Part shown: piece after piece, positions 1-64,000 of the stretch
How positions within the stretch are numbered: the stretch's first letter is position 1
How the letters are laid out: every line of letters begins with the position of its first letter
IMG/VR virus record: IMGVR_UViG_3300009545_000018
Span: 248,001 to 312,000 of that record
Length of the DNA: 64,000 bases
Direction: 5' to 3' (one strand)
Translations under genes and position numbers: made by a program
The notes under the pieces: model-generated
What the model saw: only the letters and a program-made list of their open reading frames with translations
What the model was told of the DNA's origin: nothing
The model's database searches: none

Positions 1-1761
1 GGTTTGGTCAAGATGGATACATTAGGATTATCTACTCTTGATATTATTGGTCAAACAATTAAACTTATTAAAGCAACAGGAAAAGATATTACTCCATTGG
101 AGGCTTTGAGTTATGATAGTTATGATGAAAAATCTTATGATTTAGTTTCCAAAGGCGATACGTTTTGTGTTTTTCAATTGGGAACTTCTGGCGGAACTAT
201 TGATTTATGTAGAAAAATAAAACCGAAATCCATTAATGATATTAGCTATATTAATTCATTAGCTCGTCCTTCTGCTAGGGATATGCGTGAGGATTTTATT
301 TCTACCAAAGATGGAAAAAAGCCATTTAGTTTATTGCATCCAAACTTAGCTAGAGCATTTAATAATACTTTTGGTTTTGGTTTGTATGAAGAGAGTTTAA
401 TGTATCTTGCCCAAGATATAGCTGGGTGGACTTTGCACTCTGCCGATCGTTTAAGAAAACTTACTAAAGAAAAAGGAAAGAATCCCAAAAGGGCTCAACA
501 ATGGAGACTAGAGTTTATTACTGATTCAGTTAAGAATGGTGTAAATGAAGAAATAGCAAAACGTATTTGGGATGAAGTAGTAGAGAAATTTCAGGGTTAT
601 GGTTTTAATCAATCGCATTCCGTTTTATATTCTATGACTAGTTATAAGACTGCTTATCTGAAGGCACATTATCCAATTGAATTTTTGCTAGCTAATTTAA
701 TGGCTGAAGTTAAATCTAATGCCCCTGATGCTAAAGCTAATATTGAAAAAATTAAAAAAGAAATTAGACAACATAAAGTAAAAATTATTGCACCTGATAT
801 TAATAAGTCCTTGTTATCTTATACTATGGAAGGTGAAGATAAATTAATTACTGGATTAGATGCTCTTAAATATGTAGGCGAAGATGCCATTAATGATATT
901 ATTTTAAAAAGACCCTTTCATTCTTTTCTAGATTTTATGTCTAGAGTTGATTCTAAAAAGGTTAGAGCCAATACTATTCAAGCTTTAGCCGCATCAGGGT
1001 GCTTGGATGCTTTTAAAATTTCTAGAAAACATATGTTTTTATATTGTTCAGATTATCGTAAAAAACTTCAGGTTTGGATGAAAAAACATGATCCTACTAA
1101 AGAAGAATTTATTTATCCATGGACTTCTGAAGAAGATTGGACTATACCAGAAAAATATGCATTAGAAACATATTATTTAAATGAATCATTCGTGTGTAAG
1201 CCGCATGAAGCTTATAAAAATTTCTTTAATACAGATCATAAAACAATAAGAGATATTAAAAAAGCTGGAAATAAAACACAACTAGATCCTATTAATTGTA
1301 TTGTTAGGAGCTTTTTTGAGTTTAAAGTTAAAAAAGAAACTTCTAAATATTATGGTCAATCTATGATTAAAGCTATTATTGAAGATAAAAATGGAGAACA
1401 ATGTTCTTGTACTATTTTTCCAGATAGATGGGCTGATGTACAAAGACGCATTAAGGAAGTAAATAGTAAAGCGGTATTTGATGCGGGTATTGCATTAAGT
1501 TTTACTGGGACTACAAATATTTATGAAGATGATATTGGTGTTATTTTAAATGGACTATTTAATGTAGCAACTCCCCCTTCTGTTCCTTCTGATTTAAAAC
1601 CTAAAAAAATAAACTTAAAACTTGCTAAAGCTAAAAATGGGATATCTACTGAGGAAAATATTATTGAGAATCCCACGGATCTCTCTAATTTATTAGAGAA
1701 AATTGAAGATGCCTTGTATGATGAAGGTTTAATAGATTTAGATGAAGAGACAAATGATTAA
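1..1761 (+). CDS. dnaE: DNA polymerase III alpha subunit, C-terminal part (truncated by window start)
   Basis: GLVKMDTLGL, GYGFNQSHS, YLKAHYPIEF, PDINKS motifs and C-terminal OB fold; frame open from base 1. Confidence 0.95.
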   Translation, partial: GLVKMDTLGLSTLDIIGQTIKLIKATGKDITPLEALSYDSYDEKSYDLVSKGDTFCVFQLGTSGGTIDLCRKIKPKSINDISYINSLARPSARDMREDFISTKDGKKPFSLLHPNLARAFNNTFGFGLYEESLMYLAQDIAGWTLHSADRLRKLTKEKGKNPKRAQQWRLEFITDSVKNGVNEEIAKRIWDEVVEKFQGYGFNQSHSVLYSMTSYKTAYLKAHYPIEFLLANLMAEVKSNAPDAKANIEKIKKEIRQHKVKIIAPDINKSLLSYTMEGEDKLITGLDALKYVGEDAINDIILKRPFHSFLDFMSRVDSKKVRANTIQALAASGCLDAFKISRKHMFLYCSDYRKKLQVWMKKHDPTKEEFIYPWTSEEDWTIPEKYALETYYLNESFVCKPHEAYKNFFNTDHKTIRDIKKAGNKTQLDPINCIVRSFFEFKVKKETSKYYGQSMIKAIIEDKNGEQCSCTIFPDRWADVQRRIKEVNSKAVFDAGIALSFTGTTNIYEDDIGVILNGLFNVATPPSVPSDLKPKKINLKLAKAKNGISTEENIIENPTDLSNLLEKIEDALYDEGLIDLDEETND

Positions 1762-1848
1762 TTTTATTTAATTATCATAAATATGCAAATATCTCATTTT
1801 GTTTTCTAATCTATCAATTAGGTGATATAAAAGATATCAAAGGAAGTT

Positions 1849-2700
1849 ATGAAGACAATAAAATTAGCAGATTGGTGTGAAAAAACAGGTGTAAAATATT
1901 TGACGGCTTGGCGTTGGTTCAAAACAGACAAAATGCCAGTAAGAGCTTATCAAACTGATTCTGGTACTATCTTAGTTGAGGATGATGATCAACCAATAGT
2001 TGATAGTAAAATAGAAGATTCAGATACAAATAAAGCATTATCTTTGTTTTTGAAAAAAACTATAGAATATACTTCTAATAATTCAAGTGTTGAAGATTTT
2101 GCTGCTTTTGTTATTTCTAATTTTCAATTAAAATTATTAGGTCAAGAGCAGCCAAAATATTCTAGAAATAAACCAAAATCAGAAGAAGTTCAAAAGCATT
2201 TTAAAAACTTTATCCCCACAACTAAGAAACCGGAGCCATTTGTTTTTATTCCTGAACCTGAAGTGTGGGAAAATATTTCCGACAATTCTATAGGTATTAA
2301 TGAAGAAACTACAGTTGCTAATGCAGAGAAAGTTGCTCATGAATTAGTAAACGCCCCGATTTCTATAACAGATAATTTAACTATATCTGTAAATGAAGTG
2401 AAAGACTTACAAAATCAAGTATCTGGTAATGTTAGTTTTGGGTCAAGTGGAACCTTTGGATCTTCAATATCTAATCCTAATTCAGATGCATTTTTATCTG
2501 GTATTGGGGTTAGTTTAACATATCCTGATATAAATACACAAAATTATACTTATTCTACTAATGCTACTAATCGTTTGTTAGGATCTTCCTTAGAAGAAAA
2601 TTCTGTGTTTATGAATTTATATAATGCATTGCATAAACCAGGTCCCGGGCTAATTGAAAAGCCCAAAAGAGGAAGACCAAGAAAGAAAAATAATGATTAA
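1849..2700 (+). CDS. DNA-binding protein: N-terminal IS607/MerR-type HTH, C-terminal AT-hook
   Basis: KLADWCEKTGVKYLTAWRWFK..MPV.AYQTDSGTILV; ends KPKRGRPRKK. Confidence 0.65.
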   Translation: MKTIKLADWCEKTGVKYLTAWRWFKTDKMPVRAYQTDSGTILVEDDDQPIVDSKIEDSDTNKALSLFLKKTIEYTSNNSSVEDFAAFVISNFQLKLLGQEQPKYSRNKPKSEEVQKHFKNFIPTTKKPEPFVFIPEPEVWENISDNSIGINEETTVANAEKVAHELVNAPISITDNLTISVNEVKDLQNQVSGNVSFGSSGTFGSSISNPNSDAFLSGIGVSLTYPDINTQNYTYSTNATNRLLGSSLEENSVFMNLYNALHKPGPGLIEKPKRGRPRKKNND

Positions 2701-2980
2701 ATTTAGTTCTTTTAAACAAATTTATAGTGGTATAGTTATACGAACAGTTAATTCCATGTTACACCATTTAATTAAAATAAATAACATTGTTCATAAAGAC
2801 AAGCAACAAAAATTAAATGATGCTTTAATGTGTGGAAAAGTTGAGTCTAACTATATTAAGAGTATGGATGAAAAGAAAAAGATTATCTTTAATAACTTAC
2901 ATGCAAGAAGTTTTTCTTTTTCTAAAATTACTAGAAAAATTCCACATGTTTATCCTAAGGTAAAAAAAGATGAAATGTAA
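2693..2980 (+). CDS. Hypothetical protein
   Basis: ORF; ATG at 2693 overlapping upstream stop preferred over TTG 2654. Confidence 0.55.
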   Translation: MIKFSSFKQIYSGIVIRTVNSMLHHLIKINNIVHKDKQQKLNDALMCGKVESNYIKSMDEKKKIIFNNLHARSFSFSKITRKIPHVYPKVKKDEM

Positions 2981-3707
2981 ATCTTGTGAAACTGAAATTA
3001 ATCCTAAATGGAAGCACGCAATAGACACTAATAAGTGTCCATTTTGTGGAGCAGAAATTATGGATGAAGAGCTAAAGAATTTATTTTTAACATTAAGTTC
3101 TACTATTGATCAATTAAATAAATATCCAAATCAATTAAATGATTGGATGTTGTTAAATCATTCTTATATAAGAACAGACTCTCCTAATTTGGTAAGTTTT
3201 TTGCCAAAAAATATTATTGATAAATTAAATGATAAGCCAGAAGAAACCAGCATAATTAAGGTTAAAATTTCTGATGATAAAGAAGAGGAGGTGGAAGTAA
3301 AGAAAATTCAGTCCGATACAAAAACGGATGAATTTTTCAAAAGAGCCGAAGCCGTTAAACCCAATATTGATGGATTCAAGAATACCTCAGAGAAAACTCA
3401 ACATCTTAAAAACATGGTCGATCAAATCAAAAAAACAGGCAGATTAAATCCTACTATTACAGAAAATGATATTGATGGTTTAGATTCAGATGAATTAAAT
3501 GAATTATCTTCTATTAATAATTTTAATGGTGTAGATGATGATATTCCAGCAGCTGTTTTAGCTATGGCAAATTCCAAAGGAAATTCTCCATCAAATCATA
3601 AAGATTTGTTATTATTGCAAAGAATGCAAGATAAACAAGCAAATTCAAGAGAAAGTTTTGAGAATGGCGGAAACCGTGGAAAAGGTGGATTTTCTAGATC
3701 AGGATAA
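2970..3707 (+). CDS. Zinc-ribbon protein
   Basis: N-terminal CKSC...CPFC. Confidence 0.65.
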   Translation: MKCKSCETEINPKWKHAIDTNKCPFCGAEIMDEELKNLFLTLSSTIDQLNKYPNQLNDWMLLNHSYIRTDSPNLVSFLPKNIIDKLNDKPEETSIIKVKISDDKEEEVEVKKIQSDTKTDEFFKRAEAVKPNIDGFKNTSEKTQHLKNMVDQIKKTGRLNPTITENDIDGLDSDELNELSSINNFNGVDDDIPAAVLAMANSKGNSPSNHKDLLLLQRMQDKQANSRESFENGGNRGKGGFSRSG

Positions 3708-3709
3708 TT

Positions 3710-4060
3710 ATGACTACTAAAGAAAAAGAATATGATAATTTTTTTGAAATGATTTCAGATATTGAAAAACATGTAAAAGAACATGGTGGCAGCATTTTAT
3801 TAAGTGATGATCCACGCACTTTAAGGATTGGGTTTGCTTGTAATAAAACTAATGATGAATGGCTTATGCGTATTATACATTTCAAAAATTTACAAAATGG
3901 AAAATTAGAAAATATTCATTATAACAATGAAACGTCTAATAAAATATTTAAATTATATGAAGCAGTGTTTTTTAATCGTAAAGTTAATGGACCTTTATTT
4001 TTAGAATGTCTGAATTCTGGAAATATAATAAAATTCTTAAATTTGAGATCCTTTATATGA
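3710..4060 (+). CDS. Hypothetical protein
   Basis: ORF with AGGA RBS, in operon. Confidence 0.6.
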   Translation: MTTKEKEYDNFFEMISDIEKHVKEHGGSILLSDDPRTLRIGFACNKTNDEWLMRIIHFKNLQNGKLENIHYNNETSNKIFKLYEAVFFNRKVNGPLFLECLNSGNIIKFLNLRSFI

Positions 4061-4377
4061 TTAAAATTATTAATAATAAAAGAGTTGATATGACGGCTGA
4101 TGAATCTGCTATGTATGATAAAATAGTTAAATCTTATACTACTTTAACAAATAAGGGTGAAGATTTATTTATTGATTTATTTGAAACAGATGATCATGGA
4201 ATTATTACTTATTTAAGACCTCCGTCTAAAAGACAAACAAGTATGGAAGTTTTTTTATTTTTAATGAGCTTAATGCAGCACCAATATTTAAGATTATTTC
4301 AATCTCAAGTGCAAGATATATGTGATCAAATGAAAGTCAAAATGGCTGAAATTGATGAAAAATTAAAAGACAAATAA
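4057..4377 (+). CDS. Hypothetical protein
   Basis: ATGA overlap with upstream stop. Confidence 0.65.
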   Translation: MIKIINNKRVDMTADESAMYDKIVKSYTTLTNKGEDLFIDLFETDDHGIITYLRPPSKRQTSMEVFLFLMSLMQHQYLRLFQSQVQDICDQMKVKMAEIDEKLKDK

Positions 4378-4396
4378 TTATTTAATAAGGAACACC

Positions 4397-4903
4397 ATGA
4401 GTAATAGTGTAAGACTTGGTGATTTATTGGGAAATCAATTAGAAGAAGATTTTACTGAATTTGATCTAACAGAAATTCAACAAGTATTATCAAAACTTCA
4501 AATTGAAGAGGCAATAGATTTAGTACATGCAGAAATGTTACAGCAACAATCTTTAAGAGGAGCTGATATATTAACAGAATACTTAGGCAAAATAGTCAAG
4601 ACAGTTGGCTACCTTGAAACTAAAGTAAACAGTACAAAAAATAGAGTATCTTTGGAGTATAGTGCTCCTGATGGATCAAGAACAACAGCCGATATGAAAA
4701 AGTGGGCAGGTGAATCTTCCACTGAAGTAGAGGCAGTACAAATCAAATTAGCAAAAGCAAAGGGTAGTAAAGTCGTACTAGAAAAAAAATATGATATCTT
4801 AATTCGTGCGCATCATCATTATAAAGATATTGCTGCCGGTTTAAGAAGAACTATTTTAGGATATAACCTAAAGCCAGAAAAAACGGCAGAGGGTTGGGAA
4901 TAA
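4397..4903 (+). CDS. Coiled-coil protein, possible UvsY-like recombination mediator
   Basis: Helical, 168 aa, RTTADMKKW pattern, directly upstream of recA; function inferred. Confidence 0.45.
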   Translation: MSNSVRLGDLLGNQLEEDFTEFDLTEIQQVLSKLQIEEAIDLVHAEMLQQQSLRGADILTEYLGKIVKTVGYLETKVNSTKNRVSLEYSAPDGSRTTADMKKWAGESSTEVEAVQIKLAKAKGSKVVLEKKYDILIRAHHHYKDIAAGLRRTILGYNLKPEKTAEGWE

Positions 4904-4927
4904 TATAGAAAATAAGCTGAAATAAAA

Positions 4928-4946
4928 TATTTATCGTTGATAAATA
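4928..4946. promoter_or_regulatory. 8-bp perfect inverted repeat upstream of recA (possible operator)
   Basis: TATTTATC-gtt-GATAAATA. Confidence 0.35.
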
Positions 4947-5006
4947 ATCAAAATAGCGGACTGTTATAAACTAGTATGAATTAAGTTCCCGAAGCGTGGA
5001 GATAAA

Positions 5007-6203
5007 ATGTCAGATAAGTTAGAAGCCTTTTTTAAAAGTTATGCAGATTCAGACGCTCAACTAGATTTTAAATTTGCACATGAAACGATTGGGCAAAAAT
5101 TATCAGTAATCCCCTCGGGCTCGTTATTATTAGACGATGCATTATCTTCGGGTGGATTACCTAATGGTAGATTAATCCAATTTTATGGACCTGCTGGCTC
5201 AGGTAAAACATTGATGGCAATGATTGCCATGAAACAAGCACAACAGGATGATCCTACCGCTCAGCAATTGTTTATTGATGCCGAAGGAACATTCGATCCT
5301 TCTTGGGCAGAGGCTCTTGGAGTAGATACTTCAAGAGTTATCTTGGTAGAAGGTGATACTGCAGTTAACGGTAGAAAATGTTTTGAAATGGTTTTGGGAG
5401 TTCCAAAAGAGGATGCCAAGACTCATATTTTAAAAGGCAAGTCTAAAGAAGGTATTTTAGATAAAATTGTTAGTGGCGAATTTAATATTAACATAATTGT
5501 TTTAGATTCATTAGGGTCAATCATTCCTCCAGGAGAAGATGTTTCTGCCGTTGGTAAAATGAACATGGCACTATTAGCTAGATTTTTAACAACAACTTTC
5601 CGTAAATTATCCTTAGAAGTTAAAAAAGCAGATGTTCCATTTATTATTATTAATCATAAAAAAGCAAATATGGATCCTTATGGAGTAGATCATTCCTTTT
5701 CTGGTGGTAATAGCTATGCTCACTTTTTAAGTGCTAACGTTTATTTTGAACCTGTTACTCGCGCCGACGCCAAAATTCTTGATGAAAAAGAAAATAAGAT
5801 AGGGCAAACTATTCGGGCAACTATTGAAAAATCAAAATTTGGTCCTTGGCCAAGAAAATGTGAATTTAAAGTAGACTTTGGAATTGGTGTTATAGATCGT
5901 CACATTGAAGTTGCTCAGTTAGCACTGGATTATGATGTTGTCAAGAAGCCAAGTTCAGTTTCTCATGAATATAATGATCATAAATGGGTGGGTTTTGGTA
6001 AATATTGTGATGCGCTTCAAAATGATTCAGCGCTTTGTACAGAACTTGAACAAAAAATTTCAGAAGCTCGCGATCATAAGTTAGAGTTAAAGAGATTAGA
6101 ACAACAACAAAAAACATTAAACAATTCTCTGGTTTCTTCTAATGAAGAAACGGCAGAGGAGACTCCAAAAAAGCGTGGAAGAAAGGCTGCCAATGTCGAC
6201 TGA
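5007..6203 (+). CDS. recA: RecA/UvsX recombinase
   Basis: GGLPNGRLIQFYGPAGSGKT (Walker A), FIDAE, IIVLDS (Walker B), EKSKFGP. Confidence 0.95.
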   Translation: MSDKLEAFFKSYADSDAQLDFKFAHETIGQKLSVIPSGSLLLDDALSSGGLPNGRLIQFYGPAGSGKTLMAMIAMKQAQQDDPTAQQLFIDAEGTFDPSWAEALGVDTSRVILVEGDTAVNGRKCFEMVLGVPKEDAKTHILKGKSKEGILDKIVSGEFNINIIVLDSLGSIIPPGEDVSAVGKMNMALLARFLTTTFRKLSLEVKKADVPFIIINHKKANMDPYGVDHSFSGGNSYAHFLSANVYFEPVTRADAKILDEKENKIGQTIRATIEKSKFGPWPRKCEFKVDFGIGVIDRHIEVAQLALDYDVVKKPSSVSHEYNDHKWVGFGKYCDALQNDSALCTELEQKISEARDHKLELKRLEQQQKTLNNSLVSSNEETAEETPKKRGRKAANVD

Positions 6204-6513
6204 TATTGCAATCAGAACAACAGTATCATTACCAAATGCTGGTGGATTATCTAAAAAACCTCCTTATTTGATAGAGTTAAGTGAAAGTAAAAAGAAACCA
6301 TATTTTCTATCTTTAGATAGACCAGAGTTTCAAGGAAATTTTGTTCAAGTAAAAGGAGTCTATATTGATTCTTCTAAATTAGAAGAGCTTGAACGTGATG
6401 CAATAACATTTGCATCACAAATAGCTAAAGAAAATATTTGTGACATGATATTTCCAATACATCGAATTTTATCGATAAAAAATGTTGCTTATAAAGCAGC
6501 AAAAAACAAATAA
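6193..6513 (+). CDS. Hypothetical protein
   Basis: ORF, ATG at 6193 overlapping recA end. Confidence 0.6.
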   Translation: MSTDIAIRTTVSLPNAGGLSKKPPYLIELSESKKKPYFLSLDRPEFQGNFVQVKGVYIDSSKLEELERDAITFASQIAKENICDMIFPIHRILSIKNVAYKAAKNK

Positions 6514-6528
6514 GAAAGTGAGCATAAT

Positions 6529-6846
6529 ATGGCATCTAATAGTAAGAAAATTGTTCGTAGATCAACTGTTGTAAATAGTGTTGATAACATAGTTTATAAT
6601 GGTGTAGTTAGTGTGGTAAGAAGTGTAAAAAAGGGTTCTGCTTGGACCGGCACAATGACCGATTTGAATAGCGCCTTGGTTTCTGTATTAGGAAGAAAGA
6701 GTTCTAATGTCTTACCAGGCTCTCCAAGTGCTCTTAGAGTAGTTTTGAATAGAGTAGTAAGCAGATTACGCAACAATAAAGTAAGTGTAAAGTTTGGGCG
6801 TACAACCGACCATAGTCGTACTCGTTATGTTAAGTTTTCACGCTAA
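6529..6846 (+). CDS. Small basic winged-helix-like DNA-binding protein
   Basis: WTGTMTDL...PGSPSALRVVLNRVVSRLR..KVSVKFGR; no Glu, Arg/Lys-rich. Confidence 0.5.
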   Translation: MASNSKKIVRRSTVVNSVDNIVYNGVVSVVRSVKKGSAWTGTMTDLNSALVSVLGRKSSNVLPGSPSALRVVLNRVVSRLRNNKVSVKFGRTTDHSRTRYVKFSR

Positions 6847-6877
6847 TCATTAAGTGTTAAATTAAATAATAAGTTCG

Positions 6878-6921
6878 TTTATGTTAAATAGATAAAAGTA
6901 CTTTATGTACAATAGATAAAA
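6878..6921 (+). repeat. Two 20-bp direct repeats in ssb leader
   Basis: TTTATGTTAAATAGATAAAA (6878-6897) and TTTATGTACAATAGATAAAA (6902-6921), 18/20 identical. Confidence 0.75.
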
Positions 6922-6935
6922 TAACGGAGAATAAA

Positions 6936-7619
6936 ATGACAACAACATTCGGTGAAGTTAATTGGAGTGATGAAGTATATTCAGGTGGAAATAAAAAAGA
7001 TTCAAATAAGGATCTTTGGCTAAAGTTAGATGAAGGAGATAACGAGGTAAGACTTGTTACCCAACCTTTCCAATTCTTAATTCATAAATATAAGAAAGAT
7101 CCAAACGATAAAAAAGACTTTGGTCAAAAAGTTTATTGTTCTGCGGTACATGGCAGCTGTCCATTATGTGCACTTGGAGATAAAGCCAAGCCACGTTGGT
7201 TGTTAGGTGTTATTAGTCGTAAGACAAACACTTACAAAATATTAGATATTTCTTTTGCTGTTTTCTCAAATGTTAGAAAGTTAGCCAAGAATCCTAAGTG
7301 GGGAGATCCTACCAAATATGATATCAACATTGTGGTTGATAAAAATGGTGGAGCTACTGGATATTATTCAGTTCAGCCCCTTTCAAAGGAACCTTTATCA
7401 GCTGCTGATCAAGTAATTAAAGATAATGTTGACTTAGATGAATTGAAGAGAAAAGTAACACCTCCCACTGCTGAGATGGTTCAAAAAAGAATCGATAAAA
7501 TCAATGGTGGAACATCTGCTGCACCCGTTGCTGCACAACCAGCTAAAGTTGCTTCAGTTGATATGAGTGATGATGAAACATTAGATACCGCATTTCCATC
7601 TTATGATGCAAATGCTTAA
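6936..7619 (+). CDS. Single-stranded DNA-binding protein, T4 gp32-like
   Basis: WLKLDEGDNEVRL, H...C....SCPLC Zn site, WGDPTKYDI, acidic C-terminal tail. Confidence 0.8.
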   Translation: MTTTFGEVNWSDEVYSGGNKKDSNKDLWLKLDEGDNEVRLVTQPFQFLIHKYKKDPNDKKDFGQKVYCSAVHGSCPLCALGDKAKPRWLLGVISRKTNTYKILDISFAVFSNVRKLAKNPKWGDPTKYDINIVVDKNGGATGYYSVQPLSKEPLSAADQVIKDNVDLDELKRKVTPPTAEMVQKRIDKINGGTSAAPVAAQPAKVASVDMSDDETLDTAFPSYDANA

Positions 7620-7639
7620 TCTAAATTGATATTGTAATG

Positions 7640-7670
7640 AAGGGGAATGTAGAAATACATTCCCTTTTTT
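7640..7670 (+). terminator. Rho-independent terminator
   Basis: GGGAATGTA-GAAA-TACATTCCC followed by T6. Confidence 0.9.
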
Positions 7671-7689
7671 ATTTGTTATATACTCTTCT

Positions 7690-8256
7690 ATGAGTAAAAT
7701 TGTTTTAGGATTTGATGTTTCTAGTACGACTATTGGATGGTGTGCTTTATCAATAGATGATAATAACGAAATTCATATTATAAAATATGATTATTTAAAA
7801 CCTATTAAAAAGGGAACTATTATTGAAAGAATAGTAGATACTAGAAATAAAGTTCAAAAAATTATTGAAAGTATTAAGCCTGATCATATAGGAATTGAAA
7901 ATATTATTCAATTCATGAAGGGGAAAAGTACAGCTAAAACCATTATTACATTAACTACATTTAATAGAATGATTGCATTATTAGCATATGACTATTTAAA
8001 TAAGAGCCCAGAATTATTTAGCGTAATGACAATTAGACATGGTTTAAAGATAAATAATTCTTTTCCTAAAAAAGAAGATATGCCGACACTTGTGTCCAAA
8101 CATTTAGGAATTACATTTCCTTACCAGCTTAATAAAAAAGGTAAAATAAAAGTAGAAAATTATGATATGGCAGATGGCATTGCAGTAGCCCTATATCATA
8201 GTTTAAAATTGGCTGGAAAATTAAAACCAAAAGGTAAGAAGGTTAAGAGGAAATGA
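7690..8256 (+). CDS. RuvC-like Holliday junction resolvase
   Basis: VLGFDVSSTTIGW, IGIE, DMADGIAVA. Confidence 0.85.
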   Translation: MSKIVLGFDVSSTTIGWCALSIDDNNEIHIIKYDYLKPIKKGTIIERIVDTRNKVQKIIESIKPDHIGIENIIQFMKGKSTAKTIITLTTFNRMIALLAYDYLNKSPELFSVMTIRHGLKINNSFPKKEDMPTLVSKHLGITFPYQLNKKGKIKVENYDMADGIAVALYHSLKLAGKLKPKGKKVKRK

Positions 8257-9212
8257 ATTTAGATCAAGCATATGAAACTTTAAATTTAACTTCTGATGCT
8301 AGCGAGGATGACGTTAAGAAGCGTTTTCGTGAACTTAGTAAAAAGTGGCATCCTGATAAAAATCAAAATAATCCGGAGGCTGAGGTAAAATTTAAAGAAA
8401 TTAATTCAGCCTATCAAAGAATTACAAACCCAAGCGATAGAGAAAAATATCAAGACATGCCTATTGACAATCCACTCCATGGATTTGATTTTAGTGGTCT
8501 TGGAGGAAATCCATTTGGTAATCCTTTTCAAGCTCAACGACAACATTCCGCTCCACCTATTCAAATAACATCTACAATATCTTTTCAAGAATCTATATTG
8601 GGTTGTGAAAAAAATATTAAATATAATAGAAATATAAAATGTAACTCATGTAATGGGCAAGGCGCATTTAAAGTAAATACAGATTGTAAAAAATGTGGTG
8701 GCTCAGGCAGAATAACGCAAGCCTCCGGTAACATGATGTTTATTAGACAATGTGATTGTTCACTTAATCAAAAAACAAAAAAATGTACAGATTGTAATAA
8801 TGGTATAATATCGAGCGAATCATCAGTTAATGTTCATATTCCTGGTGGAGTTAATAACAATAATATATTAAGATTACAAAATATGGGGAACTATGCTAAC
8901 TCAATAGGTAATTTTGATCAATATAGTGATGCTTTTTTAATTTTACAAGTTGATCAAGATCCGGAATTAGTTTTGGAAAATGATTTTGTTGTATCTAATT
9001 TAAATATTTCTTTACTTGAAGCTTTAAAAGGAACAACCAAAACTGTTAAAACTGTTGTTGGAAATAAAGAAATTACAATAAATTCTTTATCTAAAAATAA
9101 AGAAGAGATAATTATACCTCGGGTAGGTGTAAACGGTACTGGAAACCAAAAAGTTATATTGAATGTTAATTATCCAGATAATGTTGAAACCCTAATTAAA
9201 GCTTTGGAGTAA
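8253..9212 (+). CDS. dnaJ: DnaJ-type co-chaperone (J domain, G/F linker, Zn finger, C-terminal domain)
   Basis: WHPDKN, KFKEINSAY, CNSCNGQG and CKKCGGSG repeats, IPGGV. Confidence 0.9.
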   Translation: MNLDQAYETLNLTSDASEDDVKKRFRELSKKWHPDKNQNNPEAEVKFKEINSAYQRITNPSDREKYQDMPIDNPLHGFDFSGLGGNPFGNPFQAQRQHSAPPIQITSTISFQESILGCEKNIKYNRNIKCNSCNGQGAFKVNTDCKKCGGSGRITQASGNMMFIRQCDCSLNQKTKKCTDCNNGIISSESSVNVHIPGGVNNNNILRLQNMGNYANSIGNFDQYSDAFLILQVDQDPELVLENDFVVSNLNISLLEALKGTTKTVKTVVGNKEITINSLSKNKEEIIIPRVGVNGTGNQKVILNVNYPDNVETLIKALE

Positions 9213-9214
9213 AC

Positions 9215-9541
9215 ATGTTTTCTATGAGTTGTACTAATAAAGGTTGCTATCAACAAATGGAACCTTTCTTAGATCCTAATACTAACAAAGTATATTGCTC
9301 TATTTGTGAGGCTGAACTTACTAATGTAACTAACTTTACCAAACAACAATTAAAATCAAATAAACAATTTAGAAAAAAAGCAACTGTTGCTTTTGGTGTT
9401 AAGTGTAATTCTTGTGGAAAAGAAGACCGTCCCATTATTATCAGCAATGATATAGTTTGTGCATCATGTAAAAAACCGCTTACTCATCTAAGTGAGCCAT
9501 TTAAAATTATATTGCGTGATAGATTAAAATCTAATGAATAA
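9215..9541 (+). CDS. Double zinc-ribbon protein
   Basis: CTNKGC, CSIC, CNSC, CASC. Confidence 0.7.
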   Translation: MFSMSCTNKGCYQQMEPFLDPNTNKVYCSICEAELTNVTNFTKQQLKSNKQFRKKATVAFGVKCNSCGKEDRPIIISNDIVCASCKKPLTHLSEPFKIILRDRLKSNE

Positions 9542-10295
9542 TTTAGAAAAGATATTAGACGCCTGTAAATATTTATTACAACAGTATCCTGAAGCCGCCG
9601 CGTGTCAAGAATATTTAAATTCTAGAATTGATAAAAAAACTCAAGAAATTTTTCAATTTGGTTATTTTCCTTCAATTAATAATATTAAAGCAATTATTTC
9701 TTTGGTTGGAGAAGATGCTCTTAAAGAAGAAGGCTTCCTCTTTTCAAAAGAAATAGAAGATTCATTATATCCTAGAATATTAAATTTTTGTTATTTTGAA
9801 GATTATCAAGCTATAATTCCATTTAAAGATTGTTATGGTAATGTAGTTGGTTTAGTTGGTAGAACTATTTTATCTGAGGAAGAAAGAAAAGATAAAAATA
9901 TTTCAAAATATAAAAATAGTTATTTTAGTAAAACACATCACATTTTTGGTTTATTTGAAAATAAGAAGGCTATTTTAGATAAAGATTGTGTTTTTCTAGT
10001 CGAAGGGCAGCTTGATGTTATTAAGGCTTATGAAAAAGGTTTTGATAACGTATTAGGTATTGGTTCGGCTAGTTTGTCAATGCATCAATTCTCTTTGATA
10101 ACAAGATATACTAATAATATATTTTTGTTACTTGATGCGGATGAGGCGGGAGAGAAAGGTAGAAAAAGGATTATAAATAAATTTGGCAAATATGCCAACA
10201 TCCAAAATTTTTATCTCCCCAAAGGATACAAAGATATAGATGAATATCTTAAGGTTATTCCTTATGAAAACATGGAATTACTTATTTCTAATTGA
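9534..10295 (+). CDS. dnaG: DNA primase catalytic core (TOPRIM), lacking N-terminal CHC2 Zn domain
   Basis: YLNSR, FQFGY, IIPFKD..GNVVGLVGR, KYKNS, LVEGQLD, LDADEAG, KDIDEY. Confidence 0.88.
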   Translation: MNNLEKILDACKYLLQQYPEAAACQEYLNSRIDKKTQEIFQFGYFPSINNIKAIISLVGEDALKEEGFLFSKEIEDSLYPRILNFCYFEDYQAIIPFKDCYGNVVGLVGRTILSEEERKDKNISKYKNSYFSKTHHIFGLFENKKAILDKDCVFLVEGQLDVIKAYEKGFDNVLGIGSASLSMHQFSLITRYTNNIFLLLDADEAGEKGRKRIINKFGKYANIQNFYLPKGYKDIDEYLKVIPYENMELLISN

Positions 10296-10307
10296 TATAT
10301 ACTTGTT

Positions 10308-10394
10308 GTGTATAAAACTGCTTTGGCTAAACAATTTAATTGTAGTAAAACTACTATTAGATATATATTGTTGAGACATAAGGTAGAATTATAA
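10308..10394 (+). pseudogene. 28-codon HTH micro-ORF or homing-endonuclease HTH relic
   Basis: GTG..TAA translates VYKTALAKQFNCSKTTIRYILLRHKVEL, resembling the HTH repeats of 45450..46496. Confidence 0.45.
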
Positions 10395-10404
10395 AAGGAG
10401 TATT

Positions 10405-10845
10405 ATGGAAAAGAGAAAGAATCGCTCAGATAAGTACCAGTACATACTATTAGAAACTGTATGTTCTAATGATATGATGGAAGCATTTTGTAATGAAGAT
10501 TCCATATCAGCTAGATTAAACCCATTTGATTATAATGAAACTCTTATTGAGTTAGAAGAACAACTTAAAGTTGAATTCTGGAGAGTAGTTGATACATTAT
10601 TAACTCCAAGACAAAAAGAAGTAATTAGACTTTATGCTGATGGCTATACTCAAATGGAAATAGCTAAAATGCTAAATGTGAATCAAAGCAGTATAACAAA
10701 AAGTTTGAACGGAAATGTAGATTATAAGAATGGGAAAAAAGTTTATGGCGGCGCTAGGAAAAAGATAAGAAAGATAATAGAGAATGATGACAAAATTAAA
10801 GATATCCTTAATAAAATGCAGGCTGCACGAGATGAAAAATGGTAA
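10405..10845 (+). CDS. Sigma-70 region 4-type HTH protein
   Basis: LTPRQKEVIRLYADGYTQMEIAKMLNVNQSSI. Confidence 0.8.
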   Translation: MEKRKNRSDKYQYILLETVCSNDMMEAFCNEDSISARLNPFDYNETLIELEEQLKVEFWRVVDTLLTPRQKEVIRLYADGYTQMEIAKMLNVNQSSITKSLNGNVDYKNGKKVYGGARKKIRKIIENDDKIKDILNKMQAARDEKW

Positions 10846-10894
10846 AAAGAAAGAAAAAGAGCAAAAACGAAAAGTGTTTGATATATGATCTTTT

Positions 10895-11776
10895 ATGAAA
10901 AATTGTTCTTTATGTAAAGAAGAAAAATTAGAATCAGAATTTCCTAAACAAGCTAAAGCTCCAGATAAATTACATTATTGGTGCCGAGAATGTTTTAAAA
11001 AATATAGAAAAAATAGACGAGAAAAAGATCCTCAAGGACATAAAGATTATACAAATGCCCGGAGGGAGAATCGTATTTCCTGGCTTCAAGATCTGAAATC
11101 TAATACTCCATGTATGGATTGTGGTCAAATTTATGAACCCTTTTGTATGGATTATGATCATGTGCCTGAAAAAGGTTTAAAAATAAAACCAGTAACTCGT
11201 ATGTTATTAGATAACTCTCCTAAAGAAATTATTTTAGAAGAAATTAAAAAATGCGATTTAATTTGTTTATTGTGTCATAATAAAAGAACATATGATAGAT
11301 TTAATGAAAAATTAGGAGATGATAGAAAATATCGGGCACACCAAATCAGAAATATTAATATTATAAACGATTTTAAAGATAAACCTTGTAATATCTGTGA
11401 AATTCAATATGAACTATATAATATGCAGATTGATCATATAGATCCTTCAACAAAATTGTATGATGTTTGCGATCTTAAAAATTATAAAGAATCTACTTTA
11501 TTGTCTGAGTTATCCAAGTGTCAAGTATTATGCGCCTTATGTCATCGTAGAAAATCTATTGAAGAGCAGCAAGATGATAAATATAATGTTGAAAGGCAGC
11601 TCGCACCCAAAAGAATAGAATTATTTTATGATTCTATTGCTAACACTAAAGAGTGTGGAAGATGTCATGAAATTAAAGATAGTTCATGTTTTAGAATTAA
11701 TAAGAAAACTAAATCAGGTTTAGATACTTATTGTAAAGATTGTTTTAATGAGTATAGACGTGAAAGAAGAAAATGA
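10895..11776 (+). CDS. HNH endonuclease with two tandem HNH domains between two Zn ribbons
   Basis: PCMDC..DYDH..KCDLICLLCH and PCNIC..QIDH..KCQVLCALCH; terminal CxxC..CxxC ribbons. Confidence 0.85.
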   Translation: MKNCSLCKEEKLESEFPKQAKAPDKLHYWCRECFKKYRKNRREKDPQGHKDYTNARRENRISWLQDLKSNTPCMDCGQIYEPFCMDYDHVPEKGLKIKPVTRMLLDNSPKEIILEEIKKCDLICLLCHNKRTYDRFNEKLGDDRKYRAHQIRNINIINDFKDKPCNICEIQYELYNMQIDHIDPSTKLYDVCDLKNYKESTLLSELSKCQVLCALCHRRKSIEEQQDDKYNVERQLAPKRIELFYDSIANTKECGRCHEIKDSSCFRINKKTKSGLDTYCKDCFNEYRRERRK

Positions 11777-12030
11777 CTTTAATACCTTTTGGTCCATATA
11801 GGCTCCCCTCATGCGATTCTTTTGCTAAAGAAGTTGAAGAGGGTGGAATTAAATATACTAAGATAATTTATTCTGATGGTTGTAGTTGGTATGTAAATGG
11901 AAAGTTACATCGTGAAAATGGTCCTGCAGTTATAGATATGTGGAATAAAACACAAAAGTATTATTTAAATGGGGAAGAGGTTTCCAAGGAAGATTTTCCT
12001 AAAAAATTAAAACTTTCTGCTTTTTGGTAA
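11773..12030 (+). CDS. Small phage protein with GKLHRENGPA repeat unit
   Basis: WYVNGKLHRENGPAVI..YYLNG. Confidence 0.7.
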   Translation: MTLIPFGPYRLPSCDSFAKEVEEGGIKYTKIIYSDGCSWYVNGKLHRENGPAVIDMWNKTQKYYLNGEEVSKEDFPKKLKLSAFW

Positions 12031-12132
12031 TATTTTGGAAAATATAAGTAGCTTTAATTATTAATAAAGCAGACAATATTATCAATATTTCTCTATTTAA
12101 GGTAGGGACTTATTAGGTTTACGGGAGAAGTA

Positions 12133-12594
12133 ATGACAAAGTTTGCAGTCGATTACACAGGTGTTGAGAATAAAATCTATAAAAAAGCTTATAGACTTGC
12201 TGACGTCAAAGACCAACTTGAGACCGTAGCATTTGATATTGTTAGATTTAAAGATCAAGATAAAGGGGCTGAACTTTGGCAAGTACAAAGTGCAGATGAT
12301 GGTGATTATATTGTTGCCATTTATGACAATGACGCTGAAGAAATGAAATCTGAAGCTGCTTGGGATGTTTTTGTTTCAAAAACAGCGGGAGATTTACAAA
12401 TTTCTTATAAAGGTGAACCGCTTGTTAAGGTAGCTGCATCCAAATTAGGAATTCCGGCAAAAGAATTACATAAAGTTTCTAGCTATTTACCAACAAAATT
12501 AGCTGAAAATAAAAAATTGGTAAATGCTTTATTAAATCAATTATCTCCATCAGCTAAAAAAGAGGTATTACTTAAGTACCCAGAGTTAGTTTAA
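12133..12594 (+). CDS. Hypothetical head-cluster protein
   Basis: GGAG RBS; several hydrophobic-x-K-x-A motifs. Confidence 0.7.
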   Translation: MTKFAVDYTGVENKIYKKAYRLADVKDQLETVAFDIVRFKDQDKGAELWQVQSADDGDYIVAIYDNDAEEMKSEAAWDVFVSKTAGDLQISYKGEPLVKVAASKLGIPAKELHKVSSYLPTKLAENKKLVNALLNQLSPSAKKEVLLKYPELV

Positions 12595-12609
12595 CAAATA
12601 GGACGCTAA

Positions 12610-14220
12610 ATGAGCCACGAAAAATTAAATCAACTAGTTGGTTTTATAGCTAAGAACCTGGATGATAATGAAAAATTAGCAACACCAGTTCTTGCTGCCA
12701 AATTAGCAAAATGTGTGGAAGCATTTCCCCATGATCAAACTGTTGGAGCAATTGCCACTGTTATCGATAAAATGGCAGTTAATAACACATTATTCATTCG
12801 TAAGGCTGATTTAAAGTCTCTTTATAATAAGCTTTACTCAAGAAATACTAAATTTGCAGAATTATTTAAAGATGAACTAGGATTAAAAGAGGAAGCTTCT
12901 TCTATTACTACTTATAAACGAGATGATGCTGTTGAAGTTAAAACTTATGAAGTTGCAGATCCGGTATTAGCAAACGCCTTAACTAGTGCTTTTGATAGTA
13001 GTGTTCCATTAAAAGAATATTCTCAAGTTTTAGCCACTAAAGCTCTTAAGTCAGTATCATCAACATTAAGTGGTTGGAATTTAAGACCAACTACACTTGA
13101 TATAGAAAATGGTAATGATAAATTTTTTGTATTAAAGGCTAATTATGAGACTCCAAAGGGCATTACTAGCATTTTAATTCCAGTAGAAGTTCATAATCAA
13201 AATGTTGTGGAAGCATCTTTATTTATGGGGAATACTGGTCCAGAAGAATTAAACCACGTTAATATTAAGAATTACTTAACAAGTGGTGTCGGATTAAAAT
13301 TAAAAGTTAGTGCAGCCAATGTTTTTGATGCATTAAATAATACTTCCATTAAAACTTTTGAACTTTCAGATGCAGAATTGGCATTAACTAAATTAAATGC
13401 TAAAAGAGAAGCTAATACAGAATTTTCTCAAAATCAAATTGTTGGTCAAGAAGTTGAACAAACATATAATGATGTTGTTCTTCCAGAACATCAAGACTTT
13501 ACTACTTTTGAGGCTCAATTGGAGAGTCCTCATGGTCAAGCTTATTGGCAACATGGTGCGGCTGTAACCGCAGGAATTTCTTATTTAAATAGAGAAATAA
13601 CTTCTTTTGGATTTAAAAACCCACAAATAGCAGTTGCTAAGAGTGATAAGAATACTGTTTACTACAGCGTAGCTGTTGATGGTGGAAGAATTGGATTTAC
13701 AGTTCCAATTAAAATTGCCAATAATAAAGTTATAATTCCAACTATTATGTTATGTAATGGAAGTGTGGCAGCATTTGACGCTAATACAATTAATAAATTA
13801 CGAGTAAATAATGCATCAGATTTTAAGGCGGCAGCTGTTGCTTCCCCACAATTTGCACTTAAACCAAGTGATCTAGTCAATAATATAAGAATTGCTCTAG
13901 CTGAAGGTAATCATTCTAAAGCAGAGGATGCTTTAAATGTATTATCTAATACTGGAGATACAAAAGCTTATGCGACTGGCTTTCAAATGTATTTAGATGG
14001 TTTAACTGGAAAAACAGCAGAAGTATCTACTGATAAAGAAGCTAAATGCTGTCTTATCATTAAGAGTGCTAATAGTCAACATCCAGTATGTGGTCATACT
14101 AATTTACCACTTCATAAGGTCTATCAAGATAAGCATGGAAATTGCTTACCTCTTTACAGAAGAGACATGGATGAGACCTATGATGGTGCAACATTCATGA
14201 ACTCCAAAATCTTTGGATAA
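12610..14220 (+). CDS. Hypothetical head-cluster protein with internal duplication and C-terminal Cys/His cluster
   Basis: ILIPVEVHNQNV vs FTVPIKIANNKV units; CC..HPVCGH..H..GNC. Confidence 0.7.
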   Translation: MSHEKLNQLVGFIAKNLDDNEKLATPVLAAKLAKCVEAFPHDQTVGAIATVIDKMAVNNTLFIRKADLKSLYNKLYSRNTKFAELFKDELGLKEEASSITTYKRDDAVEVKTYEVADPVLANALTSAFDSSVPLKEYSQVLATKALKSVSSTLSGWNLRPTTLDIENGNDKFFVLKANYETPKGITSILIPVEVHNQNVVEASLFMGNTGPEELNHVNIKNYLTSGVGLKLKVSAANVFDALNNTSIKTFELSDAELALTKLNAKREANTEFSQNQIVGQEVEQTYNDVVLPEHQDFTTFEAQLESPHGQAYWQHGAAVTAGISYLNREITSFGFKNPQIAVAKSDKNTVYYSVAVDGGRIGFTVPIKIANNKVIIPTIMLCNGSVAAFDANTINKLRVNNASDFKAAAVASPQFALKPSDLVNNIRIALAEGNHSKAEDALNVLSNTGDTKAYATGFQMYLDGLTGKTAEVSTDKEAKCCLIIKSANSQHPVCGHTNLPLHKVYQDKHGNCLPLYRRDMDETYDGATFMNSKIFG

Positions 14221-14222
14221 TC

Positions 14223-15119
14223 ATGAGAATATATAGATTAGCCACTTTATTTAATGTAAAATATAAATTTGCTGGAGATGTTGACAATCTTGAATCATCT
14301 CTGCGCAAAAATATTGAAACATTATGGAGATATCCAAATAGATTATTTCCAGTATTGAGAGCTTGTGCAGATTCTGGAGCTAGCACAGGTAAAGTTAAAA
14401 ATCCACATGAAAGAAAAGCCATAGCTGGATTTAAATTTTGTAAAAGATTATTAGAATTAATTGAGATATTAAATAACAATAAAGAAAATTTTTCTTTAGG
14501 AGAAATTAGAGAGATATTGTTAGTAATTGTTAATTTAATTGAACAAAATAAAGATTTGTCTTTTAGTATTGAAGGAAAGCCAACTACTAAAGGAACCTCT
14601 GATTTAGTAGCAACTCAGTTCCCTCATGTTTCGGCTCTTATTTTTGAAATGATACCCATCATTAAAAGACGTGATATCAAAGCTAGAAATGATATGCAAG
14701 GCAAAGCCAGAACAGGTTTGTCTAGAATTTTTAGTTTATCTAGCACAATGTTAGATCAAATTAAACAATTAGAAGTAATGGCTCCAGAAAAATTCACTTA
14801 CAATAGCTCAGTTGTTGATATTGACCAAGAGACTCCTAATAGATTTACTCCTCAACGAGCACCATTGGCAACTAATGATATTATTGATTTTATTAGACAG
14901 CATGGTGACGATTATGGATTATCTTCTAAAGAAGATTGGAATACTGTATTTGAACATGATCCGGTATTAAGGGAAGAAATAACTACCATTATTAATGCTT
15001 TAAATAGAGGACATAATCCAGAAAATGGATTTGCTGTCAAAAAAGAAATACAAGATATTCTACAAAAACATAAAGAGCTACAATCAACAAATGCTCATCT
15101 TTTTGAAGAAGTAGAATAA
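14223..15119 (+). CDS. Hypothetical head-cluster protein
   Basis: 298-aa ORF in operon. Confidence 0.7.
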   Translation: MRIYRLATLFNVKYKFAGDVDNLESSLRKNIETLWRYPNRLFPVLRACADSGASTGKVKNPHERKAIAGFKFCKRLLELIEILNNNKENFSLGEIREILLVIVNLIEQNKDLSFSIEGKPTTKGTSDLVATQFPHVSALIFEMIPIIKRRDIKARNDMQGKARTGLSRIFSLSSTMLDQIKQLEVMAPEKFTYNSSVVDIDQETPNRFTPQRAPLATNDIIDFIRQHGDDYGLSSKEDWNTVFEHDPVLREEITTIINALNRGHNPENGFAVKKEIQDILQKHKELQSTNAHLFEEVE

Positions 15120-15128
15120 GGAGCACTT

Positions 15129-15845
15129 ATGAGAATTGCAGAACTATTAAATTCTATAGCATCTTGGCTGGAAAGTCCAAACAATGAAGCTTTATTATTA
15201 GCAGAATATGACGAAGAGTGTTTAAAAGTTGTAGCAGAGTCTTGTGTTGCTGCTGCCACCGCTTTAAAAACAGCTGCCATTGAAGTTGAAGCTATTGAGC
15301 CTTTACCAAAATCTGTTATCACACCAGAATCAATAGAAGAAATTGCGGCATTAGCCTCTGCGTTAGATGCCTCAGGTGATCCTTCCCTTATAAAACAAGC
15401 GTCAGTATTAGATGAATTATTGCTTACAGTGGCATCTCCCCCAAATGCTTTGCAAGATAAAAAAGCAGCTCAAGATAAAAAAATTGATGAATTAACAAAA
15501 AAGTATCATAGTGCTCAAAAAGAATTAGATGAAACTCATAAAATTGCAGATTCTATTAAAGATATTGAAAAAAGCAATATGACTAAAGAGTATAGAATAT
15601 TAGAAGCTCCACTTCAAACTAGAAGTTGTCCAGATCATAGTGGAGTACAAATGGCTAGGGTGGGAGATGATTTATGGCAGTGTGAATTAGATAAAAAAAC
15701 TTATTCTTATTCAAATGGTTATACATTAAATGATGGAACTAAAGTTCCAGGTGGTGATGTTGCTAATCAAACTCAAGGACTAGATTATACTACACATTCA
15801 ATCTTTGATACTCGTTCCGGGCGCTTACAAACAAATCAGGCTTAA
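15129..15845 (+). CDS. Hypothetical protein with C-terminal Zn-ribbon-like motif
   Basis: TRSCPDH...WQCELD; LASALDASG..LIKQASVLDEL hairpin. Confidence 0.7.
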   Translation: MRIAELLNSIASWLESPNNEALLLAEYDEECLKVVAESCVAAATALKTAAIEVEAIEPLPKSVITPESIEEIAALASALDASGDPSLIKQASVLDELLLTVASPPNALQDKKAAQDKKIDELTKKYHSAQKELDETHKIADSIKDIEKSNMTKEYRILEAPLQTRSCPDHSGVQMARVGDDLWQCELDKKTYSYSNGYTLNDGTKVPGGDVANQTQGLDYTTHSIFDTRSGRLQTNQA

Positions 15846-15896
15846 ATTTAAATAATATAATTATATCAACATTCATAATTTGATATATTATAAGTA

Positions 15897-16652
15897 ATGA
15901 ATAAAACAGCCTTAAAAAAGATAATTGAGCACCCCGACAAAGACGAATTTATTTCTAAATTAGTTATGGGGTTTTCACCCAAAGATGTTCATGATTGGCT
16001 AGCAGCCAAATATACCAATGTGAGCGAATCTAAATTTGTTATTTCAGAAAACAGTATAAAATCTTTTCAATCCAATTATTTGGATATTTATAATATTATT
16101 CAAGAAGATTTAACAAAAACACGAGTTGCTATTAATAACTCTGCTGAAGATCAATTAGAGTTTGCAGTTAATAATTCTCAAGCTTATAAAGATTTGATGG
16201 TTAAAACAGCCAATGAAGAATTAGACATTAGACAGACAGTCAAGAGATTATGTGTTGCTATTGAAACACGTTTGGGTCAAGTGTTTGATGAAATTCAAGA
16301 AGATCCAAGAAATATTAATACCAAAATAGATAGAATATTTTTGGAATATGCAGAGGTATTAGGTAATATTTTAGAAAAATATTATAAATTCACAGAGGCT
16401 CCCGCCGATCAAATTGTTCAGCATAATGTTACTTTACAAGTAGTAGATCAGCATATTTCTGTATTTCATGATGTAATAAAAGACGTTTTATCTCAGATGG
16501 ATTTAGAGACTTCTTTGTATTTTATGGAAGTATTTAATGATAAAATGGCTAAGTTAAAACCACCCTCTCAGCAAGCTGTTATTCCATCAGAAGCCAGATT
16601 GGCAGAAGCCAAATTATTAAGCGAAAACATTAATAAAAAATTAAGCGAGTAA
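15897..16652 (+). CDS. Possible terminase small subunit (N-terminal HTH, helical body)
   Basis: IIEHPDKDEFISKLVMGFSPKDVHDWL; located upstream of terL; assignment inferred. Confidence 0.4.
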   Translation: MNKTALKKIIEHPDKDEFISKLVMGFSPKDVHDWLAAKYTNVSESKFVISENSIKSFQSNYLDIYNIIQEDLTKTRVAINNSAEDQLEFAVNNSQAYKDLMVKTANEELDIRQTVKRLCVAIETRLGQVFDEIQEDPRNINTKIDRIFLEYAEVLGNILEKYYKFTEAPADQIVQHNVTLQVVDQHISVFHDVIKDVLSQMDLETSLYFMEVFNDKMAKLKPPSQQAVIPSEARLAEAKLLSENINKKLSE

Positions 16653-16654
16653 AC

Positions 16655-18460
16655 ATGTTTAAATATTCAAAAAAAAATATTAATGTTTGGGAAACTCCTG
16701 ATAACGATTATAATAATCAATTATCTGTACCCTCTTCTGATGAGGATCTAATGTTATCATCAGAATTAGAATCAAAAATTGAAAATTTATTAAAATTTTT
16801 CAATGAAACTGGGATTAATTATGAAAAATATAATCCAGAAGATATTCCAAAACTTGATTTTAATAAAAAAGATGCCTATCCCAATTATCAACAATATATG
16901 CATGTTCCTGGACAACATGATACTAAAAAATGGTTACAAGCCGTTAAAGACGTATATTATAAAGAGAAAAATGGATCAGATAGAATCCAAGCTATACGCC
17001 AAACTACTGGTAGTTGGAACTTAATGGAAATTCATGATTTTCTTAATTGGCTTAAATTTTATGAAGAAGGTAATCACTTGAAATATAAAAAAGCACAAGT
17101 ATGGTATGAAAATGGCACACCAGGTTATTTTTTACATATCAAACAAGATCCGCCAAAAAAAGAAGAAACTGCTATAAATGGAAAAGATATTGATTTTGCC
17201 CGTGCCGAATCAAATAATGAAATGCCAACTTCTGAGAAAAAACAAATTATTGAAAAACAAAGACATAAAATAATTGGAAGATTAGATTCGGCTGAAAAAT
17301 TATTAAGATCCCAAGAAGGACAAATGTTTGCCGGCAAAGAATTAGAATCTTTAATGGAATCTATTTACAATTTAAAAAAGAAAATTCAATTAGTTAACAA
17401 ATTAAGCTCTACAAATAAATTATATGAAGATATGATTATTCGTGAAGCTAATAGTTTGTATAAACGTGGATTTACTAAAGCTTATAATTTATTGTATTCT
17501 GTTGCAGAAGAGCAAAACTCTCCAAGTATGAAACCAACTGATAAAATACCAACACCAAAATCTCCAGGAATGCCATATAGTGCAACTGGTGATGTAGGTG
17601 GTTTACCTTCTGTTGGTCCAGGAATGCCTCAAACTCCTCCAGATAGTGCTCCTAATGAAATGCCACCCAAACCCCAATCAAAGGCTATAGATAAATTTTT
17701 AGAAAATTTAGATACTGCAAAAATCACTACTAAAGAAGATAAAAATGATAATATGGATGTAGAAGATAATTTGGAGGTTAATGATGAGCTGCTTGTTGCT
17801 GAGGCGCAAGAAATTCCCCCTGCTGTAAAACCAAAAGCTACAGTTGCACCAATTACTTCAGAAGTTCCTAAAAAAGATACTTCTTTAGAAGTTAATGAAG
17901 AAGATGTAGTTAAAAGTAAAGAATCTCCAACTGCATCTGCAAAAGATTTTGATAATATGATTGATGCGGCTTTTGCCAATTTAACAGTTGATGATGTTGT
18001 TCTTAAATTAGAAGATTTAGCTAAAATCTTTAAAACCAGAGAAATTTCTAGACAATTATCTATTGTTGATATGATGTTAGATAGTTTGGGGTTAGCTTCA
18101 TATTTTCCATCCTTATCAGAAGCTCAAAATAAATCATTAGAATCTACCAATTATATTTCTACTCGTATAGAAGAGATTTTGTCTCAACTTCGTGGAGCAA
18201 CTGTTACTAAAGAAATTGATTTACGTGGGGATAAGAAAGAAACTAATCCGGCTGTTGAAAATATTAAAAATGTTCTAAAACAAAATGAAGAAAAAGAGAA
18301 GGCTAGAAAAGAACAAAGAAAACAACAACAAGATGCAGAATTAGATAATGCAGGTTCTCCAAATAAAGAAACTCCAGAAATTGAAATAAATGAAGATTTA
18401 GCGGCACCAGCAGTTCCAGCACCAAAGCCAACTACTCCAGTTAAGACACCAGTTGTATAA
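16655..18460 (+). CDS. Hypothetical head-cluster protein, Pro-rich and acidic disordered regions
   Basis: 601-aa ORF. Confidence 0.7.
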   Translation: MFKYSKKNINVWETPDNDYNNQLSVPSSDEDLMLSSELESKIENLLKFFNETGINYEKYNPEDIPKLDFNKKDAYPNYQQYMHVPGQHDTKKWLQAVKDVYYKEKNGSDRIQAIRQTTGSWNLMEIHDFLNWLKFYEEGNHLKYKKAQVWYENGTPGYFLHIKQDPPKKEETAINGKDIDFARAESNNEMPTSEKKQIIEKQRHKIIGRLDSAEKLLRSQEGQMFAGKELESLMESIYNLKKKIQLVNKLSSTNKLYEDMIIREANSLYKRGFTKAYNLLYSVAEEQNSPSMKPTDKIPTPKSPGMPYSATGDVGGLPSVGPGMPQTPPDSAPNEMPPKPQSKAIDKFLENLDTAKITTKEDKNDNMDVEDNLEVNDELLVAEAQEIPPAVKPKATVAPITSEVPKKDTSLEVNEEDVVKSKESPTASAKDFDNMIDAAFANLTVDDVVLKLEDLAKIFKTREISRQLSIVDMMLDSLGLASYFPSLSEAQNKSLESTNYISTRIEEILSQLRGATVTKEIDLRGDKKETNPAVENIKNVLKQNEEKEKARKEQRKQQQDAELDNAGSPNKETPEIEINEDLAAPAVPAPKPTTPVKTPVV

Positions 18461-18469
18461 TGGATTTAA

Positions 18470-19243
18470 ATGAAATTAAAAGAATTACTTTCTCAAATTA
18501 CAACTGTACAAGAGAAGATTGGAGCATCTCCTTGTTATTTATGTGGCGGAGTTCCCAGAGATCGTTATTTAAATCATTTAGAAAATATTTCAGATATAGA
18601 TTTAACTACCGGTGATAAAACTGTAGAATATTTATCACAAGAATTTACTACTGAATTACAAAAAAAATATAATGTAACCAGAACTGTTATGTCTGATGGA
18701 CATAGTAGTATTTTTATTGGAAGTCTAAAAGTAGATTTTTCCTCTAATTATAATGTTCCTAATATTGATTATTATTTAAATAAATTATCAATTATAAATC
18801 CAACAGAAATGCAAAAAGAAATGTTTAGTAGAGATTTTACTTGTAATGCATTGTTATTATCTTTAGATTTAAAAAATGTAATAGATCCTACACATAGAAG
18901 TTTTAAAGATATTGATAAAAAAATTATAAAAACTTGTTTGGATCCTGAAATAACATTAACTAATAATCGCAATAGGGTTATTAGGGCTATTTATTTGGCT
19001 TGTAAATTAGATTTTACAATTGATGACAGTATTATTAAATATGTCCAATTGCATCCGGAATCTGTAAAAATATCTACTAATAAAGTGATGTCTGAAAAAT
19101 TAAATGAAGCTTTTAAAAGAAACCCAGATAAAGCTTCGTATTATTTAACAAAAATGAATTTATGGAACTATGTTCCTATTACAGAAATAGTATATCCTTA
19201 CTACATTGCGCATGTAAAAAGTGAGGAAAATGTCAAAAAATAA
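18470..19243 (+). CDS. Divergent class II nucleotidyltransferase (CCA/poly(A) polymerase family)
   Basis: CGGVPRD..DIDLTT, SRDFTCNAL; EDxxR replaced by NNRNR. Confidence 0.85.
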   Translation: MKLKELLSQITTVQEKIGASPCYLCGGVPRDRYLNHLENISDIDLTTGDKTVEYLSQEFTTELQKKYNVTRTVMSDGHSSIFIGSLKVDFSSNYNVPNIDYYLNKLSIINPTEMQKEMFSRDFTCNALLLSLDLKNVIDPTHRSFKDIDKKIIKTCLDPEITLTNNRNRVIRAIYLACKLDFTIDDSIIKYVQLHPESVKISTNKVMSEKLNEAFKRNPDKASYYLTKMNLWNYVPITEIVYPYYIAHVKSEENVKK

Positions 19244-19814
19244 AAATCATGAATTAGATAAAGCTAGATTTAATGAGCCATTTTTTAAAAATTATAATTT
19301 ATATGATACTGATGGAAAATCAGGTCCTGGTACTGGGCTTTATCAACATATGGATGAATATAAAAGCGTAGCTGATTTTTTAAAAAAGAAAAGAAAAAGA
19401 AAATCTAAAAAGGCTAATTTAAGAATTAAAATATTAAAATCATTATTAAAAACAGCTATTGATTTTCCGGTAGATGAATCATTTAAAGATCCAATTCAAC
19501 TTGAAGAAAATAATTCTATACAAACAGCTTTGCCTATGGGTGGATTTGCTGATGAATATATTCCTGAAAATGATCAGGAGGACAAAATGCCTACAACTTT
19601 AAATTTTGGCGAAGATTATCAAAATAATGGTAAAGAATCCGAAACTATAGAAGATTTTTTAGAAAAAGTTAATCCAAGCGAATCTCCTATTTTAGGTTTA
19701 CCTGATGGTATGGATCCAGAAGAAGAGACTGCTGATAAGACACTTAGTAATAGATCTCCAGATTATGGAACCACCGATTCTGGCAATAAATTATACGATA
19801 ATATCTCTTTTTAA
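19230..19814 (+). CDS. Hypothetical protein, basic N-half and acidic C-half
   Basis: GAGG RBS before ATG 19230; charge switch at LLKTA. Confidence 0.65.
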   Translation: MSKNKNHELDKARFNEPFFKNYNLYDTDGKSGPGTGLYQHMDEYKSVADFLKKKRKRKSKKANLRIKILKSLLKTAIDFPVDESFKDPIQLEENNSIQTALPMGGFADEYIPENDQEDKMPTTLNFGEDYQNNGKESETIEDFLEKVNPSESPILGLPDGMDPEEETADKTLSNRSPDYGTTDSGNKLYDNISF

Positions 19815-19877
19815 TAAAATATAATTACTACATATAAATGCATAAGAATGAATAAGATTTTGTCTGAGGTACCATAA

Positions 19878-20780
19878 ATGACACTAGAATCAGTTGCACA
19901 AGAATTAATAGTTTTAGAACCAGTAGCTACTGCTCCGCATAACATGTCTATGGTTCCATTAGAAGTAATGGATGAGACATTAGCACAGCCAATGAATATG
20001 AATTCATTAGAGGTTGATGAACCAGGAGAAATTGCTATTGTTATTGATGATTTGCCCGGCGCCCCCCGTGGAACAAGCGATCCAGAGCCACCACTAGAGG
20101 TTGTGGAAGAAGATAAAAAAGAAGACAAAAAAGATGATGAAAATGAAGCTCAATCAAAAAAACCAGAAAAATGGGATTGGTCTTCTAAAGGGTCTGAAGG
20201 ATTTATACTTTGGGTAAAAGAAAGAATTGATGATGTCCCTAAACATTCTGGTTATGATACAGCAGGATTAGAAAGAGCAGTGTCTTATCTTGATAAATTA
20301 GATGCTGAAATTTCAAAAGCTATGAGATTGGATGTAGATGGTGATTTGGATGCCAATAAAGTTGAAGAAGTTCGTGCTCAAATTGAAAATGGCATTTCAA
20401 AATTACATGATCGTTTAGATAAAGTAAAACAAAGCAAGAAAAAGTCAAAGAAGAAAAAAGCTGAACAAGAAAATGCTTTAGTTAAAGAGGGACAAAAAAT
20501 TACTGGTGTTCAAGGTGTTTTTGTCACTGTTCCATTATTAATTTCTAGAATTGCAAGAGTTTGTATTAATGGAACTGTTTCTGCAGGTCATGATATTGAG
20601 GATTTATATAAAAGACAAGTTGACAAGTATAAATTAACTGATCGTGAGCAGGCTGAGGTTCAACAATTATTATTCGATATGGGTTATCCAGTTCGTCAAG
20701 ATAGAGGCTATATGGCTGATGAAGATGTTGATATGTCATCAAGTGATAATTTTGATTGGGCGGCTAATTACAAAGGTTAA
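19878..20780 (+). CDS. Hypothetical head-cluster protein
   Basis: 300-aa ORF with GAGG RBS. Confidence 0.7.
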   Translation: MTLESVAQELIVLEPVATAPHNMSMVPLEVMDETLAQPMNMNSLEVDEPGEIAIVIDDLPGAPRGTSDPEPPLEVVEEDKKEDKKDDENEAQSKKPEKWDWSSKGSEGFILWVKERIDDVPKHSGYDTAGLERAVSYLDKLDAEISKAMRLDVDGDLDANKVEEVRAQIENGISKLHDRLDKVKQSKKKSKKKKAEQENALVKEGQKITGVQGVFVTVPLLISRIARVCINGTVSAGHDIEDLYKRQVDKYKLTDREQAEVQQLLFDMGYPVRQDRGYMADEDVDMSSSDNFDWAANYKG

Positions 20781-20783
20781 TTT

Positions 20784-21434
20784 ATGTCAAAATATAATAG
20801 ACATCAATCAGTTGTTTCAAAACACTCTGATGCACAACAAGATGAAGACAATTGGATTAATAAATTAGAAAAATCTTTAATTAAAGATGCAGTTCAATCA
20901 CGTCAAGTTGATGATTATTTATTTCATCAAATAAATAATATAATGAATGGAACAAAGTCTAAATATTCAACAGTTGAAGAAGCCGTAGAAGATATGAAAG
21001 CTAGAAGTGGTTATAGCAATCATGTTACTAAAATGAATAAAGTTTCGGAAAATGAAGATAATAATAAAAAAGTTGCATCAGACTCTAATGAAGTAAAGTC
21101 TAAAAAATCATCTACACCAATAGTTATTCAAAAATGTCCACAAATTAAAAATACTTTAGAAAATTTTATAAGAGATACTAAAGGTAATGTATCTATTCCA
21201 GCAATTATTGAAAAAATAAAAAATATTCATGGTAAAGATATTTCTGAAGCTAAAGATTGGGATGAAGATAATTTTGTTAAATTAGTAAGTTATTTGAATT
21301 TAAGAGCAAAACAACAAAATCCTGCAAATTATGAAAATCATACTAATTTAGGGACGATGGATCAGACAATTAATGATGATGCAGACCCTTCAAATACAGA
21401 TGCATTTCATGCACTTATGCCCTTCTCAAATTAA
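20784..21434 (+). CDS. Hypothetical head-cluster protein
   Basis: 216-aa ORF. Confidence 0.7.
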   Translation: MSKYNRHQSVVSKHSDAQQDEDNWINKLEKSLIKDAVQSRQVDDYLFHQINNIMNGTKSKYSTVEEAVEDMKARSGYSNHVTKMNKVSENEDNNKKVASDSNEVKSKKSSTPIVIQKCPQIKNTLENFIRDTKGNVSIPAIIEKIKNIHGKDISEAKDWDEDNFVKLVSYLNLRAKQQNPANYENHTNLGTMDQTINDDADPSNTDAFHALMPFSN

Positions 21435-21453
21435 TTTATTATATAATAAATTA

Positions 21454-21915
21454 TTAACTTTTATTATGTGGACAATAGCCAAAAAATCCTTTAGCACAAT
21501 TACAGTTATAGCATAGTAATTGATAATTATCTTTTGGAAAATTATTTTTTATTAACCATCTATAAAGTTTTCCACCAGTCCCTTGTTTAGTATTTTTTCT
21601 TTCTTTAGCACCATTATTATTGATATGATCAATTGTTAGAAATTCTATAGTATCTTCTCCACAACAAGCGCATTTTCCGCCATATTCTTTTATAATTAAA
21701 ATTTTATTATTAAATTCATATATTTTTTGTTGATTTCTAATATAATCAGTATTATTTAAATATTTAATTTTTGCCCGTTCTTTTGCACAAATGTTGCACA
21801 AATACTTGCCCCGATTTGTATTATATTTTTTAGAATTATTTTCATTTAATATAATTTTGCAATCAATACATTTTTTATCTTCATTTTTCTTGTTACTATT
21901 AGTTTTTTGTCGCAT
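21454..21915 (-). CDS. Free-standing HNH endonuclease
   Basis: YGGKCACCG..LTIDHINNNG..YQLLCYNCNCAK. Confidence 0.88.
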   Translation of the reverse strand: MRQKTNSNKKNEDKKCIDCKIILNENNSKKYNTNRGKYLCNICAKERAKIKYLNNTDYIRNQQKIYEFNNKILIIKEYGGKCACCGEDTIEFLTIDHINNNGAKERKNTKQGTGGKLYRWLIKNNFPKDNYQLLCYNCNCAKGFFGYCPHNKS

Positions 21916-21918
21916 ACT

Positions 21919-21932
21919 AATAATTCTGCATA
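21919..21932 (+). promoter_or_regulatory. Candidate late-promoter motif ATA-N5-GCAT(A/T), representative copy
   Basis: AATAATTCTGCATA; related copies precede at least seven other genes. Confidence 0.45.
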
Positions 21933-21961
21933 AGTAATAGAACTTTTGCAGAATTTACAAG

Positions 21962-23818
21962 ATGGATAATAATTTATTTAATAGATTAAAAAAACAATTA
22001 CTCAATCTAGATCCAGTTAGTTTTGTGGAGAATTATTTAACATTAGATGGAAAGCCATTTAGGCTCCACAATAATGGGTATAAACCCTTCGCTGACATAT
22101 ATCGTTACATTGGAATTAAAGCATTAGAACCAAATTCTAAGCCTGTTATTTTGGTTAAAGGTCGTCAGGTAGGTGGAACTACTATGGCTAGCGCCCTCGA
22201 AATGTATTTTATGGGCTCTGGTATATTTGGTATTGGTGATAAGCCGCCTATTAGAGTTATTCATGCTTTTCCTCAATTAGAACTTGCAGCAGCCTATTCT
22301 AAAACAAAACTTAATCCAATGATTTCTTCCTCTCTTCAATTAGAAGATACTGAGAAGAAGCCCGGCGCTAAAATTAAATCTATCATGCAATCTTTAATGG
22401 ATCAAACTAGTGCCACCAATGATTCATTACATTTTAAACAATTTGTAGGCGGAAATCATATTTGGGTAGAATCTACTGGCTTAACTGGTGATAGACTTAG
22501 AGGTCGTACTGCGGATGTTATCTTCTTCGATGAAGTACAAGATACTAGCAGTGAAGCCATGGGTAATTCATTGAAGATTTTAACTACTGCTAAATATGGA
22601 AAAGCCGGCAAAGGAGTACAAGTATTTTTTGGAACTCCACGTCGTAAAGGTTCAGATTTTCATAAAATGTGGCAGGTTTCTTCTCAACAATATTATTATT
22701 TAGGTTGTCAAGATTGCAAAAAACATTTTCCTTTATATACTCCTGAATCAGATGAATGGGAAAAGATTTGGATTACTGGGTTTATTGTTAAGTGTACACA
22801 TTGTGGTTGTGAACAAGATAAACGTGAGGCAGCTGAACGTGGCAAATGGGTAGCTTGTAAAAATCCTGATGATGATGACTGTCAAATGATTGGCTTTCAC
22901 ATTAATCAATTGTATATGCCCACTTTTACTAAAGAAGATATTATTAATGAAAAGCCCGGCATTCATCCAATTAACACTGATAGAGTATATAAAAATGAAG
23001 TGTTAGGAGAATTTTTTCAAGGAGACACTTCTCCAATTACTATTGAAGAGATTAGAGAAAAATGTGGTGAACCTAATCGTAAATTTAGAGCGTCAATTGC
23101 TCCTGGCGAAGAACAAATCGTAGTTTGTGGCATTGATTATGGTGCTAGAAATGACTTAGAACAATTAGCCAATCCAAATAAAGCAAAAGTTACAGGACAA
23201 TCTTATAGTACAGCTGTTATTTTATCGGCAAAAGGTCCTAATCTATTATCTATTGAATTTGCAACAAAATTTAAAAGAAACGATATGGAAAGTAAGAAAG
23301 GCATTATTGATCAATTAATGAGACAATATAGTTTACAATTAACTATTGGAGACATTGGTTATTCTAATGATTTTTCAGAATTAATGCATACTTCTTATGG
23401 TGATAGATATTTAGTTTCTAGGGCTCATAATAAAATAAATGGTCATATTAAATATAATACAGAATTATTTCCTAAAGAAATTCAATTTGAAAGAGATCAT
23501 TATATAGCCGAATTATATGCTTTAATGAAAAATGGAAATATTAAATTTCCATTTGGAGACTATGAGAAAATCGCGTGGCTAATACAACATTGCGCTAGTA
23601 TGGAAATAAAGCCCTCAATTTCAAAATTTGGTGATCCTACTATACATTATATAAAGGGAGGTACACCAAATGACGGGTTTATGGCACTATTAAATGCGTA
23701 TATTGCTTATAAATTTGTTTTAACTAAAGGATTTACTAATAATAATCCAATTTTACAACAAGTAGGTTTTCAAAATAAACCACTGATTGTGGCGGGTTAT
23801 ATTCCAAGAAGATTCTAA
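21962..23818 (+). CDS. terL: Terminase large subunit (GpA-like, Zn finger)
   Basis: KGRQVGGTT, LRGRTADVIFFDEVQD, FGTP, CxxC..CxxC, VCGIDYG nuclease. Confidence 0.92.
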   Translation: MDNNLFNRLKKQLLNLDPVSFVENYLTLDGKPFRLHNNGYKPFADIYRYIGIKALEPNSKPVILVKGRQVGGTTMASALEMYFMGSGIFGIGDKPPIRVIHAFPQLELAAAYSKTKLNPMISSSLQLEDTEKKPGAKIKSIMQSLMDQTSATNDSLHFKQFVGGNHIWVESTGLTGDRLRGRTADVIFFDEVQDTSSEAMGNSLKILTTAKYGKAGKGVQVFFGTPRRKGSDFHKMWQVSSQQYYYLGCQDCKKHFPLYTPESDEWEKIWITGFIVKCTHCGCEQDKREAAERGKWVACKNPDDDDCQMIGFHINQLYMPTFTKEDIINEKPGIHPINTDRVYKNEVLGEFFQGDTSPITIEEIREKCGEPNRKFRASIAPGEEQIVVCGIDYGARNDLEQLANPNKAKVTGQSYSTAVILSAKGPNLLSIEFATKFKRNDMESKKGIIDQLMRQYSLQLTIGDIGYSNDFSELMHTSYGDRYLVSRAHNKINGHIKYNTELFPKEIQFERDHYIAELYALMKNGNIKFPFGDYEKIAWLIQHCASMEIKPSISKFGDPTIHYIKGGTPNDGFMALLNAYIAYKFVLTKGFTNNNPILQQVGFQNKPLIVAGYIPRRF

Positions 23819-23884
23819 CTATATCTGTTCATTGATATATTATTTACTAAGCATAGTAGGTAGGTATATTAGGAACGAGGAAAA

Positions 23885-25693
23885 ATGCCTTTAGACAAAA
23901 CTGGTAAAAAATGGATAGGACCATCAAATTCGGAAAATTATTTAAATAGTAAATCTGAGGTCCCACAAGTTAGTGCTATTATGGCAAATAATATTTCTCA
24001 ATACAGAAAAGAAACTTTGGGAAAAGAAGTTGAAAGGGGATTATTTAGAGACGGTTCAAATAATGCTAAAACTTCTGATAATGAATTAACAGTTAATTCT
24101 AATGTTACATCATCAATTGGTGTGAATAAATTTGCTCAGGTAGTTAGTGGTGGTAGCGGAGGTTTTCGTGGTGGTATGGGAGATACTGTTAAACAAGGAC
24201 CAGAGGTATATTCTCCGCTTTGGTTAAATAGTAATTTAAACTTATCTCGTGATAGGGCTATAATTAATGCATGGTGTAGAAGTTTTTATGCACTTAATCC
24301 ATTTGTACATAATGCTATTAATCTTCATAGTACTTATCCAATTAGCAAATTAAATATTAAATGCCCAAATAAAAATGTAGAAAAATTCTTTAATGATATG
24401 ATTGAAGAAATTGATTTAATGAATATTTGTGTACAAATTGCACAAGAATATTGGTTATTAGGTGAAACTTTTGTTTATGCAGAATTAGATGAAAGTAAAG
24501 GAAAGTGGAACCGTTTAGTTATTCAAAATCCAGATCATATGTTAGTTAAAGCAACAGTATCTGCACATGAATCTATAATTATGTTACGTCCAGATAACAA
24601 TTTAAAAAGAATTGTTTTTTCTAATAAACCTTCAGATATTGAACAAAGAAAACAATTAAATCAACATATTATAGATTGTATTAAACGCGGTGGTGATATT
24701 CCATTGGATAGTTTTAATGTTTCTCATTTGGCTCGTAGAATTAGCCCGTATGAAATAAGAGGAACAGGATTACCAGTTTGTATATTTAGACAATTAATGT
24801 TATTTGATAAATTAAGAGAATCAAAATATGCTCAAGCTGATAATATGATTAATCCTTTAACATTAGTTAAAATTGGATCTGCTGATTTTAAACCAACCGT
24901 TGCAGATTTAGAGGCTTGGCGTCAAATATTTGAACAGGCACAAAATGATAAAGATTTTAAAGTTTTTACTCATGAAGGAGTAGATGTTACAAAAGTTGGA
25001 AGTGGCGCGGGCATTTATGATATTTCCGGAGATATTACTCAAATTATTAAAGAAATTTATGTTGGTTTGCAAGTGCCACCTGTACTAATGGATGGTGGTG
25101 CTGATACCACTTATGCTAATGGTGGCGTAGCGTTAGATGTTTTAAGACAACGCTATATGCAATTTCGTAATATGTTATCTGCTTGGTTAAAAAGAAAAAT
25201 TTTCGCACCTATTTCTAAAATTCAAGGATTTTATGAATATCATAATGGAGAAAAACAACTTATTGTTCCAGAAGTAGATTGGAATCATATGTCGATTTTT
25301 GATGCGGGTGATTATATTCAAAATTTAGTTACTTTATCTCAAGGACAAGATGATCAAAAGAGAGTATCATTACATACTTTATATAGATCTATGGGTCTAG
25401 AATATCAAGATGAAGTTAGAAAAATTAGAAAAGAAAGCATTCAAAATGCTATTTCTAAAAAAGAAAAAATATCTTTAGATAATATGGATTTAAATTCTTT
25501 GAGAGCTTTAGATGATGAGGATGAAATACCAGAAGCAGAAGCTTTGGTTGGTTCAGCGCCAGGTGCTGTTCCAGGAGAAAATCCATTATCATCTCCTTCT
25601 GCTGGTCCAGAGGCTCCACCTAGTGGACTTCCAGGGTTAGATTTATCGCCCCCTCCCTCAACTCCACCTCCTGGTACGCCCCCGGCACCATAA
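23885..25693 (+). CDS. Portal protein
   Basis: Follows terL; NPFVHNAINLH, EYWLLGE, HLARR.SPYEIRGTG; Pro-rich tail. Confidence 0.85.
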   Translation: MPLDKTGKKWIGPSNSENYLNSKSEVPQVSAIMANNISQYRKETLGKEVERGLFRDGSNNAKTSDNELTVNSNVTSSIGVNKFAQVVSGGSGGFRGGMGDTVKQGPEVYSPLWLNSNLNLSRDRAIINAWCRSFYALNPFVHNAINLHSTYPISKLNIKCPNKNVEKFFNDMIEEIDLMNICVQIAQEYWLLGETFVYAELDESKGKWNRLVIQNPDHMLVKATVSAHESIIMLRPDNNLKRIVFSNKPSDIEQRKQLNQHIIDCIKRGGDIPLDSFNVSHLARRISPYEIRGTGLPVCIFRQLMLFDKLRESKYAQADNMINPLTLVKIGSADFKPTVADLEAWRQIFEQAQNDKDFKVFTHEGVDVTKVGSGAGIYDISGDITQIIKEIYVGLQVPPVLMDGGADTTYANGGVALDVLRQRYMQFRNMLSAWLKRKIFAPISKIQGFYEYHNGEKQLIVPEVDWNHMSIFDAGDYIQNLVTLSQGQDDQKRVSLHTLYRSMGLEYQDEVRKIRKESIQNAISKKEKISLDNMDLNSLRALDDEDEIPEAEALVGSAPGAVPGENPLSSPSAGPEAPPSGLPGLDLSPPPSTPPPGTPPAP

Positions 25694-25761
25694 TAAAATC
25701 AAATAATTAGTATGTATAATATAGCATTATTTTGTTAATTGCGGACTATTAGAGGATCATC

Positions 25762-27003
25762 ATGCAGAAAACTGCCCAAAAAAGAAGCATTCTTAATAAA
25801 CTTAAAGAAATGAGCAATGTTAGTGGCATTGCTGCAGAAAAATTTTTTAATCCAGAATTTGAAAGGGTTATGAATAGTTTGCGCGCTACTGATGATAAAA
25901 TCAGAGCAATTGCATCAGGAAAAACTATTGAAGATCAAGATCCTGGAGATCCGGTCTCATTAAAGGATTTAATTAAAGATGCTAAATCTAACTTAAATAG
26001 AAGAGAGTATATGACTGCTATTGCTTCTTTAGGACGATTTCATAAAAAATTATATGATATTAGTCAGTCTATTGATGCATTAAATGTAGATGTAGATCAA
26101 GTTCATCATGATTTTTTATTTAAGGACTTAGATGATGAACAAAAGAAACATCTTTCAGAAATAAAATCACGTTTTGCCATTGCTCGTGGTCATAGTTTAA
26201 TATCACAAGCCGGTATTATGGATTTTTTGCATAATATTTCTTCTGAAAGAGGCAGAGCATTAGCGGCATGGGAAAAAAGATACCCCAAACAAGTATCTAA
26301 ATTAAAAAAAGATACTGCTAATTTAATTTCTAAATCTGAAAGTATATTATCAATCATCTTATCTACCTTAAAAGAGATGGCAAGTGCACGTGCATCTAGA
26401 AAAGTAGATGATTATGTTAAATTTGGTGAAAAATTAACTTCTTTGTATAATAATTACGATAAATCTTTTAGAGATCATTATGTGTCTAATGTTAAAGGAT
26501 TTTTAGAAAAACAAGAATTATTATCACCAAATAAAAAAATTGATAATACTGATATGGGTAAACAAGAAATAACCCCCAATTCTTCTGAAGTTCCTGATTT
26601 AGAAGTTTCAGAAGAAAATGAAGCTATTCCTTTAGTTAATACAAAATCGCCTAATACTGTGCCTGCTCCAGCCCCTGATTTTAGTTTAGAAGAAGCCTAT
26701 GAAAATGTTACACAACCAAATTCTAGTGCATTTGCTCCACCAAAATTACCATCAGGAATGTCTGTGCCAAATCAAGTTGTAGTTCCTCCAGCTCAAGAAG
26801 ATGCCCATGAGGATACCTTAGAGGAAGAAATACCTCCAGTTAAATCTGCACATCAAAAATTTATTACTTCATTGGAAACAATGTCAAATGAAAAGCCAGA
26901 ATTACTTGCTAGTAAAATTCGTGTTTATGCTAAATCTATTCAAGAATCTGATTTAGCAACCTCTATCGAATTATTAAAATTAGCTAAATTAATTAAGGAG
27001 TAA
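25762..27003 (+). CDS. Hypothetical head-cluster protein
   Basis: 413 aa; starts MQKTAQ. Confidence 0.7.
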   Translation: MQKTAQKRSILNKLKEMSNVSGIAAEKFFNPEFERVMNSLRATDDKIRAIASGKTIEDQDPGDPVSLKDLIKDAKSNLNRREYMTAIASLGRFHKKLYDISQSIDALNVDVDQVHHDFLFKDLDDEQKKHLSEIKSRFAIARGHSLISQAGIMDFLHNISSERGRALAAWEKRYPKQVSKLKKDTANLISKSESILSIILSTLKEMASARASRKVDDYVKFGEKLTSLYNNYDKSFRDHYVSNVKGFLEKQELLSPNKKIDNTDMGKQEITPNSSEVPDLEVSEENEAIPLVNTKSPNTVPAPAPDFSLEEAYENVTQPNSSAFAPPKLPSGMSVPNQVVVPPAQEDAHEDTLEEEIPPVKSAHQKFITSLETMSNEKPELLASKIRVYAKSIQESDLATSIELLKLAKLIKE

Positions 27004-27006
27004 TAA

Positions 27007-28068
27007 ATGGCAAAATTGGATTCCAATTTCTACCAAAAATTACTTCAGCTATCTGATAATGTTGGCATGAAGCCAGAAGACATTTTAAATGTTATGGCGG
27101 TGGAATCTAATTTGGATCCTTCTGCTCACAATCCTAATGGTCATGCATCTGGTTTAGTTCAAGTTATGCCAAAATTTCTTTCCGGATTAGGATTTCATGG
27201 AACTCCAGAAGATTTTAGAAATAGTTCTGCTTCATCTCAGCTTAATGTTGTTGAGAGATTAATTAAAAATATGATGAAAGTTAATGGCGGACCTTTAAAT
27301 TCTGCCGCCCAATATTATGTGGGCAACTTTCTACCAGTAGCTTTGAAGTTACCAGGTGTTCGTCAAGGTAAAGCAAGTACTATTATTGTTTCTAAAAATC
27401 CCATAGAACCTCACTTACCTAATATTTCTATACAACAAGAAATGAAATTTTATAATGCTAATCCTGGATTAGATTTTGATCATGATGGAAATATTACTTA
27501 TGGTGACATTCAAAATGTATTAAAAGCCGCCCAAAACAAAAAAAATTATCAAGATGCTGTAGCCGCTCTTAATAAATTTAGAAGCTTACCAAATGAAGAT
27601 ACTTTTAATCAATTAGCAATTAAAAAGCCACAAACAAATAATAAAGTAAATACTTTATTGGAAAATTATTTAAACTTAATTAATGCGAAAGAATATGTTA
27701 ATATGAAAAAACCGGAGTATAATAATGCTGTTATCAAAATAACAGCAAATTCATTAAATGAATCTTTAGAATTTGCTAGAATATTATCACTGGCATTAGA
27801 TGAGGAATTATCAGCTAAGGTTAGTATTCATTCTGATAATAATTTAGTAGAAGTAGAATGTGATATTCCAGGACCTACTAAAGATTCTTTTGCTGTAGCA
27901 GAACAATTAACAAATTCTTTAGCTGAAATATTTTTTGATGTTACCAAAAAAATTGGTGGAATCAAAATTAAAACACAATTAATTACCAATAAAAAGTCAT
28001 CACATCAAGTTGTTGATTTGAAAACTACTGACGTTGAACATCGCAAATTTTTGTTAAAATTTGTTTAA
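27007..28068 (+). CDS. Lytic transglycosylase (SLT/lysozyme-like) with C-terminal extra domain
   Basis: VMAVESNLDPSAHNP.GHASGLVQVMP; NPGLDFDHDGNIT. Confidence 0.85.
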   Translation: MAKLDSNFYQKLLQLSDNVGMKPEDILNVMAVESNLDPSAHNPNGHASGLVQVMPKFLSGLGFHGTPEDFRNSSASSQLNVVERLIKNMMKVNGGPLNSAAQYYVGNFLPVALKLPGVRQGKASTIIVSKNPIEPHLPNISIQQEMKFYNANPGLDFDHDGNITYGDIQNVLKAAQNKKNYQDAVAALNKFRSLPNEDTFNQLAIKKPQTNNKVNTLLENYLNLINAKEYVNMKKPEYNNAVIKITANSLNESLEFARILSLALDEELSAKVSIHSDNNLVEVECDIPGPTKDSFAVAEQLTNSLAEIFFDVTKKIGGIKIKTQLITNKKSSHQVVDLKTTDVEHRKFLLKFV

Positions 28069-28078
28069 GGAAAATATA

Positions 28079-28468
28079 ATGCCTACAATTAAAGAAATTA
28101 CTAGTACAATTGATGTCTTTAATGACAATAGAAACAAAACATTTGCGGAATTTATTGCAGAACTTCTCAAAGAAAGATTTGTTGAAATTTACTTGGGAGA
28201 TTCTTTTGAGGAAATTAAATTAGAACAAAATAGTGTGGCTTATCCTGCTGTATTTTGTGGAAAAGTTATTGGTGCTTTTAAAGAATGTTTAATTGTAAAT
28301 TCCTTTTTTCCTAATAAAGGAAGCAAACAATTAGGAAATATTATTTTTATAAATGAAAGAGCTATTAGATCTCTTAAAGAAATTGATGGTAATGGTACTA
28401 TAAATGATTTGTTTATTAAGAGTGGATCGGAATCTTTATCAATTTATAAAGAATATGCTAAAAAATGA
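28079..28468 (+). CDS. Hypothetical protein, possible Sm-like beta barrel
   Basis: VEIYL..CGKVIGAFKECLIV..IIFINERAIRSL; fold guess only. Confidence 0.55.
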   Translation: MPTIKEITSTIDVFNDNRNKTFAEFIAELLKERFVEIYLGDSFEEIKLEQNSVAYPAVFCGKVIGAFKECLIVNSFFPNKGSKQLGNIIFINERAIRSLKEIDGNGTINDLFIKSGSESLSIYKEYAKK

Positions 28469-29196
28469 TTAATACTAATGATATTTTAAAATTAGCTAGC
28501 ACATATGAAGCAGTATGTGATGAATTATTAGCTATAGCCTACATTGTAAAAATGAAGGGCAAATATCGCGTAGTATCTGAAAAAGGTAAAAATTTAGGAG
28601 AATCAGACACTAGGGCAGGTGCTGAAAAAAGATTAAAACAAGTAGAATTTTTTAAACATAAAGATCATAATCAAGCAGATGATAAAGAATTAGATTTAAC
28701 TGATATTGAAGAATTTTCTTATTCCGCTATTGTACGCAAATTAAGACAAAAAGCATCAAAAGAGCAAGTTAAATTGTTTTTAACTTTATATAAAAAACAA
28801 TTTGATAAAGCAGTACGAGACAAAGTACAAAAGCCCGAAAAAATTGCATTACAAAATACCTTTATAAAATTTAAAAAAATAGTTAAACTTAAATATTCTA
28901 AAAAAATGATTAAAAATGCTGCCATTACTGAATTAGGCGATGCTGCTTCTGTTGGAGCCTATTTAGCTAATATTGTTAAATTTACTATTCAAAGAATTTC
29001 CCCCGAAAAAAGACAAGGTGCACTGGAAAGTTTAAAAAATAAACTTTATCATTTAAATGAAATAGAGCTATCTAATAAAAATTTACCAGCCTCAAGTTCT
29101 ATGGGTCAAAGTATAACATTCGTTAAGCATGTCTTATTTAATCATGATGCACAATACATTCGTGAAGTTATAAATAATCTAGTAAGGAATTTATAA
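28465..29196 (+). CDS. Hypothetical head-cluster protein
   Basis: Contains KYRVVSEKGKNLG..AEKRLKQVEFFKH module. Confidence 0.7.
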   Translation: MINTNDILKLASTYEAVCDELLAIAYIVKMKGKYRVVSEKGKNLGESDTRAGAEKRLKQVEFFKHKDHNQADDKELDLTDIEEFSYSAIVRKLRQKASKEQVKLFLTLYKKQFDKAVRDKVQKPEKIALQNTFIKFKKIVKLKYSKKMIKNAAITELGDAASVGAYLANIVKFTIQRISPEKRQGALESLKNKLYHLNEIELSNKNLPASSSMGQSITFVKHVLFNHDAQYIREVINNLVRNL

Positions 29197-29948
29197 TGAT
29201 TTCAAAATTTCTACGAGTTGATGACGGTTTATACCGAGGTTCAGCTCCTAGCCCTAAAGATGTGCAAATGCTGCATGATAAATATGGGATTAAAAAAATT
29301 GTTAGTTTAGATCAAAATTGTGCAGATATAATTGCTAATACTTGTAAATTATTTAAAATTAAACAGGTTATAATAGATTTGAATGAATCTAAGTCCTCTT
29401 TATTAAATTTATTAAAATATGATTTATACGATCTTTTAATAAATGGGGGTCCAACATTTGTGCATTGTCGTCATGGCAAAGATAGAACAGGATTAATTTG
29501 TGCAATGTATCAATGTAAATATCAAGGTAAAGATCCAGAACAAGCAATTGCAGAGGCAAAAAGTTTGGGATTTGGTATTGGAGTAGATCCTTCATTTATT
29601 AATTTATATGAAAAGTTAATAAGATCATGCAAAACACCTACTGATATAAATAATTCGGATATAGTTTCTAATGTTAGAGAAGATAAAGGTGATAGTCGTG
29701 ATTCTTACTTAGATGAGGCAGATAGATTTTCTATTGAAGCTTATTTAGGAAAAAATCTTATGGATCAAGATGATCCGGTTTATAGCACTATAAATCATCA
29801 ATCACCTACAAGACAGGATAATGATAGGTTAATAAAAGAGCATATTTTAGAGGAAGATTATATGCCTCAAGTAGGGCAATATGACAATAGTGCGGGTATT
29901 GCTGGTGTTGGACCTAGTGAAAATGTAGGTGGATTTATACATGATTAA
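29196..29948 (+). CDS. Cys-dependent (PTP/dual-specificity family) phosphatase with acidic tail
   Basis: LYRGSAP, FVHCRHGKDRTG (CX5R). Confidence 0.9.
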   Translation: MISKFLRVDDGLYRGSAPSPKDVQMLHDKYGIKKIVSLDQNCADIIANTCKLFKIKQVIIDLNESKSSLLNLLKYDLYDLLINGGPTFVHCRHGKDRTGLICAMYQCKYQGKDPEQAIAEAKSLGFGIGVDPSFINLYEKLIRSCKTPTDINNSDIVSNVREDKGDSRDSYLDEADRFSIEAYLGKNLMDQDDPVYSTINHQSPTRQDNDRLIKEHILEEDYMPQVGQYDNSAGIAGVGPSENVGGFIHD

Positions 29949-30594
29949 TAGAAAAGCATATATAGTAAATATGACTTATGAAGTGTCAGATGCAGAAAAA
30001 CTACAAGCATCTCGAGCACTTGTGCACTTTAATCATGTTTTAAAGTTATTACATTTATCTACTGATCATTTAAATATTATGAAGACTCCATTTAAGGATA
30101 ATCCTGGTATGAGCGCGGATGATGTAATGAAAGCAAGAGCTGCTCTTAGAAGATTTAGAGATAAAGCTATAGAAAATTTTAATGATTTTAAACAAGCAGC
30201 ATTTAAATGTGTTAATGCGATGCAAGATTTTTCTTTTGATACACAAACTATTAAATTAATTAAATCCCTTATTGCATCTATAGATGATTTAGAGAAAAAT
30301 GTAAATAAATTTAGTGATTTATTTAATGATTTAGAATCAAAAGATTTTGCATCAAATATTGTAAAAGAAATTGAAAAAATTCAAAGTGATGGTGATGCTA
30401 TTGAAGAAATTATTGAAGAACGAATTAAAAGACATATTCAAAATAATATCTTAGCTACTAGTTGGGTTGATTCTGTAGGAGATGAAATCCAGATGAAAAT
30501 AGAGAAAAAAACACCTTTACTTTTGGATTTATATAATAAAAGACAAGATCAATTGAATGAAAAAGTAAAGGAAACGACTATACAAGGAGAATAA
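29941..30594 (+). CDS. Hypothetical helical protein
   Basis: ATG 29941 overlapping upstream stop. Confidence 0.7.
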   Translation: MINRKAYIVNMTYEVSDAEKLQASRALVHFNHVLKLLHLSTDHLNIMKTPFKDNPGMSADDVMKARAALRRFRDKAIENFNDFKQAAFKCVNAMQDFSFDTQTIKLIKSLIASIDDLEKNVNKFSDLFNDLESKDFASNIVKEIEKIQSDGDAIEEIIEERIKRHIQNNILATSWVDSVGDEIQMKIEKKTPLLLDLYNKRQDQLNEKVKETTIQGE

Positions 30595-30719
30595 TTTACC
30601 ATACTTAATGGCAATAATTTTATATATAATTGTTGTTTAATCTGCTTTGCAGGTAAATTGTGGTAATAATTCATTATAATAAATAACAAGTTATGGTCTC
30701 TTTACTAGGGAACAAAAAT

Positions 30720-30881
30720 ATGGCTTTTATAAAGCATGGTGATGGAAAAATAATGTCTGTTGTAGAAACAGAAAATCTTACTGAAGAGCAAAAAGAAACA
30801 GCTAAGAAAATTTCTGCTAACAATAGTAATAAATCTATAGAATCCAACGAAACTGATAACCAGGACGCTGGGAGAAATTAA
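30720..30881 (+). CDS. Small protein coupled to the protease gene
   Basis: MAFIKHGDG; TAATG overlap with 30881. Confidence 0.5.
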   Translation: MAFIKHGDGKIMSVVETENLTEEQKETAKKISANNSNKSIESNETDNQDAGRN

Positions 30882-33800
30882 TGTTTATAAAACTTGGTGA
30901 GTTAATAGAGATTAGTAGGATTGAAAATTCAGAATCCTGTATTCCTGCAGTAAGTGAACATATATTAAATGAATTTAAAAAATTTGCCACTAATTTAAAG
31001 AAAATCGCTCCTAAAGCTGAGGATTTTTTGTATTTCTCTGCTGTTATGATGCATGCAGCTGAAGCTGCCGGTATTAATGATGATGGTACTCCAAGATTAA
31101 CAGTTGCAGGAGAACCGGTTCAAGTAGGTTGGAATAAATCTGGTGGTACTTGGCGTTGGACAAGTAATGATCCTAATGTTAAGCCCTATAGAAATTCAAA
31201 TGGGGATATTTTTCCAGAAGAAGAATTAGTAAAGGCATATAAAAAGTGGGTAGGAAAACCTCTTTGCGTAGATCATAAATCAAGTTCAGTAGATCACGTA
31301 AGAGGTTTTATTGTTGATACCTATTATGATCGTAATTTAAAAAGAGTTATTGCTTTGTGTGCTTTAGATAAGGCAGGTTATCCACAATTAGCTAGACAGG
31401 TTTCTACGGGAGTATCTAACTGTGTATCTATGGGTACCGCAGTAGGTAGGGCAATTTGTAGTGATTGTGCCACTGTAGCCAGAACAGAACAAGATTTTTG
31501 TGATCATATGAGAAGAAAAACTTCTTATGGTGAAATTAACGTTGATCTAAATCCAATTGAACTATCAATTGTTGTAAATGGTGCTGATCCAAAAGCTAAT
31601 ATTAAAACCATTATTGCTGCAGCTAATACTTTAAATTCATATGTCGAAAGTAAAGCTAATGAATTAAAAAAGTTAACTGATAGACATTTTGTTGGAAAAA
31701 TTACAGTTAGTGATGGTGGCGGCGTTAATAATAAAGTTTCAGAGATTACTATTGATTCATCAGATTTAAATAAATTTAAGATTGATATGGAAGAAGCTTT
31801 TCAAAAATTACAAGAGATTAATGCTTCTGTAAATAATTCTGGAAAAGATACTAATGATCTTGCATTTAATCAATCGTCGGGATCTATTGCGATGGAAAAT
31901 TCCGCAACTCCCACAACAGATTCAGGATTGGCTCCACCTCACGAAAGATATGCTTCTGCTAACTTAGAAACAGAATCTATTAAAGAACTTCGTGAAGTTA
32001 CAAAAGTAATTGAACAAAAGTTGAGTCAAATGAAAGTAAGCATAGATAAGTTAGCAAATTCAAACACACAAGAGGAAAATATGTCAGGATCAGAGCTTAA
32101 TAAAAAAGGTTATTTTCAAGGAACTGAAGAGCCTAAACCAGGTCAAGTTCAATATCCAAAGGATCCAACCAATGAAAAGGTACGTGATTCTGAAGATAAA
32201 CACATGTTAGATCATGATGTAGGTCCAGTTGATGGATTACATCCAGGAGATTTAGAGCGCAAAAAAATGTTAGCTCGTGCAGAAGCTGAGGAAAGAGCTA
32301 TGCGTAGATCTGCTGTTGTTGATCTTGCTAAAAAGGCTTTAAAAAGTAAAGAAGCTTATTTCCAAGGCGGTGGTGGAGTAAACGAACCAACCCCAGGAAA
32401 AGTAAAATATCCTGCTGAAAAATTAAATGATCAGCTACGTGATCATGAAGATAAACAAATGGTAGGACAAAAACCATTTCCAGGTGTCGGATCAGTTGAT
32501 GGACTTCATCCAAGCCCCGATTCAGCAGATGTTGCTGACGAAAAGAAACGCAAAGAATTATTGCAAAGAGCTTCATTAAGAGCCAGATTCGTTAAAGCTG
32601 CTAATAATGATGGAACTCAAAATGTAGGCAAGAGTGCTTGGGAAGTGTTCTTAGGTGATAAATTACTATTAACTGCCTCAGTAAATGATTTATCTGGTAA
32701 TCGTGCAGAAATAATGTATGATAGTATTGCTACCAAAGAATTCGGTGCTAAATTAATTGAAAAAGTTAAAGTACAAGGCGCTGATAAAGTAAGTAGTTTA
32801 ATAAAGAGTGCTCAAGAACTTCCACCAGCAGCTCCTGCAGCTGAACCACCAGCAGCAGCTGATGTTGCTGCTCCTCCAGCTGATGCTGCACCAGCCGCAT
32901 CAGAAGATACGGGAGCTGAAGGTGATCCAAAAGCTAATGTAATGGAACTTTCTGAAAAAGTTAGAGATTTAGGATCTGATTTGGTTGAGGCTGTAAGAGC
33001 CTTAACTGGTGAACAAGCTGAAATGGGTGATTTAGAAGGTGGTATGGGAGCTACAGCATCTGATGTTAACTCTCTAAATACTATTAGAAAAGAACTAAAT
33101 TCAGCTTTAACTGATGCAATGAAAGAAACTGTTGCTGAATTAAATCAACATAAAGAAGAGTTAGATTTGATTGCAAGCTTGTATGATAAGGGAGCTGTTT
33201 CTGCATCCAATGAAACATTGGTAACTTCTGTTACTGATGACGTTATAAATGATGCTAAGAAATCAGTTGCAGAAGGATTTAATTTACTAAGTGCATTTGT
33301 CAAATATGCTCGTGGAACTAAAGCAATTGTCAAGCGCGCGGAATTTGAGGCTGAACTTGATGCATTAGCCGAGGGAGAATCTATGAAGGATGAGCATGAT
33401 AGTCACTCAAGTGACGATTTAATGAGTTTAATCCAAGACACTAATGCTGACTTGGATGCAGTTAAAGACATGATGGATGAAGGTTGTGATGGTGAATCTG
33501 AAGTATCTGATGCTGTTGATTCATTATCTGATGAAGTGGATGATAACAATTTAGATGCTAAACCAGAAGAGTTAAAAAATCTAGAAGTTAAGCCAGGAAC
33601 CGAAGTTCATGTTGTTGCTTCTACAGATTATGATAGCAAAGAAGGTCGTACAGCTCTACGTGCTAAGTTAGCTGCTGATGCTCTAAAAATTAGTCCATTA
33701 CTACATGATGCTCATCCAAAGGGTGGATTTACAACTGAGTTAGATGTTAAACCAGAAGGTGATTTAGCAAAAGTTGAAGATTTAGAAGAAGTTCATGATG

Positions 33801-34342
33801 CTATGATGGATGTTGCTCAAGCTCCACCAAAAGTACGTAAAGAAGCTGAAGCTATTAATAAATTAGTTTCAGAAGGTAAACTTGATGTTACTGATCTAGA
33901 TGCATTAGTTGCTGAAGGATTAGATAAAGATGCAGTTTCTTATTATAAGAAATTCTATAGTCAAGTTGATGGTGGATCTGAATTTGCTAATGAACTTGTA
34001 AAAGAACATGCAAAAGCTGAATTAGAAGAACAACTAAATACCTTCAAAGTTAAAATGGCAAGAGCTTATGAATTAACTTACGATATGGTTTCTCGTGGAT
34101 TGTGTCATGATGACAGAGTATCCATTTCAACTCAAGTTGAAGAGATCATGAAGTTTAATGATGAATCTTTTGACTCACTAAAGAGAGTTGTTGCAAAGCA
34201 TTCTCCAACTGTTAAAGTTGCCGGTCGTATGCCACAAGTTGGTATGATTGGTTCTGGTGAAATTAATTCCGCAGAATCTGATGGTGACTTATTTAGTCAA
34301 TTATCCTCTGCATTATCAACCTCTAAGAAGAGAAACTTTTAA
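30881..34342 (+). CDS. Prohead protease (HK97/assemblin fold, Zn insert) fused to long scaffold region
   Basis: NSNGDIF, GKPLCVDH, VSMG, CSDC..CDH, ELSIV..GADPKA; about 900-aa acidic coiled-coil C-terminus. Confidence 0.85.
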   Translation: MFIKLGELIEISRIENSESCIPAVSEHILNEFKKFATNLKKIAPKAEDFLYFSAVMMHAAEAAGINDDGTPRLTVAGEPVQVGWNKSGGTWRWTSNDPNVKPYRNSNGDIFPEEELVKAYKKWVGKPLCVDHKSSSVDHVRGFIVDTYYDRNLKRVIALCALDKAGYPQLARQVSTGVSNCVSMGTAVGRAICSDCATVARTEQDFCDHMRRKTSYGEINVDLNPIELSIVVNGADPKANIKTIIAAANTLNSYVESKANELKKLTDRHFVGKITVSDGGGVNNKVSEITIDSSDLNKFKIDMEEAFQKLQEINASVNNSGKDTNDLAFNQSSGSIAMENSATPTTDSGLAPPHERYASANLETESIKELREVTKVIEQKLSQMKVSIDKLANSNTQEENMSGSELNKKGYFQGTEEPKPGQVQYPKDPTNEKVRDSEDKHMLDHDVGPVDGLHPGDLERKKMLARAEAEERAMRRSAVVDLAKKALKSKEAYFQGGGGVNEPTPGKVKYPAEKLNDQLRDHEDKQMVGQKPFPGVGSVDGLHPSPDSADVADEKKRKELLQRASLRARFVKAANNDGTQNVGKSAWEVFLGDKLLLTASVNDLSGNRAEIMYDSIATKEFGAKLIEKVKVQGADKVSSLIKSAQELPPAAPAAEPPAAADVAAPPADAAPAASEDTGAEGDPKANVMELSEKVRDLGSDLVEAVRALTGEQAEMGDLEGGMGATASDVNSLNTIRKELNSALTDAMKETVAELNQHKEELDLIASLYDKGAVSASNETLVTSVTDDVINDAKKSVAEGFNLLSAFVKYARGTKAIVKRAEFEAELDALAEGESMKDEHDSHSSDDLMSLIQDTNADLDAVKDMMDEGCDGESEVSDAVDSLSDEVDDNNLDAKPEELKNLEVKPGTEVHVVASTDYDSKEGRTALRAKLAADALKISPLLHDAHPKGGFTTELDVKPEGDLAKVEDLEEVHDAMMDVAQAPPKVRKEAEAINKLVSEGKLDVTDLDALVAEGLDKDAVSYYKKFYSQVDGGSEFANELVKEHAKAELEEQLNTFKVKMARAYELTYDMVSRGLCHDDRVSISTQVEEIMKFNDESFDSLKRVVAKHSPTVKVAGRMPQVGMIGSGEINSAESDGDLFSQLSSALSTSKKRNF

Positions 34343-34355
34343 TTAACGGGGAAAT

Positions 34356-34982
34356 ATGAAAAATCAAAGTGTATCAGATTTCGTTGCTTCTGCTATGGAT
34401 ACTGTATTGAAGAGTGAATCTCACAATGCATTGTTTGGAACTCATTATAAAACTGCTTCAGATGAATTATTAGCTTCTGATCATAAAAAAGAAGATGAAG
34501 ATTATTCAATGGCAGATGATAATGATGCCAAGAAAAAGAAAAAAGAAGAAAAAGATTCTGAAGAAGAATCATCTTCTAGCGATTCTTCTAGTGACTCTTC
34601 TAGTGCTGATGATAATTTTGCAGAAAATTTAGAAACTTCAGCTTTTGATGTAGCAATTGATAGTTTATTAACAGCTTCTGCTGCTTTAGATAATATCGGT
34701 ATGGAAAAAACTGCTACCTTAAGTTTAAAACTTGCCTCTTTAGTTGTTGAAGCTAAGAAGAAAGACAAGGATAAAGATAAGGAAAAAGAAAAAGCTGCTA
34801 AAGAAAAGGAAAAGGCTGCCAAAGAAAAAGCCAAGGAAAAAGCCGCTAAAGATGCTCAATCAGCAAAAGACAAAGCTGCTAAAGATAAAGCTAAGGAAAA
34901 AGCTGCTAAAGAAAAAGAAAAAGAGAAAGCTGCCAAAGAGAAGGCTAAAGAAAAAGCCACAAAAGAAAAATCTAAGAAGTAA
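34356..34982 (+). CDS. Low-complexity protein with KEKAA-repeat C-terminus
   Basis: KEKEKAAKEKEKAAKEKAKEKAAK... Confidence 0.7.
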   Translation: MKNQSVSDFVASAMDTVLKSESHNALFGTHYKTASDELLASDHKKEDEDYSMADDNDAKKKKKEEKDSEEESSSSDSSSDSSSADDNFAENLETSAFDVAIDSLLTASAALDNIGMEKTATLSLKLASLVVEAKKKDKDKDKEKEKAAKEKEKAAKEKAKEKAAKDAQSAKDKAAKDKAKEKAAKEKEKEKAAKEKAKEKATKEKSKK

Positions 34983-35000
34983 TTCTTATAAGAGGTAATT

Positions 35001-35222
35001 ATGTTTAAAATCGGCAGTCATGCAGATGATATTGTTAGTGAAATGGAAAAAGAGCTAAAAGCTCATCATGTTGAAAACACATATGGATTCAATAAACTAG
35101 CTAAGGCTGCCGATTATTTAAACTCTGCTGCTTCAATTTTTGAAGATGCTAATATGCCAGAAGTTTCTGATAAAATTACTGAAATATTAAAAAATTTGGC
35201 AACTGAATTAAATTCAAAATGA
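35001..35222 (+). CDS. Small helical protein, paralogue of 35219
   Basis: AADYLNSAASIFED. Confidence 0.7.
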   Translation: MFKIGSHADDIVSEMEKELKAHHVENTYGFNKLAKAADYLNSAASIFEDANMPEVSDKITEILKNLATELNSK

Positions 35223-35623
35223 ATAAAAAAGTGTTTGAAAATGAAATTTTAACCAATATGGATATGCTCTTGCAACCATCATTGGTTAAAGTTGCTTCTG
35301 CATCTAATGATTTAGGGCAGGCAGTTGAATATTTAAATTCAGCAGCTGAAATTTTTGAAGATTTAGGTTTCACTAAAAAATCAGAAGAAATTTTGCAACT
35401 TTTAGAATCTTTAGCAAATAAATCAAAAAATCCATTAAATATATCAGATTCACATACTAAAGGATTAACACCAGATAAACAAATAAAAAATTTGTTAGAT
35501 CATGGTACGCAATTTAATATGGCGGATGATGGTAATGCATTATTAGAATTAGATGTTAATGATGCTGATTTAGAAGTGTTAGAAAAAGAACTTTCTGATA
35601 TGGATTTTGAAGACGAATTATAA
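35219..35623 (+). CDS. Small helical protein, paralogue of 35001
   Basis: AVEYLNSAAEIFED. Confidence 0.7.
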   Translation: MNKKVFENEILTNMDMLLQPSLVKVASASNDLGQAVEYLNSAAEIFEDLGFTKKSEEILQLLESLANKSKNPLNISDSHTKGLTPDKQIKNLLDHGTQFNMADDGNALLELDVNDADLEVLEKELSDMDFEDEL

Positions 35624-35719
35624 TTATTTTTATTTAATAGACTGGAAAGTGTAATTTATACAATGTTATATCTAACTAAGACAACATAGTAGTGTTGTGT
35701 TATAACAAAGGAAAATACT

Positions 35720-36409
35720 ATTCTTAGACTTATACAAACCGGAAATTCGTTACCTGTATCTTTTATATGTGATCCATCAGCTGAGTTTCAGCCAGGAATG
35801 GTAGCAGAGTTAGTAGTTATTGGTAATCAGGTAATGGCAACAGTTAGTAATGGAACTGCTCCAATTGGAATTATTGATGACATTAGAACAAAAGCCTTTA
35901 CAAATGTTTCTTGGAATGAAGTAATTGTAGTTCCGGCAGCAGGCGTCGTTGGTCCGGGGGGAGTTATAGTTACTCCTGTTGATGTAAAAGCAGAATTAAA
36001 GAAGCCTAATATTATTGCAAATACATTTACTTCAACCGTAGATGTTGCATTAAATGCAACTAATGGCGTAATAACATTTGTAGCAGGAACTCCTTTAAAT
36101 TTCGACTTAACAGGAACAGGAAGTCCTAATGCTATTAGAACAATTGTAAATTATACATATTATGTAGCTAATATTCCAGGAGATGATAGTACTTCTGGTA
36201 GTGGTAGAATTACTGTGTGGTTTCAGAGAATGTTTTTTCAAACAGATCAATATGAAACTAATCAGCAATATCCGGTTAGAGCTAATTTGTTTGTGAGTGA
36301 AACTGGATTTCTAACTACTAGAAAACCAAGTGAATTTCATCCGGCTGTTGCAATGGTAACTGCCCCACCAACACCGATGAATCCTATGATCGAGGCGATG
36401 TATTACTGA
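35720..36409 (+). CDS. Putative capsid decoration-type protein (likely ATT start at 35720)
   Basis: TSGSGRITVW shared with 42779; frame open 26 codons upstream of ATG 35798 to an ATT preceded by AAGGA. Confidence 0.6.
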   Translation: MLRLIQTGNSLPVSFICDPSAEFQPGMVAELVVIGNQVMATVSNGTAPIGIIDDIRTKAFTNVSWNEVIVVPAAGVVGPGGVIVTPVDVKAELKKPNIIANTFTSTVDVALNATNGVITFVAGTPLNFDLTGTGSPNAIRTIVNYTYYVANIPGDDSTSGSGRITVWFQRMFFQTDQYETNQQYPVRANLFVSETGFLTTRKPSEFHPAVAMVTAPPTPMNPMIEAMYY

Positions 36410-36517
36410 AAAATAGTAAGATAATAATCACGAATACTTTACTGCATATCTTTTTATTTATAATAAGCTTTCTATAATCTTGCATTATTATAGACAAAAT
36501 CACTGTTTGAGGCACAT

Positions 36518-37618
36518 ATGACTTTTAAGCACGTTAAATTTGAAGATTCAGCAACAATGCGCTCTTTAATTAAAGTAGCCTATGCAAAGGGACTAATTAA
36601 AGACGATCCAACATTAATTAAGAATTCCTCTTTAGAAAAAAAAGCAGATTATTCTCCAAGTTTTAATTTAATGGAGAATATTATTAAGCTTTGTGCAGGT
36701 CTTAGAGAACAGGGCATGGAAAAATATGCCAATGATTTAGAGTCCAAATTTATGGAATATAAAAAGGCAAACTCTTTATATGAAACTTCTAAAGAAACTG
36801 GAGAGGATATTGTAGATCAAGCACATCCACAAGGCTCACATAAAGTTTCTGATGTAGATGGAGATGCTATAGTAGAAACTATTTTAGATCAACATTTAAA
36901 AATTGTTAATGTTGTTAATAAAAAACCAACTGGTAAATTGTCAAGTAACACAGATATTTTAAAAGCTGTTAAGAAAGTTGTTGCCCAACAATTATCAATT
37001 AATGATTATTTACAAAAAATGAAAAATAGTGCTAAAGCCGTTAATCAAGGCTTTCATAGCGCTTCAGTATTAACTAGACCAATAACTTTTGTTACAGGTG
37101 AATTATTAGATGCTGTTAATGATTTAAATAAAGACAATATTAGTTTTGAAACATTAAATAATATTTATTTACTGATAACAAACACAAGAAAAGAATTAGA
37201 GCCCAAATTAGGTGGTCTCACTGGATTAGAAGAAGATAAGTGGAGATTTATTGAACCACATTTGAATGAAATTCAGAATGGTGTTTATAAAATTCAAGAA
37301 CTAATAAAAAATCCTCCCAAGAAAGAAGAGCCTACAGTTAATCCTATAATCGATGCATTTAATAAGCAAATTAATATAGTATTATCTACGCTTGCCACTT
37401 GGTCCAATATTGTTCAAACTGATCCTAGCTCTACTTCCGAAGAAAAGGCAGCAGGCAATAAATGGATTAATGATAAAAAAATTAGTATTATGAATTTGAA
37501 AACAAGATTTGATGCTTTAGATGATGCTTCAAAACTTGAAGCCCTAGATGGACAAAAACGTCGTTTACAAGAAATCACGGCAGAATTTCCTGAATTTAAA
37601 AAAACTTGGATAGACTAA
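36518..37618 (+). CDS. Hypothetical inner-head candidate
   Basis: AHP module; KxA motifs. Confidence 0.7.
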   Translation: MTFKHVKFEDSATMRSLIKVAYAKGLIKDDPTLIKNSSLEKKADYSPSFNLMENIIKLCAGLREQGMEKYANDLESKFMEYKKANSLYETSKETGEDIVDQAHPQGSHKVSDVDGDAIVETILDQHLKIVNVVNKKPTGKLSSNTDILKAVKKVVAQQLSINDYLQKMKNSAKAVNQGFHSASVLTRPITFVTGELLDAVNDLNKDNISFETLNNIYLLITNTRKELEPKLGGLTGLEEDKWRFIEPHLNEIQNGVYKIQELIKNPPKKEEPTVNPIIDAFNKQINIVLSTLATWSNIVQTDPSSTSEEKAAGNKWINDKKISIMNLKTRFDALDDASKLEALDGQKRRLQEITAEFPEFKKTWID

Positions 37619-38703
37619 TGTCAAATAAAATAAAACTATTAAAAGAAGCAATAGAAAAATTAGCTGAGGTACCAAAGCGTGGACCTAAGCCAATTACAAC
37701 TTCTATTCCATCTAAAGGAATACCAGCTAAACATCCTGGTGGTATTATTCCTAGTTCTCATTTTACTTCAAAAACAATAAATAACCCTACTGTACGAGAA
37801 ATGCAGCTTTCTATGCAAGATTTAGCACAAGCTGTTATGTCTGATTCTCAATCAGCTACTATGTCTTTAAAAAATAAAGACGTATTAAATCCTGGCGCTA
37901 CTGAATCTGTTCAAAAAGCAAAAAAATCTTTTAATGATTTTATTGCAGAACAATATATGGGCGGTTTAGATGAAACAAATAAAGGGGTTGAATGGAATAA
38001 AGATTCTAGTGTTGTAAAATATCCTGATAAACATCAAACACAAACTGATATTTATGAATTAGATGTTGTTATGAATACTTTAAGTAGGATTGGCTCTGAA
38101 AAAAGTGAATTTAAAGCTGATGGTAATTGGGACTGGAGAACAAATAATGCATTGAAAAATATGTTAGGATTTGCTTATGCTCTTTTACAATTAGAAGGCG
38201 ATTTTGGATTAAGTAATACTGTTTATAATATTTCTAATTGGCAAGATTTTAAAAATATTTTATCTAGTTACCGTGTAGAAGGAAATAGTGTTAATTTAGA
38301 TCCTCAAGATAAATCAGATAAGGCAGAAAAAATTACTAAACATTTAAAAGCTATCACTAGATTATATAATAATTTTAGACAACAAGTAATTGCCCGTCCA
38401 GAATACAGACCATTTATTGAAGGTAAGAGACCATTTGATCAATATGATAGTCATGGGTCAAATAAAGATACATTAAATGAAGCTGAGCAACAAATGGCAA
38501 AATCTGATGTTACCAAGGTTGATGGTATTTCTTATATTGCACCTAGATTACCAGACAAAAAATTAAATTATGTTCCATTAAAAGCATTAAGTAGTAAAGA
38601 AGAATATTTGAAATGGATGCTAGATTACGCAGGTGTTCCAAATGAGGAAACTGCTTGGAAGATATTTAACAATATTATTAAACCAAAAATTGAGGCGATG
38701 TAA
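37618..38703 (+). CDS. Protein with degenerate peptidoglycan-binding motif
   Basis: VREMQLSMQDL ... ADGNWDWRTNNALK. Confidence 0.55.
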   Translation: MSNKIKLLKEAIEKLAEVPKRGPKPITTSIPSKGIPAKHPGGIIPSSHFTSKTINNPTVREMQLSMQDLAQAVMSDSQSATMSLKNKDVLNPGATESVQKAKKSFNDFIAEQYMGGLDETNKGVEWNKDSSVVKYPDKHQTQTDIYELDVVMNTLSRIGSEKSEFKADGNWDWRTNNALKNMLGFAYALLQLEGDFGLSNTVYNISNWQDFKNILSSYRVEGNSVNLDPQDKSDKAEKITKHLKAITRLYNNFRQQVIARPEYRPFIEGKRPFDQYDSHGSNKDTLNEAEQQMAKSDVTKVDGISYIAPRLPDKKLNYVPLKALSSKEEYLKWMLDYAGVPNEETAWKIFNNIIKPKIEAM

Positions 38704-40265
38704 TGAGTTTTTTATATGAACAAGAAGTATTAAAATCACTTGCAAACGCCATTACCAAAAGGGCGCAGCAAAATGTACCTATTGGTAACGAAATTCAAGT
38801 TGCAAAAAAATTAGTTGCCAAATTAGCTAAAGAGGTTGGAGGTATACCAGAGTCTCCAAATATTTCGGCAGAAACTCCAACTCCAGTAGGTCTTAATACA
38901 GAAAATTTACAAAATATTGGTAACCTTCTGAAATTTCTTGATGATAATCAAATTAAGGTAGATGGTACTCGTGTAGCTTTTGATCAAGGAGAAAGTGAAA
39001 AATTACCAGAAGGAGAGCAAAATAAACTTTCTCCAATAACAATTAATGTTTCTAGAGATGCTGTTACTAGAAAATGGAATACTGCCGATTATTATGCTAA
39101 TATTCCATCTTTAATTAAATATGTAACATACTTGCAAAATAAAGCCAAACAAGAAGACAATAAAGTACTTGGTGTTTTAATTGGCAAATTAATTGATCAA
39201 GTTAATACTGTTAAACCAGATTCTGGACTATCTAGAAATCCAAAATCAGTTCCTGGAAAAAATGTTAATGAAGTATCTGAAGATACCGTCATTGATTCTT
39301 TTGGTAAAAATTTTGATTCTAAAACTTTATCTGTTGATAATGGTGGTTACGTATTATATGCTAAAGATTTAAAGAATAAAGAATCTTTAAATGCTTGGAT
39401 GATTAGTAATCCAGAAGCTCAAGTAATTACTTATGATAAAGCTGGAAGAAAATCTAGTATTAAATATTCTGATAGTCAAGTTGATAAATGTGTTATTATT
39501 AATGTTCTTTATAAGCGCGCTATTAATTTATCTAATAACTCCCAATCCGCTAAAGATACAGAAAAATATTCATTTTATGTTAAAAAAATACAAGAAATTG
39601 GATCTACTATTACGGGACCTAATGGACAAACCTGCAGTATTGGAGCTGAATATATTAGTAAACCAATTAGTAATAGTGGTGATACTGAATTAGCAGGATA
39701 TCATACAAATAAAGAGCAAACGGGTCCAAATGGTAGTGGTAGCAGCGGAACTAATGTTACTGCTCAAATTGGTCGTATTATTTCTGAATTACCATTATCT
39801 ATTGAAGATATTAATTTGGATAGAATTTTTAGTTTTACTAGAGAATTAAGTAATTTAATTAGTGGATCTCAAGGTGCTGAAGCGGCTGATCGTAATAATA
39901 GGATTATGGGATATATAAATGATTTAGGTCAAAAAATGGTTGCATTAAAAGGATTAACTAAACATAATGCGGCTATTTTCCCAACAAACATTTCAGCTCC
40001 AGAATTTGCTAGTATGTTAAAAAATCCTGCAAATTATCTTCCCACATTAGAAGGGTTAGCAACTATAGTTAATTTAGTTAGAATGATTGTTGCTGAATTT
40101 TATAGCGCATATAGAACACAAATTTCTGGCATGAGCGACCAATATAAACAATTATTACGTGGACAAATTGGAACTAATAGAGATGATAGTTCTATTTATT
40201 CTAGAAATATCGAAGATATTAATTATCTGAGAAATAAATATAATCAAGTTTTAAGAGTAAAATAA
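38703..40265 (+). CDS. Hypothetical inner-head candidate
   Basis: 520 aa; ITKRAQQ near N-terminus; TAATG coupling. Confidence 0.7.
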   Translation: MSFLYEQEVLKSLANAITKRAQQNVPIGNEIQVAKKLVAKLAKEVGGIPESPNISAETPTPVGLNTENLQNIGNLLKFLDDNQIKVDGTRVAFDQGESEKLPEGEQNKLSPITINVSRDAVTRKWNTADYYANIPSLIKYVTYLQNKAKQEDNKVLGVLIGKLIDQVNTVKPDSGLSRNPKSVPGKNVNEVSEDTVIDSFGKNFDSKTLSVDNGGYVLYAKDLKNKESLNAWMISNPEAQVITYDKAGRKSSIKYSDSQVDKCVIINVLYKRAINLSNNSQSAKDTEKYSFYVKKIQEIGSTITGPNGQTCSIGAEYISKPISNSGDTELAGYHTNKEQTGPNGSGSSGTNVTAQIGRIISELPLSIEDINLDRIFSFTRELSNLISGSQGAEAADRNNRIMGYINDLGQKMVALKGLTKHNAAIFPTNISAPEFASMLKNPANYLPTLEGLATIVNLVRMIVAEFYSAYRTQISGMSDQYKQLLRGQIGTNRDDSSIYSRNIEDINYLRNKYNQVLRVK

Positions 40266-41377
40266 TGTCAAGTAACAGTGAAATTAGATTTTATACAGAT
40301 GCAATGATAGTTGAAACATTATTATCAGATATTGAAATTTATAAAAAAGCTGATGCTGGAACAATATCTCAACTTACTGATTCTGTTAAAAATTATGTTT
40401 CAAATCATATTGATCCAGAAGATCGTACTGGTAGTGTTCTTAATATGTTGGCGCCAGGTGCCATTTCTATGATGTTTAAAGCTATGGGTTTTGGCAAAAT
40501 AGGTTTATTGTTTGGTTTGGCAGCAAGTGTATTCCATATTGATGTTACTGGAATTTTATCATCTATTTATGATGAAATTAAATCTTTATTATCAAGTGGT
40601 AAACAAATAACTTCTTCACAAATTGATGGTTTAGTAAATTCTGCTGTTCAATCTCGCGGCGGAGGAGAAGCTGATTTATCACAAATTCAAACAGCTTCTA
40701 TACAAGAACAATTAAAAGATGTTAAATTTTTAAAAATATCTTTAATATCTTATGATAAAGATATTGTTAATATTGAAAAAAGTGCAGACTTTACAATAAC
40801 CTCTTCAAGAAAAGATAAGACACTCAATATTTTAGGAAGAGTATTAAGCTGGGTCTTTAAAATTGTTCTGTCGAGTGGTGGATTTATGGTTGCGGGCGAT
40901 GCAGTTAATAAATTTTTGGGTAGACCCAATGCTTTTGATGGAAGTATTAAAAATAATAAACCAGTAGAAAATACTGTAATAGAATCCATTCCAAGTAGCA
41001 CTCAACATAAATTTCCTCTTAAAGAAGGATTTATAGATACTAGATATAATATTGGAAATAATAATTGGATTGAAAAAATAAATAATAGTAAGTCTAATAT
41101 TGAAAATATGATAATTGGATTTGCAAAAGAAATTTATAATGGTTTAAATGGTCAAGAGTCTGTTATTAGAAATTCTTCTAAATTTCAAGATATTGTAGAA
41201 GAAATTACTTGGTATAATCATACTGTTGCGGGCGATCCAATTGTTTTTATACCAAAGAAATTTATTTCTAAAAAACAATTAGTAGATAATTTTATTGATG
41301 AAGTGGCGGCAAATTCAAACATTAAACCATCAAATAATTTACAAACAAACCTGCCACAAGGTGCTTATTTAACATAA
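40265..41377 (+). CDS. Protein with Gly-rich hydrophobic helices (ejection-protein candidate)
   Basis: MMFKAMGFGKIGLLFGLAASVFHI; ILGRVLSWVFKIVLSSGGFMVAG. Confidence 0.6.
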   Translation: MSSNSEIRFYTDAMIVETLLSDIEIYKKADAGTISQLTDSVKNYVSNHIDPEDRTGSVLNMLAPGAISMMFKAMGFGKIGLLFGLAASVFHIDVTGILSSIYDEIKSLLSSGKQITSSQIDGLVNSAVQSRGGGEADLSQIQTASIQEQLKDVKFLKISLISYDKDIVNIEKSADFTITSSRKDKTLNILGRVLSWVFKIVLSSGGFMVAGDAVNKFLGRPNAFDGSIKNNKPVENTVIESIPSSTQHKFPLKEGFIDTRYNIGNNNWIEKINNSKSNIENMIIGFAKEIYNGLNGQESVIRNSSKFQDIVEEITWYNHTVAGDPIVFIPKKFISKKQLVDNFIDEVAANSNIKPSNNLQTNLPQGAYLT

Positions 41378-41427
41378 TAGCGCATATAAAGACATCTATT
41401 TGTCAACTATCTTAATGGTGAAAATTA

Positions 41428-42660
41428 ATGAGAAAATCAGATATATTTGAAAGTTTTGTCAAAATAGCCGAAGAAAAGGGATTAATCTCTAAGGATGCGC
41501 CAGATAAAGCTAAAGCTGCCTTGGAAAAAAATCCTAGAATGTCAGCATTAACTGCTGATGACATTACAAAATTATATCATGTTAAACCTGATGCTCCTAA
41601 AGGCATGGAATATGATAAAAATATTATGGAAATTGCTCATCCAAATTCAGTTGTAGTGTCACCATCATATGATAAATTAAATGGATTAGTTGAAAACAAT
41701 ATAGAAAGACAAAATATATTACTTCATATTGTTAATAAACCAACTGATGGATTAAGCATTAATCGCAAATATGCCGAAAAAGATTTAGTATTATCTTTAG
41801 TTAGTTTAGGTAATCATTTAGACAATGTCAATAAAGAAAATTTAAGAATATTAGCAGATACTTGTTTAACACAAGTTGCTGAAAAAACTATTGAAAAAAA
41901 GGCTTTAGCTCCATTGGCTTGGGCAGTTTTAGTGGGAGTTCCATCTTTAATTGGAGCTATTTATGCTCAACAACATCTTCCAAATATTGATCATGGATTT
42001 AGAGAAAATCATATCAAATTAATATCTGAATTAGATGATTTACTAAATTCTAATTCAAATTTTGGTGTTGGCTCTACTTATACAAAATCATTTATAGATA
42101 GTGTTTCTGATTTTAAAAATAAATTAGAAGAATTTTATTCTTTATATTATAAGAACCAAGATATAATTACTAAATTAGAAACTCCAAAAACTGCTAAAGA
42201 TCTAATTCAATTAGCATCAGAACCATCAGGTTCAAATGCGGTTCAGGCATATAATGAATTAGTAAAATCATTTGCAAACATCTTACCACTTATTAATGGT
42301 ATGGAACGTAATTTTAAATCTGAAAGTTTTAAATCTAGGCAAGTAGAAGATAAGGGATTTATTACATCTTTGATTGATAAAACTGAAATATTACATGGAC
42401 CTAATGGATTAATTGCAGATGATTTTCAAGATGTAGTTAATGCAATTCCTCCCTATAAAAAATCTGTACAAGAAATATTAAAAGTTTTTGCTGAAGCTCA
42501 AAATTTACAACATAAAGCCAAAGAAGATTTAGAAAGTGCTGCCACTGAATCTTCACAATTTATAGAGCCTTCTAAGTCAGTTACAGAAGTTGATAATGAG
42601 GCAGATGGCTTAGGTAAAGACCTAGAAGATCTGGGAAAAGAATTTCCAAATATTATATAA
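41428..42660 (+). CDS. Protein with AHP module and one hydrophobic helix
   Basis: IAHPNS; IEKKA-LAPLAWAVLVGVPSLIGAIYA. Confidence 0.65.
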   Translation: MRKSDIFESFVKIAEEKGLISKDAPDKAKAALEKNPRMSALTADDITKLYHVKPDAPKGMEYDKNIMEIAHPNSVVVSPSYDKLNGLVENNIERQNILLHIVNKPTDGLSINRKYAEKDLVLSLVSLGNHLDNVNKENLRILADTCLTQVAEKTIEKKALAPLAWAVLVGVPSLIGAIYAQQHLPNIDHGFRENHIKLISELDDLLNSNSNFGVGSTYTKSFIDSVSDFKNKLEEFYSLYYKNQDIITKLETPKTAKDLIQLASEPSGSNAVQAYNELVKSFANILPLINGMERNFKSESFKSRQVEDKGFITSLIDKTEILHGPNGLIADDFQDVVNAIPPYKKSVQEILKVFAEAQNLQHKAKEDLESAATESSQFIEPSKSVTEVDNEADGLGKDLEDLGKEFPNII

Positions 42661-42778
42661 ATTCTAGGCATAAGAGTATATTTAAGTAATTGCGCATTAA
42701 TTTGCGCTAAATTTGTAAGTTTTAGGTGTAAGTTTATATTGCTAAAAATATTTAGCACAAATTAATTAGGATAAAATC

Positions 42779-43450
42779 ATGGCTCTTAAACCACTTCAAG
42801 CAATTTTGCCATTAGGACAATTCGATGGCTATGACTCTACTACTCTTTCTCTTTTAGGCGGAGAAGTTGTATATTTAGCTGCTGTTACTAACACATCAGC
42901 AACTGATAAAGCAGCTTCTGACGTATTTGATGGATATAACCCAGTTACTACTCGTCCATGTGTCAAGTTAGCAACTACAAACGGCACTGCTGTTCGTCCA
43001 CTAATGTTAGCTGACGAAGGTATTGCTGGTTATGGTACTCTATTTGGTACCGTTGTTGGTGGAACAGTAGGACAAGTATCTACTGGTGGTACTGTATTAG
43101 GACCACATACTGCTACAGGTTCTGGCAAGGTAACTTGTTGGGCACAACCAGGTTTGTATGCTGTTTCTACTGATGCAGTTGACACTACAGCTGGTGGTAT
43201 TTTAACTACCAATACTGCATGTGTTCCAGGTACTCCATTGTACTACAACTCTTCTGGTAAATTAACTTTGACTGCAAATCAAGTTTCTGGTGCTCCAATA
43301 GTTGGATCTTTCGTTGAATTTACTACTGGTGGCTCTTTGGTATCCACTCCAAATAACTTAGTTGGTACATTCAATCCACCAGATGGTGCTTTGACTGTTA
43401 GTGCCCGCAGCTATACTTGGGCAGTATTGTTTTTCAATCCAAATCCATAA
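42779..43450 (+). CDS. Capsid decoration/cement protein (putative)
   Basis: G/T/A-rich beta protein just upstream of MCP, C-ending codon bias, TATGSGKVTCW. Confidence 0.6.
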   Translation: MALKPLQAILPLGQFDGYDSTTLSLLGGEVVYLAAVTNTSATDKAASDVFDGYNPVTTRPCVKLATTNGTAVRPLMLADEGIAGYGTLFGTVVGGTVGQVSTGGTVLGPHTATGSGKVTCWAQPGLYAVSTDAVDTTAGGILTTNTACVPGTPLYYNSSGKLTLTANQVSGAPIVGSFVEFTTGGSLVSTPNNLVGTFNPPDGALTVSARSYTWAVLFFNPNP

Positions 43451-43483
43451 TTTGAATTGATAAAGTAATATGAATGAATAAAT

Positions 43484-43511
43484 AAAAGAGCGAACTTTGG
43501 TTCGCTCTTTT
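43484..43511. terminator. Bidirectional intrinsic terminator
   Basis: AAAAGAGCGAAC-TTTG-GTTCGCTCTTTT between convergent genes. Confidence 0.88.
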
Positions 43512-43560
43512 GCTTTTATAATAACAAAAAAATATAATTAAATTATATAAAGCCATCAAT

Positions 43561-44262
43561 TTATTTTGATAGCTTTTTTAATTCCCAGACAAATTGGTAT
43601 GTTTCGCCATAATTTCTTTTTTTTAAATTAAATCTAATTTCTGGTGAAACATGATCATATCCATTATTAAATTCTGTATTTTCTAATACATTTTGTAGAT
43701 TTATTTCGTTTACAATCTGTAATCCACATTTTTCAATCATTTCTTTTAAAGAAAAATAAGTAAAAAATTTAATATGGGTTTTATCTAATAAACCAGTTTC
43801 CCTATAAGTGAATTTATTATTCCATAAGTCGATTAAGATTGCATTATGAGCTACATTTGGAATGGAAATCCAAATACTACCATTTTCTTTTAATAATGAT
43901 TTGCTTTTATTTAAAATTTCTTCTGGATTATGCAAATGTTCTAGTACATCAGCAAATATAATATAATCTAAATTATTTATTCCACAATTATAAACATGTG
44001 TAAAAAAATCATCTCTTTCTAAATCTCCCCAATATTTTCCATAAAATGATCTATCTGCCCATTGAGAGGCTTGTTTTCCAGCTTTTTCATTATGTTCAAC
44101 AATATAAACAGTACAATTTAAAGTTTCTTTTAAATATTTTGTCATTCTTCCATGAGCACATCCACATTCTAAAACAGAAGAATTAGGGATAATATTCTTT
44201 AATATTGTTGAATTAGAGTTTTCTGACCCCATATCTAACGTAAAATCGTACTGTGTTTCCAT
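43561..44262 (-). CDS. Class I SAM-dependent methyltransferase
   Basis: VLECGCAHG, DYIIFADVLEHL, SIPNVAH, GLLDKTHIKFFT. Confidence 0.9.
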   Translation of the reverse strand: METQYDFTLDMGSENSNSTILKNIIPNSSVLECGCAHGRMTKYLKETLNCTVYIVEHNEKAGKQASQWADRSFYGKYWGDLERDDFFTHVYNCGINNLDYIIFADVLEHLHNPEEILNKSKSLLKENGSIWISIPNVAHNAILIDLWNNKFTYRETGLLDKTHIKFFTYFSLKEMIEKCGLQIVNEINLQNVLENTEFNNGYDHVSPEIRFNLKKRNYGETYQFVWELKKLSK

Positions 44263-44382
44263 AAAAATTAATATAACTCATCTTTTTTTCATAAAAATAG
44301 TAATATTAAGTTATCTAATTAACGCACTTATGTGCAGCTGGCATTTTGCTGGCAATATTTCAAATAAATTAGTGGAGACACA

Positions 44383-45393
44383 ATGAATATGTTTAACAGC
44401 AAAGGCGAAATGAACGCCAGCTCTTTGAAAGATGCTTTAACTCAATTAGTTAAGTATGCTTCTATCCTAGAAGAGAATATGCCAGCTAACGCAGGTTTAG
44501 CCGGTCAACCATCAGTTTCTGATGACAAGCGTGATGAATTAATCTCTCGTGCCATTATGACACAAGATGGTAAAGTTGCTTTAGCTCAAGCTATGGCAAA
44601 CCCAATTCGTAAGAACTTAGATTACCACGGTATTGCTCGTAGAGCCTTAGTAGTTGATCCATTGCCACAAGGTGCAAATCCAACTTACGAACGCGATATT
44701 GACGTTGCTGCCGTAGTTATCTCTTCTAACGGAACTGGTCCAGAGTCTCGCGTATTCGGTGACCGTATCGTAGTTCCAGAATTCGAAATCTTTGCTAACC
44801 CAACTGTACGTATTGCTGAGGTTAAGAGACGTAGATTCAACGTAATTGACCGTGCTGTTCAAAAAGCTCGTCAAGAAATCATGGCACAAGAAGATGCTAA
44901 CATCTTTGCTGCCTTAGATGCCGCTGCTTCTGTTGAAAATACTATAACAGACGTTGCTGATGCTGGTCTTCTAAAGAGAGACTTAGTTGAAATTAAGCAA
45001 CAAATTGATCGTTGGGACTTGGTAACTACCAAGTACTTCATGAACATCTCTGAGTTCACTGATATCTTGAAGTGGGGTTCAGGTGGTGGTCAAGGTACTT
45101 CTGGTGGAGACTTCGATCCAGTAACAATGCGTGAAGTATTGCAAACTGGCTTGTATGCTCATATCTGGGGAACTGATATTATGGTATCTAAGATTGTCCC
45201 ACCTGGCACGATCTATGGTGCGGCCGATCCGGAGTTCGTAGGCGTCATGCCAATTCGTCAAGACATTGAAGTCTTGCCAGCTGATGAACCAAAACAACTT
45301 AAATTAGGTTGGGTTGTTTCTGAGATAATAGGATTGGCTATAGTTAACCCACGTAGTGTTGCAGCAGGTCGTAAGTCAACTACTGTCGCTTAA
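44383..45393 (+). CDS. Major capsid protein (HK97 fold)
   Basis: 336 aa after protease/decoration genes; strong codon bias; PIRKNLDY, PEFEIFANP, QEDANIF, GLAIVNPR; strong RBS and terminator. Confidence 0.85.
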   Translation: MNMFNSKGEMNASSLKDALTQLVKYASILEENMPANAGLAGQPSVSDDKRDELISRAIMTQDGKVALAQAMANPIRKNLDYHGIARRALVVDPLPQGANPTYERDIDVAAVVISSNGTGPESRVFGDRIVVPEFEIFANPTVRIAEVKRRRFNVIDRAVQKARQEIMAQEDANIFAALDAAASVENTITDVADAGLLKRDLVEIKQQIDRWDLVTTKYFMNISEFTDILKWGSGGGQGTSGGDFDPVTMREVLQTGLYAHIWGTDIMVSKIVPPGTIYGAADPEFVGVMPIRQDIEVLPADEPKQLKLGWVVSEIIGLAIVNPRSVAAGRKSTTVA

Positions 45394-45422
45394 TAAGTTA
45401 GCTGAAATAAAGTAATTTAGTG

Positions 45423-45449
45423 AAAGGCACTGTGAAAATAGTGCCTTTT
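45423..45449. terminator. Intrinsic terminator after capsid gene
   Basis: AAAGGCACTGT-GAAA-ATAGTGCCTTTT. Confidence 0.85.
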
Positions 45450-46496
45450 CTATTTTTTGTAATATCTTTTGTTATATCCTCTTGTTCCATCTAAAATTAA
45501 TTTATCAGTTTCAATGTTTTTTAAAAGAAGCTCTTGATATAATTTATATTTACGATCTAAATATATAGATGCATCCATATATAACCAATCCAAAAAATGT
45601 GCAATTTGTCGATTACCAGATGAATTAATTGTGTAAACATTTTTATCTTTAACATCATTATAAGGTTCGCCAAAATTTATATTAGTCGCCCCAGAAATAA
45701 TGTCTTTCATAGATTGACAAAACTCTTTGGTTGAAATTATTTTTAATGTAGTGGAACGAGTTTTCACATTGGTTAATTTTACCCCACCATCTCCATCAAA
45801 ATAACCTCTAATAAAATGTCTTTGTAATTCATGGTTAGTCAGCCATTCTGGGAACTTTATAATTAAACTTTTCTTTTGTGGACTTCCTAACTCTTCTAAT
45901 TTTTGACACATATATTTACTATTAATTGTAAAATAAGAATAATAAAAAATTTTTTCTATATCTTTCTTTTTTCTCACTCTTTTAATTTCTTTAATATGAT
46001 GTTCAGGATTTTCTTTATAAATTAATTTTACTAATTTTTGTAAAATATCTTTATCTTTTTGAGCTAATTCTATTTTAATATAATTGCTTTCTTTACAATT
46101 GAAACCATCAGCATATAAAAATCCTAAGAAATAAGCCTTTTCTTCAGTATCAATATTATCAAAAAAATGTTCATCAATTTCATATTTACGATGACATTCT
46201 TCAGCACTTCGCCTATTAATGTTATTTTTTTCTAAATATCTTAAAATTAAAGTATTTTGAACGTTGAATTTTTTAGCTATTTTTGGAGCTGATAATCCCT
46301 GTTGGTACATTTCTATAATTTTTAATTCATCTTCAATTTGAATTTTCTTACGAAGAATTAGTCGTCTTTTAATTCCATTCTTTTTAAGAATTTTTAAAAT
46401 ACTATTTGGATGAATATTGAACTGTTTTGCAATAGTATCAGATCCTAAACCTGAAGTATAAAGCTCAATTATTTTTTGTATATCTTGTGGTGTCAT
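45450..46496 (-). CDS. Free-standing LAGLIDADG homing endonuclease with two N-terminal HTHs
   Basis: KAYFLGFLYADG, HFIRGYFDGDG; IIELYTSG..IAKQF and IIEMYQQG..IAKKF. Confidence 0.9.
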   Translation of the reverse strand: MTPQDIQKIIELYTSGLGSDTIAKQFNIHPNSILKILKKNGIKRRLILRKKIQIEDELKIIEMYQQGLSAPKIAKKFNVQNTLILRYLEKNNINRRSAEECHRKYEIDEHFFDNIDTEEKAYFLGFLYADGFNCKESNYIKIELAQKDKDILQKLVKLIYKENPEHHIKEIKRVRKKKDIEKIFYYSYFTINSKYMCQKLEELGSPQKKSLIIKFPEWLTNHELQRHFIRGYFDGDGGVKLTNVKTRSTTLKIISTKEFCQSMKDIISGATNINFGEPYNDVKDKNVYTINSSGNRQIAHFLDWLYMDASIYLDRKYKLYQELLLKNIETDKLILDGTRGYNKRYYKK

Positions 46497-46540
46497 TTAT
46501 TTTTCCATAATTTCTATCACTACCCACACTATATATCTTA

Positions 46541-47788
46541 TTATTGTAATGTTTTGACCAATTGTAATAAATCTTCTTTATTATTTTTTTCAGGAAATTT
46601 TAAAATCTCCGCATAACATTCATCTAATATTTTTTTAATATCTGGACCTTGTTTAATTCCAAAAGATATTAAATCATTACCATCTATTTGTAATTCTTTT
46701 CTAGAAAATATAGTCACTGACCTATACTCTTCTAAGATACTCTTTAAATCAATATTAAGCGCTTCAGTTAAAGTTATAAATTGACTTAGAGTGTACTCCC
46801 AAGGATCAGGCGCTGCATTTTTAATAAGCACCATAATTGAAATATACGTCTCCTTATCTACACAGACTCGAAGGTGTCCCTTTAAGGATGATAATAATTC
46901 TAATTGAAAAATAATTCTTTTAATTTCTTTATTAGACAATTTTAATGATTTAAAATCAACTACAGCATCATCAATAGGAATATTATGATACAATAATGCT
47001 ATTTTGGTTTCTAAATCTCCGCTGCAGTTTTGTAAATCTGGTGGAAAATCTTCATTATCAAAACTTCCCATTAAAGAACGACAAACTAAATTAAAAATGC
47101 CAGTATCTTTTAAAATATTTAAACCGTAAAAAACATGTTTAGTCATTAAAGTTTTGCATAACTCATCTTTAATTCGCTCTTTAGATACCTGCCTTAAAGT
47201 TAACAAGTTATAACTCATTGCTTTGAAGGTTTTTTCTTCAATTTCATAACCAAATCTAGCAGCAAATCTTGCTACTCGCATGATTCTTAAACCATCTTCT
47301 TTAAAACGATCATCAGCCACCCCAACAGCTTTAATAATTTTGTTTTCTAAATCATTAATTCCATCAAATGGATCAATTAATTGATGAGAAATTGGATTAA
47401 AAGCAATAGCATTAATAGTCAAATCTCTTCTAGCTAAATCTTCTTTTATGTTTTTAACAAAAGTTACACTTTCAGGTCTACGACCATCTAAATATTCACC
47501 TTCAGTTCTAAAAGTTGTAACTTCAAATTGATTTTCTGTACCTTCTCCCATAGCAACGGTAATAGTGCCATGTTCTAATCCCGTTAAATAATGTTTTGGA
47601 AATAATTCCATTATTTTTTCTGGAGTAGCATTGGTACAAATATCCCAATCTTTGGGAATTTGTTGTAATAGAAGATCTCGGACACATCCTCCAACTATAA
47701 AAGCATCATATTTGTGATTTTGCAATATTTCACAAATTAAAGTTGCATTTTTATTTATTTTTTCAGGATTTATTTTTAAATTTTGCAT
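46541..47788 (-). CDS. cca: CCA-adding tRNA nucleotidyltransferase
   Basis: VGGCVRD, DWDI, EVTTFRTEGEYLDGRRP, RRDLTINA, EDGLRIMR. Confidence 0.92.
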   Translation of the reverse strand: MQNLKINPEKINKNATLICEILQNHKYDAFIVGGCVRDLLLQQIPKDWDICTNATPEKIMELFPKHYLTGLEHGTITVAMGEGTENQFEVTTFRTEGEYLDGRRPESVTFVKNIKEDLARRDLTINAIAFNPISHQLIDPFDGINDLENKIIKAVGVADDRFKEDGLRIMRVARFAARFGYEIEEKTFKAMSYNLLTLRQVSKERIKDELCKTLMTKHVFYGLNILKDTGIFNLVCRSLMGSFDNEDFPPDLQNCSGDLETKIALLYHNIPIDDAVVDFKSLKLSNKEIKRIIFQLELLSSLKGHLRVCVDKETYISIMVLIKNAAPDPWEYTLSQFITLTEALNIDLKSILEEYRSVTIFSRKELQIDGNDLISFGIKQGPDIKKILDECYAEILKFPEKNNKEDLLQLVKTLQ

Positions 47789-47891
47789 TAGTACAACGTA
47801 TATTTTATAAAAAGGCTGTCAAGAGGCACTTAAAAATACGGTTAAGCTAATAATTAAACATATTCTTGAGTTATTTGATTGGGTTAACTTA

Positions 47892-50800
47892 ATGGCAAAT
47901 AGTAATAAACACGGTAAACAAACCATAGCACAAGGTATACATGGCGCTATAGCATATGAGTATGCTGATGCGCCAGCTCGTTTATCTGCTACTGGATTTC
48001 AGCCAGAAGATATATACAAAATAGCTATTCAATTAGATGATAAATCTGTTTGGATTTTATATAGTATATCTCCTGTTTTATGGGCGGCAGTTGGATCTAA
48101 CCCCAGTTTAGTTCAAGGTATCAGCGCTGGTACAACTCAAGCCCCAGGTCCAACAGTAGTTTTTTCTAATGTTAATGGTGTATCTTTTGGTGCTAGTGGA
48201 CATACTGTTACCGCTAGTGTACAGCCAAGTGGTTTGGGTGGAATTATTGCTGGAACAGAAACAGCAACTAGTGGAACATTAAGTTTTTCTAATGGTAATG
48301 GAATTACTTTTGGTATTAATGGATCAGTATTAACTGCTAGTATTCTTCCTGGAGCCGCTGCTGGTATTGGTGCAGTTCAAGGTGGAACTCAAACACAAAC
48401 ATCTGGAACATTAGCTTTTGTTAATTCTAATGGTATTAGTTTTGGAATGAGTAATTCTAGTCAAATTACTGCAAGTTATACTGTTCCATCTACAGCAGGA
48501 TTGTTGTCTAACATTAATGTTAGTGGTGGTACTACTTCTAATAATTTAAGTGCATTAGTTTTTGGTAATGGTAATAATGTTAGTTTTGGACTTAATGGAT
48601 CTACTATTACAGCTAGTGTAGCTCCTCCATCTATAGCAAGTGTTAATTTTTCCGCAGGAACTACTTCCAATAATTTATCTAATTTAATTTTTAGTAATAG
48701 TAATGGTTTGTCATTTGGTCTTAATGGATCTACTATAACTGATAATTATACCGTTCCTGCTCAAACAGTTCAAACTCAATCTATAATTCAAGCAGTATAT
48801 GATGGAGCCAATAGCATTACTACTGGCACTATAAGATTTAGTAATGCTAATGGAATTAGTTTTGGTGTTAACGGACAAACTTTAACTGCCTCACATAATG
48901 CAATTACATCTCAAACCAATCAAAGTATTGGACTATATGCTTTAGGAAATACTACTCAAAATTTTAGTACTACTTTAGATGCTCGTAGTTTAAGTTTTAA
49001 TGGATTAGGAAATATTACTGTTGGTTATAGTAATGGCTCAATTCAAATTTCTGGAGTTGGTGGGGTTCAAAGTAATCAAACTGAAGGATTTTACGCTTTA
49101 GGAAATACTATTGGACAAAGTTCCAGTAGTACTTTTGATGCTCGTACAATTTCAATATCAGGCGTCGGCGATATTAGTGTTGGATACTCTGGTAATGCAC
49201 TTGTAATTTCTGGACAACAAACTGCACAAACTCAAAGTAATGTGCAAGGTATTTCTGCAGGAACTCAAATCGGACGTACTGGAGATGTAGTATTTAGTAA
49301 TAGTAATGGTATTAGTTTTGGCATGAGCAATAGCTCTGTAGTTACAGCAAGTTATACTGTACCTAACGTTCCTGCACAAACTAATCAAACCGTAGGTTTG
49401 TATGCTCTAGGTAATACAACTCAAAATTCTAGTACAACACTAGATGCTAGAACTTTAAGTTTTAACGGTCTTGGAGCAGCCACTGTAGGTTATTCTAACG
49501 GCAGTATTCAATTATCTGTTCCAGTACAAAGTGCTCAAACACAAAATGTTGTTGTTCCATCTGCCGGCACTCAAACAGCAACTTCTGGTACTGTGGTATT
49601 TAGCAATAGTAATGGTATTAGTTTTGGTATGAGCAACAGCTCTGTAGTTACTGCTTCATATACAGTTCCTTCAACTGCTGGACTAATCTCTAATATTAAT
49701 GTTAGTGCCGGAACCACATCTAACAATTTAAATGCAATTACATTTAGTAATTTAAATGGAATTAGTTTTGGATTAAATGCTTCCACTATTACAGCTTCTT
49801 ATACAGTGCCTAATGTTCCCGTACAAACTAATCAAACTATTGGATTATATGCGCTAGGAAATACTACTCAAAATAGCAGCACTACACTAGATGCGAGAAC
49901 TCTAAGCTTTAACGGGTTAGGTGCAGCTACAGTAGGCTATTCTAATGGCAGTATTCAAATTTCAGTACCTACTCAGACTGCCCAGACACAATCACTTATT
50001 CAAGCAGTATATGATGGTGTTAATAGTATTTCAACAGGAACCATAAGATTTACTAATGCTAATGGTGTTTCTTTTAGTGTCAACGGACAAACAATTAGTG
50101 GTTCTGTAGCTGCTCAAACTAACCAAACTTTAGGTTTGTATGCTTTGGGTAATACATTTGGACAATCTTCTAGTAGTACTTTTGATGCTAGAACATTAAG
50201 TTTTAATGGGTCCGGAATCGCTTCTGTAGGTTATTCTAATGGAAGTGTAGTAGTTAATGTGCCAGCTGCTGGTGCTAGTATAAATGTTAGCGCCGGGACC
50301 ACTTCTAATAATTTAAATGCTATTACATTTAGCAATGCTAATAACGTTACCTTCGGTCTTAATGGTTCTGTTTTAACTGCTAGTGTTGTTCCTCCGAGTG
50401 GTGCCGTCATTAATATCTCTGCAGGAACTACATCTAATAACGTTACAGCTTTAACATTTAGTAACAGTAATGGATTAGCTTTCGGTCTAAATGGATCTAC
50501 TATCACAGGGTCATATACAGTTCCTACACAAACAGCACAAACTGTAGGTTTATATGCGCTAGGAAATACTACTCAAAATAGCAGCACTACATTAGATGCT
50601 AGAACACTAAGTTTCAATGGTCTTGGTGCCGCTACTGTTGGTTATTCTAATGGTAGTATTCAGATCTCAGTACCTACACAAACGGCTCAAACACAATCGC
50701 TTATTCAAGCAGTATATGATGGCGTGAATAGTATTACTACTGGCACTATAAGATTTAGTAATGCTAATGGAATTAGTTTTGGTGTTAACGGACAAACTAT

Positions 50801-52574
50801 TACTGCCTCTGTTAATGCTGGTGGCAATCTTAATATTTCTGCTGGAACTACTAGTAATAATTTAACTGCAGTTACATTTAGTAATGCAAATAATGTTACT
50901 TTTGGACTAAATGCTTCAACTGTAACTGCGTCGGCATCTTTTCCTGCACAAACCAATCAAACCATAGGTTTGTATGCTCTAGGCAATACAACTCAAAACT
51001 CTAGTACAACACTAGATGCTAGAACTTTAAGTTTTAACGGTTTAGGAATAATTACTGCCGGATATTCTAATGGTAGTATACAATTATCAGCTACACAAAG
51101 TGCTCAAACACAAAATATAGTAGTTCCTTCTGCGGGTACTCAAACAGCAACTTCTGGTACAGTTATTTTTAGTAATAGTAATGGTATTAGTTTTGGCATG
51201 AGCAATAGCTCTGTAATTACTGCAAGTTATACGGTTCCATCTACTGTAGGATTAATATCTGCCATTAATGTTTCGGCGGGAACCACTTCTAATAATTTGT
51301 CTGCAATTACATTTAGTAATAGTAATGGAATTAGCTTTGGACTTAATGCTTCCACTATTACAGCAAGTTATACTGTACCAACACAAACTAATCAAACTAT
51401 AGGTTTGTATGCTCTAGGAAACACTACTCAGAACTCTAGTACTACTTTAGACGCTAGAACATTAAGTTTTAACGGTTTAGGAGCCGCTACTGTAGGATAT
51501 TCTAACGGTTCAATACAAATAAGTGTTGCAACACAAACAGCACAAACTCAATCTCTTATTCAAGCATTATATGATGGTGCGGCTAGTATTACTACAGGAA
51601 CCGTTAGGTTTAGTAATTCTAATGGAATTAGTTTTGGTATTAATGGTCAAACAGTTACTGCTTCACATAATGGTATTACTTCGCAAACTAATCAAACAAT
51701 AGGTTTATATGCTTTAGGTAATACAACTCAAAATAGTTCAACCACTTTAGATGCTAGAACATTATCATTTAATGGTTTAGGTGCTGCTACAGTAGGATAT
51801 TCTAATGGAAGTGTACAAATTTCAGTTTCAACTCAAACAAATCAAACTGTTGGGTTATATGCTATAGGTAACACTACTCAAAATAGTAGTACTACACTAG
51901 ATGCTAGAACTTTAAGTTTTAATGGTGCAGGAATTGCTTCAGTAGGATATTCTAATGGAAGTGTAATTATATCTGCACCTAGTTTTAAAGCCTCGCATTT
52001 TATGTATCCAAATCCAGCCTGGATGACTAACTTTACTATAAATGATCAAATGATATCATTACAACATGTATTTATTCCAAATAATATTACTGCTAGTCAA
52101 ATGAATTTATTAATGGCATTATCTGGAAATACAAATTCTACCGGAGCATTAAGCATAAGTCTTGGATTATTTACTATGTCTGGATCTACTATGTCATTAG
52201 CATCTTCTAATTCTCAACAAATCACCTGGACATCTGGATCTCAAACTACCAATAGTTCAGTATTTGGAGGAATATCAGGAACAAGATATAGAACAGTTTC
52301 ATTAAATAATTGGAATATAACTCCTGGAGATTATATTTTAGGTATGTGGTTTAGAACAACTAATGATGGTACCTGGAAAGCTTTCGGTCAACAAGGTCCA
52401 ACAATTGTTGGTGCGGTGGATGGAAATGAAACTAACCATTATTTAAATGGTTATTCTATTAGTACATTTAGTTCTGCTATGATGAATAGCATTAATGTTA
52501 CAAATACTAATTATGTTCGAACTGGTGATAATGCGTTACAACATCCAGGATTTATCTTACTCGGGAGCTATTAA
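47892..52574 (+). CDS. Giant repeat-built fibre/adhesin protein 1
   Basis: 1560 aa of S/T/N/G beta repeats; distinct N- and C-terminal domains. Confidence 0.75.
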   Translation: MANSNKHGKQTIAQGIHGAIAYEYADAPARLSATGFQPEDIYKIAIQLDDKSVWILYSISPVLWAAVGSNPSLVQGISAGTTQAPGPTVVFSNVNGVSFGASGHTVTASVQPSGLGGIIAGTETATSGTLSFSNGNGITFGINGSVLTASILPGAAAGIGAVQGGTQTQTSGTLAFVNSNGISFGMSNSSQITASYTVPSTAGLLSNINVSGGTTSNNLSALVFGNGNNVSFGLNGSTITASVAPPSIASVNFSAGTTSNNLSNLIFSNSNGLSFGLNGSTITDNYTVPAQTVQTQSIIQAVYDGANSITTGTIRFSNANGISFGVNGQTLTASHNAITSQTNQSIGLYALGNTTQNFSTTLDARSLSFNGLGNITVGYSNGSIQISGVGGVQSNQTEGFYALGNTIGQSSSSTFDARTISISGVGDISVGYSGNALVISGQQTAQTQSNVQGISAGTQIGRTGDVVFSNSNGISFGMSNSSVVTASYTVPNVPAQTNQTVGLYALGNTTQNSSTTLDARTLSFNGLGAATVGYSNGSIQLSVPVQSAQTQNVVVPSAGTQTATSGTVVFSNSNGISFGMSNSSVVTASYTVPSTAGLISNINVSAGTTSNNLNAITFSNLNGISFGLNASTITASYTVPNVPVQTNQTIGLYALGNTTQNSSTTLDARTLSFNGLGAATVGYSNGSIQISVPTQTAQTQSLIQAVYDGVNSISTGTIRFTNANGVSFSVNGQTISGSVAAQTNQTLGLYALGNTFGQSSSSTFDARTLSFNGSGIASVGYSNGSVVVNVPAAGASINVSAGTTSNNLNAITFSNANNVTFGLNGSVLTASVVPPSGAVINISAGTTSNNVTALTFSNSNGLAFGLNGSTITGSYTVPTQTAQTVGLYALGNTTQNSSTTLDARTLSFNGLGAATVGYSNGSIQISVPTQTAQTQSLIQAVYDGVNSITTGTIRFSNANGISFGVNGQTITASVNAGGNLNISAGTTSNNLTAVTFSNANNVTFGLNASTVTASASFPAQTNQTIGLYALGNTTQNSSTTLDARTLSFNGLGIITAGYSNGSIQLSATQSAQTQNIVVPSAGTQTATSGTVIFSNSNGISFGMSNSSVITASYTVPSTVGLISAINVSAGTTSNNLSAITFSNSNGISFGLNASTITASYTVPTQTNQTIGLYALGNTTQNSSTTLDARTLSFNGLGAATVGYSNGSIQISVATQTAQTQSLIQALYDGAASITTGTVRFSNSNGISFGINGQTVTASHNGITSQTNQTIGLYALGNTTQNSSTTLDARTLSFNGLGAATVGYSNGSVQISVSTQTNQTVGLYAIGNTTQNSSTTLDARTLSFNGAGIASVGYSNGSVIISAPSFKASHFMYPNPAWMTNFTINDQMISLQHVFIPNNITASQMNLLMALSGNTNSTGALSISLGLFTMSGSTMSLASSNSQQITWTSGSQTTNSSVFGGISGTRYRTVSLNNWNITPGDYILGMWFRTTNDGTWKAFGQQGPTIVGAVDGNETNHYLNGYSISTFSSAMMNSINVTNTNYVRTGDNALQHPGFILLGSY

Positions 52575-55230
52575 TGTCTGATAATTTTCAAGACAATGTA
52601 TCATATGGCGCCTCTTCCTTATCAGTAAGTGGTAAAGCGGTAGTCGTGGGCAATAGTGGAGATGCTGGTGCCAAAAGCGTAATATTCAGTAATAACTTGG
52701 GTGCAGGACATTTTGTTTGGAATCCCATTGGTAACGCAACCATTTCATTGCCAAATAATAATGGAGTTATACTATTATCTTCACAAGGAATACTTTCTGT
52801 TAGTGCGGGTACCACACAATTAACTAATGGTCAATTAATTTTTAGTAATAGTAACGGTATGACATTTGGGTTGAATGGATCCACCATTACAGCAAGTTAT
52901 ACTGTTCCATCTACGGCTGGATTAATTTCTGCAGTTAATGTTTCAGCGGGAACAACTAGTAATAATTTAAGTGCTTTAACTTTTAGTAATAGCAATGGTA
53001 TGTCTTTTGGTTTGAACGGATCTACCATCACTGGATCATATACTGTTCCTACGCAAACCAATCAAACTGTAGGTTTATATGCTTTGGGTAATACTACTCA
53101 AAATTCCAGTACCACTTTGGACGCTAGAACCTTAAGTTTTAACGGACTAGGAGCTGCTACGGTAGGATATTCTAATGGTAGTATTCAGATTTCAGTGCCT
53201 ACACAAACGGCTCAAACTCAAAGTAATATTCAAGCTATCTATGATGGTGCTAATAGCATAAGTACTGGTACCATTAGATTTACCAATGCTAATGGTGTTT
53301 CTTTTAGTGTCAACGGACAAACAATTAGTGGATCTGTAGCCGCACAGACAAATCAAACAGTGGGTTTGTATGCAGTAAGTAATACTACTCAAAATAGTTC
53401 TACTACCTTAGACGCCAGAACATTATCATTTCAAGGCGCAGGCATTGCTTCTGTAGGGTACTCTAACGGATCAATTGTGGTAAGTGTACCTTCTGGTGGT
53501 GGAGGTTTAACAAATGTTAATGTTAGTGCAGGCACTACCAGCAATAATTTATCTAATTTAGTTTTTAGTAATTCTAATAGTGTTTCTTTTGGATTAAATG
53601 GATCTACTATTACTGCCTCTATTCCAAATCAAACATATTCATTTTCTGATTCTAATGGTATTGTTTGGGGAATTAATGCATCTACCATTACAGCAAGTTA
53701 TAACTTTAATATTAGTGCTGGAACTACTAGTAATAATTTATCTTCCATTACTTTCAGTAATAGCAATGGAGTTAGTTTTGGACTTAATGGATCTACTTTA
53801 ACTGGATCAGTTGCTGCTCAAACTAATCAAACAGTAGGTTTATATGCAGTAAGCAATACTACCCAGAATAGCAGTACAACATTAGATGCTAGAACATTAT
53901 CATTTCAAGGCGCAGGCATTGCTTCTGTTGGTTATTCTAACGGATCAATCGTAGTAAGTGTACCTTCTGGTGGTGGAGGCATAACTAATATTAACGTAAG
54001 TGCAGGAACCACTAGCAATAATTTATCAGCTATCACGTTTAGTAATTCAAATGGAATTAGTTTTGGATTAAATGCTTCAACCGTTACAGCGTCTCATAAC
54101 GGTATTACTTCACAAACCAATCAGACTGTCGGATTGTACGCATTAGGTAATACTACCTTTAATTCATCAAGTACTTTAGACGCTCGCTCCCTTAGTTTTT
54201 CTGGTTCTGGAAACATTACTGTAGGTTACTCTAATGGTAGTATTGTTATTGCTCAAACCGGTGGTGGTGGACAAAGCAATCAAACATTAGGTTTATACGC
54301 TTTAGGTAACACTACACAGAATAGTTCTACCACCTTAGATGCTAGAACATTATCATTTAATGGTTTAGGAATAATAACAGCAGGTTATTCTAATGGATCA
54401 ATACAACTTTCAGCTACGCAGTCTGCGCAGACACAAAATGTGGTGGTTCCATCTGCAGGTACACAAACCGCCACTTCAGGAACCGCAATATTTAGTAACA
54501 GCAATGGTATTACTTTCGGAATGAGTAACAGTTCTGTTATTACTGCTTCTTTTAATGGAACTCTTAATTCTGTTGTTTTTTCTAACGCCAATAATATTAC
54601 CTTTGGTTCGGCAGGAAACACTACAATAACTGCAAGCTATAGTCAATCAAATCAAGATATTAGTTTGTTTGCTTTGGGAAACACTACACAAAATAGTTCC
54701 ACTCATTTAGGCGCTAACGTGTTGTCATTAAATGGACTTGGTATAGTGACTGCCGGCTATAGCAATGGTAGTATTCAAATTTCCGCTTCTCAAAGCGTAG
54801 CTACACATGGATTATATGCTATTGGAAATACTACAGGACAATCAAGTTCATCCACTTTTGATGCACGAAGTGTTTCATTTTCTGGGGCTGGACAAATATC
54901 ATTAGGATATTCTGGAAACGCTTTAGTAATTTCTGGTAATGGTGGTGGTGTTGCACTTTCAGCAGGAGCAAATAGTACATCAACCGGAACAGTAGTATTT
55001 AGTAATTCAAATAACATTACTTTCGGAATGAGTAATAACGGTGTAGTAACGGCAAGCTTTAATGCTAACAATACGGCATCAACTTTCGTATTGGGAATTT
55101 CTACACAAGGAAATACATCAGGCACAACTGGTTTCGCTAATCAATCAGTACAATTAGTTGGAACAAATGGTATTACATTAAGTCAAAGCATTAATGGTAA
55201 TAGTGCAACAATTACATTGTCTGGTGATGG
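48110..55230 (+). repeat. Coding modular repeat array (four interleaved module types)
   Basis: GLYALGNTTQNSSTTLDARTLSFNG about 10 + 7 copies; SAGTTSNNL; SAGTQTATSG; QAVYDG modules. Confidence 0.9.
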
Positions 55231-55981
55231 TGCAACATTATCACAATTTGATCCTCTTGGCTCTAACACAATGGTGACTAATTTGACACTAGGTCAAAAT
55301 TCTATTTATTTTGTACCATTTGACGTTCCTCAATATCTTAGTGCTTATCGTATAAACTTTTTCTTTTCTGTTGCAACTACTGTAACAGCATCTAATACCA
55401 ATGGTGGCGGTGGTTATACACAAAGTGCAGCTATTTATGTGAGAGATACTGGAACTAATAGCACAAGAATGACATCACAATGGTCTGGTAGTTGGGGTAT
55501 TAGCTCTACAGTTAGTAGCAATACACAAATAAATATTACTTATGCTAATGGTATTAATAATTCAACATCTGTATCTACTGCTAGCACTGGATTGAGCACA
55601 TCAAACGCAACAACGTTTCCAGCTAGCAGTATAGGAGGATTTAGAGCAGTTCCATTACCAATTAGTTCAACCATGACTCCGGGTCGTTATTGGTTAGCGG
55701 TAGCAAATTCTGTTTCCAGCAATGCCAGTTATGCCGTTAACTGCAGCGTAATGCAATATACATTAAGTAATAATATTGCTTTTAGACCATTTGGAACATC
55801 TTCGGCAGCAAGCAATGCAAGCTTTTATGCTATTAAAGAGGGAATGGGCACATATAGTGCTACCTCTGGCGCTTTCCCTGGCACTGTAATATTAAATTCT
55901 GATTCTATTCGTGCTGGTTTAACTGCAAGTTTACCATATTTTAATTTTTCAGGATACACTACTGCAACCAATATGATTTAA
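52574..55981 (+). CDS. Giant repeat-built fibre/adhesin protein 2
   Basis: Same repeat modules as 47892; related C-terminal domain (TPGxY). Confidence 0.75.
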   Translation: MSDNFQDNVSYGASSLSVSGKAVVVGNSGDAGAKSVIFSNNLGAGHFVWNPIGNATISLPNNNGVILLSSQGILSVSAGTTQLTNGQLIFSNSNGMTFGLNGSTITASYTVPSTAGLISAVNVSAGTTSNNLSALTFSNSNGMSFGLNGSTITGSYTVPTQTNQTVGLYALGNTTQNSSTTLDARTLSFNGLGAATVGYSNGSIQISVPTQTAQTQSNIQAIYDGANSISTGTIRFTNANGVSFSVNGQTISGSVAAQTNQTVGLYAVSNTTQNSSTTLDARTLSFQGAGIASVGYSNGSIVVSVPSGGGGLTNVNVSAGTTSNNLSNLVFSNSNSVSFGLNGSTITASIPNQTYSFSDSNGIVWGINASTITASYNFNISAGTTSNNLSSITFSNSNGVSFGLNGSTLTGSVAAQTNQTVGLYAVSNTTQNSSTTLDARTLSFQGAGIASVGYSNGSIVVSVPSGGGGITNINVSAGTTSNNLSAITFSNSNGISFGLNASTVTASHNGITSQTNQTVGLYALGNTTFNSSSTLDARSLSFSGSGNITVGYSNGSIVIAQTGGGGQSNQTLGLYALGNTTQNSSTTLDARTLSFNGLGIITAGYSNGSIQLSATQSAQTQNVVVPSAGTQTATSGTAIFSNSNGITFGMSNSSVITASFNGTLNSVVFSNANNITFGSAGNTTITASYSQSNQDISLFALGNTTQNSSTHLGANVLSLNGLGIVTAGYSNGSIQISASQSVATHGLYAIGNTTGQSSSSTFDARSVSFSGAGQISLGYSGNALVISGNGGGVALSAGANSTSTGTVVFSNSNNITFGMSNNGVVTASFNANNTASTFVLGISTQGNTSGTTGFANQSVQLVGTNGITLSQSINGNSATITLSGDGATLSQFDPLGSNTMVTNLTLGQNSIYFVPFDVPQYLSAYRINFFFSVATTVTASNTNGGGGYTQSAAIYVRDTGTNSTRMTSQWSGSWGISSTVSSNTQINITYANGINNSTSVSTASTGLSTSNATTFPASSIGGFRAVPLPISSTMTPGRYWLAVANSVSSNASYAVNCSVMQYTLSNNIAFRPFGTSSAASNASFYAIKEGMGTYSATSGAFPGTVILNSDSIRAGLTASLPYFNFSGYTTATNMI

Positions 55982-55993
55982 AAAGGGAAAATA

Positions 55994-56320
55994 ATGTTAA
56001 TTACAATAAATATAACTTCATTCGCATATACATCTGATAATTCTGGGCAGATTGATTTTAGCGCTGACATCACTAGAAGTGATGATCCAAGTCATATTGT
56101 ATCAATTACGCCTTTAACTGGCGGAGAATATACTGGTTGGGATTTGGAAACAAAACAACCTAAAGATACTTATAAATTAATTGCCGAAGCTTGCACTACA
56201 TGTATGGATAATGCTTGGGGAAGTCTTGGAGCACAAGAATATAATTATGTATTTTTAGGTCTATCGATTAATGGTCCGCTCCATTTTTCAATTCCAGAAT
56301 TAATTAATGGAACATTATAA
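55994..56320 (+). CDS. Hypothetical protein (possible fibre chaperone)
   Basis: 108 aa directly after fibre genes. Confidence 0.55.
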   Translation: MLITINITSFAYTSDNSGQIDFSADITRSDDPSHIVSITPLTGGEYTGWDLETKQPKDTYKLIAEACTTCMDNAWGSLGAQEYNYVFLGLSINGPLHFSIPELINGTL

Positions 56321-56352
56321 ATAATATAATAACACGTATCTAATAAATAATC

Positions 56353-57828
56353 ATGGGTATTTCAATTAACACAGCCTCTTTTAATTTTACCGCTAAAATT
56401 CCGGGATTAGTGGTTTCTTCTAATGGTCGTTTTTTACAAACCACCTCAGGAACTCCAGTTTTTGTGTGTGGATTTTCTAGTCAAATGATCATGAATCGTT
56501 TAAATTTAACCGACATTAATACTTATTTAGATCAGGTTGTGTCTTATGGATACAACGGATTGTTGATTGAAATGATGTCACGATTGGTTGATTATAGTCC
56601 TGGAGGGCTTGCACCTCCAGCCACAGTAGATGGTATTCTTCCTTTTACCAAAAATGTTTCTGGTGGAACTTATGATGGTACTGCTGGAACGGCTGATTTT
56701 TCTACTCCAAATGAAACATATTGGCAACGTGTAGATGCTGTTTATAACTTAATGGCAGGAAAAAATATTATTGCTTTGACTTACCCTATGTCTTGGGGGT
56801 TTAATGGTATGGGAGCGGAAGGTTGGTGGCAAGATATGACCCTTTCACAAAATACCAGATCTGTTCATAATACATTTGGTCAGTTTTTGGGAGCCAGATA
56901 TAATGCAACTAAATTCCCTAATATTTGGTGGCTTAATGGTAGTGACTATAATGGATCTACGACCGGCTCACCAGAAAGCGGAATTGGAAGGGCTTATTCT
57001 CTTATGCAGGGAATTATTACTGGAGGTGGCACTCAACTTCGTTCAGGTGACTGGCAAGCCCCTTCAGAAAGTTCTGATGCTCCATCAGATGGTAGTCAGG
57101 CTTTTGAAAATTATATACAACTTAATGGAACTTATTCTACAGGTGGAACACATCCCACTTTAGCTACTGATGGTCAGGTTTATTTAGAAGCTAGGCGAGG
57201 ATGGAATTATACACCTATTGATGCTCACCAAGGAAATGGGGTGTCAGTCCCTTCAGCAATTCCATGTTATGGAAAAGAATATAATTTTAAAGGAGATACA
57301 CAGGGAGCCACCGATACGACTATTAGAAAAGAGAATGGATGGGGAGTTCTTAGCGGAAATACTGCCGGATTTTGGTACGGTAATATTCCGTTACTTCAAA
57401 TTACTACAGGTTGGCAATCAGTATTTGCTTCTGATGCTTCTGTAAATCAAGCCGGTATATTTGCTAATTTAATTAGATCTTTATCTTCTTGGCAATTATT
57501 AGTTCCATCTGAATTATCTGGAATGAGAAGACTTATTACTACTAGTAATGGTCTTCAAAGTGCTGGCGCCGCTTATGTTGCCGCAGCTCAATCTTCAGAT
57601 GGACATCTTATGTTGTGTTATGTTCCTCCGAATGGATCAGGAACACAATCTTTTTCTGTAGATTTTCGTTCTATGGCAGGCACATCTACGGGTAGATGGT
57701 GGGATCCAACTACTGGAACATTTACCGCTATAGGAACTTTTGCTAATTCACTTAGTGCTCAAAATTTTACTACTCCGGGTAATAATAACTCTGGCGATAA
57801 TGATTGGGTTTTAGTTTTGCAAAGTTAA
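56353..57828 (+). CDS. DUF4038/GH140 apiosidase-like glycoside hydrolase with C-terminal beta domain
   Basis: VSSNGRFLQ..GTPVF, PNETYWQRVD, FLGARY..PNIWWLNGSD, RWWDPTTG..DWVLVL. Confidence 0.8.
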   Translation: MGISINTASFNFTAKIPGLVVSSNGRFLQTTSGTPVFVCGFSSQMIMNRLNLTDINTYLDQVVSYGYNGLLIEMMSRLVDYSPGGLAPPATVDGILPFTKNVSGGTYDGTAGTADFSTPNETYWQRVDAVYNLMAGKNIIALTYPMSWGFNGMGAEGWWQDMTLSQNTRSVHNTFGQFLGARYNATKFPNIWWLNGSDYNGSTTGSPESGIGRAYSLMQGIITGGGTQLRSGDWQAPSESSDAPSDGSQAFENYIQLNGTYSTGGTHPTLATDGQVYLEARRGWNYTPIDAHQGNGVSVPSAIPCYGKEYNFKGDTQGATDTTIRKENGWGVLSGNTAGFWYGNIPLLQITTGWQSVFASDASVNQAGIFANLIRSLSSWQLLVPSELSGMRRLITTSNGLQSAGAAYVAAAQSSDGHLMLCYVPPNGSGTQSFSVDFRSMAGTSTGRWWDPTTGTFTAIGTFANSLSAQNFTTPGNNNSGDNDWVLVLQS

Positions 57829-57917
57829 ATTATGATAATATACGGTTCAGGAGATATAATGAATATAATTTGCAAAATAAAAAATATTATCAATAACCAT
57901 AATTTATGGGTAATTAA

Positions 57918-58670
57918 ATGACTATTTCAATTGGAGGAAAGGGAATTGGGCATACTTCTGCCAGCGGTACTACTTGTAATGGTCCAGATACTGGCACTAT
58001 CAATACTCAAACAACTGGATCAACTTTTGTTGTACATGTTGGTTGGTATAACGGTGGCTCTGCAACACCAGCAGTTTCTGATAAAGTTGGTGGCGTTTCA
58101 ACGGGTAATTCATATACCCAAGTTGGATCAACAGTTAGTTTATCAGGTGATACACTGTTTCATACAGCAATGTTTGAGTGTGTGGCAGGGGCTGGTGGTA
58201 ACACTCATACTTGGACTATTACATTTACAGGTGGTACACCCGCTCTTATTAGCACGTTTTTTCGTGAAGTTGTGGGTGGTGATACTAGTAATCCGCGTGA
58301 TCAGCATGTAGCGTCTGAAGATAATCATTCTGCAGCTACCCCTTATGTTAGTCAGAATGTTACTACAACGCAGGCAAGTGAGGCGCTTGTAGCATGTACA
58401 TGGACATATACTTCTATTGGTTCCGGAAATGAAACTCTTACATGGGGAAACAGTTTTACTGCCGATGCCCAGCAACCAGATAGTGCTGATTTTACGGGCG
58501 GTGCTGCATCTAGAATTGTTTCATCAACTGGAACATATCAATCTTCAGTTACATCTTCCGGGTCTGCAAATGCAAGCACTGCTATTTGCTATTTAACTAC
58601 TTATAAGGAAGCAGGCGCTGGAGGAGGTAGTATTACCATTCCAACTTATAGTAGTTATGTAACCGCCTAA
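57918..58670 (+). CDS. T/S/G-rich beta-sandwich virion-surface protein (putative)
   Basis: Composition and position. Confidence 0.55.
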   Translation: MTISIGGKGIGHTSASGTTCNGPDTGTINTQTTGSTFVVHVGWYNGGSATPAVSDKVGGVSTGNSYTQVGSTVSLSGDTLFHTAMFECVAGAGGNTHTWTITFTGGTPALISTFFREVVGGDTSNPRDQHVASEDNHSAATPYVSQNVTTTQASEALVACTWTYTSIGSGNETLTWGNSFTADAQQPDSADFTGGAASRIVSSTGTYQSSVTSSGSANASTAICYLTTYKEAGAGGGSITIPTYSSYVTA

Positions 58671-58700
58671 ATTATAAAAATTAATATATTTATAATCAGA

Positions 58701-58709
58701 TGATATAAT
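58701..58709 (+). promoter_or_regulatory. Extended -10 promoter TGnTATAAT, probably leaderless transcript
   Basis: TGATATAAT, 7 nt before ATG 58717, no SD. Confidence 0.6.
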
Positions 58710-58716
58710 ATAAATT

Positions 58717-59454
58717 ATGACAAACAAACCTCAACTTATTGTGCAAGATTTTGGTGGTATTAATAATCAAGACTTAGATGCTACAAGAGCCAGGCTAATA
58801 AAGGGTGGAAGCTGGAAAAAACAAAGAATAATTGTTATTTTACCAGCTGCTGACACTATTTCCGCTAAAGTTGCATTATCTCATTGGAATTTAGGATTTC
58901 CACCTAATAATGGGGTAGTTAGAATTTTAGCTCAAGGCATGGAAGTAGGTGATGCTTATTCAAGTGCTATTGATGGAATTTTAGCAGATCCTAATTTAAG
59001 TCAATGGGAATATATTTTAACTATTGAACATGATAATGCCCCTCCCTCTGATGGAGTAATTAAATTAATTGAACAAATGGAAACACATCCAGAATTTGCC
59101 TGTATAGGTGGATTATATTTTACCAAAGGTCCTGGAGGGGTAACTCAAATTTGGGGAGATCCAAAGGATCCAATTATTAATTTTAGACCACAGTTACCAG
59201 ATCCAAATGGAGGATTAGTAGAATGCTGTGGAACAGGAATGGGATTTAATTTATTTAGATTATCTATGTTTAAAGACGAAAAGCTTCGTCGTCCTTGGTT
59301 TAAAACCCAAACTCAAGGAGGAGTATCTACTCAAGATCTATATTTTTGGTCAGATGCTAGAAAATATGGATATAGATGTGCCATAGATTGTTCTATAAAA
59401 GTAGGTCACCATGATATGGTGGGCACATTTGGAATTCCAGATATGATGTGGTAA
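58717..59454 (+). CDS. GT-A fold glycosyltransferase (GT2-like)
   Basis: LTIEHDN, IGGLYF, GTGMGF, QDLYF, GYRCAID..KVGH. Confidence 0.8.
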   Translation: MTNKPQLIVQDFGGINNQDLDATRARLIKGGSWKKQRIIVILPAADTISAKVALSHWNLGFPPNNGVVRILAQGMEVGDAYSSAIDGILADPNLSQWEYILTIEHDNAPPSDGVIKLIEQMETHPEFACIGGLYFTKGPGGVTQIWGDPKDPIINFRPQLPDPNGGLVECCGTGMGFNLFRLSMFKDEKLRRPWFKTQTQGGVSTQDLYFWSDARKYGYRCAIDCSIKVGHHDMVGTFGIPDMMW

Positions 59455-59474
59455 TATTTATTAAGGAAAGTTAA

Positions 59475-60017
59475 ATGACAGAATTAAAATTAGATTTAGG
59501 ATGTGGTAAAAATAAACGTGGTCCTGAATGGACCGGAGTTGACTCTTTAAAATTTGATGGGGTTGATGTTGTTTGTGATTTAACTAAAAAAAATAAAAAA
59601 GGCGAATTTTTGTCCTGGCCATGGGAAGATAATATTGTAGATGAAATTCATGCTTCTCATTTCGTAGAGCATTTAGATGCCGAAGAAAGAGTTCATTTTG
59701 TAAATGAATTATATAGAATTTTAAAGCCAGGAGCCAAAGCTAGTATTATTGTTCCTCATTGGAATAGCTGTCGAGCTTATGGAGATCTTACTCACAAATG
59801 GCCACCAGTTTCAGAATTTTGGTTTTATTATTTATCTGCAGAATGGAGATCAATAAATGCTCCACATAATGTGGATTATAAATGTAATTTTCAAGCCACT
59901 TGGGGATATAGCATGAATCAGGCTTTGTTAACTAGAAATCAAGAATATCAAAATTATGCTTTATCTAATTATAAAGAGGCGGCACAAGATATTATTGCAA
60001 CTTTAATTAAGAGTTAA
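59475..60017 (+). CDS. Class I SAM-dependent methyltransferase
   Basis: LDLGCG, HASHFVEHL, ELYRILKPG. Confidence 0.9.
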   Translation: MTELKLDLGCGKNKRGPEWTGVDSLKFDGVDVVCDLTKKNKKGEFLSWPWEDNIVDEIHASHFVEHLDAEERVHFVNELYRILKPGAKASIIVPHWNSCRAYGDLTHKWPPVSEFWFYYLSAEWRSINAPHNVDYKCNFQATWGYSMNQALLTRNQEYQNYALSNYKEAAQDIIATLIKS

Positions 60018-60064
60018 ATATTTCTGTAATAATATACTGTCATATTTATTAAGGGTGTGTAAGT

Positions 60065-60925
60065 ATGAGAGCATTGGTTTTATCTGGCGGTGGCGCAAAA
60101 GGTGCTTATCAAGCTGGCGCATTAAAATATATTTTAGGTGAACAAAAAATAAAATATGACATTTTATGCGGAGTTTCGGTAGGAGCCATTAACTGTTCTT
60201 TTCTTGGCATGTTTAAACAAGGACAAGAAGAAAAGGCGGCACACGTTTTATCTGAACGATGGCTTAAATTAGATACTTCTAAAATTTATAAAAGATGGGC
60301 TCCTTTTGGGCGCTGGCATGCTTTATGGAAAAAGAGCTTTTACGATAGTACTCCTCTAAAAAATCTTATTACTAGCAATTTAGATATTACTACTTTACAA
60401 GAAAATGATAAAAAAGTGTTTGTGGGAGCTGTTTCTGTAACTTCTGGAAAATATAAAGTTTTTGATCAGTTTTCTCCAAATTTTATTGAAGCAGTTATTG
60501 CATCTGCTTCATTTCCAGGAATGTTATCTCCAATTAATTTTGGTGGAGAGTTATGGACAGATGGTGGTGTAAAAGAATTATCTCCTATTACAACAGCAAT
60601 AGAACAAGGAGCAGATATAATTGATGTAATTATTACGTCCCCTTTAAATAAAGTTAAAAAATTTGTGGAAAAACCTACCACAGTTGATATCTTAAAAAGA
60701 ATAATTGATCTTTCTACAGATAGAATTATGACAAATGATATAGAAAAGGTAAAAATTCACAATAAATTAGTTAATGCCGGGCTATCTGATAAAAAATATG
60801 TAAAATTAAACATATTAAGACCAATATATAATTTAACTGAAGATTTATTGGATTTTAATCCACAAAAATTGCAAGAAATGCATGAAAAAGGTTATGCAGA
60901 TGCTTCTTGTAATTATGCTATTTAA
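60065..60925 (+). CDS. Patatin-like phospholipase
   Basis: LSGGGAKGAYQAG, GVSVG, ASASFP, DGG. Confidence 0.93.
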   Translation: MRALVLSGGGAKGAYQAGALKYILGEQKIKYDILCGVSVGAINCSFLGMFKQGQEEKAAHVLSERWLKLDTSKIYKRWAPFGRWHALWKKSFYDSTPLKNLITSNLDITTLQENDKKVFVGAVSVTSGKYKVFDQFSPNFIEAVIASASFPGMLSPINFGGELWTDGGVKELSPITTAIEQGADIIDVIITSPLNKVKKFVEKPTTVDILKRIIDLSTDRIMTNDIEKVKIHNKLVNAGLSDKKYVKLNILRPIYNLTEDLLDFNPQKLQEMHEKGYADASCNYAI

Positions 60926-60973
60926 AATAATATAATAATGCAATATTTGTGCATAGTTTCAGGAGTTTGAGTA

Positions 60974-61315
60974 ATGACTAATAGTTTTCCTGGTATAGGT
61001 TATATAAATTATGGTAGAGATCATAACTATTTTCAAAAATTTACTGTTTCTGCTTCTACATTTGGAGGACAGTCAATAGATGGTTACCAACCTATGGGAA
61101 TAATTGATTTCAGTACTCAATATGTTATTTTTTCAGTAGAAGGTACTGCCTCAAAAGTAATTGAGGTATCATTTAATGGAAGTACTGTCCATTGTAAATT
61201 AGATGCAAGTGATTCTTCATATAAAACAATAGCTATGCCATATAGAGTTATATCCAAATTTTGGATGAGAGTTGTTGGTGGTGGATCAGCGGTTGTATCA
61301 GTTCAGGCGTGGTAA
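60974..61315 (+). CDS. Hypothetical beta-rich protein
   Basis: AGGAG RBS; IEVSFNG. Confidence 0.65.
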   Translation: MTNSFPGIGYINYGRDHNYFQKFTVSASTFGGQSIDGYQPMGIIDFSTQYVIFSVEGTASKVIEVSFNGSTVHCKLDASDSSYKTIAMPYRVISKFWMRVVGGGSAVVSVQAW

Positions 61316-61333
61316 GATATATTTAAGTGTAAG

Positions 61334-61651
61334 ATGAAATATAGTAAGCTAATTTTAGATAAGTGCGAGATTGAAGGTTGTAATGAAACCATAAATCTTC
61401 ACAAACATCATATTATTGAACGAACAGAAATTAACACAAATAATGATCCTATGAATTTAGCAATATTGTGCCCCAACCATCATGCTTATACACATTCTGG
61501 TAGGCTACGTATTATTGGAGTATTTCCATCTACAAAATTACCAAATAAAAGAACCTTGGTTTATGAATTAGATGGCAATAAAAATATTGACATTGATCAT
61601 GCATATTGTACATTTAATAATAAATCATTTAAAATTTATGGAGAAAAATAA
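61334..61651 (+). CDS. Small HNH endonuclease
   Basis: CEIEGC..HKHHI..NLAILCPNHH. Confidence 0.8.
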   Translation: MKYSKLILDKCEIEGCNETINLHKHHIIERTEINTNNDPMNLAILCPNHHAYTHSGRLRIIGVFPSTKLPNKRTLVYELDGNKNIDIDHAYCTFNNKSFKIYGEK

Positions 61652-61932
61652 TGTCAGACCTATTAATTGATGCTACCGATCCAAATAATTTAAGCGGTAA
61701 GGTTATGCCTGAATGGGAAACTAGAAAAAAAATCCTTCATCATGCTAAACAAGTTGGTTGTGAAGGTGATATGATTCAATTATTTGAAAAAATTGATAAA
61801 TTAATGAGAAATTGTACTAATGATAAAGAAAGAAAAGATATTGGTCAATATGGAAGTTATCAAGTTTGGAAATTATTGGGAGGTGGTGGAGAATTATATG
61901 TAGATGGTATATTAGTTGCAAAAGATGATTAA
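61651..61932 (+). CDS. Hypothetical protein
   Basis: GGAG RBS, in operon. Confidence 0.65.
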   Translation: MSDLLIDATDPNNLSGKVMPEWETRKKILHHAKQVGCEGDMIQLFEKIDKLMRNCTNDKERKDIGQYGSYQVWKLLGGGGELYVDGILVAKDD

Positions 61933-61975
61933 ATGAAAAGCATTTATATAATACAAAATAAGATTTGGAGAATTT

Positions 61976-62215
61976 ATGAGTAATGATAAAGAAGTATATC
62001 ATGGAGAAGTTTGCTGGTTTGATCCAAAACGAGGATTTGGATTTTTACTATGGGAAAAAGAAGGAATAAAACAAACCGATCTTTTCGTTCATTTTAGTGA
62101 TGTATCTTGCGAAGGTTATAAAACCCTTTATAAAGGACAAAAAGTTTCTTTTTCTTTAGGTCTAAATAAAATGGGATTGCCAAAAGCAACAGAAGTTCAA
62201 ATTCTTAAAAATTAA
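61976..62215 (+). CDS. Cold-shock domain protein
   Basis: GEVCWFDPKRGFGF (RNP1), DLFVHFS (RNP2), GYKTL. Confidence 0.92.
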   Translation: MSNDKEVYHGEVCWFDPKRGFGFLLWEKEGIKQTDLFVHFSDVSCEGYKTLYKGQKVSFSLGLNKMGLPKATEVQILKN

Positions 62216-62613
62216 GAACTTTTGTTAATTAAAGGTGGCAAACGATCTTGTTCGGCAATTTCTGCATTTTCATCCGCAAATTGCTCATCAGTTAAGTCTA
62301 ATTCTTCATATTTTTCTTGTTTTATTTCAAATAATGAAGTGTGTCGACTAGGAATCTTTTCATCTTTTTTAAACGTAATGGTTGTTGCTTTAATGGTTTC
62401 CGGAGCAACAGAACGAACGAATATTTTATCACGTTTTTTATAAATGGAACCACTTTGAACAGATTTTTCTATTTCTTCAATAGTATAATGATAATGTTTA
62501 TTATCTAATAAATTTATTGAACTAAAAGCCTTAATTGTTAGATTAAGATCGGCTAAACTAACATTTCTATTAGAAATATTGGTAATCCAGAATTCTTTAT
62601 TTTGTTTTTTCAT
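62212..62613 (-). CDS. Hypothetical protein
   Basis: 133-aa ORF preceded by GATATAT motif. Confidence 0.65.
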   Translation of the reverse strand: MKKQNKEFWITNISNRNVSLADLNLTIKAFSSINLLDNKHYHYTIEEIEKSVQSGSIYKKRDKIFVRSVAPETIKATTITFKKDEKIPSRHTSLFEIKQEKYEELDLTDEQFADENAEIAEQDRLPPLINKSS

Positions 62614-62664
62614 AATTAAATGTGTATATATCCAATTAATATTAGAGTATAATGTTGAGGATCC

Positions 62665-63006
62665 ATGACACAGATACTATATCACAATCCAGGGCAATCT
62701 GTAACTATCATTTTAGAAACCCATGATTCCGATGGCTATAGGCAGGATGGATATTTATTTCCAGTAGTTGACAGAATTATTTTACCAAATTTAAATTTAG
62801 CAGACGATTATCCTCAATCTATGATTCAATTAGATACAGGATTATATTATTATAAATTTACATTAGGAACTGGAGCGTCTTCTTTTGGAACTTATATTAT
62901 AGATGTAACTTATACTGATCCTGCCACCAATAATACTACTACTATAGCATATCAAGTAGTAGTTACCGCTGTTACAGGAAATTTTGGCTTTAGTTCCACA
63001 GCATGA
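62665..63006 (+). CDS. Ig-like virion protein
   Basis: TGLYYYKFTL..GTYII. Confidence 0.6.
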   Translation: MTQILYHNPGQSVTIILETHDSDGYRQDGYLFPVVDRIILPNLNLADDYPQSMIQLDTGLYYYKFTLGTGASSFGTYIIDVTYTDPATNNTTTIAYQVVVTAVTGNFGFSSTA

Positions 63007-63356
63007 ATAATATTATTTACGCAACCCCTAAACAAATTTTAACTTTGTTCTTTGAAGTGTTTAACTCAAATCAAGAGAGAACAGATGCTCCCACAGATCC
63101 ATTAATTTTAAGTATATATAATCCAAATTTTGATTTATTAGATGGTTATCCTGTTGCTATGACTAATATAGATGTAGGATTATATTCTTTTACATTTACT
63201 GTGCCACCAGGACCTTCTGCCATTGGTACCTATGTTATTAATATTATTTGGGAAGATCCTGATACTTTAAATCAAAAACAAACTTATTATCAAATTATTT
63301 GTAAATCTCCGCCAAATGCTGCCGGAGAATATAATGCTACTATTCCGCATTTATAA
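63003..63356 (+). CDS. Ig-like virion protein
   Basis: VGLYSFTFTVP..GTYVI. Confidence 0.6.
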   Translation: MNNIIYATPKQILTLFFEVFNSNQERTDAPTDPLILSIYNPNFDLLDGYPVAMTNIDVGLYSFTFTVPPGPSAIGTYVINIIWEDPDTLNQKQTYYQIICKSPPNAAGEYNATIPHL

Positions 63357-63386
63357 TCAATATTTTAATATTTAATATGAGGAACT

Positions 63387-64000
63387 ATGACAATAAAAGC
63401 GCGCGGCGAACTAATTGATGTAACAGATCAAGTTAATCTAACTGTACAATTTAAAGATGGTACAGGTGCGCCGGTAGATATGGATTCATTTCCTCAAGTC
63501 TCTATTATTCAGCCTAGTGGTTTAGTGGCTTTAGCACCAACATCAGCTGGGGTCGCGCATGTAGGTACCGGTAAATATTCTTATATTTTCACCGTTCCAA
63601 TCAATGGTCCTTATGGTGTTTTTATGGATATTTGGACGGGTTACATTAATGGATATAGGGTAGAATCTACTTTTAATTTTGTAGTAGCACATACTCAAAT
63701 GCCAGCTATAAACCAAGATGGTTATATGCATCTAGGGGATGATCCTGGCTTTAATTATTCACAAGTTGCTATCAGAAACATTAACAAACTAATTAAATCT
63801 TTAAGATCTAGATTAAATAGTGCTGGCAAGGCAAGATCTCTTGATTCATATGGAAATGTTATTTATGTAGATTGTGATATTTTTTCTGTGGATATGTTAA
63901 CTACCTTTTTAGCTACTGCTTTATGGGACTTTAATCAAGTACCGTATTTCACATTTTTTCAATTTGATGATACTGACTTTGTAGAACAATTTGGAGAGAT
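63387..64000 (+). CDS. Ig-like domain plus putative neck/adaptor domain (runs off window end; missing from ORF track)
   Basis: GAGG RBS, MTIKARGELIDVTD..TGKYSYIFTVP..ALWDFNQVP; no stop to 64000. Confidence 0.7.
   Translation, partial: MTIKARGELIDVTDQVNLTVQFKDGTGAPVDMDSFPQVSIIQPSGLVALAPTSAGVAHVGTGKYSYIFTVPINGPYGVFMDIWTGYINGYRVESTFNFVVAHTQMPAINQDGYMHLGDDPGFNYSQVAIRNINKLIKSLRSRLNSAGKARSLDSYGNVIYVDCDIFSVDMLTTFLATALWDFNQVPYFTFFQFDDTDFVEQFGE

What the first reader, a model, noticed from the sequence alone, without database searches (positions are those of the whole stretch)
12133..45393. Shared hydrophobic-x-K-x-A(/G) motif across about 20 head-cluster proteins: candidate Ala-specific maturation/cargo code
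Seen: 12133 MTKFA, IYKKA, VSKTA, LVKVA; 15129 LIKQA; 15897 MNKTA; 19230 LLKTA; 19878 LVKEG; portal VNKFA-Q; 25762 MQKTA-Q, LLKLA; 28465 ILKLA-S, MIKNA; 30720 FIKHG; protease/scaffold FIKLG, FKKFA, IDKLA, LNKKG, FVKAA, LIKSA-Q, FVKYA, IVKRA, VRKEA; 34356 MEKTA; 35001 FNKLA; 35219 LVKVA-S; 36518 LIKVA, LEKKA; 37618 IEKLA; 38703 ITKRA-Q; 40265 IYKKA, IEKSA; 41428 FVKIA, IEKKA; MCP LVKYA-S. Copies often lie in the first 30 residues or at domain/charge boundaries. Known: T4 gp21 and phiKZ gp175 process many inner-head proteins but cut after Glu; herpes assemblin, which shares the fold, cuts Ala-Ser. Inference: this protease processes a large cargo set after Ala with Lys at P3, or the motif is a capsid-targeting tag. 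Caveat: K and A are common, and background hits exist (ssb VRKLA, primase FGKYA).
Basis: partly seen in the sequence, partly recalled or inferred. Interest (0 to 1): 0.85.

Follow-up and report, generated by a model that had tools for sequence, protein, structure and literature searches.

The report
Shared cleavage-type motif in megaphage head proteins
The head genes of this 448-kb phage, a relative of Bacillus phage G, share a short conserved signature (hydrophobic-x-Lys-x-Ala), most likely the recognition site of the phage's own head-maturation protease; its specificity differs from the Glu-directed proteases of T4 and phiKZ and could be tested in cultivated phage G.

Summary
[ILVFM]-x-K-x-A occurs 47 times in the 33 ORFs of 12133-45393 against 19.2±4.3 in per-protein shuffles. 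Outside that region it occurs 9 times against 8.9. Of 16 hydrophobic/K/A spacings only this one is enriched, and only K and only A at their positions. Across the 448-kb genome the excess is confined to the head module. 21 of the 47 copies lie in the first 45 residues (6.5 expected).

In orthologues that are 22-63% identical, the motif K and A are near-invariant while the positions between them and the flanks drift. About 14-16 protein families carry conserved sites, including MCP, portal and the protease-scaffold. Terminase, tRNA nucleotidyltransferase and several others carry none.

The 1153-aa protein at 30881 has an N-terminal domain with the T4 gp21/herpes assemblin fold (Z 10.1) and invariant His132 and Ser183. 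136 family representatives carry the motif at 3.2x expectation, almost never inside the catalytic core. Phage G's head module shows the same signal.

Best reading: this is the recognition and cleavage motif of the prohead protease, and it marks propeptides and linkers. Cleavage itself is not shown, and the cut position (after Ala or after Lys) is unresolved. I rate it a new variant of a known kind.

The parts
30881..34342 (+). Protease-scaffold-like fusion protein (1153 aa). It has 11 h-x-K-x-A copies against about 3 expected: one conserved site (FKKFA, P1=36) just before the catalytic domain, none inside the core, and many in the acidic C-terminal 900 aa.
   Evidence: PHROG head maturation protease, 1.6e-14. 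Site conservation 18-21 of 21 for P1=36, 644, 810, 820, 989 and 1018. In the family, 1300 motifs against 411 expected in 136 representatives, with 171 sites in the first 5% of length and 9 in the 10-20% core.
31013..31618 (+). Catalytic domain (residues ~45-246) with the T4 gp21/herpes assemblin fold. Candidate catalytic residues are His132 (nt 31274-31276) and Ser183 (nt 31427-31429). Cys193, Cys196 and Cys207 are invariant.
   Evidence: AF2 model pLDDT 85, core above 90. VIA-align: 5jbl_A Z 10.1, herpes proteases Z 7.4-8.4. D131, H132, S183 and M184 are invariant in 72 sequences.
44446..44460 (+). MCP site LVKYA (P1=Ala26), inside a 41-residue N-terminal extension that phage G gp27 lacks.
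   Evidence: Motif kept in 55 of 56 orthologues. Upstream peptide conservation 0.72 against 0.92 for the mature part. Alignment with gp27.
24122..24136 (+). Portal site VNKFA|Q (P1=84), N-terminal to the conserved portal core.
   Evidence: K conservation 0.99; motif kept in 48 of 68 (63 relaxed); P1' is Gln in 48 of 48; upstream conservation 0.45 against 0.77 downstream.
41455..41469 (+). w41428 (410 aa) N-terminal site FVKIA (P1=14). A second conserved site, IEKKA (P1=159), is at nt 41890-41904.
   Evidence: Kept in 47 of 51 and 40 of 51 (48 relaxed). Site 159 lies in the low-pLDDT loop 151-160 between two helices, ahead of the confident C-terminal domain.
40337..40351 (+). w40265 (370 aa) site IYKKA (P1=29). 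A second site, IEKSA (P1=174), is at nt 40772-40786.
   Evidence: Kept in 37 of 42, with K in 42 of 42 (flank identity 0.36); second site 23 of 42 (32 relaxed).
37651..37665 (+). w37606 (365 aa) site IEKLA (P1=20).
   Evidence: Kept in 24 of 30. K 0.87 and A 0.90 against flank 0.20 and P4/P2 at 0.13/0.20.
36566..36580 (+). w36518 (366 aa) site LIKVA (P1=21). A second site, MEKYA (P1=71), is at nt 36716-36730.
   Evidence: Kept in 11 of 13 and 12 of 13; 14 of 14 homologues have a motif in the first 60 aa.
35088..35102 (+). w35001 (73 aa) site FNKLA (P1=34). Its paralogue w35219 has LVKVA (P1=26) at nt 35282-35296.
   Evidence: Kept in 15 of 22 (20 relaxed) and 5 of 9. Alignment-free: 22 of 23 and 8 of 10. 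Paralogy E=1.5e-8.
25762..25776 (+). w25762 (413 aa) site MQKTA|Q (P1=5, with the initiator Met as the hydrophobic position). A second site, LIKDA (P1=74), is at nt 25969-25983.
   Evidence: Kept in 47 of 52 and 35 of 52; P1' is Gln in 45 of 47.
28906..28920 (+). w28465 (243 aa) internal site MIKNA (P1=152). The N-terminal ILKLA (P1=11) is moderately conserved.
   Evidence: Kept in 44 of 45, and 20 of 45 for P1=11; 40 of 46 homologues have a motif in the first 60 aa.
20877..20891 (+). w20784 (216 aa) site LIKDA|V (P1=36).
   Evidence: Kept in 35 of 49 (45 relaxed); P1' is Val in 35 of 35.
15387..15401 (+). w15129 (238 aa) site LIKQA|S (P1=91), at the end of an acidic N-terminal segment.
   Evidence: Kept in 27 of 27; P4 conservation 0.00 while K and A are 1.00.
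12133..12594 (+). w12133 (153 aa) with 4 copies (0.8 expected). Sites P1=19, 85 and 101 are retained in a homologue that is 46% identical.
   Evidence: Only two homologues were found, so this is suggestive.

Best explanation
The pentapeptide [L/F/I/M/V]-x-K-x-A is the substrate-recognition motif of the phage's own prohead (head-maturation) protease. That protease is the N-terminal domain, with the gp21/assemblin fold, of the 1153-aa protein at 30881-34342. Proposed mechanism, by analogy with T4, phiKZ and SPN3US: head proteins co-assemble with the protease-scaffold inside the procapsid. The protease then frees itself at the F-x-K-x-A36 site and cuts its own acidic scaffold tail at many sites so it can leave. 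It also removes short N-terminal peptides (5-36 residues) or longer N-terminal segments (up to ~90-175 residues) from MCP, portal and about 10 further head-cluster proteins. Conserved residues alternate with free ones (P5, P3 and P1 fixed; P4 and P2 free), as expected for a substrate bound as an extended strand. Shown here: enrichment, specificity, confinement to the head module, N-terminal and linker placement, conservation in orthologues, the protease fold, invariant His/Ser, and the same signal in the protease family and in phage G. Inferred: that the motif is cut at all; that the cut is after Ala (my preferred register, about 60:40 over a cut after Lys); and that the unannotated carriers are packaged internal-head or ejection proteins.
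For: Enrichment and specificity. Genome-wide locality. N-terminal bias, p=3e-7. Motif K and A are conserved +0.24 and +0.22 above the protein mean against ~0 for other K and A (Mann-Whitney p=2e-6 and 6e-6), with P4, P2 and flanks variable. Alignment-free test: 80-100% of homologues of MCP, w41428, w40265, w37606, w36518, w35001, w25762, w28465 and w30881 carry the motif in their first 60 aa (null ~10%). Terminase has 1 of 62, tRNA nucleotidyltransferase 2 of 43, and w19878, w27007, w28061 and w35798 have none. Protease fold: T4 gp21 Z 10.1, herpes proteases Z 7.4-8.4. Invariant D131-H132 and S183. Family-wide, 1300 motifs against 411 expected in 136 protease-scaffold representatives, with the same spacing and residue specificity, depleted in the catalytic core and enriched before and after it. 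The internal site 159 of w41428 falls in a low-confidence inter-helix loop ahead of the folded domain. The MCP site lies in an N-terminal extension absent from phage G gp27. Phage G head module has 29 against 11.7±3.4, gp19 protease has 7 against 0.7, and short N-terminal (K/S)RLxKx[A/S] tags occur in gp13, gp17, gp20, gp38 and others. Precedent: SPN3US A-x-E and T4 I/L-x-E motifs shared by many head proteins (PMC10052503, PMC12991175).
Against: There is no experimental evidence of cleavage for this phage or, in the papers I could read, for phage G. The 2020 JMB phage G paper was not held. Site 36 and some other sites are predicted helical rather than extended. A conserved copy at P1=43 of the protease is followed by an invariant Pro, and in the wider family its Lys sits one position off, so at least one 'site' is structural rather than a cleavage site. 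The phage G control region also shows a mild excess, 27 against 18.6, P=0.03. Proline avoidance does not separate the two registers. The orthologue alignments come from related metagenomic phages, so the counts are not phylogenetically independent.
Confidence: 0.68

Rival explanations
1. Same protease-substrate relationship but a different register. The bond cut is after Lys (h at P3, K at P1, Ala at P2'). This is a charge-reversed version of the T4 gp21 rule I/L-x-E|, not an Ala-specific cut.
For: T4 gp21, the closest structural match (Z 10.1), and the herpes proteases both place the hydrophobic residue at P3, two residues before P1 (I/LxE: PMC12991175; herpes V/L/I-x-A|S from my own knowledge). 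K to R substitutions are tolerated, with R 2.1x enriched at that position. Proline is almost absent between K and A (0.10), as expected for a P1' position.
Against: It would put the most invariant residue (Ala, replaced only by Gly or Ser) at P2', which is unusual. The constrained segment ends at Ala, with polar Q/S enriched immediately after (Q 4.6x, S 2.5x), resembling the P1' Ser preference of SPN3US and herpes proteases. A small-residue pocket at S1 is the assemblin precedent.
Confidence: 0.25
2. The motif is a capsid-targeting or scaffold/portal-docking tag that loads proteins into the procapsid and is not cleaved.
For: It lies at N-termini of many head-cluster proteins. T4 internal proteins use an N-terminal capsid-targeting sequence (cited in PMC12991175, ref 33).
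Against: Conserved copies also lie deep inside proteins (w41428 at 159, w40265 at 174, w28465 at 152, w15129 at 91, portal at 84). About 10 per protein occur in the protease-scaffold itself, while the catalytic core is depleted. That pattern fits self-processing, not docking. In T4 the targeting peptide itself ends in the cleavage site, so the two roles can coexist.
Confidence: 0.1
3. It is a compositional or structural by-product: Lys/Ala-rich amphipathic helices in head proteins of an AT-rich phage generate h-x-K-x-A by chance or by helix periodicity.
For: The genome is ~30% GC and Lys makes up 9.2% of the head-cluster proteins. Several sites are predicted helical. About a third of the copies are not conserved.
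Against: Per-protein shuffles never reach the observed count. Neighbouring spacings, which helix periodicity should also favour, are not enriched, and no other residue substitutes for K or A. K and A are selectively conserved while P4, P2 and flanks drift. The same pattern appears in 136 divergent representatives.
Confidence: 0.04
4. The motif is recognised by a different enzyme, such as a host protease or a Lys-modifying enzyme, rather than the phage prohead protease.
For: No direct link between this protease and the motif has been shown. Staphylococcal 80alpha uses a host protease for capsid and scaffold processing (my own knowledge).
Against: The motif co-occurs with this protease family across 136 representatives and brackets its catalytic domain. 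It is absent from distant relatives with the same MCP type but other proteases (PaBG, Rctr197k).
Confidence: 0.04

Closest known systems
T4 gp21 prohead protease and its I/L-x-E motif, including the capsid-targeting sequence of the internal proteins
   Same: Same fold (Z 10.1) with a Ser/His active site. One short motif is shared by MCP, scaffold and internal head proteins. Short N-terminal peptides end in the motif, and the enzyme processes itself.
   Different: The motif is h-x-K-x-A instead of I/L-x-E: basic and small residues instead of an acidic P1. Here the protease is fused to a ~900-aa scaffold-like tail. There is no detectable sequence similarity to solved structures.
phiKZ gp175 (S/A/G-x-E) and SPN3US gp245 (A-x-E) jumbo-phage prohead proteases
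   Same: A giant phage in which many head or ejection proteins, the portal and MCP carry N-terminal propeptides with one or several copies of one motif (PMC10052503, PMC5694885).
   Different: Those cut after Glu and are experimentally mapped. Here the motif has no Glu, nothing is mapped, and the MCP and protease are of the phage G type.
Herpesvirus assemblin (maturational protease, V/L/I-x-A|S)
   Same: Same fold (Z 7.4-8.4). The protease is fused N-terminally to a scaffold protein and releases itself. If the cut here is after Ala, both share a small P1 and a polar P1' (S or Q).
   Different: Herpes sites have a hydrophobic P3, and K/Q at P2 in the R site (my own knowledge). Here Lys is at P3 and the hydrophobic residue at P5. 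The herpes enzyme uses a Ser-His-His triad, and a second His was not examined here. It has only two sites per precursor, against about 10.
Bacillus (Lysinibacillus) phage G head module: gp14 portal, gp19 protease, gp27 MCP
   Same: Closest cultivated relative: MCP 54% identical, protease domain 33%, portal 33%. The same motif is enriched there, 29 against 11.7, including around gp19's catalytic domain.
   Different: The phage G protease is a stand-alone 300-aa protein. Phage G MCP lacks the 41-residue N-terminal extension carrying the site. The accessory head proteins are not detectably homologous.

Membership tests
Prohead serine protease of the gp21/assemblin fold (T4 gp21, HK97 gp4, herpes assemblin) | The characteristic beta-barrel fold | tested here: met
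   AF2 model pLDDT 85. VIA-align: T4 gp21 5jbl_A Z 10.1, rmsd 2.8 Å over 132 residues. PrV, HCMV, HSV-1 and EBV proteases Z 7.4-8.4. Foldseek probabilities 0.93-0.97 but weak E-values.
Prohead serine protease of the gp21/assemblin fold | Conserved catalytic His and Ser | tested here: inconclusive
   D131-H132 and S183 ('VSMG') are invariant in 72 sequences. The His-Ser spacing is 51, against 55 in T4 (H85/S140, PMC12991175). I did not obtain residue-level superposition on the T4 catalytic residues.
Prohead serine protease of the gp21/assemblin fold | Encoded in the head module between portal and MCP, next to or fused with a scaffold | tested here: met
   Order terminase (21962), portal (23885), protease-scaffold (30881), MCP (44383). 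The fusion length of 1100-1600 aa is conserved in most of the 150 best representatives.
Prohead serine protease of the gp21/assemblin fold | Proteolytic activity on head proteins | not testable with these tools
   Needs biochemistry or virion MS.
Protease cleavage motif shared by head proteins (T4 LxE and phiKZ AxE type 'maturation code') | Statistical over-representation restricted to virion and head proteins | tested here: met
Protease cleavage motif shared by head proteins | Positional conservation in orthologues despite divergent flanks | tested here: met
   Twenty-two sites are kept in at least 60% of orthologues.
Protease cleavage motif shared by head proteins | Mature N-termini mapping to the motif | not testable with these tools
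   No MS data were accessible. PMC7316594 is not held, and PMC12484599 has no supplements held and no mention of processing.

The most novel reading that the evidence does not exclude
The prohead protease of the phage G and megaphage clade has switched from the Glu-directed specificity of T4 and phiKZ-type phage enzymes to an Ala-directed rule (Lys at P3, hydrophobic at P5) that converges on herpesvirus assemblin. The same pentapeptide, placed after a 5-35-residue N-terminal peptide, acts as a general load-and-trim code that defines at least 14 internal or structural head proteins of half-megabase phages.
Probability: 0.4. Interest if true: 0.65.

Novelty: new variant of a known kind. Interest (0 to 1): 0.55.

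Why it matters
Almost nothing is known about how megaphages of 450-500 kb build and fill their capsids. A sequence rule that predicts which proteins are processed, and probably packaged, gives a genome-only way to list candidate head and ejection proteins in this large uncultivated clade: 1,643 protease representatives in public data. It would extend the known range of specificities of the gp21/assemblin protease fold. If the cut is after Ala, it would give a phage counterpart to the herpesvirus Ala|Ser rule. Phage G shows the same signal and is cultivated, so the prediction can be tested directly.

Tried and rejected
1. Megablast of the head module against GenBank phages found no match. Identification came from an MCP tblastn search.
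2. Sequence search of the protease domain against PDB sequences found nothing meaningful. The fold had to be predicted.
3. PHROG and Pfam scans of the putative cargo proteins gave no annotation, so 'cargo' remains an inference.
4. Literature: I found no report of a K-x-A rule. The key phage G structure and MS paper (PMC7316594) is not held. The 2025 phage G multi-omics paper has no supplements held and does not mention processing. I therefore cannot exclude that phage G cleavage sites have been published.
5. Distant relatives with the same MCP type (PaBG, Rctr197k, Tunturi_5) show no enrichment, except that the Tunturi_5 MCP has LLKSA at residue 21. The rule is clade-specific.
6. The proline and glycine profile around the sites could not decide the register.
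7. A PWM scan of the whole genome gave few convincing substrates outside the window. One candidate is the 1180-aa ORF that runs into the window start, with TKDLFKRA at P1=29. The PWM was trained on window sites, so the ranking is circular.
I re-ran it without that row.


Full report
CONTEXT. The window is positions 248001-312000 of a single 447,763-bp contig with ~30% GC. The region 21962-45393 is a head module. It encodes a large terminase (21962, PHROG 2e-58), a portal (23885, 5e-50), a 1153-aa protein whose residues 105-213 match 'head maturation protease' (30881, 1.6e-14), and a major head protein (44383, 1.3e-79). The nearest cultivated relative is Bacillus (Lysinibacillus) phage G: MCP 54% identical, portal and protease domain ~33%. 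IMG/VR holds hundreds of uncultivated relatives with MCP 87-98% identical on contigs up to 480 kb.

CONSERVATION. I built orthologue sets from 160 IMG/VR loci anchored on MCP and portal. MCP is ~90% identical across them, but the proteins between protease and MCP are only 22-63% identical. Twenty-two sites are retained in at least 60% of orthologues. The typical pattern is that Lys and Ala are near-invariant, the first position stays hydrophobic but changes identity, and the two x positions and the flanks are free. For example, w37606 site 20 has K 0.87, A 0.90, x positions 0.13 and 0.20, and flank 0.20. In w40265 site 29 the K is kept in 42 of 42. Relative to each protein's mean, motif Lys and Ala are +0.24 and +0.22 more conserved, against ~0 for all other Lys and Ala (p=2e-6 and 6e-6).

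An alignment-free test separates two classes. In the first class, 80-100% of homologues carry a motif in their first 60 residues, against a null of about 10%. These families are w25762, w28465, w30881, w35001, w35219, w36518, w37606, w40265, w41428 and MCP. w20784 and w15129 are at ~75%. w29929, w38703, w15897 and w29196 are partial. In the second class the families are at or below the null: terminase 1 of 62, w16655, tRNA nucleotidyltransferase w18470, w19878, w21454, w27007, w28061, w30693, w34356, w35798 and w42779. The portal's site is at residue 84, with K conservation 0.99. w12133 keeps 3 of its 4 sites in a 46%-identical homologue. About a third of the listed copies are not conserved and look like background. 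The carriers are not paralogues of one another, apart from w35001 and w35219.

THE ENZYME. An AlphaFold2 model of residues 1-300 of the 30881 protein (72-sequence alignment, pLDDT 85, core above 90) aligns best with T4 gp21 (Z 10.1, 2.8 Å over 132 residues). Four herpesvirus assemblins follow at Z 7.4-8.4, and the next fold class is at or below 6.6. D131-H132 and S183 ('VSMG') are invariant.

A search of 1.8 billion representatives found 1,643 relatives. Most of the best 150 are 1,100-1,600 aa long, so the fusion to a long acidic tail is conserved. In 136 full-length representatives the motif occurs 1,300 times against 411 expected (3.2x), and 96% of the proteins individually exceed 1.5x. The spacing and residue specificity are the same, and Arg is tolerated at the Lys position. 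Along the protein, sites pile up just before the catalytic domain (F32-x-K34-x-A36 is conserved), are almost absent within it (9 of 1,119), and recur about every 100 residues in the tail. This is the layout expected of an enzyme that frees itself and then dismantles its own scaffold.

A second copy at residue 43 is followed by an invariant Pro. In the wider family its Lys is displaced by one position, so I regard it as structural rather than a cleavage site.

SUBSTRATE ANATOMY. The MCP site (LVKYA, Ala26) lies in a 41-residue N-terminal extension that phage G gp27 lacks. The extension is less conserved (0.72) than the mature part (0.92). In a model of w41428, the conserved internal site at 159 falls in the low-confidence loop 151-160 between two helices, at the border of the confident C-terminal domain. 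The residue after Ala is conserved within families (portal Q 48 of 48, w25762 Q 45 of 47, w15129 S 27 of 27, w20784 V 35 of 35, MCP A or S) and is enriched for Q (4.6x) and S (2.5x) family-wide.

PHAGE G. Its 30-kb head module has 29 sites against 11.7±3.4 (P<0.001). A 50-kb replication and metabolism region has 27 against 18.6±4.1 (P=0.03). The 300-aa protease gp19 has 7 sites against 0.7, flanking the catalytic domain on both sides. Several small head-module proteins begin with (K/S)RLxKx[A/S] within 8-22 residues: gp9, gp10, gp13, gp17, gp20 and gp38. The portal gp14 has FQMAKQA at residue 20. More distant phages with the same MCP type (PaBG, Rctr197k) show no enrichment.

INTERPRETATION. 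The best-supported reading is that h-x-K-x-A is the recognition motif of the prohead protease. The alternation of fixed and free positions fits strand-like binding.

Two things remain inferred. The first is cleavage itself. The second is the register. A cut after Ala is favoured because the constrained segment ends there, Ala is replaced only by Gly or Ser, and Q or S follows. However, T4 and herpes enzymes place the hydrophobic residue at P3, which would put the cut after Lys, and proline avoidance fits both. A pure docking-tag role is unlikely given the internal sites and the roughly 10 copies in the scaffold, but docking and cleavage can coexist as in T4.

VERDICT. It is a new variant of a known kind of system, of moderate interest and directly testable in phage G.

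Noticed in passing
relatives only: P0009, P0015, P0021, P0032 and ~19 others; insertion after the residue equivalent to window 30881-protein residue ~103-106: About 15% of the best protease representatives have the catalytic domain split by an intein. P0009 has Intein_splicing (2e-13) plus LAGLIDADG (7.5e-13). P0015 has a mini-intein. The window copy has none.
   Followed up: partly
window 31457-31507 (residues 193-209 of the 30881 protein): Cys193, Cys196 and Cys207 are invariant and are followed by His209. They sit in a short insertion of the protease domain and may form a metal-binding site not described for T4 gp21.
   Followed up: no
window ~32096-32515 (residues ~406-545 of the 30881 protein): An internal tandem duplication in the scaffold-like tail: two ~55-residue segments each containing 'YFQG ... 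DGLHP'.
   Followed up: no
window 47892-52574 and 52574-55981: Two adjacent giant paralogous proteins (1560 and 1135 aa, up to 58-75% identical over internally repeated blocks). They are Lys-poor and higher in GC than their surroundings. Only weak DUF6286 and Barwin matches were found; they are probably fibre or surface proteins.
   Followed up: partly
window 27007-28068: The N-terminal ~180 residues match lytic transglycosylase domains of the baseplate-hub or internal-virion-protein type (PHROG 6e-19). The protein sits in the head module but carries no conserved motif.
   Followed up: partly
window 18470-19243 and 43561-44262 (- strand): Non-structural genes are embedded in the structural cluster: a tRNA nucleotidyltransferase, and a methyltransferase on the opposite strand wedged between w42779 and the MCP gene. 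The methyltransferase had no homologue in any of the 160 related loci.
   Followed up: partly
window 29929-30594: The ORF is called from a GTG. An internal ATG a few codons downstream gives MINRKA..., a relaxed (Arg) version of the motif that 24 of 35 homologues carry near their N-terminus. The true start is probably that ATG.
   Followed up: partly
genome 246219-249761 (runs into window 4-1761): A 1180-aa ORF upstream of the claimed region has a high-scoring N-terminal site, TKDLFKRA|KELG at residue 29. It could be a further substrate encoded outside the head cluster.
   Followed up: no

Follow-up and report, generated by a model that had tools for sequence, protein, structure and literature searches.

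What does a short relative of the tRNA CCA-adding enzymes do in a phage that also encodes the canonical enzyme, and why does its gene lie in an array that runs into the packaging genes? The question is raised by an open reading frame (ORF) at positions 18470..19243 (+ strand) of the window, the 64,000-nucleotide stretch of DNA analysed here, which corresponds to bases 248001-312000 of an IMG/VR virus record. The source record is 447,763 bp long with a G+C content of 31%, was rated 100% complete by CheckV and originates from a rhizosphere metagenome; a rhizosphere DNA sample, probably the source itself, is the one sequenced sample in which it was detected. Its major head protein (44383-45393) shares 54% identity with gp27 of Bacillus phage G, and the virus is therefore regarded as a huge phage and a relative of phage G. 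A search of phage G, the nearest cultured phage, found the short transferase gene to be absent.

The canonical CCA-adding enzyme, 415 amino acids (aa) in length, is encoded at 46541..47788 on the - strand, opposite to that of the short gene, and its gene adjoins an ORF resembling a LAGLIDADG homing endonuclease. As the original prediction had recognised, it is a genuine CCA enzyme: it passes the NF009814 equivalog model (321 bits, cut-off 290) and matches PF01743, PF12627 and PF13735. The distribution of the two genes differs among the near-complete genomes of relatives (394-481 kb), the short gene being present in all five and the long CCA gene in only one. The short gene is thus core and the canonical enzyme accessory in the lineage, so that the original description of the short gene as a ‘second’ copy is misleading. 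Four of the five relatives encode no other PF01743 protein, and the short transferase could therefore be their only end-repair enzyme.

The short ORF begins with ATG, ends with TAA and encodes a class II nucleotidyltransferase of 257 aa that comprises the head and neck domains only. PF01743 is matched over residues 22-153 (E 2e-11, 44.7 bits, cut-off 23) and phrog_2244, the PHROG family for tRNA nucleotidyltransferases, at E 2e-14. A profile of its relatives, compared with the PDB, matched solved CCA enzymes at 4e-14 and also solved A-adding and poly(A) enzymes, over the head and neck only. The same extent was obtained from structure prediction. The AlphaFold (AF2) model, with a pLDDT of 87.5, was matched by Foldseek to class II CCA enzymes with a probability of 1.0 over about 240 columns, again limited to the head and neck, and with a query TM-score of about 0.67 to 6QY6, 7OTR, 4WBY and 1MIV. 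The structural alignments end at about residue 240, and the viral structural neighbours are all longer enzymes of the canonical type. A score above the family cut-off, the presence of motifs A and B and the head-neck fold confirm that the short protein is a genuine member of the class II nucleotidyltransferase superfamily.

The body and tail families PF12627 and PF13735 have no match in the 257-aa protein. The models that define particular functions within the superfamily are likewise not reached, neither those for CCA addition (NF009814, 51.6 bits against 290; TIGR02692, 40.2 against 438.8) nor those for PcnB (TIGR01942, 34.2 bits against 305.65; NF008634, 21.1 against 702).

The catalytic motifs reported in the original prediction are all present. 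Motif A (18545..18601, + strand) consists of GGVPRD (residues 26-31, nt 18545-18562) and the catalytic DID (residues 42-44, nt 18593-18601); G26, G27, R30, D31, D42 and D44 are invariant in 30 relatives and are kept across 94 representatives. Motif B, SRDFTCNA (residues 120-127, 18827..18850, + strand), aligns with ARRDLTINA of the long enzyme, and S120-N126 are invariant in the 30 relatives. Class II enzymes have three catalytic carboxylates (PMC3925840), the third of which has its counterpart in D122. The first Arg of the canonical RRD of motif B is replaced by Ser throughout the short family, with the second Arg and the Asp retained.

The amino-acid template of motif D departs from the canonical pattern. 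BLASTP against the long enzyme (46541-47788) places NNRNR (residues 165-169, 18962..18976, + strand) under its EDGLR, in agreement with the earlier claim that NNRNR occupies the position of EDxxR. Of these residues, R169 corresponds to the templating Arg, which is retained, N166 stands in place of the templating Asp and N168 is an invariant specific to the clade. The flexible loop, T.R.E..Y..R.P in the long enzyme, is missing as predicted: BLASTP and the AF2 model show the stretch to be replaced by unrelated, partly helical sequence, and the loss extends to the body and tail.

The short transferase belongs to a large family of uniform length. A word search retrieved 735 relatives, of which the best 120 are 63-84% identical, 243-260 aa long and encoded on contigs of up to 476 kb; at E<=1e-30 an exhaustive search with the profile returned 113 representatives of clusters at 50% identity, most of them 240-260 aa long, and 171 loci with relatives were found in IMG/VR. 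In an alignment of 30 relatives (61-82% identity) 66 columns are invariant, including all residues of motifs A and B and the DP of motif C. N166, N168, R169 and R172 are also invariant, while position 165 is S, T, N, A or V. Compared with the nearest relative (L086), dN/dS is 0.146 at a dS of 0.80, and the sequences thus show that the gene is under purifying selection. A decaying duplicate of the canonical CCA gene is ruled out by the invariant catalytic residues and the low dN/dS, and also by the hundreds of relatives of the same length and the core status of the gene in all five large genomes.

How the template came to differ was examined with a quick maximum-likelihood IQ-TREE phylogeny. 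The short family forms one group (support 97), separate from the canonical-type sequences. At motif D, D-D-P-R-R or x-D-P-K/R-R is found in the basal clades of this family, and a nested crown group, whose 27 rows include the protein from the window, has lost the Asp (Asn in 18, other residues in 9) and shows Asn-Arg at positions 168-169. The Arg of motif D is essentially invariant across the 94 representatives. Loss of the templating Asp is thus probably derived within the short family and confined to the crown clade; the direction of the change is no more than probable because the tree is midpoint-rooted and the search was quick. The phylogenetic and syntenic check proposed with the original prediction revealed a distinct group in a collinear module, free of decay, in which EDxxR is intact in none of the close homologues. 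The term ‘template-less’ was too strong, since the key Arg is kept and basal members retain D-x-x-R. Rather, the second template position appears to have been remodelled, in an enzyme that resembles the CC-adding type in its loop and first position.

Published mutagenesis bears on what such remodelling may do. In the E. coli poly(A) polymerase, changing the Glu or the Asp of the motif to Ala hardly altered specificity, while the Arg-to-Ala change abolished it, identifying the Arg of EDxxR as the main specificity determinant (PMC2532741). In a library of the human CCA enzyme in which Asn was offered at all three positions, selecting for the addition of A or CCA yielded no variant with the Asp or Arg replaced (PMC11784652). 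CC-adding enzymes are naturally devoid of the flexible loop, and their first template position varies (PMC11784652); an example of the type is AaS of Aquifex aeolicus (3WFO-3WFS). The D..R pair with which they read CTP is also found in basal members of the short family. In the clade of the window, by contrast, Asn or another residue replaces the Asp that recognises the 4-amino group of CTP, and the body and tail are absent; the CC-adding structures are a weaker sequence match (E 0.002) than the CCA- or A-adding structures.

These features bear on a somewhat improbable rival, in which the protein is an ordinary cytoplasmic enzyme for tRNA 3'-end repair with partial, CC- or A-type activity, made late and left unpackaged, its position by the terminase being historical and its partner a mere neighbour. 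The DDxxR or xDxxR of basal members and the CC-adding hallmarks just described (no flexible loop, variable first template position) agree with it, as does the possibility that four of the five large relatives have no alternative enzyme. The 37 tRNA genes and three RNA-ligase-family genes of the phage genome speak for it too. About 30 of the tRNA genes encode their own CCA. The RNA-ligase-family genes, however, are located far from the short transferase gene. The body and tail domains, which bind the acceptor and T arms (PMC3925840; PMC8563995), are absent, and the templating Asp has been lost, a type of variant not recovered in the A and CCA selections (PMC11784652). Furthermore, the fusions to the partner and to cell-wall hydrolases described below would be hard to explain for a purely cytoplasmic protein.

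The short transferase gene is situated within a tightly packed same-strand array that runs into the terminase and portal. A primase gene (9534) lies upstream, among recombination and replication genes, and the conserved module opens with a sigma-factor-like protein (10405..10845, + strand), which has PHROG sigma-factor matches and the same place in relatives. Six conserved genes, g1-g6 (12133..18460, + strand), follow and always precede the transferase; they match neither Pfam nor PHROG families and are orthologous and collinear in three relatives (L003, L006 and L008) and partly so in three more (L007, L009 and L010). After the transferase and its partner come g9 (300 aa) and g10 (216 aa) (19878..21434, + strand), which have collinear orthologues in relatives and no Pfam or PHROG match. 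The large terminase (21962-23818, + strand; PF05876, phrog_675) and the portal (23885-25693, + strand; phrog_16240) are next, and an SLT-domain protein (27007) and a protein of 1153 aa with a head-maturation protease domain (30881..34342, + strand; residues 105-213, phrog_18299, E 1.6e-14) are found further on, with the major head protein (44383) beyond them. One HNH insertion separates the sigma-like gene from g1-g6 and a second separates g10 from the terminase.

The order sigma, g1-g6, transferase, partner, g9, g10, terminase, portal is conserved in relatives whose transferases are only 32-39% identical. The original statement that the gene lies among head genes is therefore right in spirit: the module is collinear as far as the terminase and portal, although the genes immediately adjacent to the transferase (12133-21434) match no family. 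Searches with g2 gave no match in the phage collection, and an ESM Atlas feature search with g2 and with the transferase returned nothing useful. Scanning 10000-28500 for promoters and terminators gave counts not above those of shuffled sequences.

The gene that follows the transferase encodes a protein of 194 aa (19230..19814, + strand), identified from its sequence and aligned orthologues and referred to here as the partner. Its likeliest start is the ATG at 19230, which is preceded by a GAGG ribosome-binding site and lies 11 nt before the TAA of the transferase, giving a 14-nt overlap. Overlaps of a few to 14 nt recur across 80 IMG/VR loci, and what stays constant is the ATG, placed 5-14 nt ahead of the stop, an arrangement that fits coupling of the two products by termination-reinitiation. 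A programmed frameshift joining them was rejected, as there is no conserved slippery site at the overlap. In most relatives the two are separate chains, and in 24 of the 80 loci they are fused in frame, in a single reading frame of 439-783 aa; fusions are also present among the 50%-cluster representatives (P0121-P0123).

The orthologue alignment shows the partner to consist of short conserved motifs, variable acidic stretches and a Lys/Arg patch. In a natural fusion the partner part is predicted to be disordered (pLDDT 30-60) and forms no helical bundle, which rules out a divergent body or tail domain. A search with its first 96 residues, over a length range that left out proteins as long as the protease protein, retrieved 250 proteins, and the matches listed were all either fused to PF01743 or stand-alone; use of the module as a general cargo tag is thus not supported.

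A scaffold-like disordered partner and a location in the morphogenesis module would also suit a pseudoenzyme, which would serve as structure or scaffold within the head and preserve no more than the fold. Yet even deeply diverged members keep all the catalytic and NTP-binding residues (GG..RD, DxD, SRD, DPT and the motif D Arg) without change, and since such invariance of catalytic residues is not expected without catalysis, this reading is barely credible.

A further, indirect connection to head assembly is provided by a module, some 25 residues long with A-Y-F-Q-G at its centre, which starts the partner, or the fusion junction, in most relatives. Within 10 kb of the transferase (80 loci) it is found only at the transferase-partner junction. 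In the genome of the window the module occurs twice, in the protease-domain protein only (residues 406-429, nt 32096-32167, and residues 487-514, nt 32339-32422, + strand), with 68-79% identity over 25 aa by BLASTP and some alignments extending over 80-95 aa. Four of the five large relatives have it at the same place in their protease proteins. The partner encoded in the window does not itself carry the module, and the head link is therefore weakest in this phage. A role for AYFQG as a signal for targeting or cleavage is conjecture.

Distant members of the short family, encoded in the same gene module, provide additional clues. Some have C-terminal fusions to Peptidase_M15, Phage_lysozyme2 or a PcfJ-like domain, and we infer that the cell-wall hydrolase fusions are of the kind expected of proteins that leave the virion during infection. 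One representative (P0241) is fused to an RNA-repair HAD phosphatase domain (30.8 bits, cut-off 25.6). The synteny with terminase and portal, the module shared with the protease protein and the hydrolase fusions thus lend a link to head assembly support that is independent but indirect. The position of the gene near the terminase does not prove packaging.

Constant placement just upstream of terminase and portal, together with the Ser that replaces the first Arg of the RRD ribose motif family-wide, might instead be taken to indicate a DNA or protein target during packaging, with nucleotides added to genome ends or to head proteins. This is highly unlikely: motif B retains its second Arg and its Asp, and the single informative enzymatic fusion, to the phosphatase domain, concerns RNA repair. 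No class II enzyme with this head domain is known to use DNA or protein as its target.

The explanation preferred here, held tentatively and with rather less than even confidence, is that the short protein is an active transferase working on RNA 3' ends, changed in its choice of nucleotide and connected with head assembly. It would be a minimal head-and-neck class II ribonucleotidyltransferase, a core gene product of the huge phages related to phage G, made together with its disordered partner and, in many relatives, joined to it in a single chain. A role at RNA ends is supported by the homology to RNA 3'-end transferases and by the P0241 fusion. The enzyme would add nucleotides to RNA 3' ends, whether of the tRNA acceptor or of other RNAs, and would do so lacking the device by which tRNA is normally measured. 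With the Asp for recognising the amino group of C and A lost, the nucleotides it chooses may no longer be strictly C, C, A, as the outcome of the human CCA enzyme library would suggest; since the Asp-to-Ala change in the E. coli poly(A) polymerase barely affected specificity, the choice may still be A or C. The partner would contribute contact with RNA, through its Lys/Arg patch, or recruitment into the prohead. By such recruitment the enzyme would be loaded into the head, perhaps to be freed at an AYFQ-G junction by the prohead protease, and it would then work on RNA as the next infection begins, in the repair of RNA ends or in the marking or poisoning of host RNA. The more specific proposals of the original prediction, namely tRNA poisoning, protein NMPylation and a changed NTP, are candidates only.

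A bolder version specifies each of these steps. The transferase would be loaded into the capsid by way of a protease-processed disordered partner or pro-region and be injected, and its x-N-x-N-R pocket would add a non-CCA nucleotide to the 3' ends of tRNA or other RNA within seconds, pre-empting host defences that target tRNA or stopping host translation. In this full form the proposal is doubtful. Phage enzymes that travel in this way are known: the Alt ADP-ribosyltransferase and internal proteins of T4 and the virion RNA polymerase of N4 are packed in the head and injected with the DNA. The proposed logic is like theirs in that entry into the prohead would depend on a targeting or processing signal, by analogy only and without homology. 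In the present system the first module of the partner is shared, in relatives, with the prohead protease protein, and the partner encoded in the window lacks it.

The effect on RNA could also be indiscriminate, the enzyme serving as a non-specific tailing enzyme, poly(A)-polymerase-like or mixed, that marks host RNAs for decay or blocks tRNA ends and thereby contributes to host shut-off in a toxin-like manner. Membership of the superfamily of bacterial poly(A) polymerase I, evident in the weak TIGR01942 match, agrees with this, and loss of the tRNA-measuring domains and of the stop or switch loop would favour unrestrained tailing. MenT-type toxins are reported to block translation through the nucleotides that they add at acceptor ends (PMC11541572, PMC11162799). 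MenT/AbiEii toxins are alike in principle, being small proteins that extend tRNA 3' ends independently of a template and without a tRNA-measuring body. They differ, however, in family, and the short gene has neither antitoxin context nor a match to the PADLOC defence-system models, those of the AbiE/MenT type included (0 families at E<=0.01); an immunity or antidote gene is not evident. Non-specific tailing is considered rather improbable as a separate account. It overlaps with the preferred reading of an RNA 3'-end transferase tied to the head and differs from it only in the direction of the effect.

Among known systems, CCA-adding enzymes of class II, from bacteria and eukaryotes (1MIV, 6QY6, 3H37), are the best matches of the short transferase in both sequence and structure. 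They have in common with it the head/neck fold, motifs A and C, the motif B Asp and the motif D Arg. In contrast to them, the short protein is without the flexible loop, the E and D of EDxxR, the body and the tail, measures 257 against about 400 aa, and is encoded, in coupling with its disordered partner, within a phage morphogenesis module. Bacterial poly(A) polymerase I (PcnB) is a member of the same superfamily and also has the motif D Arg; unlike PcnB, the short protein has no C-terminal RNA-binding domains and does not keep EDxxR. A literature search turned up no description of the short family or of a class II enzyme reduced to head and neck and linked to phage morphogenesis, a survey of jumbo phages mentions only canonical CCA enzymes, and PHROGs contains no family dedicated to the short transferases.

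The textbook example of a polymerase in which a protein template reads the nucleotides and a tRNA-binding body measures the product is the class II CCA enzyme. The short family represents a natural experiment on this design, in which the catalytic head and neck have long been retained, the measuring body and the switch loop have been discarded and, in one clade, the Asp has been lost. It bears on the activity of a bare class II core and on the nucleotide preference of an N-x-N-R pocket. If the head link is true, an RNA-modifying enzyme would join the short list of phage activities delivered ready-made with the DNA, and the enzyme would bear on how huge phages contend with tRNA-directed host defences. 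The AYFQG module may, in turn, offer a handle on the specificity of the prohead protease or on cargo loading in relatives of phage G. In the databases, relatives of the short transferase carry generic labels, either poly(A) polymerase or tRNA nucleotidyltransferase.

The canonical CCA-adding gene lies on the minus strand at 46541-47788 of the window, where it adjoins a free-standing homing-endonuclease-like ORF with LAGLIDADG_3 and HTH domains (45450-46496, minus strand). Both are oriented opposite to the structural genes, and the pair is flanked by the major head gene and the giant repeat protein. Among the five large relatives the long CCA gene is found in only one, at the same relative position as in the window. 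The segment 45450-47788, comprising the CCA gene and the LAGLIDADG_3 ORF, looks like an accessory insertion, possibly a mobile one.

The otherwise conserved module that contains the short transferase is broken in the window by two HNH endonuclease ORFs, one after the sigma-like gene (10895-11776, plus strand) and the other directly before the terminase (21454-21915, minus strand). At both of these spots the relatives carry either a GIY-YIG gene or nothing. In four loci of relatives (L026, L028, L033 and L039) an additional ORF of approximately 200 residues lies between the transferase and the disordered partner protein, such that the partner is shifted downstream by approximately 600 nt. The distant family members P0189 and P0190 (loci L009 and L010), encoded at the same location upstream of the terminase, are 936-1117 residues long; their long C-terminal extensions contain repeated modules, with K-T-A-S/Q-like motifs between them, and these proteins may be polyproteins.

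In the 1153-residue protein encoded at 30881-34342, the match to head-maturation proteases is confined to residues 105-213. The remainder includes two copies of the AYFQG module (the one that heads the partner in most relatives), a linker rich in Ala and Pro, and a long acidic region that resembles a coiled coil. This is probably a protease-scaffold polyprotein, which may process itself or dock at the AYFQG sites.

The 1560-residue protein (47892-52574) is made up of about 20 near-identical repeats, each of about 60-70 residues and rich in Ser, Gly, Asn and Thr; it is probably one of the phage's fibre or surface proteins. After it come a 1135-residue ORF and a gene at 56353-57828 for an apiosidase-like glycosidase that also has a collagen-binding-type domain.

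Outside the window, three RNA_ligase (PF09414) family genes score above the cut-off (record positions 44638-45156, 140899-141393 and 201161-201634). They are distant from the short transferase, so the phage possesses a separate capacity for joining nucleic-acid ends. Two neighbouring genes among the 37 phage tRNAs (212881-213035, also outside the window) have the anticodon CUA, an amber-suppressor-like pair, and both are labelled Pyl by ARAGORN. Code 11 gives a clean reading of the window ORFs, so no recoding was assumed.

What the first reader, a model, noticed from the sequence alone, without database searches (positions are those of the whole stretch)
33700..41760. AHP module shared by the scaffold and two unrelated-looking proteins
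Seen: scaffold LHDAHPKGG..DLAKVEDLEEVHDAMMDVAQAPP (33710); 36518 VDQAHPQGS..DAIVETILDQHLKIVNVVNKKPTG (36821); 41428 MEIAHPNSV..NGLVENNIERQNILLHIVNKPTDG (41635). The pattern is AHP-x(12-18)-VE-x(4)-H/Q...V-x-K/A-x-P, each followed within about 15 residues by a KxA-like site. Inference: a core-assembly module that lets cargo co-polymerise with the scaffold.
Basis: partly seen in the sequence, partly recalled or inferred. Interest (0 to 1): 0.6.

Follow-up and report, generated by a model that had tools for sequence, protein, structure and literature searches.

The report
Shared head-assembly segment in a megaphage
In a 448-kb uncultured phage related to Bacillus phage G, a conserved stretch of about 45 residues ('AHP...VE...H/Q...K/A-x-P') really is shared by the protease-scaffold protein and by the N-terminal regions of two neighbouring head-operon proteins; it probably ties those two proteins to capsid assembly, but what it does was not shown.

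Summary
The three AHP sites are at the stated coordinates: scaffold aa 944, gene A aa 102, gene B aa 70.

Evidence that the similarity is real:
- A (36518-37618) and B (41428-42660) are paralogous over their N-terminal 110-140 residues (hhalign E 7e-9, probability 96%).
Segment against segment gives E 7e-8. The score was 44.3, against a maximum of 27.4 in 250 column shuffles.
- 81 of the 120 nearest scaffold homologues keep AHP. The other 39 read AD[KRH] at that position, yet the 24 loci of that scaffold type still keep AH[P/S] in A and AHP in B.
- B against the scaffold is in register but not significant alone (E 0.057). A is the bridge.
- The 'KxA site' is not a shared feature.

Within the 448-kb genome only these three proteins carry the segment. 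Metagenomes hold at least 1,565 protein clusters with the A/B module, which lies at the N-terminus in 147 of the 150 best. In A the part downstream of the module is hypervariable (15% identity against 59% in the module).

No known family or fold matches. The function is inferred: a prohead incorporation and/or processing element.

The parts
30881..34342 (+). P0001, a 1153-aa prohead protease-scaffold fusion. The protease domain covers about aa 1-260. Two tandem repeats of about 85 aa follow, then a Pro/Ala linker, a helical region, an acidic linker and a conserved C-terminal domain (aa ~920-1153).
   Evidence: phrog_18299 head maturation protease, E 1.6e-14, aa 105-213. tblastn to phage G gp19 at 34% identity, aa 34-236. 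aa 1052-1104 weakly resemble phage G gp21 (E 0.0014). Family alignment.
32093..32605 (+). Two tandem ~85-aa repeats inside the scaffold (aa 405-490 and 490-575), each ending in VDG[LM][HFY]P. They are not part of the shared module.
   Evidence: hhalign of repeat 1 against repeat 2, E 9.1e-46. No profile similarity to the AHP segment or to A/B.
33686..33835 (+). AHP segment of the scaffold (aa 936-985): ..LLHDAHPKGGFTTELDVKPEGDLAKVEDLEEVHDAMMDVAQAPPKV
   Evidence: AHP is kept in 81 of 120 homologues and [VIF]E in 119 of 120. It aligns with A aa 94-137 at E 1.7e-4 to 7.2e-8. Shuffle control.
36518..37618 (+). Gene A (P0002, 366 aa): a conserved N-terminal module followed by a hypervariable helical C-terminal part.
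   Evidence: aa 1-157 are 59% identical to 17 homologues and aa 158-366 are 15% identical. No Pfam, PHROG, PDB or BFVD match except its own family.
36518..36988 (+). N-terminal module of A (aa 1-157): MTFKHVKF, helix 12-23, helical hairpin 51-88, AHP segment, helices 122-134 and 144-155.
   Evidence: AlphaFold2 with 135 sequences: pLDDT 73.5 and pTM 0.31, so not globular. Invariant over 135 sequences: M1, Y88, A102, H103.
36767..36937 (+). AHP segment of A (aa 84-140): ..SLYETSKETGEDIVDQAHPQGSHKVSDVDGDAIVETILDQHLKIVNVVNKKPTGK
41428..42660 (+). Gene B (P0003, 410 aa): an N-terminal module, a hydrophobic stretch and a conserved C-terminal part.
   Evidence: 351 homologues; the 120 best listed are 353-462 aa long, and all but three (odd automatic names) are unnamed or 'hypothetical'. 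aa 1-113 are 60% identical and aa 114-410 are 39% identical.
41428..41766 (+). N-terminal module of B (aa 1-113), homologous to A aa 3-144 but without A's helical hairpin.
   Evidence: hhalign E 7.1e-9, probability 95.8%. Merged alignment.
41575..41751 (+). AHP segment of B (aa 50-108): ..YHVKPDAPKGMEYDKNIMEIAHPNSVVVSPSYDKLNGLVENNIERQNILLHIVNKPTDG
   Evidence: A segment against B segment, E 1.8e-6. B segment against scaffold segment is in register at E 0.057.
41905..41961 (+). Hydrophobic, transmembrane-like stretch of B (aa 160-178, LAPLAWAVLVGVPSLIGAI).
   Evidence: Kyte-Doolittle mean 2.0 over 19 residues. A hydrophobic stretch is present at this position across the aligned B homologues.
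44383..45393 (+). Major capsid protein (336 aa), marking the end of the head-gene block that holds A and B.
   Evidence: phrog_2522 major head protein, E 1.3e-79. 54% identical to the phage G major head protein.

Best explanation
Shown: a segment of about 45-55 residues is shared by three proteins of the head-morphogenesis block. The segment is an AHP box, a linker of 14-18 residues, an invariant [VI]E that opens an amphipathic helix with H or Q six residues later, and then K/A-x-P. The three proteins are the C-terminal domain of the protease-scaffold fusion and the N-terminal regions of A and B. A and B are also paralogous over a further N-terminal helix. The module is the best conserved part of A and B. 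A's downstream part is hypervariable, and B's contains a transmembrane-like stretch.

Inferred: the N-terminal module of A and B is a prohead-incorporation region. It uses a piece of scaffold-type sequence to enter the scaffold-filled procapsid, either by docking on the scaffold lattice or on the partner that this scaffold segment contacts. It is then probably trimmed by the fused prohead protease. That would make it a long counterpart of the T4 capsid-targeting sequence and of the 111-254-residue N-terminal propeptides of giant-phage head proteins.

On this reading the helix after [VI]E is the docking part, because it is conserved in every scaffold. The AHP box is a second function, recognition or processing, that A and B cannot lose. 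The scaffold can lose it because it is anchored in the core in other ways.
For: Real similarity.

Head context:
- Terminase (21962), portal (23885), protease-scaffold (30881) and major capsid protein (44383) are on one strand. The genes from A to 40265 overlap or abut one another.
- The same gene order occurs in 24 IMG/VR loci and in a close relative.

Exclusive to three proteins per genome: a combined segment HMM finds nothing else among 2,599 ORFs; the next hit in the window's own genome has E 4.7.

N-terminal position: in 147 of the 150 best of 1,565 metagenomic clusters the match starts at residue 1 or 2; protein lengths are 186-693 aa.

Conserved tag with a divergent body: 59% against 15% identity in A.

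The module is non-globular and flexible in AlphaFold2 (pTM 0.31), as expected of a region that folds on a partner or is cut.

Precedents:
- The T4 capsid-targeting sequence is a conserved N-terminal tag on divergent internal proteins and is removed by gp21 (PMC9026906).
- SPN3US head proteins, including the paralogues gp53 and gp54, have N-terminal propeptides of 111-254 residues (PMC10052503).
- From my own knowledge of that paper (I did not open its text here): SaPI1 CpmB and the 80alpha scaffold share a capsid-binding C-terminal motif (PMC5644958).
Against: - No evidence that A or B is in any virion. There is no homologue in 50,697 GenBank phages, including phage G.
- No cleavage site can be read from sequence.
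- 39 of 120 scaffolds lack AHP and the H/Q, yet the 24 loci with that scaffold type keep AH[P/S] in A and AHP in B. The AHP box therefore does not act by matching the scaffold's own copy.
- In the scaffold the segment is internal, about 170-210 aa from the C-terminus, not at the end that usually touches the capsid protein.
- B against the scaffold is not significant on its own.
- B's hydrophobic stretch could mean a membrane protein unrelated to the virion.
Confidence: 0.45

Rival explanations
1. The segment is mainly a substrate cassette for the fused prohead protease. The protease recognises the AHP box and cuts nearby, most plausibly after the invariant Glu of [VI]E, by analogy with the Glu-specific T4, phiKZ and SPN3US prohead proteases. 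Cutting would free the scaffold's C-terminal domain from the rest of the scaffold and remove N-terminal propeptides of about 120 residues (A) and 89 residues (B). On this reading the segment processes the proteins and does not target them.
For: - [VIF]E is kept in 119 of 120 scaffolds in both subclades and is nearly invariant in A and B.
- Residues before it fit small-x-hydrophobic-E: AVxE in A, GLVE in B, AKVE in the scaffold. A similar [AS]ILE lies in the conserved N-terminal extension of the capsid protein.
- A scaffold with several cut sites can lose one, whereas a protein with a single site cannot. This fits the loss of AHP in 39 scaffolds only.
- Giant-phage proteases cut after Glu and remove long N-terminal propeptides (PMC10052503).
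Against: - 45 residues of similarity is far longer than a protease site.
- The small-x-hydrophobic-E pattern is expected by chance about once per 260 residues (my estimate from residue frequencies), so it proves nothing.
- In A, conservation continues about 37 residues past the Glu, to aa 157. That is odd if everything after the cut is free to vary.
- No cleavage data exist for this protease family.
Confidence: 0.3
2. The segment binds a third, very conserved partner directly: the inner face of the major capsid protein or the portal. This would resemble encapsulin cargo-loading peptides or the 80alpha scaffold/CpmB motif. A and B would then compete with, or sit beside, the scaffold on that partner and would not join the scaffold lattice.
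For: - The capsid protein is about 90% identical among relatives, which matches the invariance of AH in A and B.
- Sharing a capsid-binding motif between a scaffold and another internal protein has a precedent (PMC5644958).
Against: - The segment is not terminal in any of the three proteins.
- The scaffold's extreme C-terminus (conserved GRxPQVG...SKRxF) is the more usual candidate for capsid contact.
- No computational or experimental support was obtained.
Confidence: 0.15
3. The scaffold match is a chance or convergent patch. Only A and B are truly related, and the scaffold subclade happened to evolve AHPKG next to an ordinary VE-helix.
For: - Identity is only about 30% over 42-45 columns.
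- Much of the score comes from AHPKG.
- The non-AHP scaffolds score E 0.0073-0.11.
- B against the scaffold gives E 0.057.
- I made many comparisons.
Against: - An unbiased search of the whole scaffold profile puts this segment first at E 1.7e-4, or 5.8e-5 with the A+B profile.
- 0 of 250 shuffles came near the observed score (27.4 maximum against 44.3).
- The non-AHP scaffolds align in the same register and add matches upstream of AHP..S-K-x-K-x-x-D-h-h-D-x-A.
- In all three families the spacing from AHP to [VI]E falls in a narrow 14-18-residue range and H/Q lies exactly six residues after the Glu.
Confidence: 0.08

Closest known systems
T4 capsid targeting sequence (CTS) of internal proteins IPI, IPII and IPIII
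   Same: A conserved N-terminal tag on otherwise divergent proteins encoded with the head genes. In T4 it directs them into the scaffold core and is then cut off by the prohead protease (PMC9026906).
   Different: The T4 CTS is 10 residues and is not reported to resemble the scaffold protein. Here the module is 110-157 residues and contains a 45-residue piece that the scaffold also carries. Targeting and cleavage are untested here.
Long N-terminal propeptides of giant-phage head and ejection proteins (SPN3US gp53/gp54, phiKZ, 201phi2-1)
   Same: Length class (111-254 residues), N-terminal position, presence in paralogous head proteins, and a giant-phage setting with an assemblin-type protease (PMC10052503).
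   Different: No sequence relationship to those propeptides. Their cleavage was shown by mass spectrometry, and none exists here. The phage is related to phage G, not to phiKZ.
80alpha scaffolding protein and SaPI1 CpmB (shared capsid-binding C-terminal motif)
   Same: A short sequence element shared between the scaffold and another internal assembly protein, allowing both to engage the same assembly partner (PMC5644958; this description comes from my own knowledge of that paper, whose text I did not open here).
   Different: There the motif is at the extreme C-terminus and comes from a satellite that hijacks the phage. Here it is internal in the scaffold and N-proximal in two of the phage's own proteins.
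Herpesvirus and phage protease-scaffold fusions (assemblin type), with release and maturation sites
   Same: P0001 is a protease fused to its scaffold. A conserved element at the start of the scaffold's C-terminal domain could be a maturation site.
   Different: No sequence match to any Pfam protease family or PDB chain. The site specificity is unknown.

Membership tests
Capsid-targeting or propeptide tags of internal head proteins (T4 CTS type) | N-terminal position on proteins encoded in the head gene block | tested here: met
   The module match starts at residue 1 or 2 in 147 of the 150 best metagenomic clusters. A and B lie between the scaffold and the capsid gene.
Capsid-targeting or propeptide tags of internal head proteins (T4 CTS type) | Tag conserved while the mature part diverges | tested here: met
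   A: 59% against 15% identity. B: 60% against 39%.
Capsid-targeting or propeptide tags of internal head proteins (T4 CTS type) | The protein is found in proheads or virions, and the tag is sufficient for packaging | not testable with these tools
   No cultured relative carries A or B, and there is no proteomics.
Capsid-targeting or propeptide tags of internal head proteins (T4 CTS type) | Removal by the prohead protease at a defined site | not testable with these tools
   Only a candidate small-x-hydrophobic-E pattern at the invariant Glu, which is common by chance.
Scaffold-mimicking assembly motifs (80alpha SP / CpmB type) | Sequence element shared with the scaffold protein | tested here: met
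   hhalign E 1.7e-4 (whole profiles) to 7.2e-8 (segments). Shuffle control.
Scaffold-mimicking assembly motifs (80alpha SP / CpmB type) | Element at the terminus that contacts the capsid protein | tested here: not met
   Scaffold aa 936-985 of 1153; A aa 84-140; B aa 50-108. None is terminal.
Scaffold-mimicking assembly motifs (80alpha SP / CpmB type) | Demonstrated binding to the capsid protein | not testable with these tools
   No usable result was obtained (see Tried and rejected).
Assemblin-type prohead protease fused to scaffold (for P0001) | N-terminal protease domain related to phage head maturation proteases | tested here: met
   phrog_18299 E 1.6e-14. Phage G gp19 at 34% identity. No Pfam or PDB hit.
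HK97-style Lys-directed cleavage site ('KxA-like site' of the finding) | A KxA motif conserved in register after the segment in all three families | tested here: not met
   KYA is invariant in B and KEA in the scaffold. The A family has no KxA in register.

The most novel reading that the evidence does not exclude
The AHP segment is a portable capsid-loading tag that derives from the scaffold itself. Megaphages related to phage G would use it to load a fast-evolving set of cargo proteins into the head for delivery into the host. The cargo would be the hypervariable C-terminal parts of family A, with at least several hundred sequence clusters, and a membrane-active protein B. This would be a scaffold-derived cargo system in the largest known phage capsids, comparable to encapsulin loading peptides, and could be used to package foreign proteins.
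Probability: 0.2. Interest if true: 0.75.

Novelty: new variant of a known kind. Interest (0 to 1): 0.55.

Why it matters
How giant phages fill their very large heads with specific internal proteins is poorly understood outside T4 and the phiKZ group, and nothing is known for the ~450-500-kb relatives of phage G. A defined, strongly conserved segment shared by the scaffold and two head-operon proteins gives a concrete handle. It can be deleted, mutated (AHP, the invariant Glu) or fused to a reporter in a co-expression system without needing the uncultured phage. If it is a loading tag, the hypervariable bodies of family A become candidates for host-directed ejected proteins. If it is a protease cassette, it would give the first cleavage determinant for this protease family.

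Tried and rejected
1. My interim conclusion that only the window's scaffold has AHP. It rested on 13-18 scaffolds from IMG/VR loci that all belong to the non-AHP subclade. The 120 nearest homologues overturned it.

2. A shorter motif, [VIML][DE]x[ALM]HP, shared with the two scaffold repeats. It occurs 4 times in the genome against 0.43 expected. It was defined after the fact, several A members lack the D/E, the His of the repeats is F or Y in many homologues, and no profile similarity exists. Dropped.

3. A resemblance between the first helix of A/B and the scaffold. A and B point to different places with E of at least 0.03. Dropped.

4. The 'KxA-like site': not conserved in A.

5. Co-folding of the capsid protein with the A module (complex prediction). 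The verdict was 'no answer', which is evidence neither way.

6. Searches that returned nothing useful for A or B:
- Pfam and PHROGs.
- tblastn against 50,697 GenBank phages.
- PDB by sequence, for the scaffold.
- Foldseek against BFVD: only the A family itself.
- Foldseek against PDB.
- VIA-align wide: only a generic helical hairpin, Z at most 6.1.
- ESM Atlas look-alikes, scores below 0.8.

7. All-against-all profile comparison of 15 head-block families. Only A-B stood out (E 6.9e-5), apart from the small paralogues at 35001 and 35219.

8. A literature search for the cleavage specificity of phage G's protease found nothing in the library.

I did not use the reads tools.

Full report
**What the window is.** The window is bases 248001-312000 of a 447,763-bp IMG/VR virus record. 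GC content is about 30%. Its nearest named relative is Bacillus phage G: the major capsid protein is 54% identical and the protease domain 34%. The region of the finding lies in the head-morphogenesis block, all on the + strand:
- large terminase (21962)
- portal (23885)
- an SLT-like protein (27007)
- a 1153-aa protein P0001 (30881-34342), whose aa 105-213 match head maturation proteases (phrog_18299, E 1.6e-14)
- several small or acidic proteins
- a 203-aa conserved protein
- gene A (P0002, 36518-37618)
- three poorly conserved genes that overlap or abut one another (37606, 38703, 40265)
- gene B (P0003, 41428-42660)
- a 223-aa conserved protein
- the major capsid protein (44383-45393; phrog_2522, E 1.3e-79)

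P0001 is a protease-scaffold fusion. Its aa 1052-1104 weakly resemble phage G gp21, the gene that follows the protease in phage G (E 0.0014).

**The observation.** AHP.{12,18}VE occurs three times among 751 ORFs of the genome, only in these proteins, against 0.07 expected from shuffling. Because that pattern was written after seeing the sequences, I relied on profile comparisons.

**A and B are related.**
- BLASTP aligns P0002 11-165 with P0003 4-131 (E 0.007).
- Twenty-four related IMG/VR loci hold the scaffold, A and B in the same order where the contig reaches far enough.
- With 18 and 13 family members, hhalign gives E 0.0011.
- With 145 and 121 members from the large protein collection it gives E 7.1e-9 and probability 95.8% over 112 columns (P0002 3-144, P0003 1-113).
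- The AHP segment alone gives E 1.8e-6.
- Among 105 pairs of 15 head-block families, A-B is the only non-trivial hit.

So the two 'unrelated-looking' proteins are paralogous in their N-terminal regions. They share a first helix (S..MRSLEKVAKEKGL in A, S.IFESFVKIAQEKGL in B), an LY, the AHP segment and K-x-P-x-G. Over 135 sequences the invariant residues are M1, Y88, A102 and H103.

**The scaffold: a correction to my own interim result.** The 13-18 scaffolds from the IMG/VR loci read ..DMLDQADKLADGQTELDVKPSDNLGKVETLPEVNKAMMDLAKAPP, with no AHP. Profile comparisons with A and B were not significant (E 0.12-0.34). I first took the window's AHP for a lineage-specific accident.

The word search with the scaffold's C-terminal 254 residues then returned 466 homologues. 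Of the 120 best, 81 carry AHP at that position, in the conserved context L[HD][DE]AHPKGG[FV]TT[EQ]LDVKPxGDLAKVEDLEExHDAMMDxAxAPPKVRKE. The loci I had sampled all belong to the other subclade (39 of 120). That subclade has AD[KRH] at the position and a ~22-residue insertion just upstream.

With the deeper alignments:
- A against AHP-type scaffolds: E 6.6e-6, probability 85%. A+B against the same: E 2.2e-6.
- A against the full-length scaffold profile (110 sequences, 1,163 columns): the top hit is P0002 94-137 with scaffold 936-983, E 1.7e-4. With the A+B profile it is 5.8e-5.
- Segment against segment: E 7.2e-8, probability 94.6%.
- 250 column shuffles of the scaffold alignment gave best scores of 15.1 +/- 3.2, maximum 27.4. 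The observed score was 44.3.
- Non-AHP scaffolds align in the same register at E 0.0073-0.11 and add matches upstream of AHP.
- B against the scaffold is in register but E 0.057, so A is the link between B and the scaffold.

[VIF]E is kept in 119 of 120 scaffolds. Six residues after the Glu stands H or Q in 77 of 81 AHP-type scaffolds, N in all 39 others, H in 123 of 151 A proteins and Q in 112 of 121 B proteins. The pairing of AHP with H/Q in scaffolds may simply reflect the two clades.

**Distribution.**
- A combined segment HMM finds only these three proteins in the genome; the next hit in that genome has E 4.7.
- The A+B module profile finds 1,565 clusters at 50% identity among 1.84 billion representatives. 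Of these, 403 have E of at most 1e-30.
- In 147 of the 150 best the match starts at residue 1 or 2. Protein lengths are 186-693 aa.
- Two of the exceptions (P0040, P0041) still begin with the module's first helix but have a ~125-residue insertion between it and the rest, so the parts of the module are separable. The third (P0127) carries a 16-residue upstream extension, which may be a mis-called start.
- No listed A homologue has a Pfam domain, all are unnamed or 'hypothetical', and the contigs reach about 500 kb. B homologues are likewise, apart from one Pfam entry and three odd automatic names.
- No GenBank phage has A or B, phage G included.
- A close relative has the same gene sizes in the same order.

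**Structure.**
- AlphaFold2 of whole A: pLDDT 67, with aa 87-157 below 50.
- The module alone with 135 sequences: pLDDT 73.5 but pTM 0.31. It shows helices 12-23, 51-64, 68-88, 96-102, 122-134 and 144-155, with a hint of a small hairpin around 108-119.
- It is therefore a string of elements, not a globular domain.
- Fold searches give only the A family itself or generic helical hairpins.
- A's residues 1-157 are 59% identical to relatives and the rest 15%. For B the figures are 60% and 39%. B has a hydrophobic stretch at aa 160-178.

**How it most likely works.** What is shown is a shared, conserved segment in the scaffold and in the N-terminal modules of two head-operon proteins. Everything about function is inference.

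The best fit is an incorporation region. It would be a long counterpart of the T4 capsid-targeting sequence, a conserved N-terminal tag on divergent internal proteins that is cut off by the prohead protease (PMC9026906). It would also parallel the 111-254-residue N-terminal propeptides of giant-phage head proteins such as the SPN3US paralogues gp53 and gp54 (PMC10052503). The new feature here is that part of the tag is scaffold-type sequence. That recalls the motif shared by the 80alpha scaffold and SaPI1 CpmB (PMC5644958; I cite that paper from my own knowledge of it and did not open its text here).

In the 24 loci whose scaffolds have lost AHP and the H/Q, A still reads AH[P/S] and B still reads AHP. 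So the AHP box cannot work by pairing with the scaffold's own copy. I therefore split the segment in two. The [VI]E helix is conserved everywhere and is the likelier docking part. The AHP box has a second role, recognition or processing, that single-copy carriers cannot lose.

A rival of nearly equal weight is that the whole segment is a protease cassette cut after the invariant Glu. I could not decide between them. The one co-folding job (capsid protein with the A module) gave no answer.

**Comparison with what is known, and novelty.** No curated family covers A, B or the scaffold's C-terminal domain. The kind of thing (targeting tag, propeptide or scaffold mimic) is known. This form, a ~45-residue scaffold-derived piece inside a 110-157-residue N-terminal module in megaphages related to phage G, is a new variant. 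The co-polymerisation reading is plausible and partly supported by context, but unproven.

Noticed in passing
window 29196-29948 (+): A 250-aa ORF in the head block carries an HCxxGKDRTG cysteine-phosphatase signature. Its homologue in a close relative hits Pfam Y_phosphatase2 (PF03162). It may be a virion-associated protein phosphatase.
   Followed up: partly
window 27007-28068 (+): A 353-aa ORF with a lysozyme/transglycosylase-like N-terminal part (PHROG hits; a weak SLT hit in the relative), lying between the portal and the protease-scaffold.
   Followed up: partly
window 43561-44262 (-): A methyltransferase-like gene on the opposite strand sits between the 223-aa conserved head protein and the major capsid gene. 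The close relative has no gene there, so it looks like an insertion.
   Followed up: partly
window 32093-32605 (+), scaffold aa 405-575: Two tandem ~85-aa repeats in the scaffold (hhalign E 9e-46): YFQG..EPxPG..KYP...EDKxM...VDG[LM][HFY]P. They are present in the related scaffolds examined (13-18 from the loci, 110 in the wider set). Their function is unknown.
   Followed up: partly
window 35001-35222 and 35219-35623 (+): Two adjacent small helical proteins (73 and 134 aa) are paralogues that share A..YLN.AA.IFE. No family match.
   Followed up: partly
proteins P0379, P0398, P0421, P0430 (scaffold homologues): Some homologues of the protease-scaffold are 1307-1619 aa long and carry intein/homing-endonuclease Pfam domains (PF05203 in all four; PF14890 and/or PF14528 in P0379, P0398 and P0430). 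These are inteins inside a scaffold gene.
   Followed up: no
window 44383-44500 (+), capsid protein aa 1-40: The major capsid protein has a conserved ~40-residue N-terminal extension (MNMF..G..NASSLKDAL..LVKYA.ILEEN) that is absent from phage G's annotated capsid protein. It may be a propeptide.
   Followed up: partly
proteins P0040, P0041 (family A homologues): A ~125-residue insertion between the first helix (MTFKHVKF...EKGLVK) and the rest of the module, which shows the module is built of separable parts.
   Followed up: partly
window 45450-46496 (-) and 46541-47788 (-): An endonuclease/HTH-like gene and a tRNA nucleotidyltransferase gene on the minus strand, directly after the capsid gene.
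   Followed up: no
window 37606-41377 (+): Three genes between A and B (365, 520 and 370 aa) overlap or abut one another, are poorly conserved among relatives and match no family. They may be further internal head proteins, but they do not carry the module.
   Followed up: partly

What the first reader, a model, noticed from the sequence alone, without database searches (positions are those of the whole stretch)
36518..42660. Five-gene candidate ejectosome: PG-binding motif and hydrophobic helices behind KxA sites
Seen: four genes joined by TAATG overlaps plus 41428, lying between the scaffold and capsid genes. 37618 has a split PG-binding-like signature (VREMQ..L / ADGNWDWRTNNAL). 40265 has two Gly-rich hydrophobic helices. 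In 41428 a 21-residue hydrophobic helix begins immediately after IEKKA. No signal peptides. Known: T7 gp14-16 and P22 ejection proteins are packaged internally and form a trans-envelope channel. Inference: pro-proteins packaged via N-terminal leaders, with membrane-inserting segments unmasked by cleavage.
Basis: partly seen in the sequence, partly recalled or inferred. Interest (0 to 1): 0.62.

Follow-up and report, generated by a model that had tools for sequence, protein, structure and literature searches.

The report
Megaphage head-operon cassette of internal proteins
Five unannotated genes sit in the head-assembly operon of a 448-kb uncultivated phage related to phage G; they most likely encode proteins packed inside the capsid and trimmed by the head protease, two carry membrane-like helices, and a T7-style "ejectosome" or peptidoglycan-binding role is not shown.

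Summary
The genes are real. There are five + strand ORFs (366, 361, 520, 370 and 410 aa). The first four are joined by TAATG overlaps. They lie between a protease-scaffold fusion (30881-34342) and the major capsid gene (44383-45393). The host genome is a 447,763-bp phage whose capsid protein is 54% identical to Bacillus phage G gp27.

The cassette, in the same order, is present in all six related huge-phage contigs examined. None of the five proteins matches Pfam, PHROGs, any isolated phage genome or any PDB sequence. The two that were folded match no solved fold.

- **Hydrophobic segments:** confirmed and conserved. These are the 21-residue helix of 41428 (aa 160-180, invariant Lys157 before it) and two Gly-rich segments of 40265.
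- **"KxA sites":** these sharpen to a hydrophobic-x-K-x-A motif. It is over-represented in the scaffold (11 seen, about 2 expected) and in the five proteins (13 seen, 3 expected), mostly in their first 40 residues. It also occurs in the capsid protein's N-terminal extension.
- **PG-binding claim:** fails. PF01471 is not detected and the fold is a long-helix bundle.

Best reading: these are protease-processed internal head proteins, comparable to T4 internal proteins or SPN3US gp53/54. Ejection and membrane insertion are inferred, not shown. Interest is moderate.

The parts
36518..37618 (+). g1, 366 aa. Its N-terminal ~140 aa domain is shared with g5. Conserved hydrophobic-x-K-x-A sites lie at about aa 17, 33-39 and 67.
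   Evidence: (hhalign g1 vs g5 families: E 0.0047, 102 columns)
37618..38703 (+). g2, 361 aa. It has an N-terminal helix (aa 3-15), an I-x-K-x-A site at aa 12-16, a Pro-rich disordered linker (aa 19-55) and then a long-helix bundle.
38059..38160 (+). g2 aa 148-181.
   Evidence: It is invariant or nearly so in 64 sequences. It is not a PF01471 match and has no PG-binding fold match.
38703..40265 (+). g3, 520 aa. An N-terminal helix is followed by K-x-(A/G/S)-Q at aa 19-22, with K19 and Q22 invariant in 4 genomes. It is the fastest-diverging member.
40265..41377 (+). g4, 370 aa. A helical domain (aa 1-220) is followed by a small alpha/beta domain (aa 250-350). The site L-x-K97%-x-A90%-Q sits at aa 25-30 in a low-confidence loop. 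The fold is unmatched.
   Evidence: pLDDT 82; best Z 4.5; 571 clusters
40433..40555 (+). g4 hydrophobic Gly-rich segment 1 (aa 57-97)
40832..40900 (+). g4 hydrophobic segment 2 (aa 190-212, containing the GFMVAGD stretch)
41428..42660 (+). g5, 410 aa. It has an N-terminal domain paralogous to that of g1, one transmembrane-like helix and a ~230-aa C-terminal domain.
   Evidence: (434 homologues)
41905..41967 (+). g5 hydrophobic helix (aa 160-180). It is preceded by invariant K157 (hydrophobic-K-K-x-A/G) and followed by LY-x-QQH.
30881..34342 (+). Context: a 1153-aa fusion of prohead protease (aa ~34-270; 33% identity to phage G gp19) with an acidic scaffold-like tail. It carries 11 hydrophobic-x-K-x-A sites along its length.
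44383..45393 (+). Context: major capsid protein. It has an N-terminal stretch of about 41 aa with no counterpart in phage G gp27, and this stretch contains LVKYA(S/A) at aa 22-27.
43483..43512 (+). Context: the first strong terminator-like hairpin (13-bp stem) downstream of the cassette. It suggests one transcript from the scaffold gene to 42779-43450.

Best explanation
The five genes form a conserved cassette of the head-morphogenesis operon in a clade of uncultivated huge phages related by capsid protein to phage G. I read them as internal head proteins.

Proposed mechanism (all inferred):
1. Each protein is made as a precursor with an N-terminal leader. The leader is 15-40 residues in g1-g4. 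In g5 it may be the whole ~158-residue domain that g5 shares with g1.
2. The leaders bring the proteins into the assembling prohead.
3. The prohead protease (N-terminal domain of 30881) trims them at hydrophobic-x-K-x-A sites. It uses the same sites to cut up its own scaffold tail and to remove the capsid protein's N-terminal extension.
4. The mature bodies stay in the DNA-filled head and leave with the DNA.
5. g5 (one strongly hydrophobic helix directly after its site) and g4 (conserved Gly-rich hydrophobic helices folded inside a helical bundle) then become free to insert into the host membrane.

Shown: gene structure, conserved synteny, operon context, motif enrichment and conservation, hydrophobic helices, and the absence of any known domain or fold.

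Inferred: packaging, cleavage, ejection and membrane insertion.
For: **Position and co-transcription**
- The order is TerL 21962, portal 23885, protease-scaffold 30881, the five genes, 42779, then the capsid gene 44383.
- No strong terminator-like hairpin is predicted before 43483. TAATG coupling joins g1-g4.

**Conservation**
- Gene order is identical in six huge-phage contigs of 70-467 kb.
- g4 has 571 clusters at 50% identity. g5 has 434 homologues.
- The five proteins are only 21-53% identical across genomes, while the capsid protein is 90-91% identical. Ejection proteins of podoviruses are likewise reported to diverge rapidly (PMC8954989).

**Processing-type motif**
- [LIVFM]-x-K-x-A occurs 11 times in the scaffold against 1.7 expected, and 13 times in the five proteins against 3.0 expected. 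It occurs 0-1 times in terminase, portal, 35798 and 42779. The excess repeats in relatives: 26 against 11.3.
- At family level the site is conserved while its flanks vary. In g4 it is K97%/A90%, in a loop with pLDDT below 50.
- In the five proteins the sites cluster in the first 40 residues, whereas in the scaffold they are spread along the chain. This matches the T4 and giant-phage pattern, where internal proteins lose a leader and scaffold is cut into fragments (PMC5694885).
- The protease carries the site itself, and it is conserved in phage G gp19.

**Paralogous N-terminal domain**
- g1 and g5 share an N-terminal domain. This parallels SPN3US ejection proteins gp53/gp54, which have ~125-residue propeptides with conserved N-termini.

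**Hydrophobic helices**
- The helices of g4 and g5 are conserved. Within the window's crude ORF set they are the only clear TM-like segments: of the other two hits, 35798 is a Gly/Val/Pro-rich stretch and the ORF at 57979 lies inside the 57918-58670 gene in another frame.
- T7 gp16 sets a precedent: its predicted TM regions are globular before ejection (PMC8954989).
Against: - There is no direct evidence that any of the five is in a virion, is cleaved or is ejected.
- No homologue exists in phage G or any isolated phage, so no proteome can be borrowed.
- The motif was defined after looking at the data, and its information content is low. In one relative (L002) the excess is weak: 6 sites against 3.9 expected.
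- In the window's own g1, g2 and g4 the residue after Ala differs from the family consensus.
- The g4 segments are only moderately hydrophobic (KD 1.6-1.7 in the window copy) and could simply be a buried core.
- Contractile-tailed phages do not need head proteins to cross the envelope.
- The one complex prediction (g4 + g5) gave no answer.
Confidence: 0.45

Rival explanations
1. They are prohead core or scaffolding proteins. They build the internal core on which a very large capsid assembles, are cut by the protease and are expelled before or during DNA packaging, so they are absent from mature virions and never meet the host envelope.
For: - In T4 the genes next to the protease and capsid genes encode core proteins gp67, gp68 and gp22 (PMC5694885).
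- The proteins are largely helical.
- The motif is shared with the scaffold.
- Giant capsids need elaborate cores.
Against: - Sites cluster near the N-termini instead of being spread along the chain as in the 1153-aa scaffold.
- g2 and g4 fold into confident globular domains rather than extended coiled coils.
- A conserved membrane-type helix in g5 has no obvious use in a soluble core.
Confidence: 0.25
2. g5, and perhaps g4, are inner-membrane proteins of the infected cell. They anchor or initiate prohead assembly at the membrane, as T4 does with the portal and gp40 (recalled from memory, not checked here). The other three are assembly chaperones. None is in the virion.
For: - g5 has a single strongly hydrophobic helix with Lys-Lys on its N-terminal side. 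This fits a signal-anchor with the N-terminal domain in the cytoplasm.
- The T4 prohead is attached to, and later released from, the host membrane.
Against: - This topology would put the conserved 230-aa C-terminal domain of g5 outside the cytoplasm, away from the prohead.
- The protease-type sites, and a site placed exactly at the start of the helix, are not explained.
- The g4 segments are too short and too weakly hydrophobic for ordinary TM helices.
Confidence: 0.12
3. One reading: this is a T7/P22-like ejectosome. A peptidoglycan-binding subunit (g2) and channel subunits (g4, g5) assemble into a trans-envelope DNA conduit.
For: - The hydrophobic helices and N-terminal sites are real.
- T7 gp14-like and gp16-like proteins also carry predicted TM helices that are hidden before ejection.
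Against: - No PG-binding domain is present.
- The only cell-wall enzyme domain in the head module is in a separate gene outside the cassette, 27007-28068 (SLT, 23.8 bits against a cut-off of 21.3).
- There is no fold or sequence match to solved ejection proteins.
- The closest cultured relative has a contractile tail (PMC8570332).
Confidence: 0.1
4. They are external capsid accessories (cement, vertex or neck proteins), or non-structural proteins such as lysis or exclusion factors that merely sit in the operon.
For: - The functions are unknown.
- Phage G keeps an endolysin inside its head module.
Against: - The flanking genes 35798 and 42779 already look like the shell accessories. They are beta-rich, highly conserved, lack the motif, and 42779 occupies the place of phage G's decoration gene gp26.
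- The five proteins are far larger than holins and diverge much faster than shell proteins.
Confidence: 0.08

Closest known systems
Inner-head / ejection proteins of giant myophages (SPN3US gp53/gp54/gp47; phiKZ gp93-family and gp86) and T4 internal proteins with capsid-targeting sequences
   Same: - Several unannotated proteins are encoded with the head genes.
- They have N-terminal leaders ending in a short protease motif that the capsid protein and scaffold also carry.
- A paralogous pair (g1, g5) shares a long conserved N-terminal domain while the rest has diverged, as in SPN3US gp53/54 (PMC5694885).
   Different: - There is no sequence similarity (no PHROG hit).
- The motif is hydrophobic-x-K-x-A rather than (S/A/G or L/I)-x-E.
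- Conserved membrane-type helices are present in two members.
- Nothing has been shown by mass spectrometry.
T7 gp14/gp15/gp16 and P22 gp7/gp20/gp16 ejection proteins (DNA ejectosome)
   Same: - A set of consecutive, fast-evolving, mostly helical proteins.
- Some have predicted TM segments that could be hidden in a soluble fold before ejection (PMC8954989).
   Different: - This set has five genes inside the head operon of a phage whose cultured relative is contractile-tailed.
- No homology or fold match was found.
- There is no cell-wall hydrolase domain inside the set.
- Oligomeric tube formation is untested.
Bacillus phage G head module (gp14 portal ... gp19 protease ... gp26 decoration, gp27 capsid)
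   Same: The capsid protein is 54% identical and the protease domain 33% identical. The overall order portal - protease - capsid is the same.
   Different: - Phage G has no detectable homologue of any of the five proteins.
- Its protease is not fused to a scaffold.
- Its capsid protein lacks the N-terminal extension.

Membership tests
PG_binding_1 (PF01471) peptidoglycan-binding domain, claimed for 37618 | Match to the Pfam profile at or near its gathering score | tested here: not met
   There is no hit for the window protein at E <= 1. Only 2 of 64 homologues hit, best E 0.01. The genome-wide six-frame search is empty at E <= 0.1, while the same search responded in 10 of 14 control genomes.
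PG_binding_1 (PF01471) peptidoglycan-binding domain, claimed for 37618 | Compact three-helix bundle fold matching solved PG-binding domains | tested here: not met
   In the AF2 model (pLDDT 78), aa 148-196 form a short helix, a loop and a 24-residue helix within a long-helix bundle. No PG-binding chain appears among the Foldseek or VIA-align matches. The profile search against PDB sequences is empty.
Podovirus DNA-ejectosome proteins (T7 gp14-16 / P22 gp7, gp20, gp16) | Sequence or fold homology to a known ejection protein | tested here: not met
   There are no PHROG or Pfam hits. For g2 and g4 there is no significant PDB fold match. Profile searches of PDB sequences with the g1, g2, g4 and g5 alignments give nothing.
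Podovirus DNA-ejectosome proteins (T7 gp14-16 / P22 gp7, gp20, gp16) | Predicted TM regions in the outer-membrane (gp14-like) and inner-membrane (gp16-like) subunits | tested here: inconclusive
   g5 has one strong conserved helix. g4 has two moderately hydrophobic conserved regions. Only hydropathy was computed; no dedicated TM predictor was available.
Podovirus DNA-ejectosome proteins (T7 gp14-16 / P22 gp7, gp20, gp16) | Packaged in the capsid and ejected into the envelope ahead of DNA | not testable with these tools
   The phage is uncultivated. The only run that holds the sequence is a rhizosphere DNA metagenome.
Protease-processed internal head proteins of large myophages (T4 IPs; phiKZ/SPN3US inner-head proteins) | Encoded and transcribed with the head-morphogenesis genes | tested here: met
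   Gene order is shown. Synteny is conserved in six contigs. No strong terminator-like hairpin is predicted before 43483.
Protease-processed internal head proteins of large myophages (T4 IPs; phiKZ/SPN3US inner-head proteins) | N-terminal propeptide ending in the cleavage motif used by the phage's prohead protease on capsid and scaffold proteins | tested here: inconclusive
   A shared hydrophobic-x-K-x-A motif is enriched and conserved in the five proteins, the scaffold, the capsid protein's N-terminal extension and the protease. Cleavage itself has not been observed, and the motif was defined post hoc.
Protease-processed internal head proteins of large myophages (T4 IPs; phiKZ/SPN3US inner-head proteins) | Homology to a described internal-protein family | tested here: not met
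   There is no PHROG hit, no tblastn hit in 50,697 phage records, and the only BFVD match is an uncharacterised homologue.

The most novel reading that the evidence does not exclude
A widespread clade of huge phages, whose closest cultured relative has a contractile tail, packages a protease-activated membrane-insertion module in the capsid. The module consists of g4, which has a fold unmatched in PDB, BFVD and the ESM Atlas, and g5, whose transmembrane helix would be exposed at the new N-terminus by cleavage at an invariant Lys-x-Ala site. The prohead protease would use a Lys/Ala-based specificity unlike the Glu-based motifs of T4 and phiKZ. This would be an ejectosome-like device that arose independently of the podovirus one.
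Probability: 0.2. Interest if true: 0.7.

Novelty: new variant of a known kind. Interest (0 to 1): 0.45.

Why it matters
Huge phages are almost all uncultivated, and most of their structural genes are unannotated. This cassette is conserved across hundreds of such genomes.

The shared hydrophobic-x-K-x-A motif suggests a simple, testable rule for recognising substrates of the head protease, and therefore capsid contents, from sequence alone. If g4 and g5 really are delivered to the host membrane, they would show how a phage with a capsid this large prepares the envelope for entry of a 450-kb genome. They would also add two new protein folds or families to the small set of known ejection proteins.

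Tried and rejected
- **Close and family searches:** megablast and tblastn of all five proteins against 50,697 phage records found nothing. Pfam and PHROGs gave only noise.
- **IMG/VR pattern scan with g4:** no confirmed relative.
- **Phage G:** profile searches of the whole genome and of its head module were empty for the families tested (g1/g5, g2, g4).
- **Extra paralogues of the g1/g5 N-terminal domain in the genome:** none found.
- **Fold searches:**
  - g2: Foldseek/PDB best E 0.48; VIA-align best Z 7.6, which is background for helical bundles.
  - g4: Foldseek/PDB best E 0.56; VIA-align best Z 4.5; BFVD found only an uncharacterised homologue; ESM Atlas by shape gave TM <= 0.28 over the whole model.
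- **ESM Atlas feature search for g4 and g5:** no usable hit.
- **PDB sequence-profile searches for g1, g2, g4, g5:** nothing meaningful.
- **Complex prediction for g4 + g5:** score 0.00, verdict 'no answer'. This is not evidence either way (the first attempt failed because the machine was busy).
- **Comparison of 42779 and 35798 with phage G decoration protein gp26:** not significant.
- **Sequencing runs:** one DNA metagenome, probably the source, and no RNA run.
- **Rejected readings:**
  - Holin or lysis cassette: the proteins are too large and sit in a head operon.
  - Tape-measure-like protein: only Foldseek rows with probability <= 0.15.
Full report
**What the window is**

The window is bases 248,001-312,000 of a single 447,763-bp contig with about 30% G+C. 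It is an IMG/VR virus record that CheckV rates as complete.

The gene at 44383-45393 is a major capsid protein (phrog_2522, E 1e-79). It is 54% identical to gp27 of Bacillus phage G, the 498-kb contractile-tailed megaphage (PMC8570332).

Upstream on the same strand lie:
- a large terminase (21962);
- a portal (23885);
- a protein with an SLT lytic transglycosylase domain (27007);
- a 1153-aa protein at 30881, whose first ~270 residues are 33% identical (E 1e-32) to the phage G head-maturation protease gp19, and whose remainder is acidic and scaffold-like.

The sequence occurs in one rhizosphere DNA metagenome, which is probably its source. No RNA data exist.

**The observation**

All three internal junctions read TAATG. 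No strong terminator-like hairpin is predicted between 30881 and a 13-bp-stem hairpin at 43483-43512. The cassette is therefore probably co-transcribed with the scaffold gene on one side and the 223-aa gene 42779 on the other. 42779 occupies the place of phage G's decoration gene.

None of the five proteins has an N-terminal signal-like stretch.

The hydrophobic features are real and conserved:
- In g5 (41428), aa 160-180 form a 21-residue helix with KD 2.02. In 120 homologues the hydrophobic peak always falls at residues 155-184 (median KD 1.98). Lys157 is invariant, and LY-x-QQH follows the helix.
- In g4 (40265), the Gly-rich segments aa 57-97 and 190-212 are conserved. G211 and D212 are invariant in 71 sequences, and 99% of 120 homologues reach KD 1.6.
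- These are the only clear membrane-like segments in the window's crude ORF set. The other two hits are a Gly/Val/Pro-rich stretch of 35798 and an out-of-frame ORF at 57979 inside the 57918 gene.

**Relatives**

No isolated phage has any of the five proteins. Megablast, tblastn and PHROGs are all empty. Profile searches of the phage G genome and head module found no homologue of g1, g2, g4 or g5.

In metagenomes the families are large:
- g4 has 134 word-search hits and 571 clusters at 50% identity.
- g2 has 63 hits.
- g5 has 434 hits.

Many lie on contigs of 200-467 kb. In all six contigs whose neighbourhood I read, the order is the same: protease-scaffold, three small genes, a 229-aa gene, then g1-g2-g3-g4-g5, a ~225-260-aa gene and the capsid gene. 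Only homing-endonuclease genes are occasionally inserted.

Across these genomes the capsid protein is 90-91% identical, while the five proteins are 21-53% identical.

**What the proteins look like**

g2, folded with 64 sequences (pLDDT 78), has four parts:
- an N-terminal helix;
- a disordered Pro-rich linker;
- a bundle of long helices;
- a small C-terminal alpha/beta unit.

g4, folded with 71 sequences (pLDDT 82), is a multi-helix domain that includes the hydrophobic helices, followed by a small alpha/beta domain.

Neither model matches a solved structure:
- Foldseek best E is about 0.5 for both.
- VIA-align best Z is 7.6 for g2 and 4.5 for g4, both below the background for helical proteins.
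- BFVD returns only an uncharacterised homologue of g4 from an uncultured phage.
- The ESM Atlas gives nothing.

g1 and g5 share an N-terminal domain of about 110-140 residues. Shared motifs are S-x-x-(M/F)-x-S-x-x-K-(V/I)-A-x-x-K-G, A-H-P and K-x-P-x-G. Profile-profile comparison gives E 0.0047 over 102 columns. No further paralogue exists in the genome.

**The PG-binding claim**

The second belongs to a contiguous helix-loop-helix at aa 148-181 with D-G-x-W-x-x-R-T, which does recall PG_binding_1. Tested, the resemblance fails:
- Pfam gives no hit for this protein, and only 2 of 64 homologues hit, at E 0.01 or worse.
- A six-frame search of the genome with PF01471 is empty, while the control genomes respond.
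- The fold is not the three-helix PG-binding bundle.

The only cell-wall enzyme domain in the head module is the SLT domain of 27007-28068, which lies outside the cassette.

**The 'KxA sites'**

Aligned families show a conserved hydrophobic-x-K-x-A in otherwise variable, exposed stretches:
- g4: L65%-x-K97%-x-A90%-Q55% at aa 25-30, in a loop with pLDDT below 50.
- g2: I89%-x-K84%-x-A89% at aa 12-16, just before the disordered linker.
- g5: hydrophobic-K68%-K100%-x-A79%/G17% at aa 155-159, immediately before the helix.

g1 and g3 have K-x-(A/S/G)-(S/Q) at aa 33-36 and 19-22 in all four genomes compared.

The same pattern occurs elsewhere in the head module:
- The capsid protein has LVKYA(S/A) at aa 22-27, inside an N-terminal stretch with no counterpart in phage G gp27.
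- The small head-operon proteins 34356, 35001 and 35219 have it.
- The protease has it at aa 39-43, conserved in phage G gp19.

Counting [LIVFM]-x-K-x-A over a crude gene set of the whole genome gives 0.0015 per residue:

| Protein(s) | Sites observed | Expected | Significance |
|---|---|---|---|
| 1153-aa protease-scaffold | 11, spread along its length | 1.7 | 0 of 300 shuffles reach 11; Poisson 2e-6 |
| The five proteins together | 13, nine within the first 40 residues | 3.0 | Poisson 2e-5 |
| Terminase, portal, 35798, 42779 | 0-1 each | | |

In three related genomes the five orthologues have 6, 10 and 10 sites, against 3.9, 3.4 and 4.0 expected from shuffles.

Caveats: I defined the motif after seeing the data, its information content is low, and one relative shows little excess.

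**Interpretation**

The pattern has three parts: short N-terminal leaders ending in a shared site, the same site scattered through the scaffold, and the same site in the capsid protein's N-terminal extension. This is the signature of prohead-protease substrates in T4 and in the giant phages phiKZ and SPN3US. In those phages internal and ejection proteins lose a targeting propeptide and scaffold is cut into fragments. The SPN3US paralogues gp53/gp54 keep conserved N-termini on ~125-residue propeptides (PMC5694885).

I therefore read the cassette as a set of internal head proteins processed by the 30881 protease.

Retention in the mature head and ejection with the DNA are inferred from two observations. 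The sites are N-terminal rather than dispersed. And g4 and g5 carry conserved hydrophobic helices that make little sense in a soluble core. There is a precedent in T7 gp16, whose predicted TM regions are folded globularly before ejection (PMC8954989).

Competing readings are listed with probabilities under the rival explanations.

The one complex prediction I could run (g4 with g5) gave no verdict and is not used as evidence.

**Comparison and novelty**

The cassette works most like the inner-head and ejection proteins of giant myophages. It is not a member of any described family, because every homology test failed. It is not a T7-type ejectosome by any feature that could be tested.

What is new, if the reading holds:
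- a Lys/Ala-based processing motif instead of the Glu-based motifs of T4 and phiKZ;
- membrane-type helices in capsid-packaged proteins of a phage whose closest cultured relative is contractile-tailed;
- in g4, a fold unmatched in PDB, BFVD and the ESM Atlas (g2 likewise matched nothing in PDB).

I rate it a new variant of a known kind, of moderate interest. The decisive experiments are virion or viral-fraction proteomics with N-terminal mapping, and a protease co-expression assay.

Noticed in passing
window 27007-28068 (+): This 353-aa protein has an N-terminal SLT lytic transglycosylase domain (Pfam 23.8 bits against a cut-off of 21.3). Its PHROG hits are to baseplate hub, lytic tail protein and 'internal virion protein with endolysin domain'. 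It sits two genes after the portal. It is the credible cell-wall-cutting virion protein of this head module, and it lies outside the five-gene cassette.
   Followed up: partly
window 35720-36409 (+): The highly conserved 203-aa ORF at 35798 (76-83% identical in relatives) is 229 aa in three related genomes, where it starts MLRLVQ. In the window the matching in-frame codon at 35720 is ATT (reading ILRLIQ), preceded by AAGGAAAA. The gene therefore probably starts at an ATT codon 78 bases upstream of the listed ATG.
   Followed up: partly
window 30881-34342 (+): The prohead protease (homologous to the 300-aa phage G gp19) is fused to an acidic tail of about 880 residues with Ala/Pro-rich and Asp/Glu-rich stretches and 11 hydrophobic-x-K-x-A sites. 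Relatives have the same ~1150-1220-aa fusion. It looks like a protease-scaffold fusion that would cut up its own tail.
   Followed up: partly
window 35001-35222 and 35219-35623 (+): These two small adjacent genes are paralogues (BLASTP E 2e-8). One overlaps the next by 4 bases, and both are conserved in relatives. 35001 starts MFK-x-(A/G)-S in three of four genomes. That is the same motif, placed at the extreme N-terminus.
   Followed up: no
window 25762-27003 (+) and 28465-29196 (+): Two unannotated genes between portal and protease also carry the motif near their N-termini (MQKTAQ at aa 1-6; ILKLAS at aa 7-12). 25762 has three sites against about 0.6-0.9 expected. They may belong to the same class of protease substrates.
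   Followed up: no
window 43561-44262 (-) and 45450-46496 (-); loci L004 1506-2015, 5249-5845, 7977-8528; L005 5445-6212: The head module is invaded by selfish or accessory genes that differ between relatives. The window has a minus-strand gene between 42779 and the capsid gene that looks like a SAM-dependent methyltransferase (not tested; absent from L002, L004 and L005). It also has a gene after the capsid gene that looks like a homing endonuclease with an HTH domain (not scanned here; the L005 gene in the same position has only faint LAGLIDADG and HTH hits). L004 and L005 carry GIY-YIG endonuclease genes before g1, and L004 has another between g2 and g3.
   Followed up: no
window 36518-45393 versus L002, L004, L005: There is a large rate contrast within one operon. 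The capsid protein is 90-91% identical and the 35798 protein 76-83% identical across these genomes. The five cassette proteins are only 21-53% identical, and g3 is the most divergent.
   Followed up: yes
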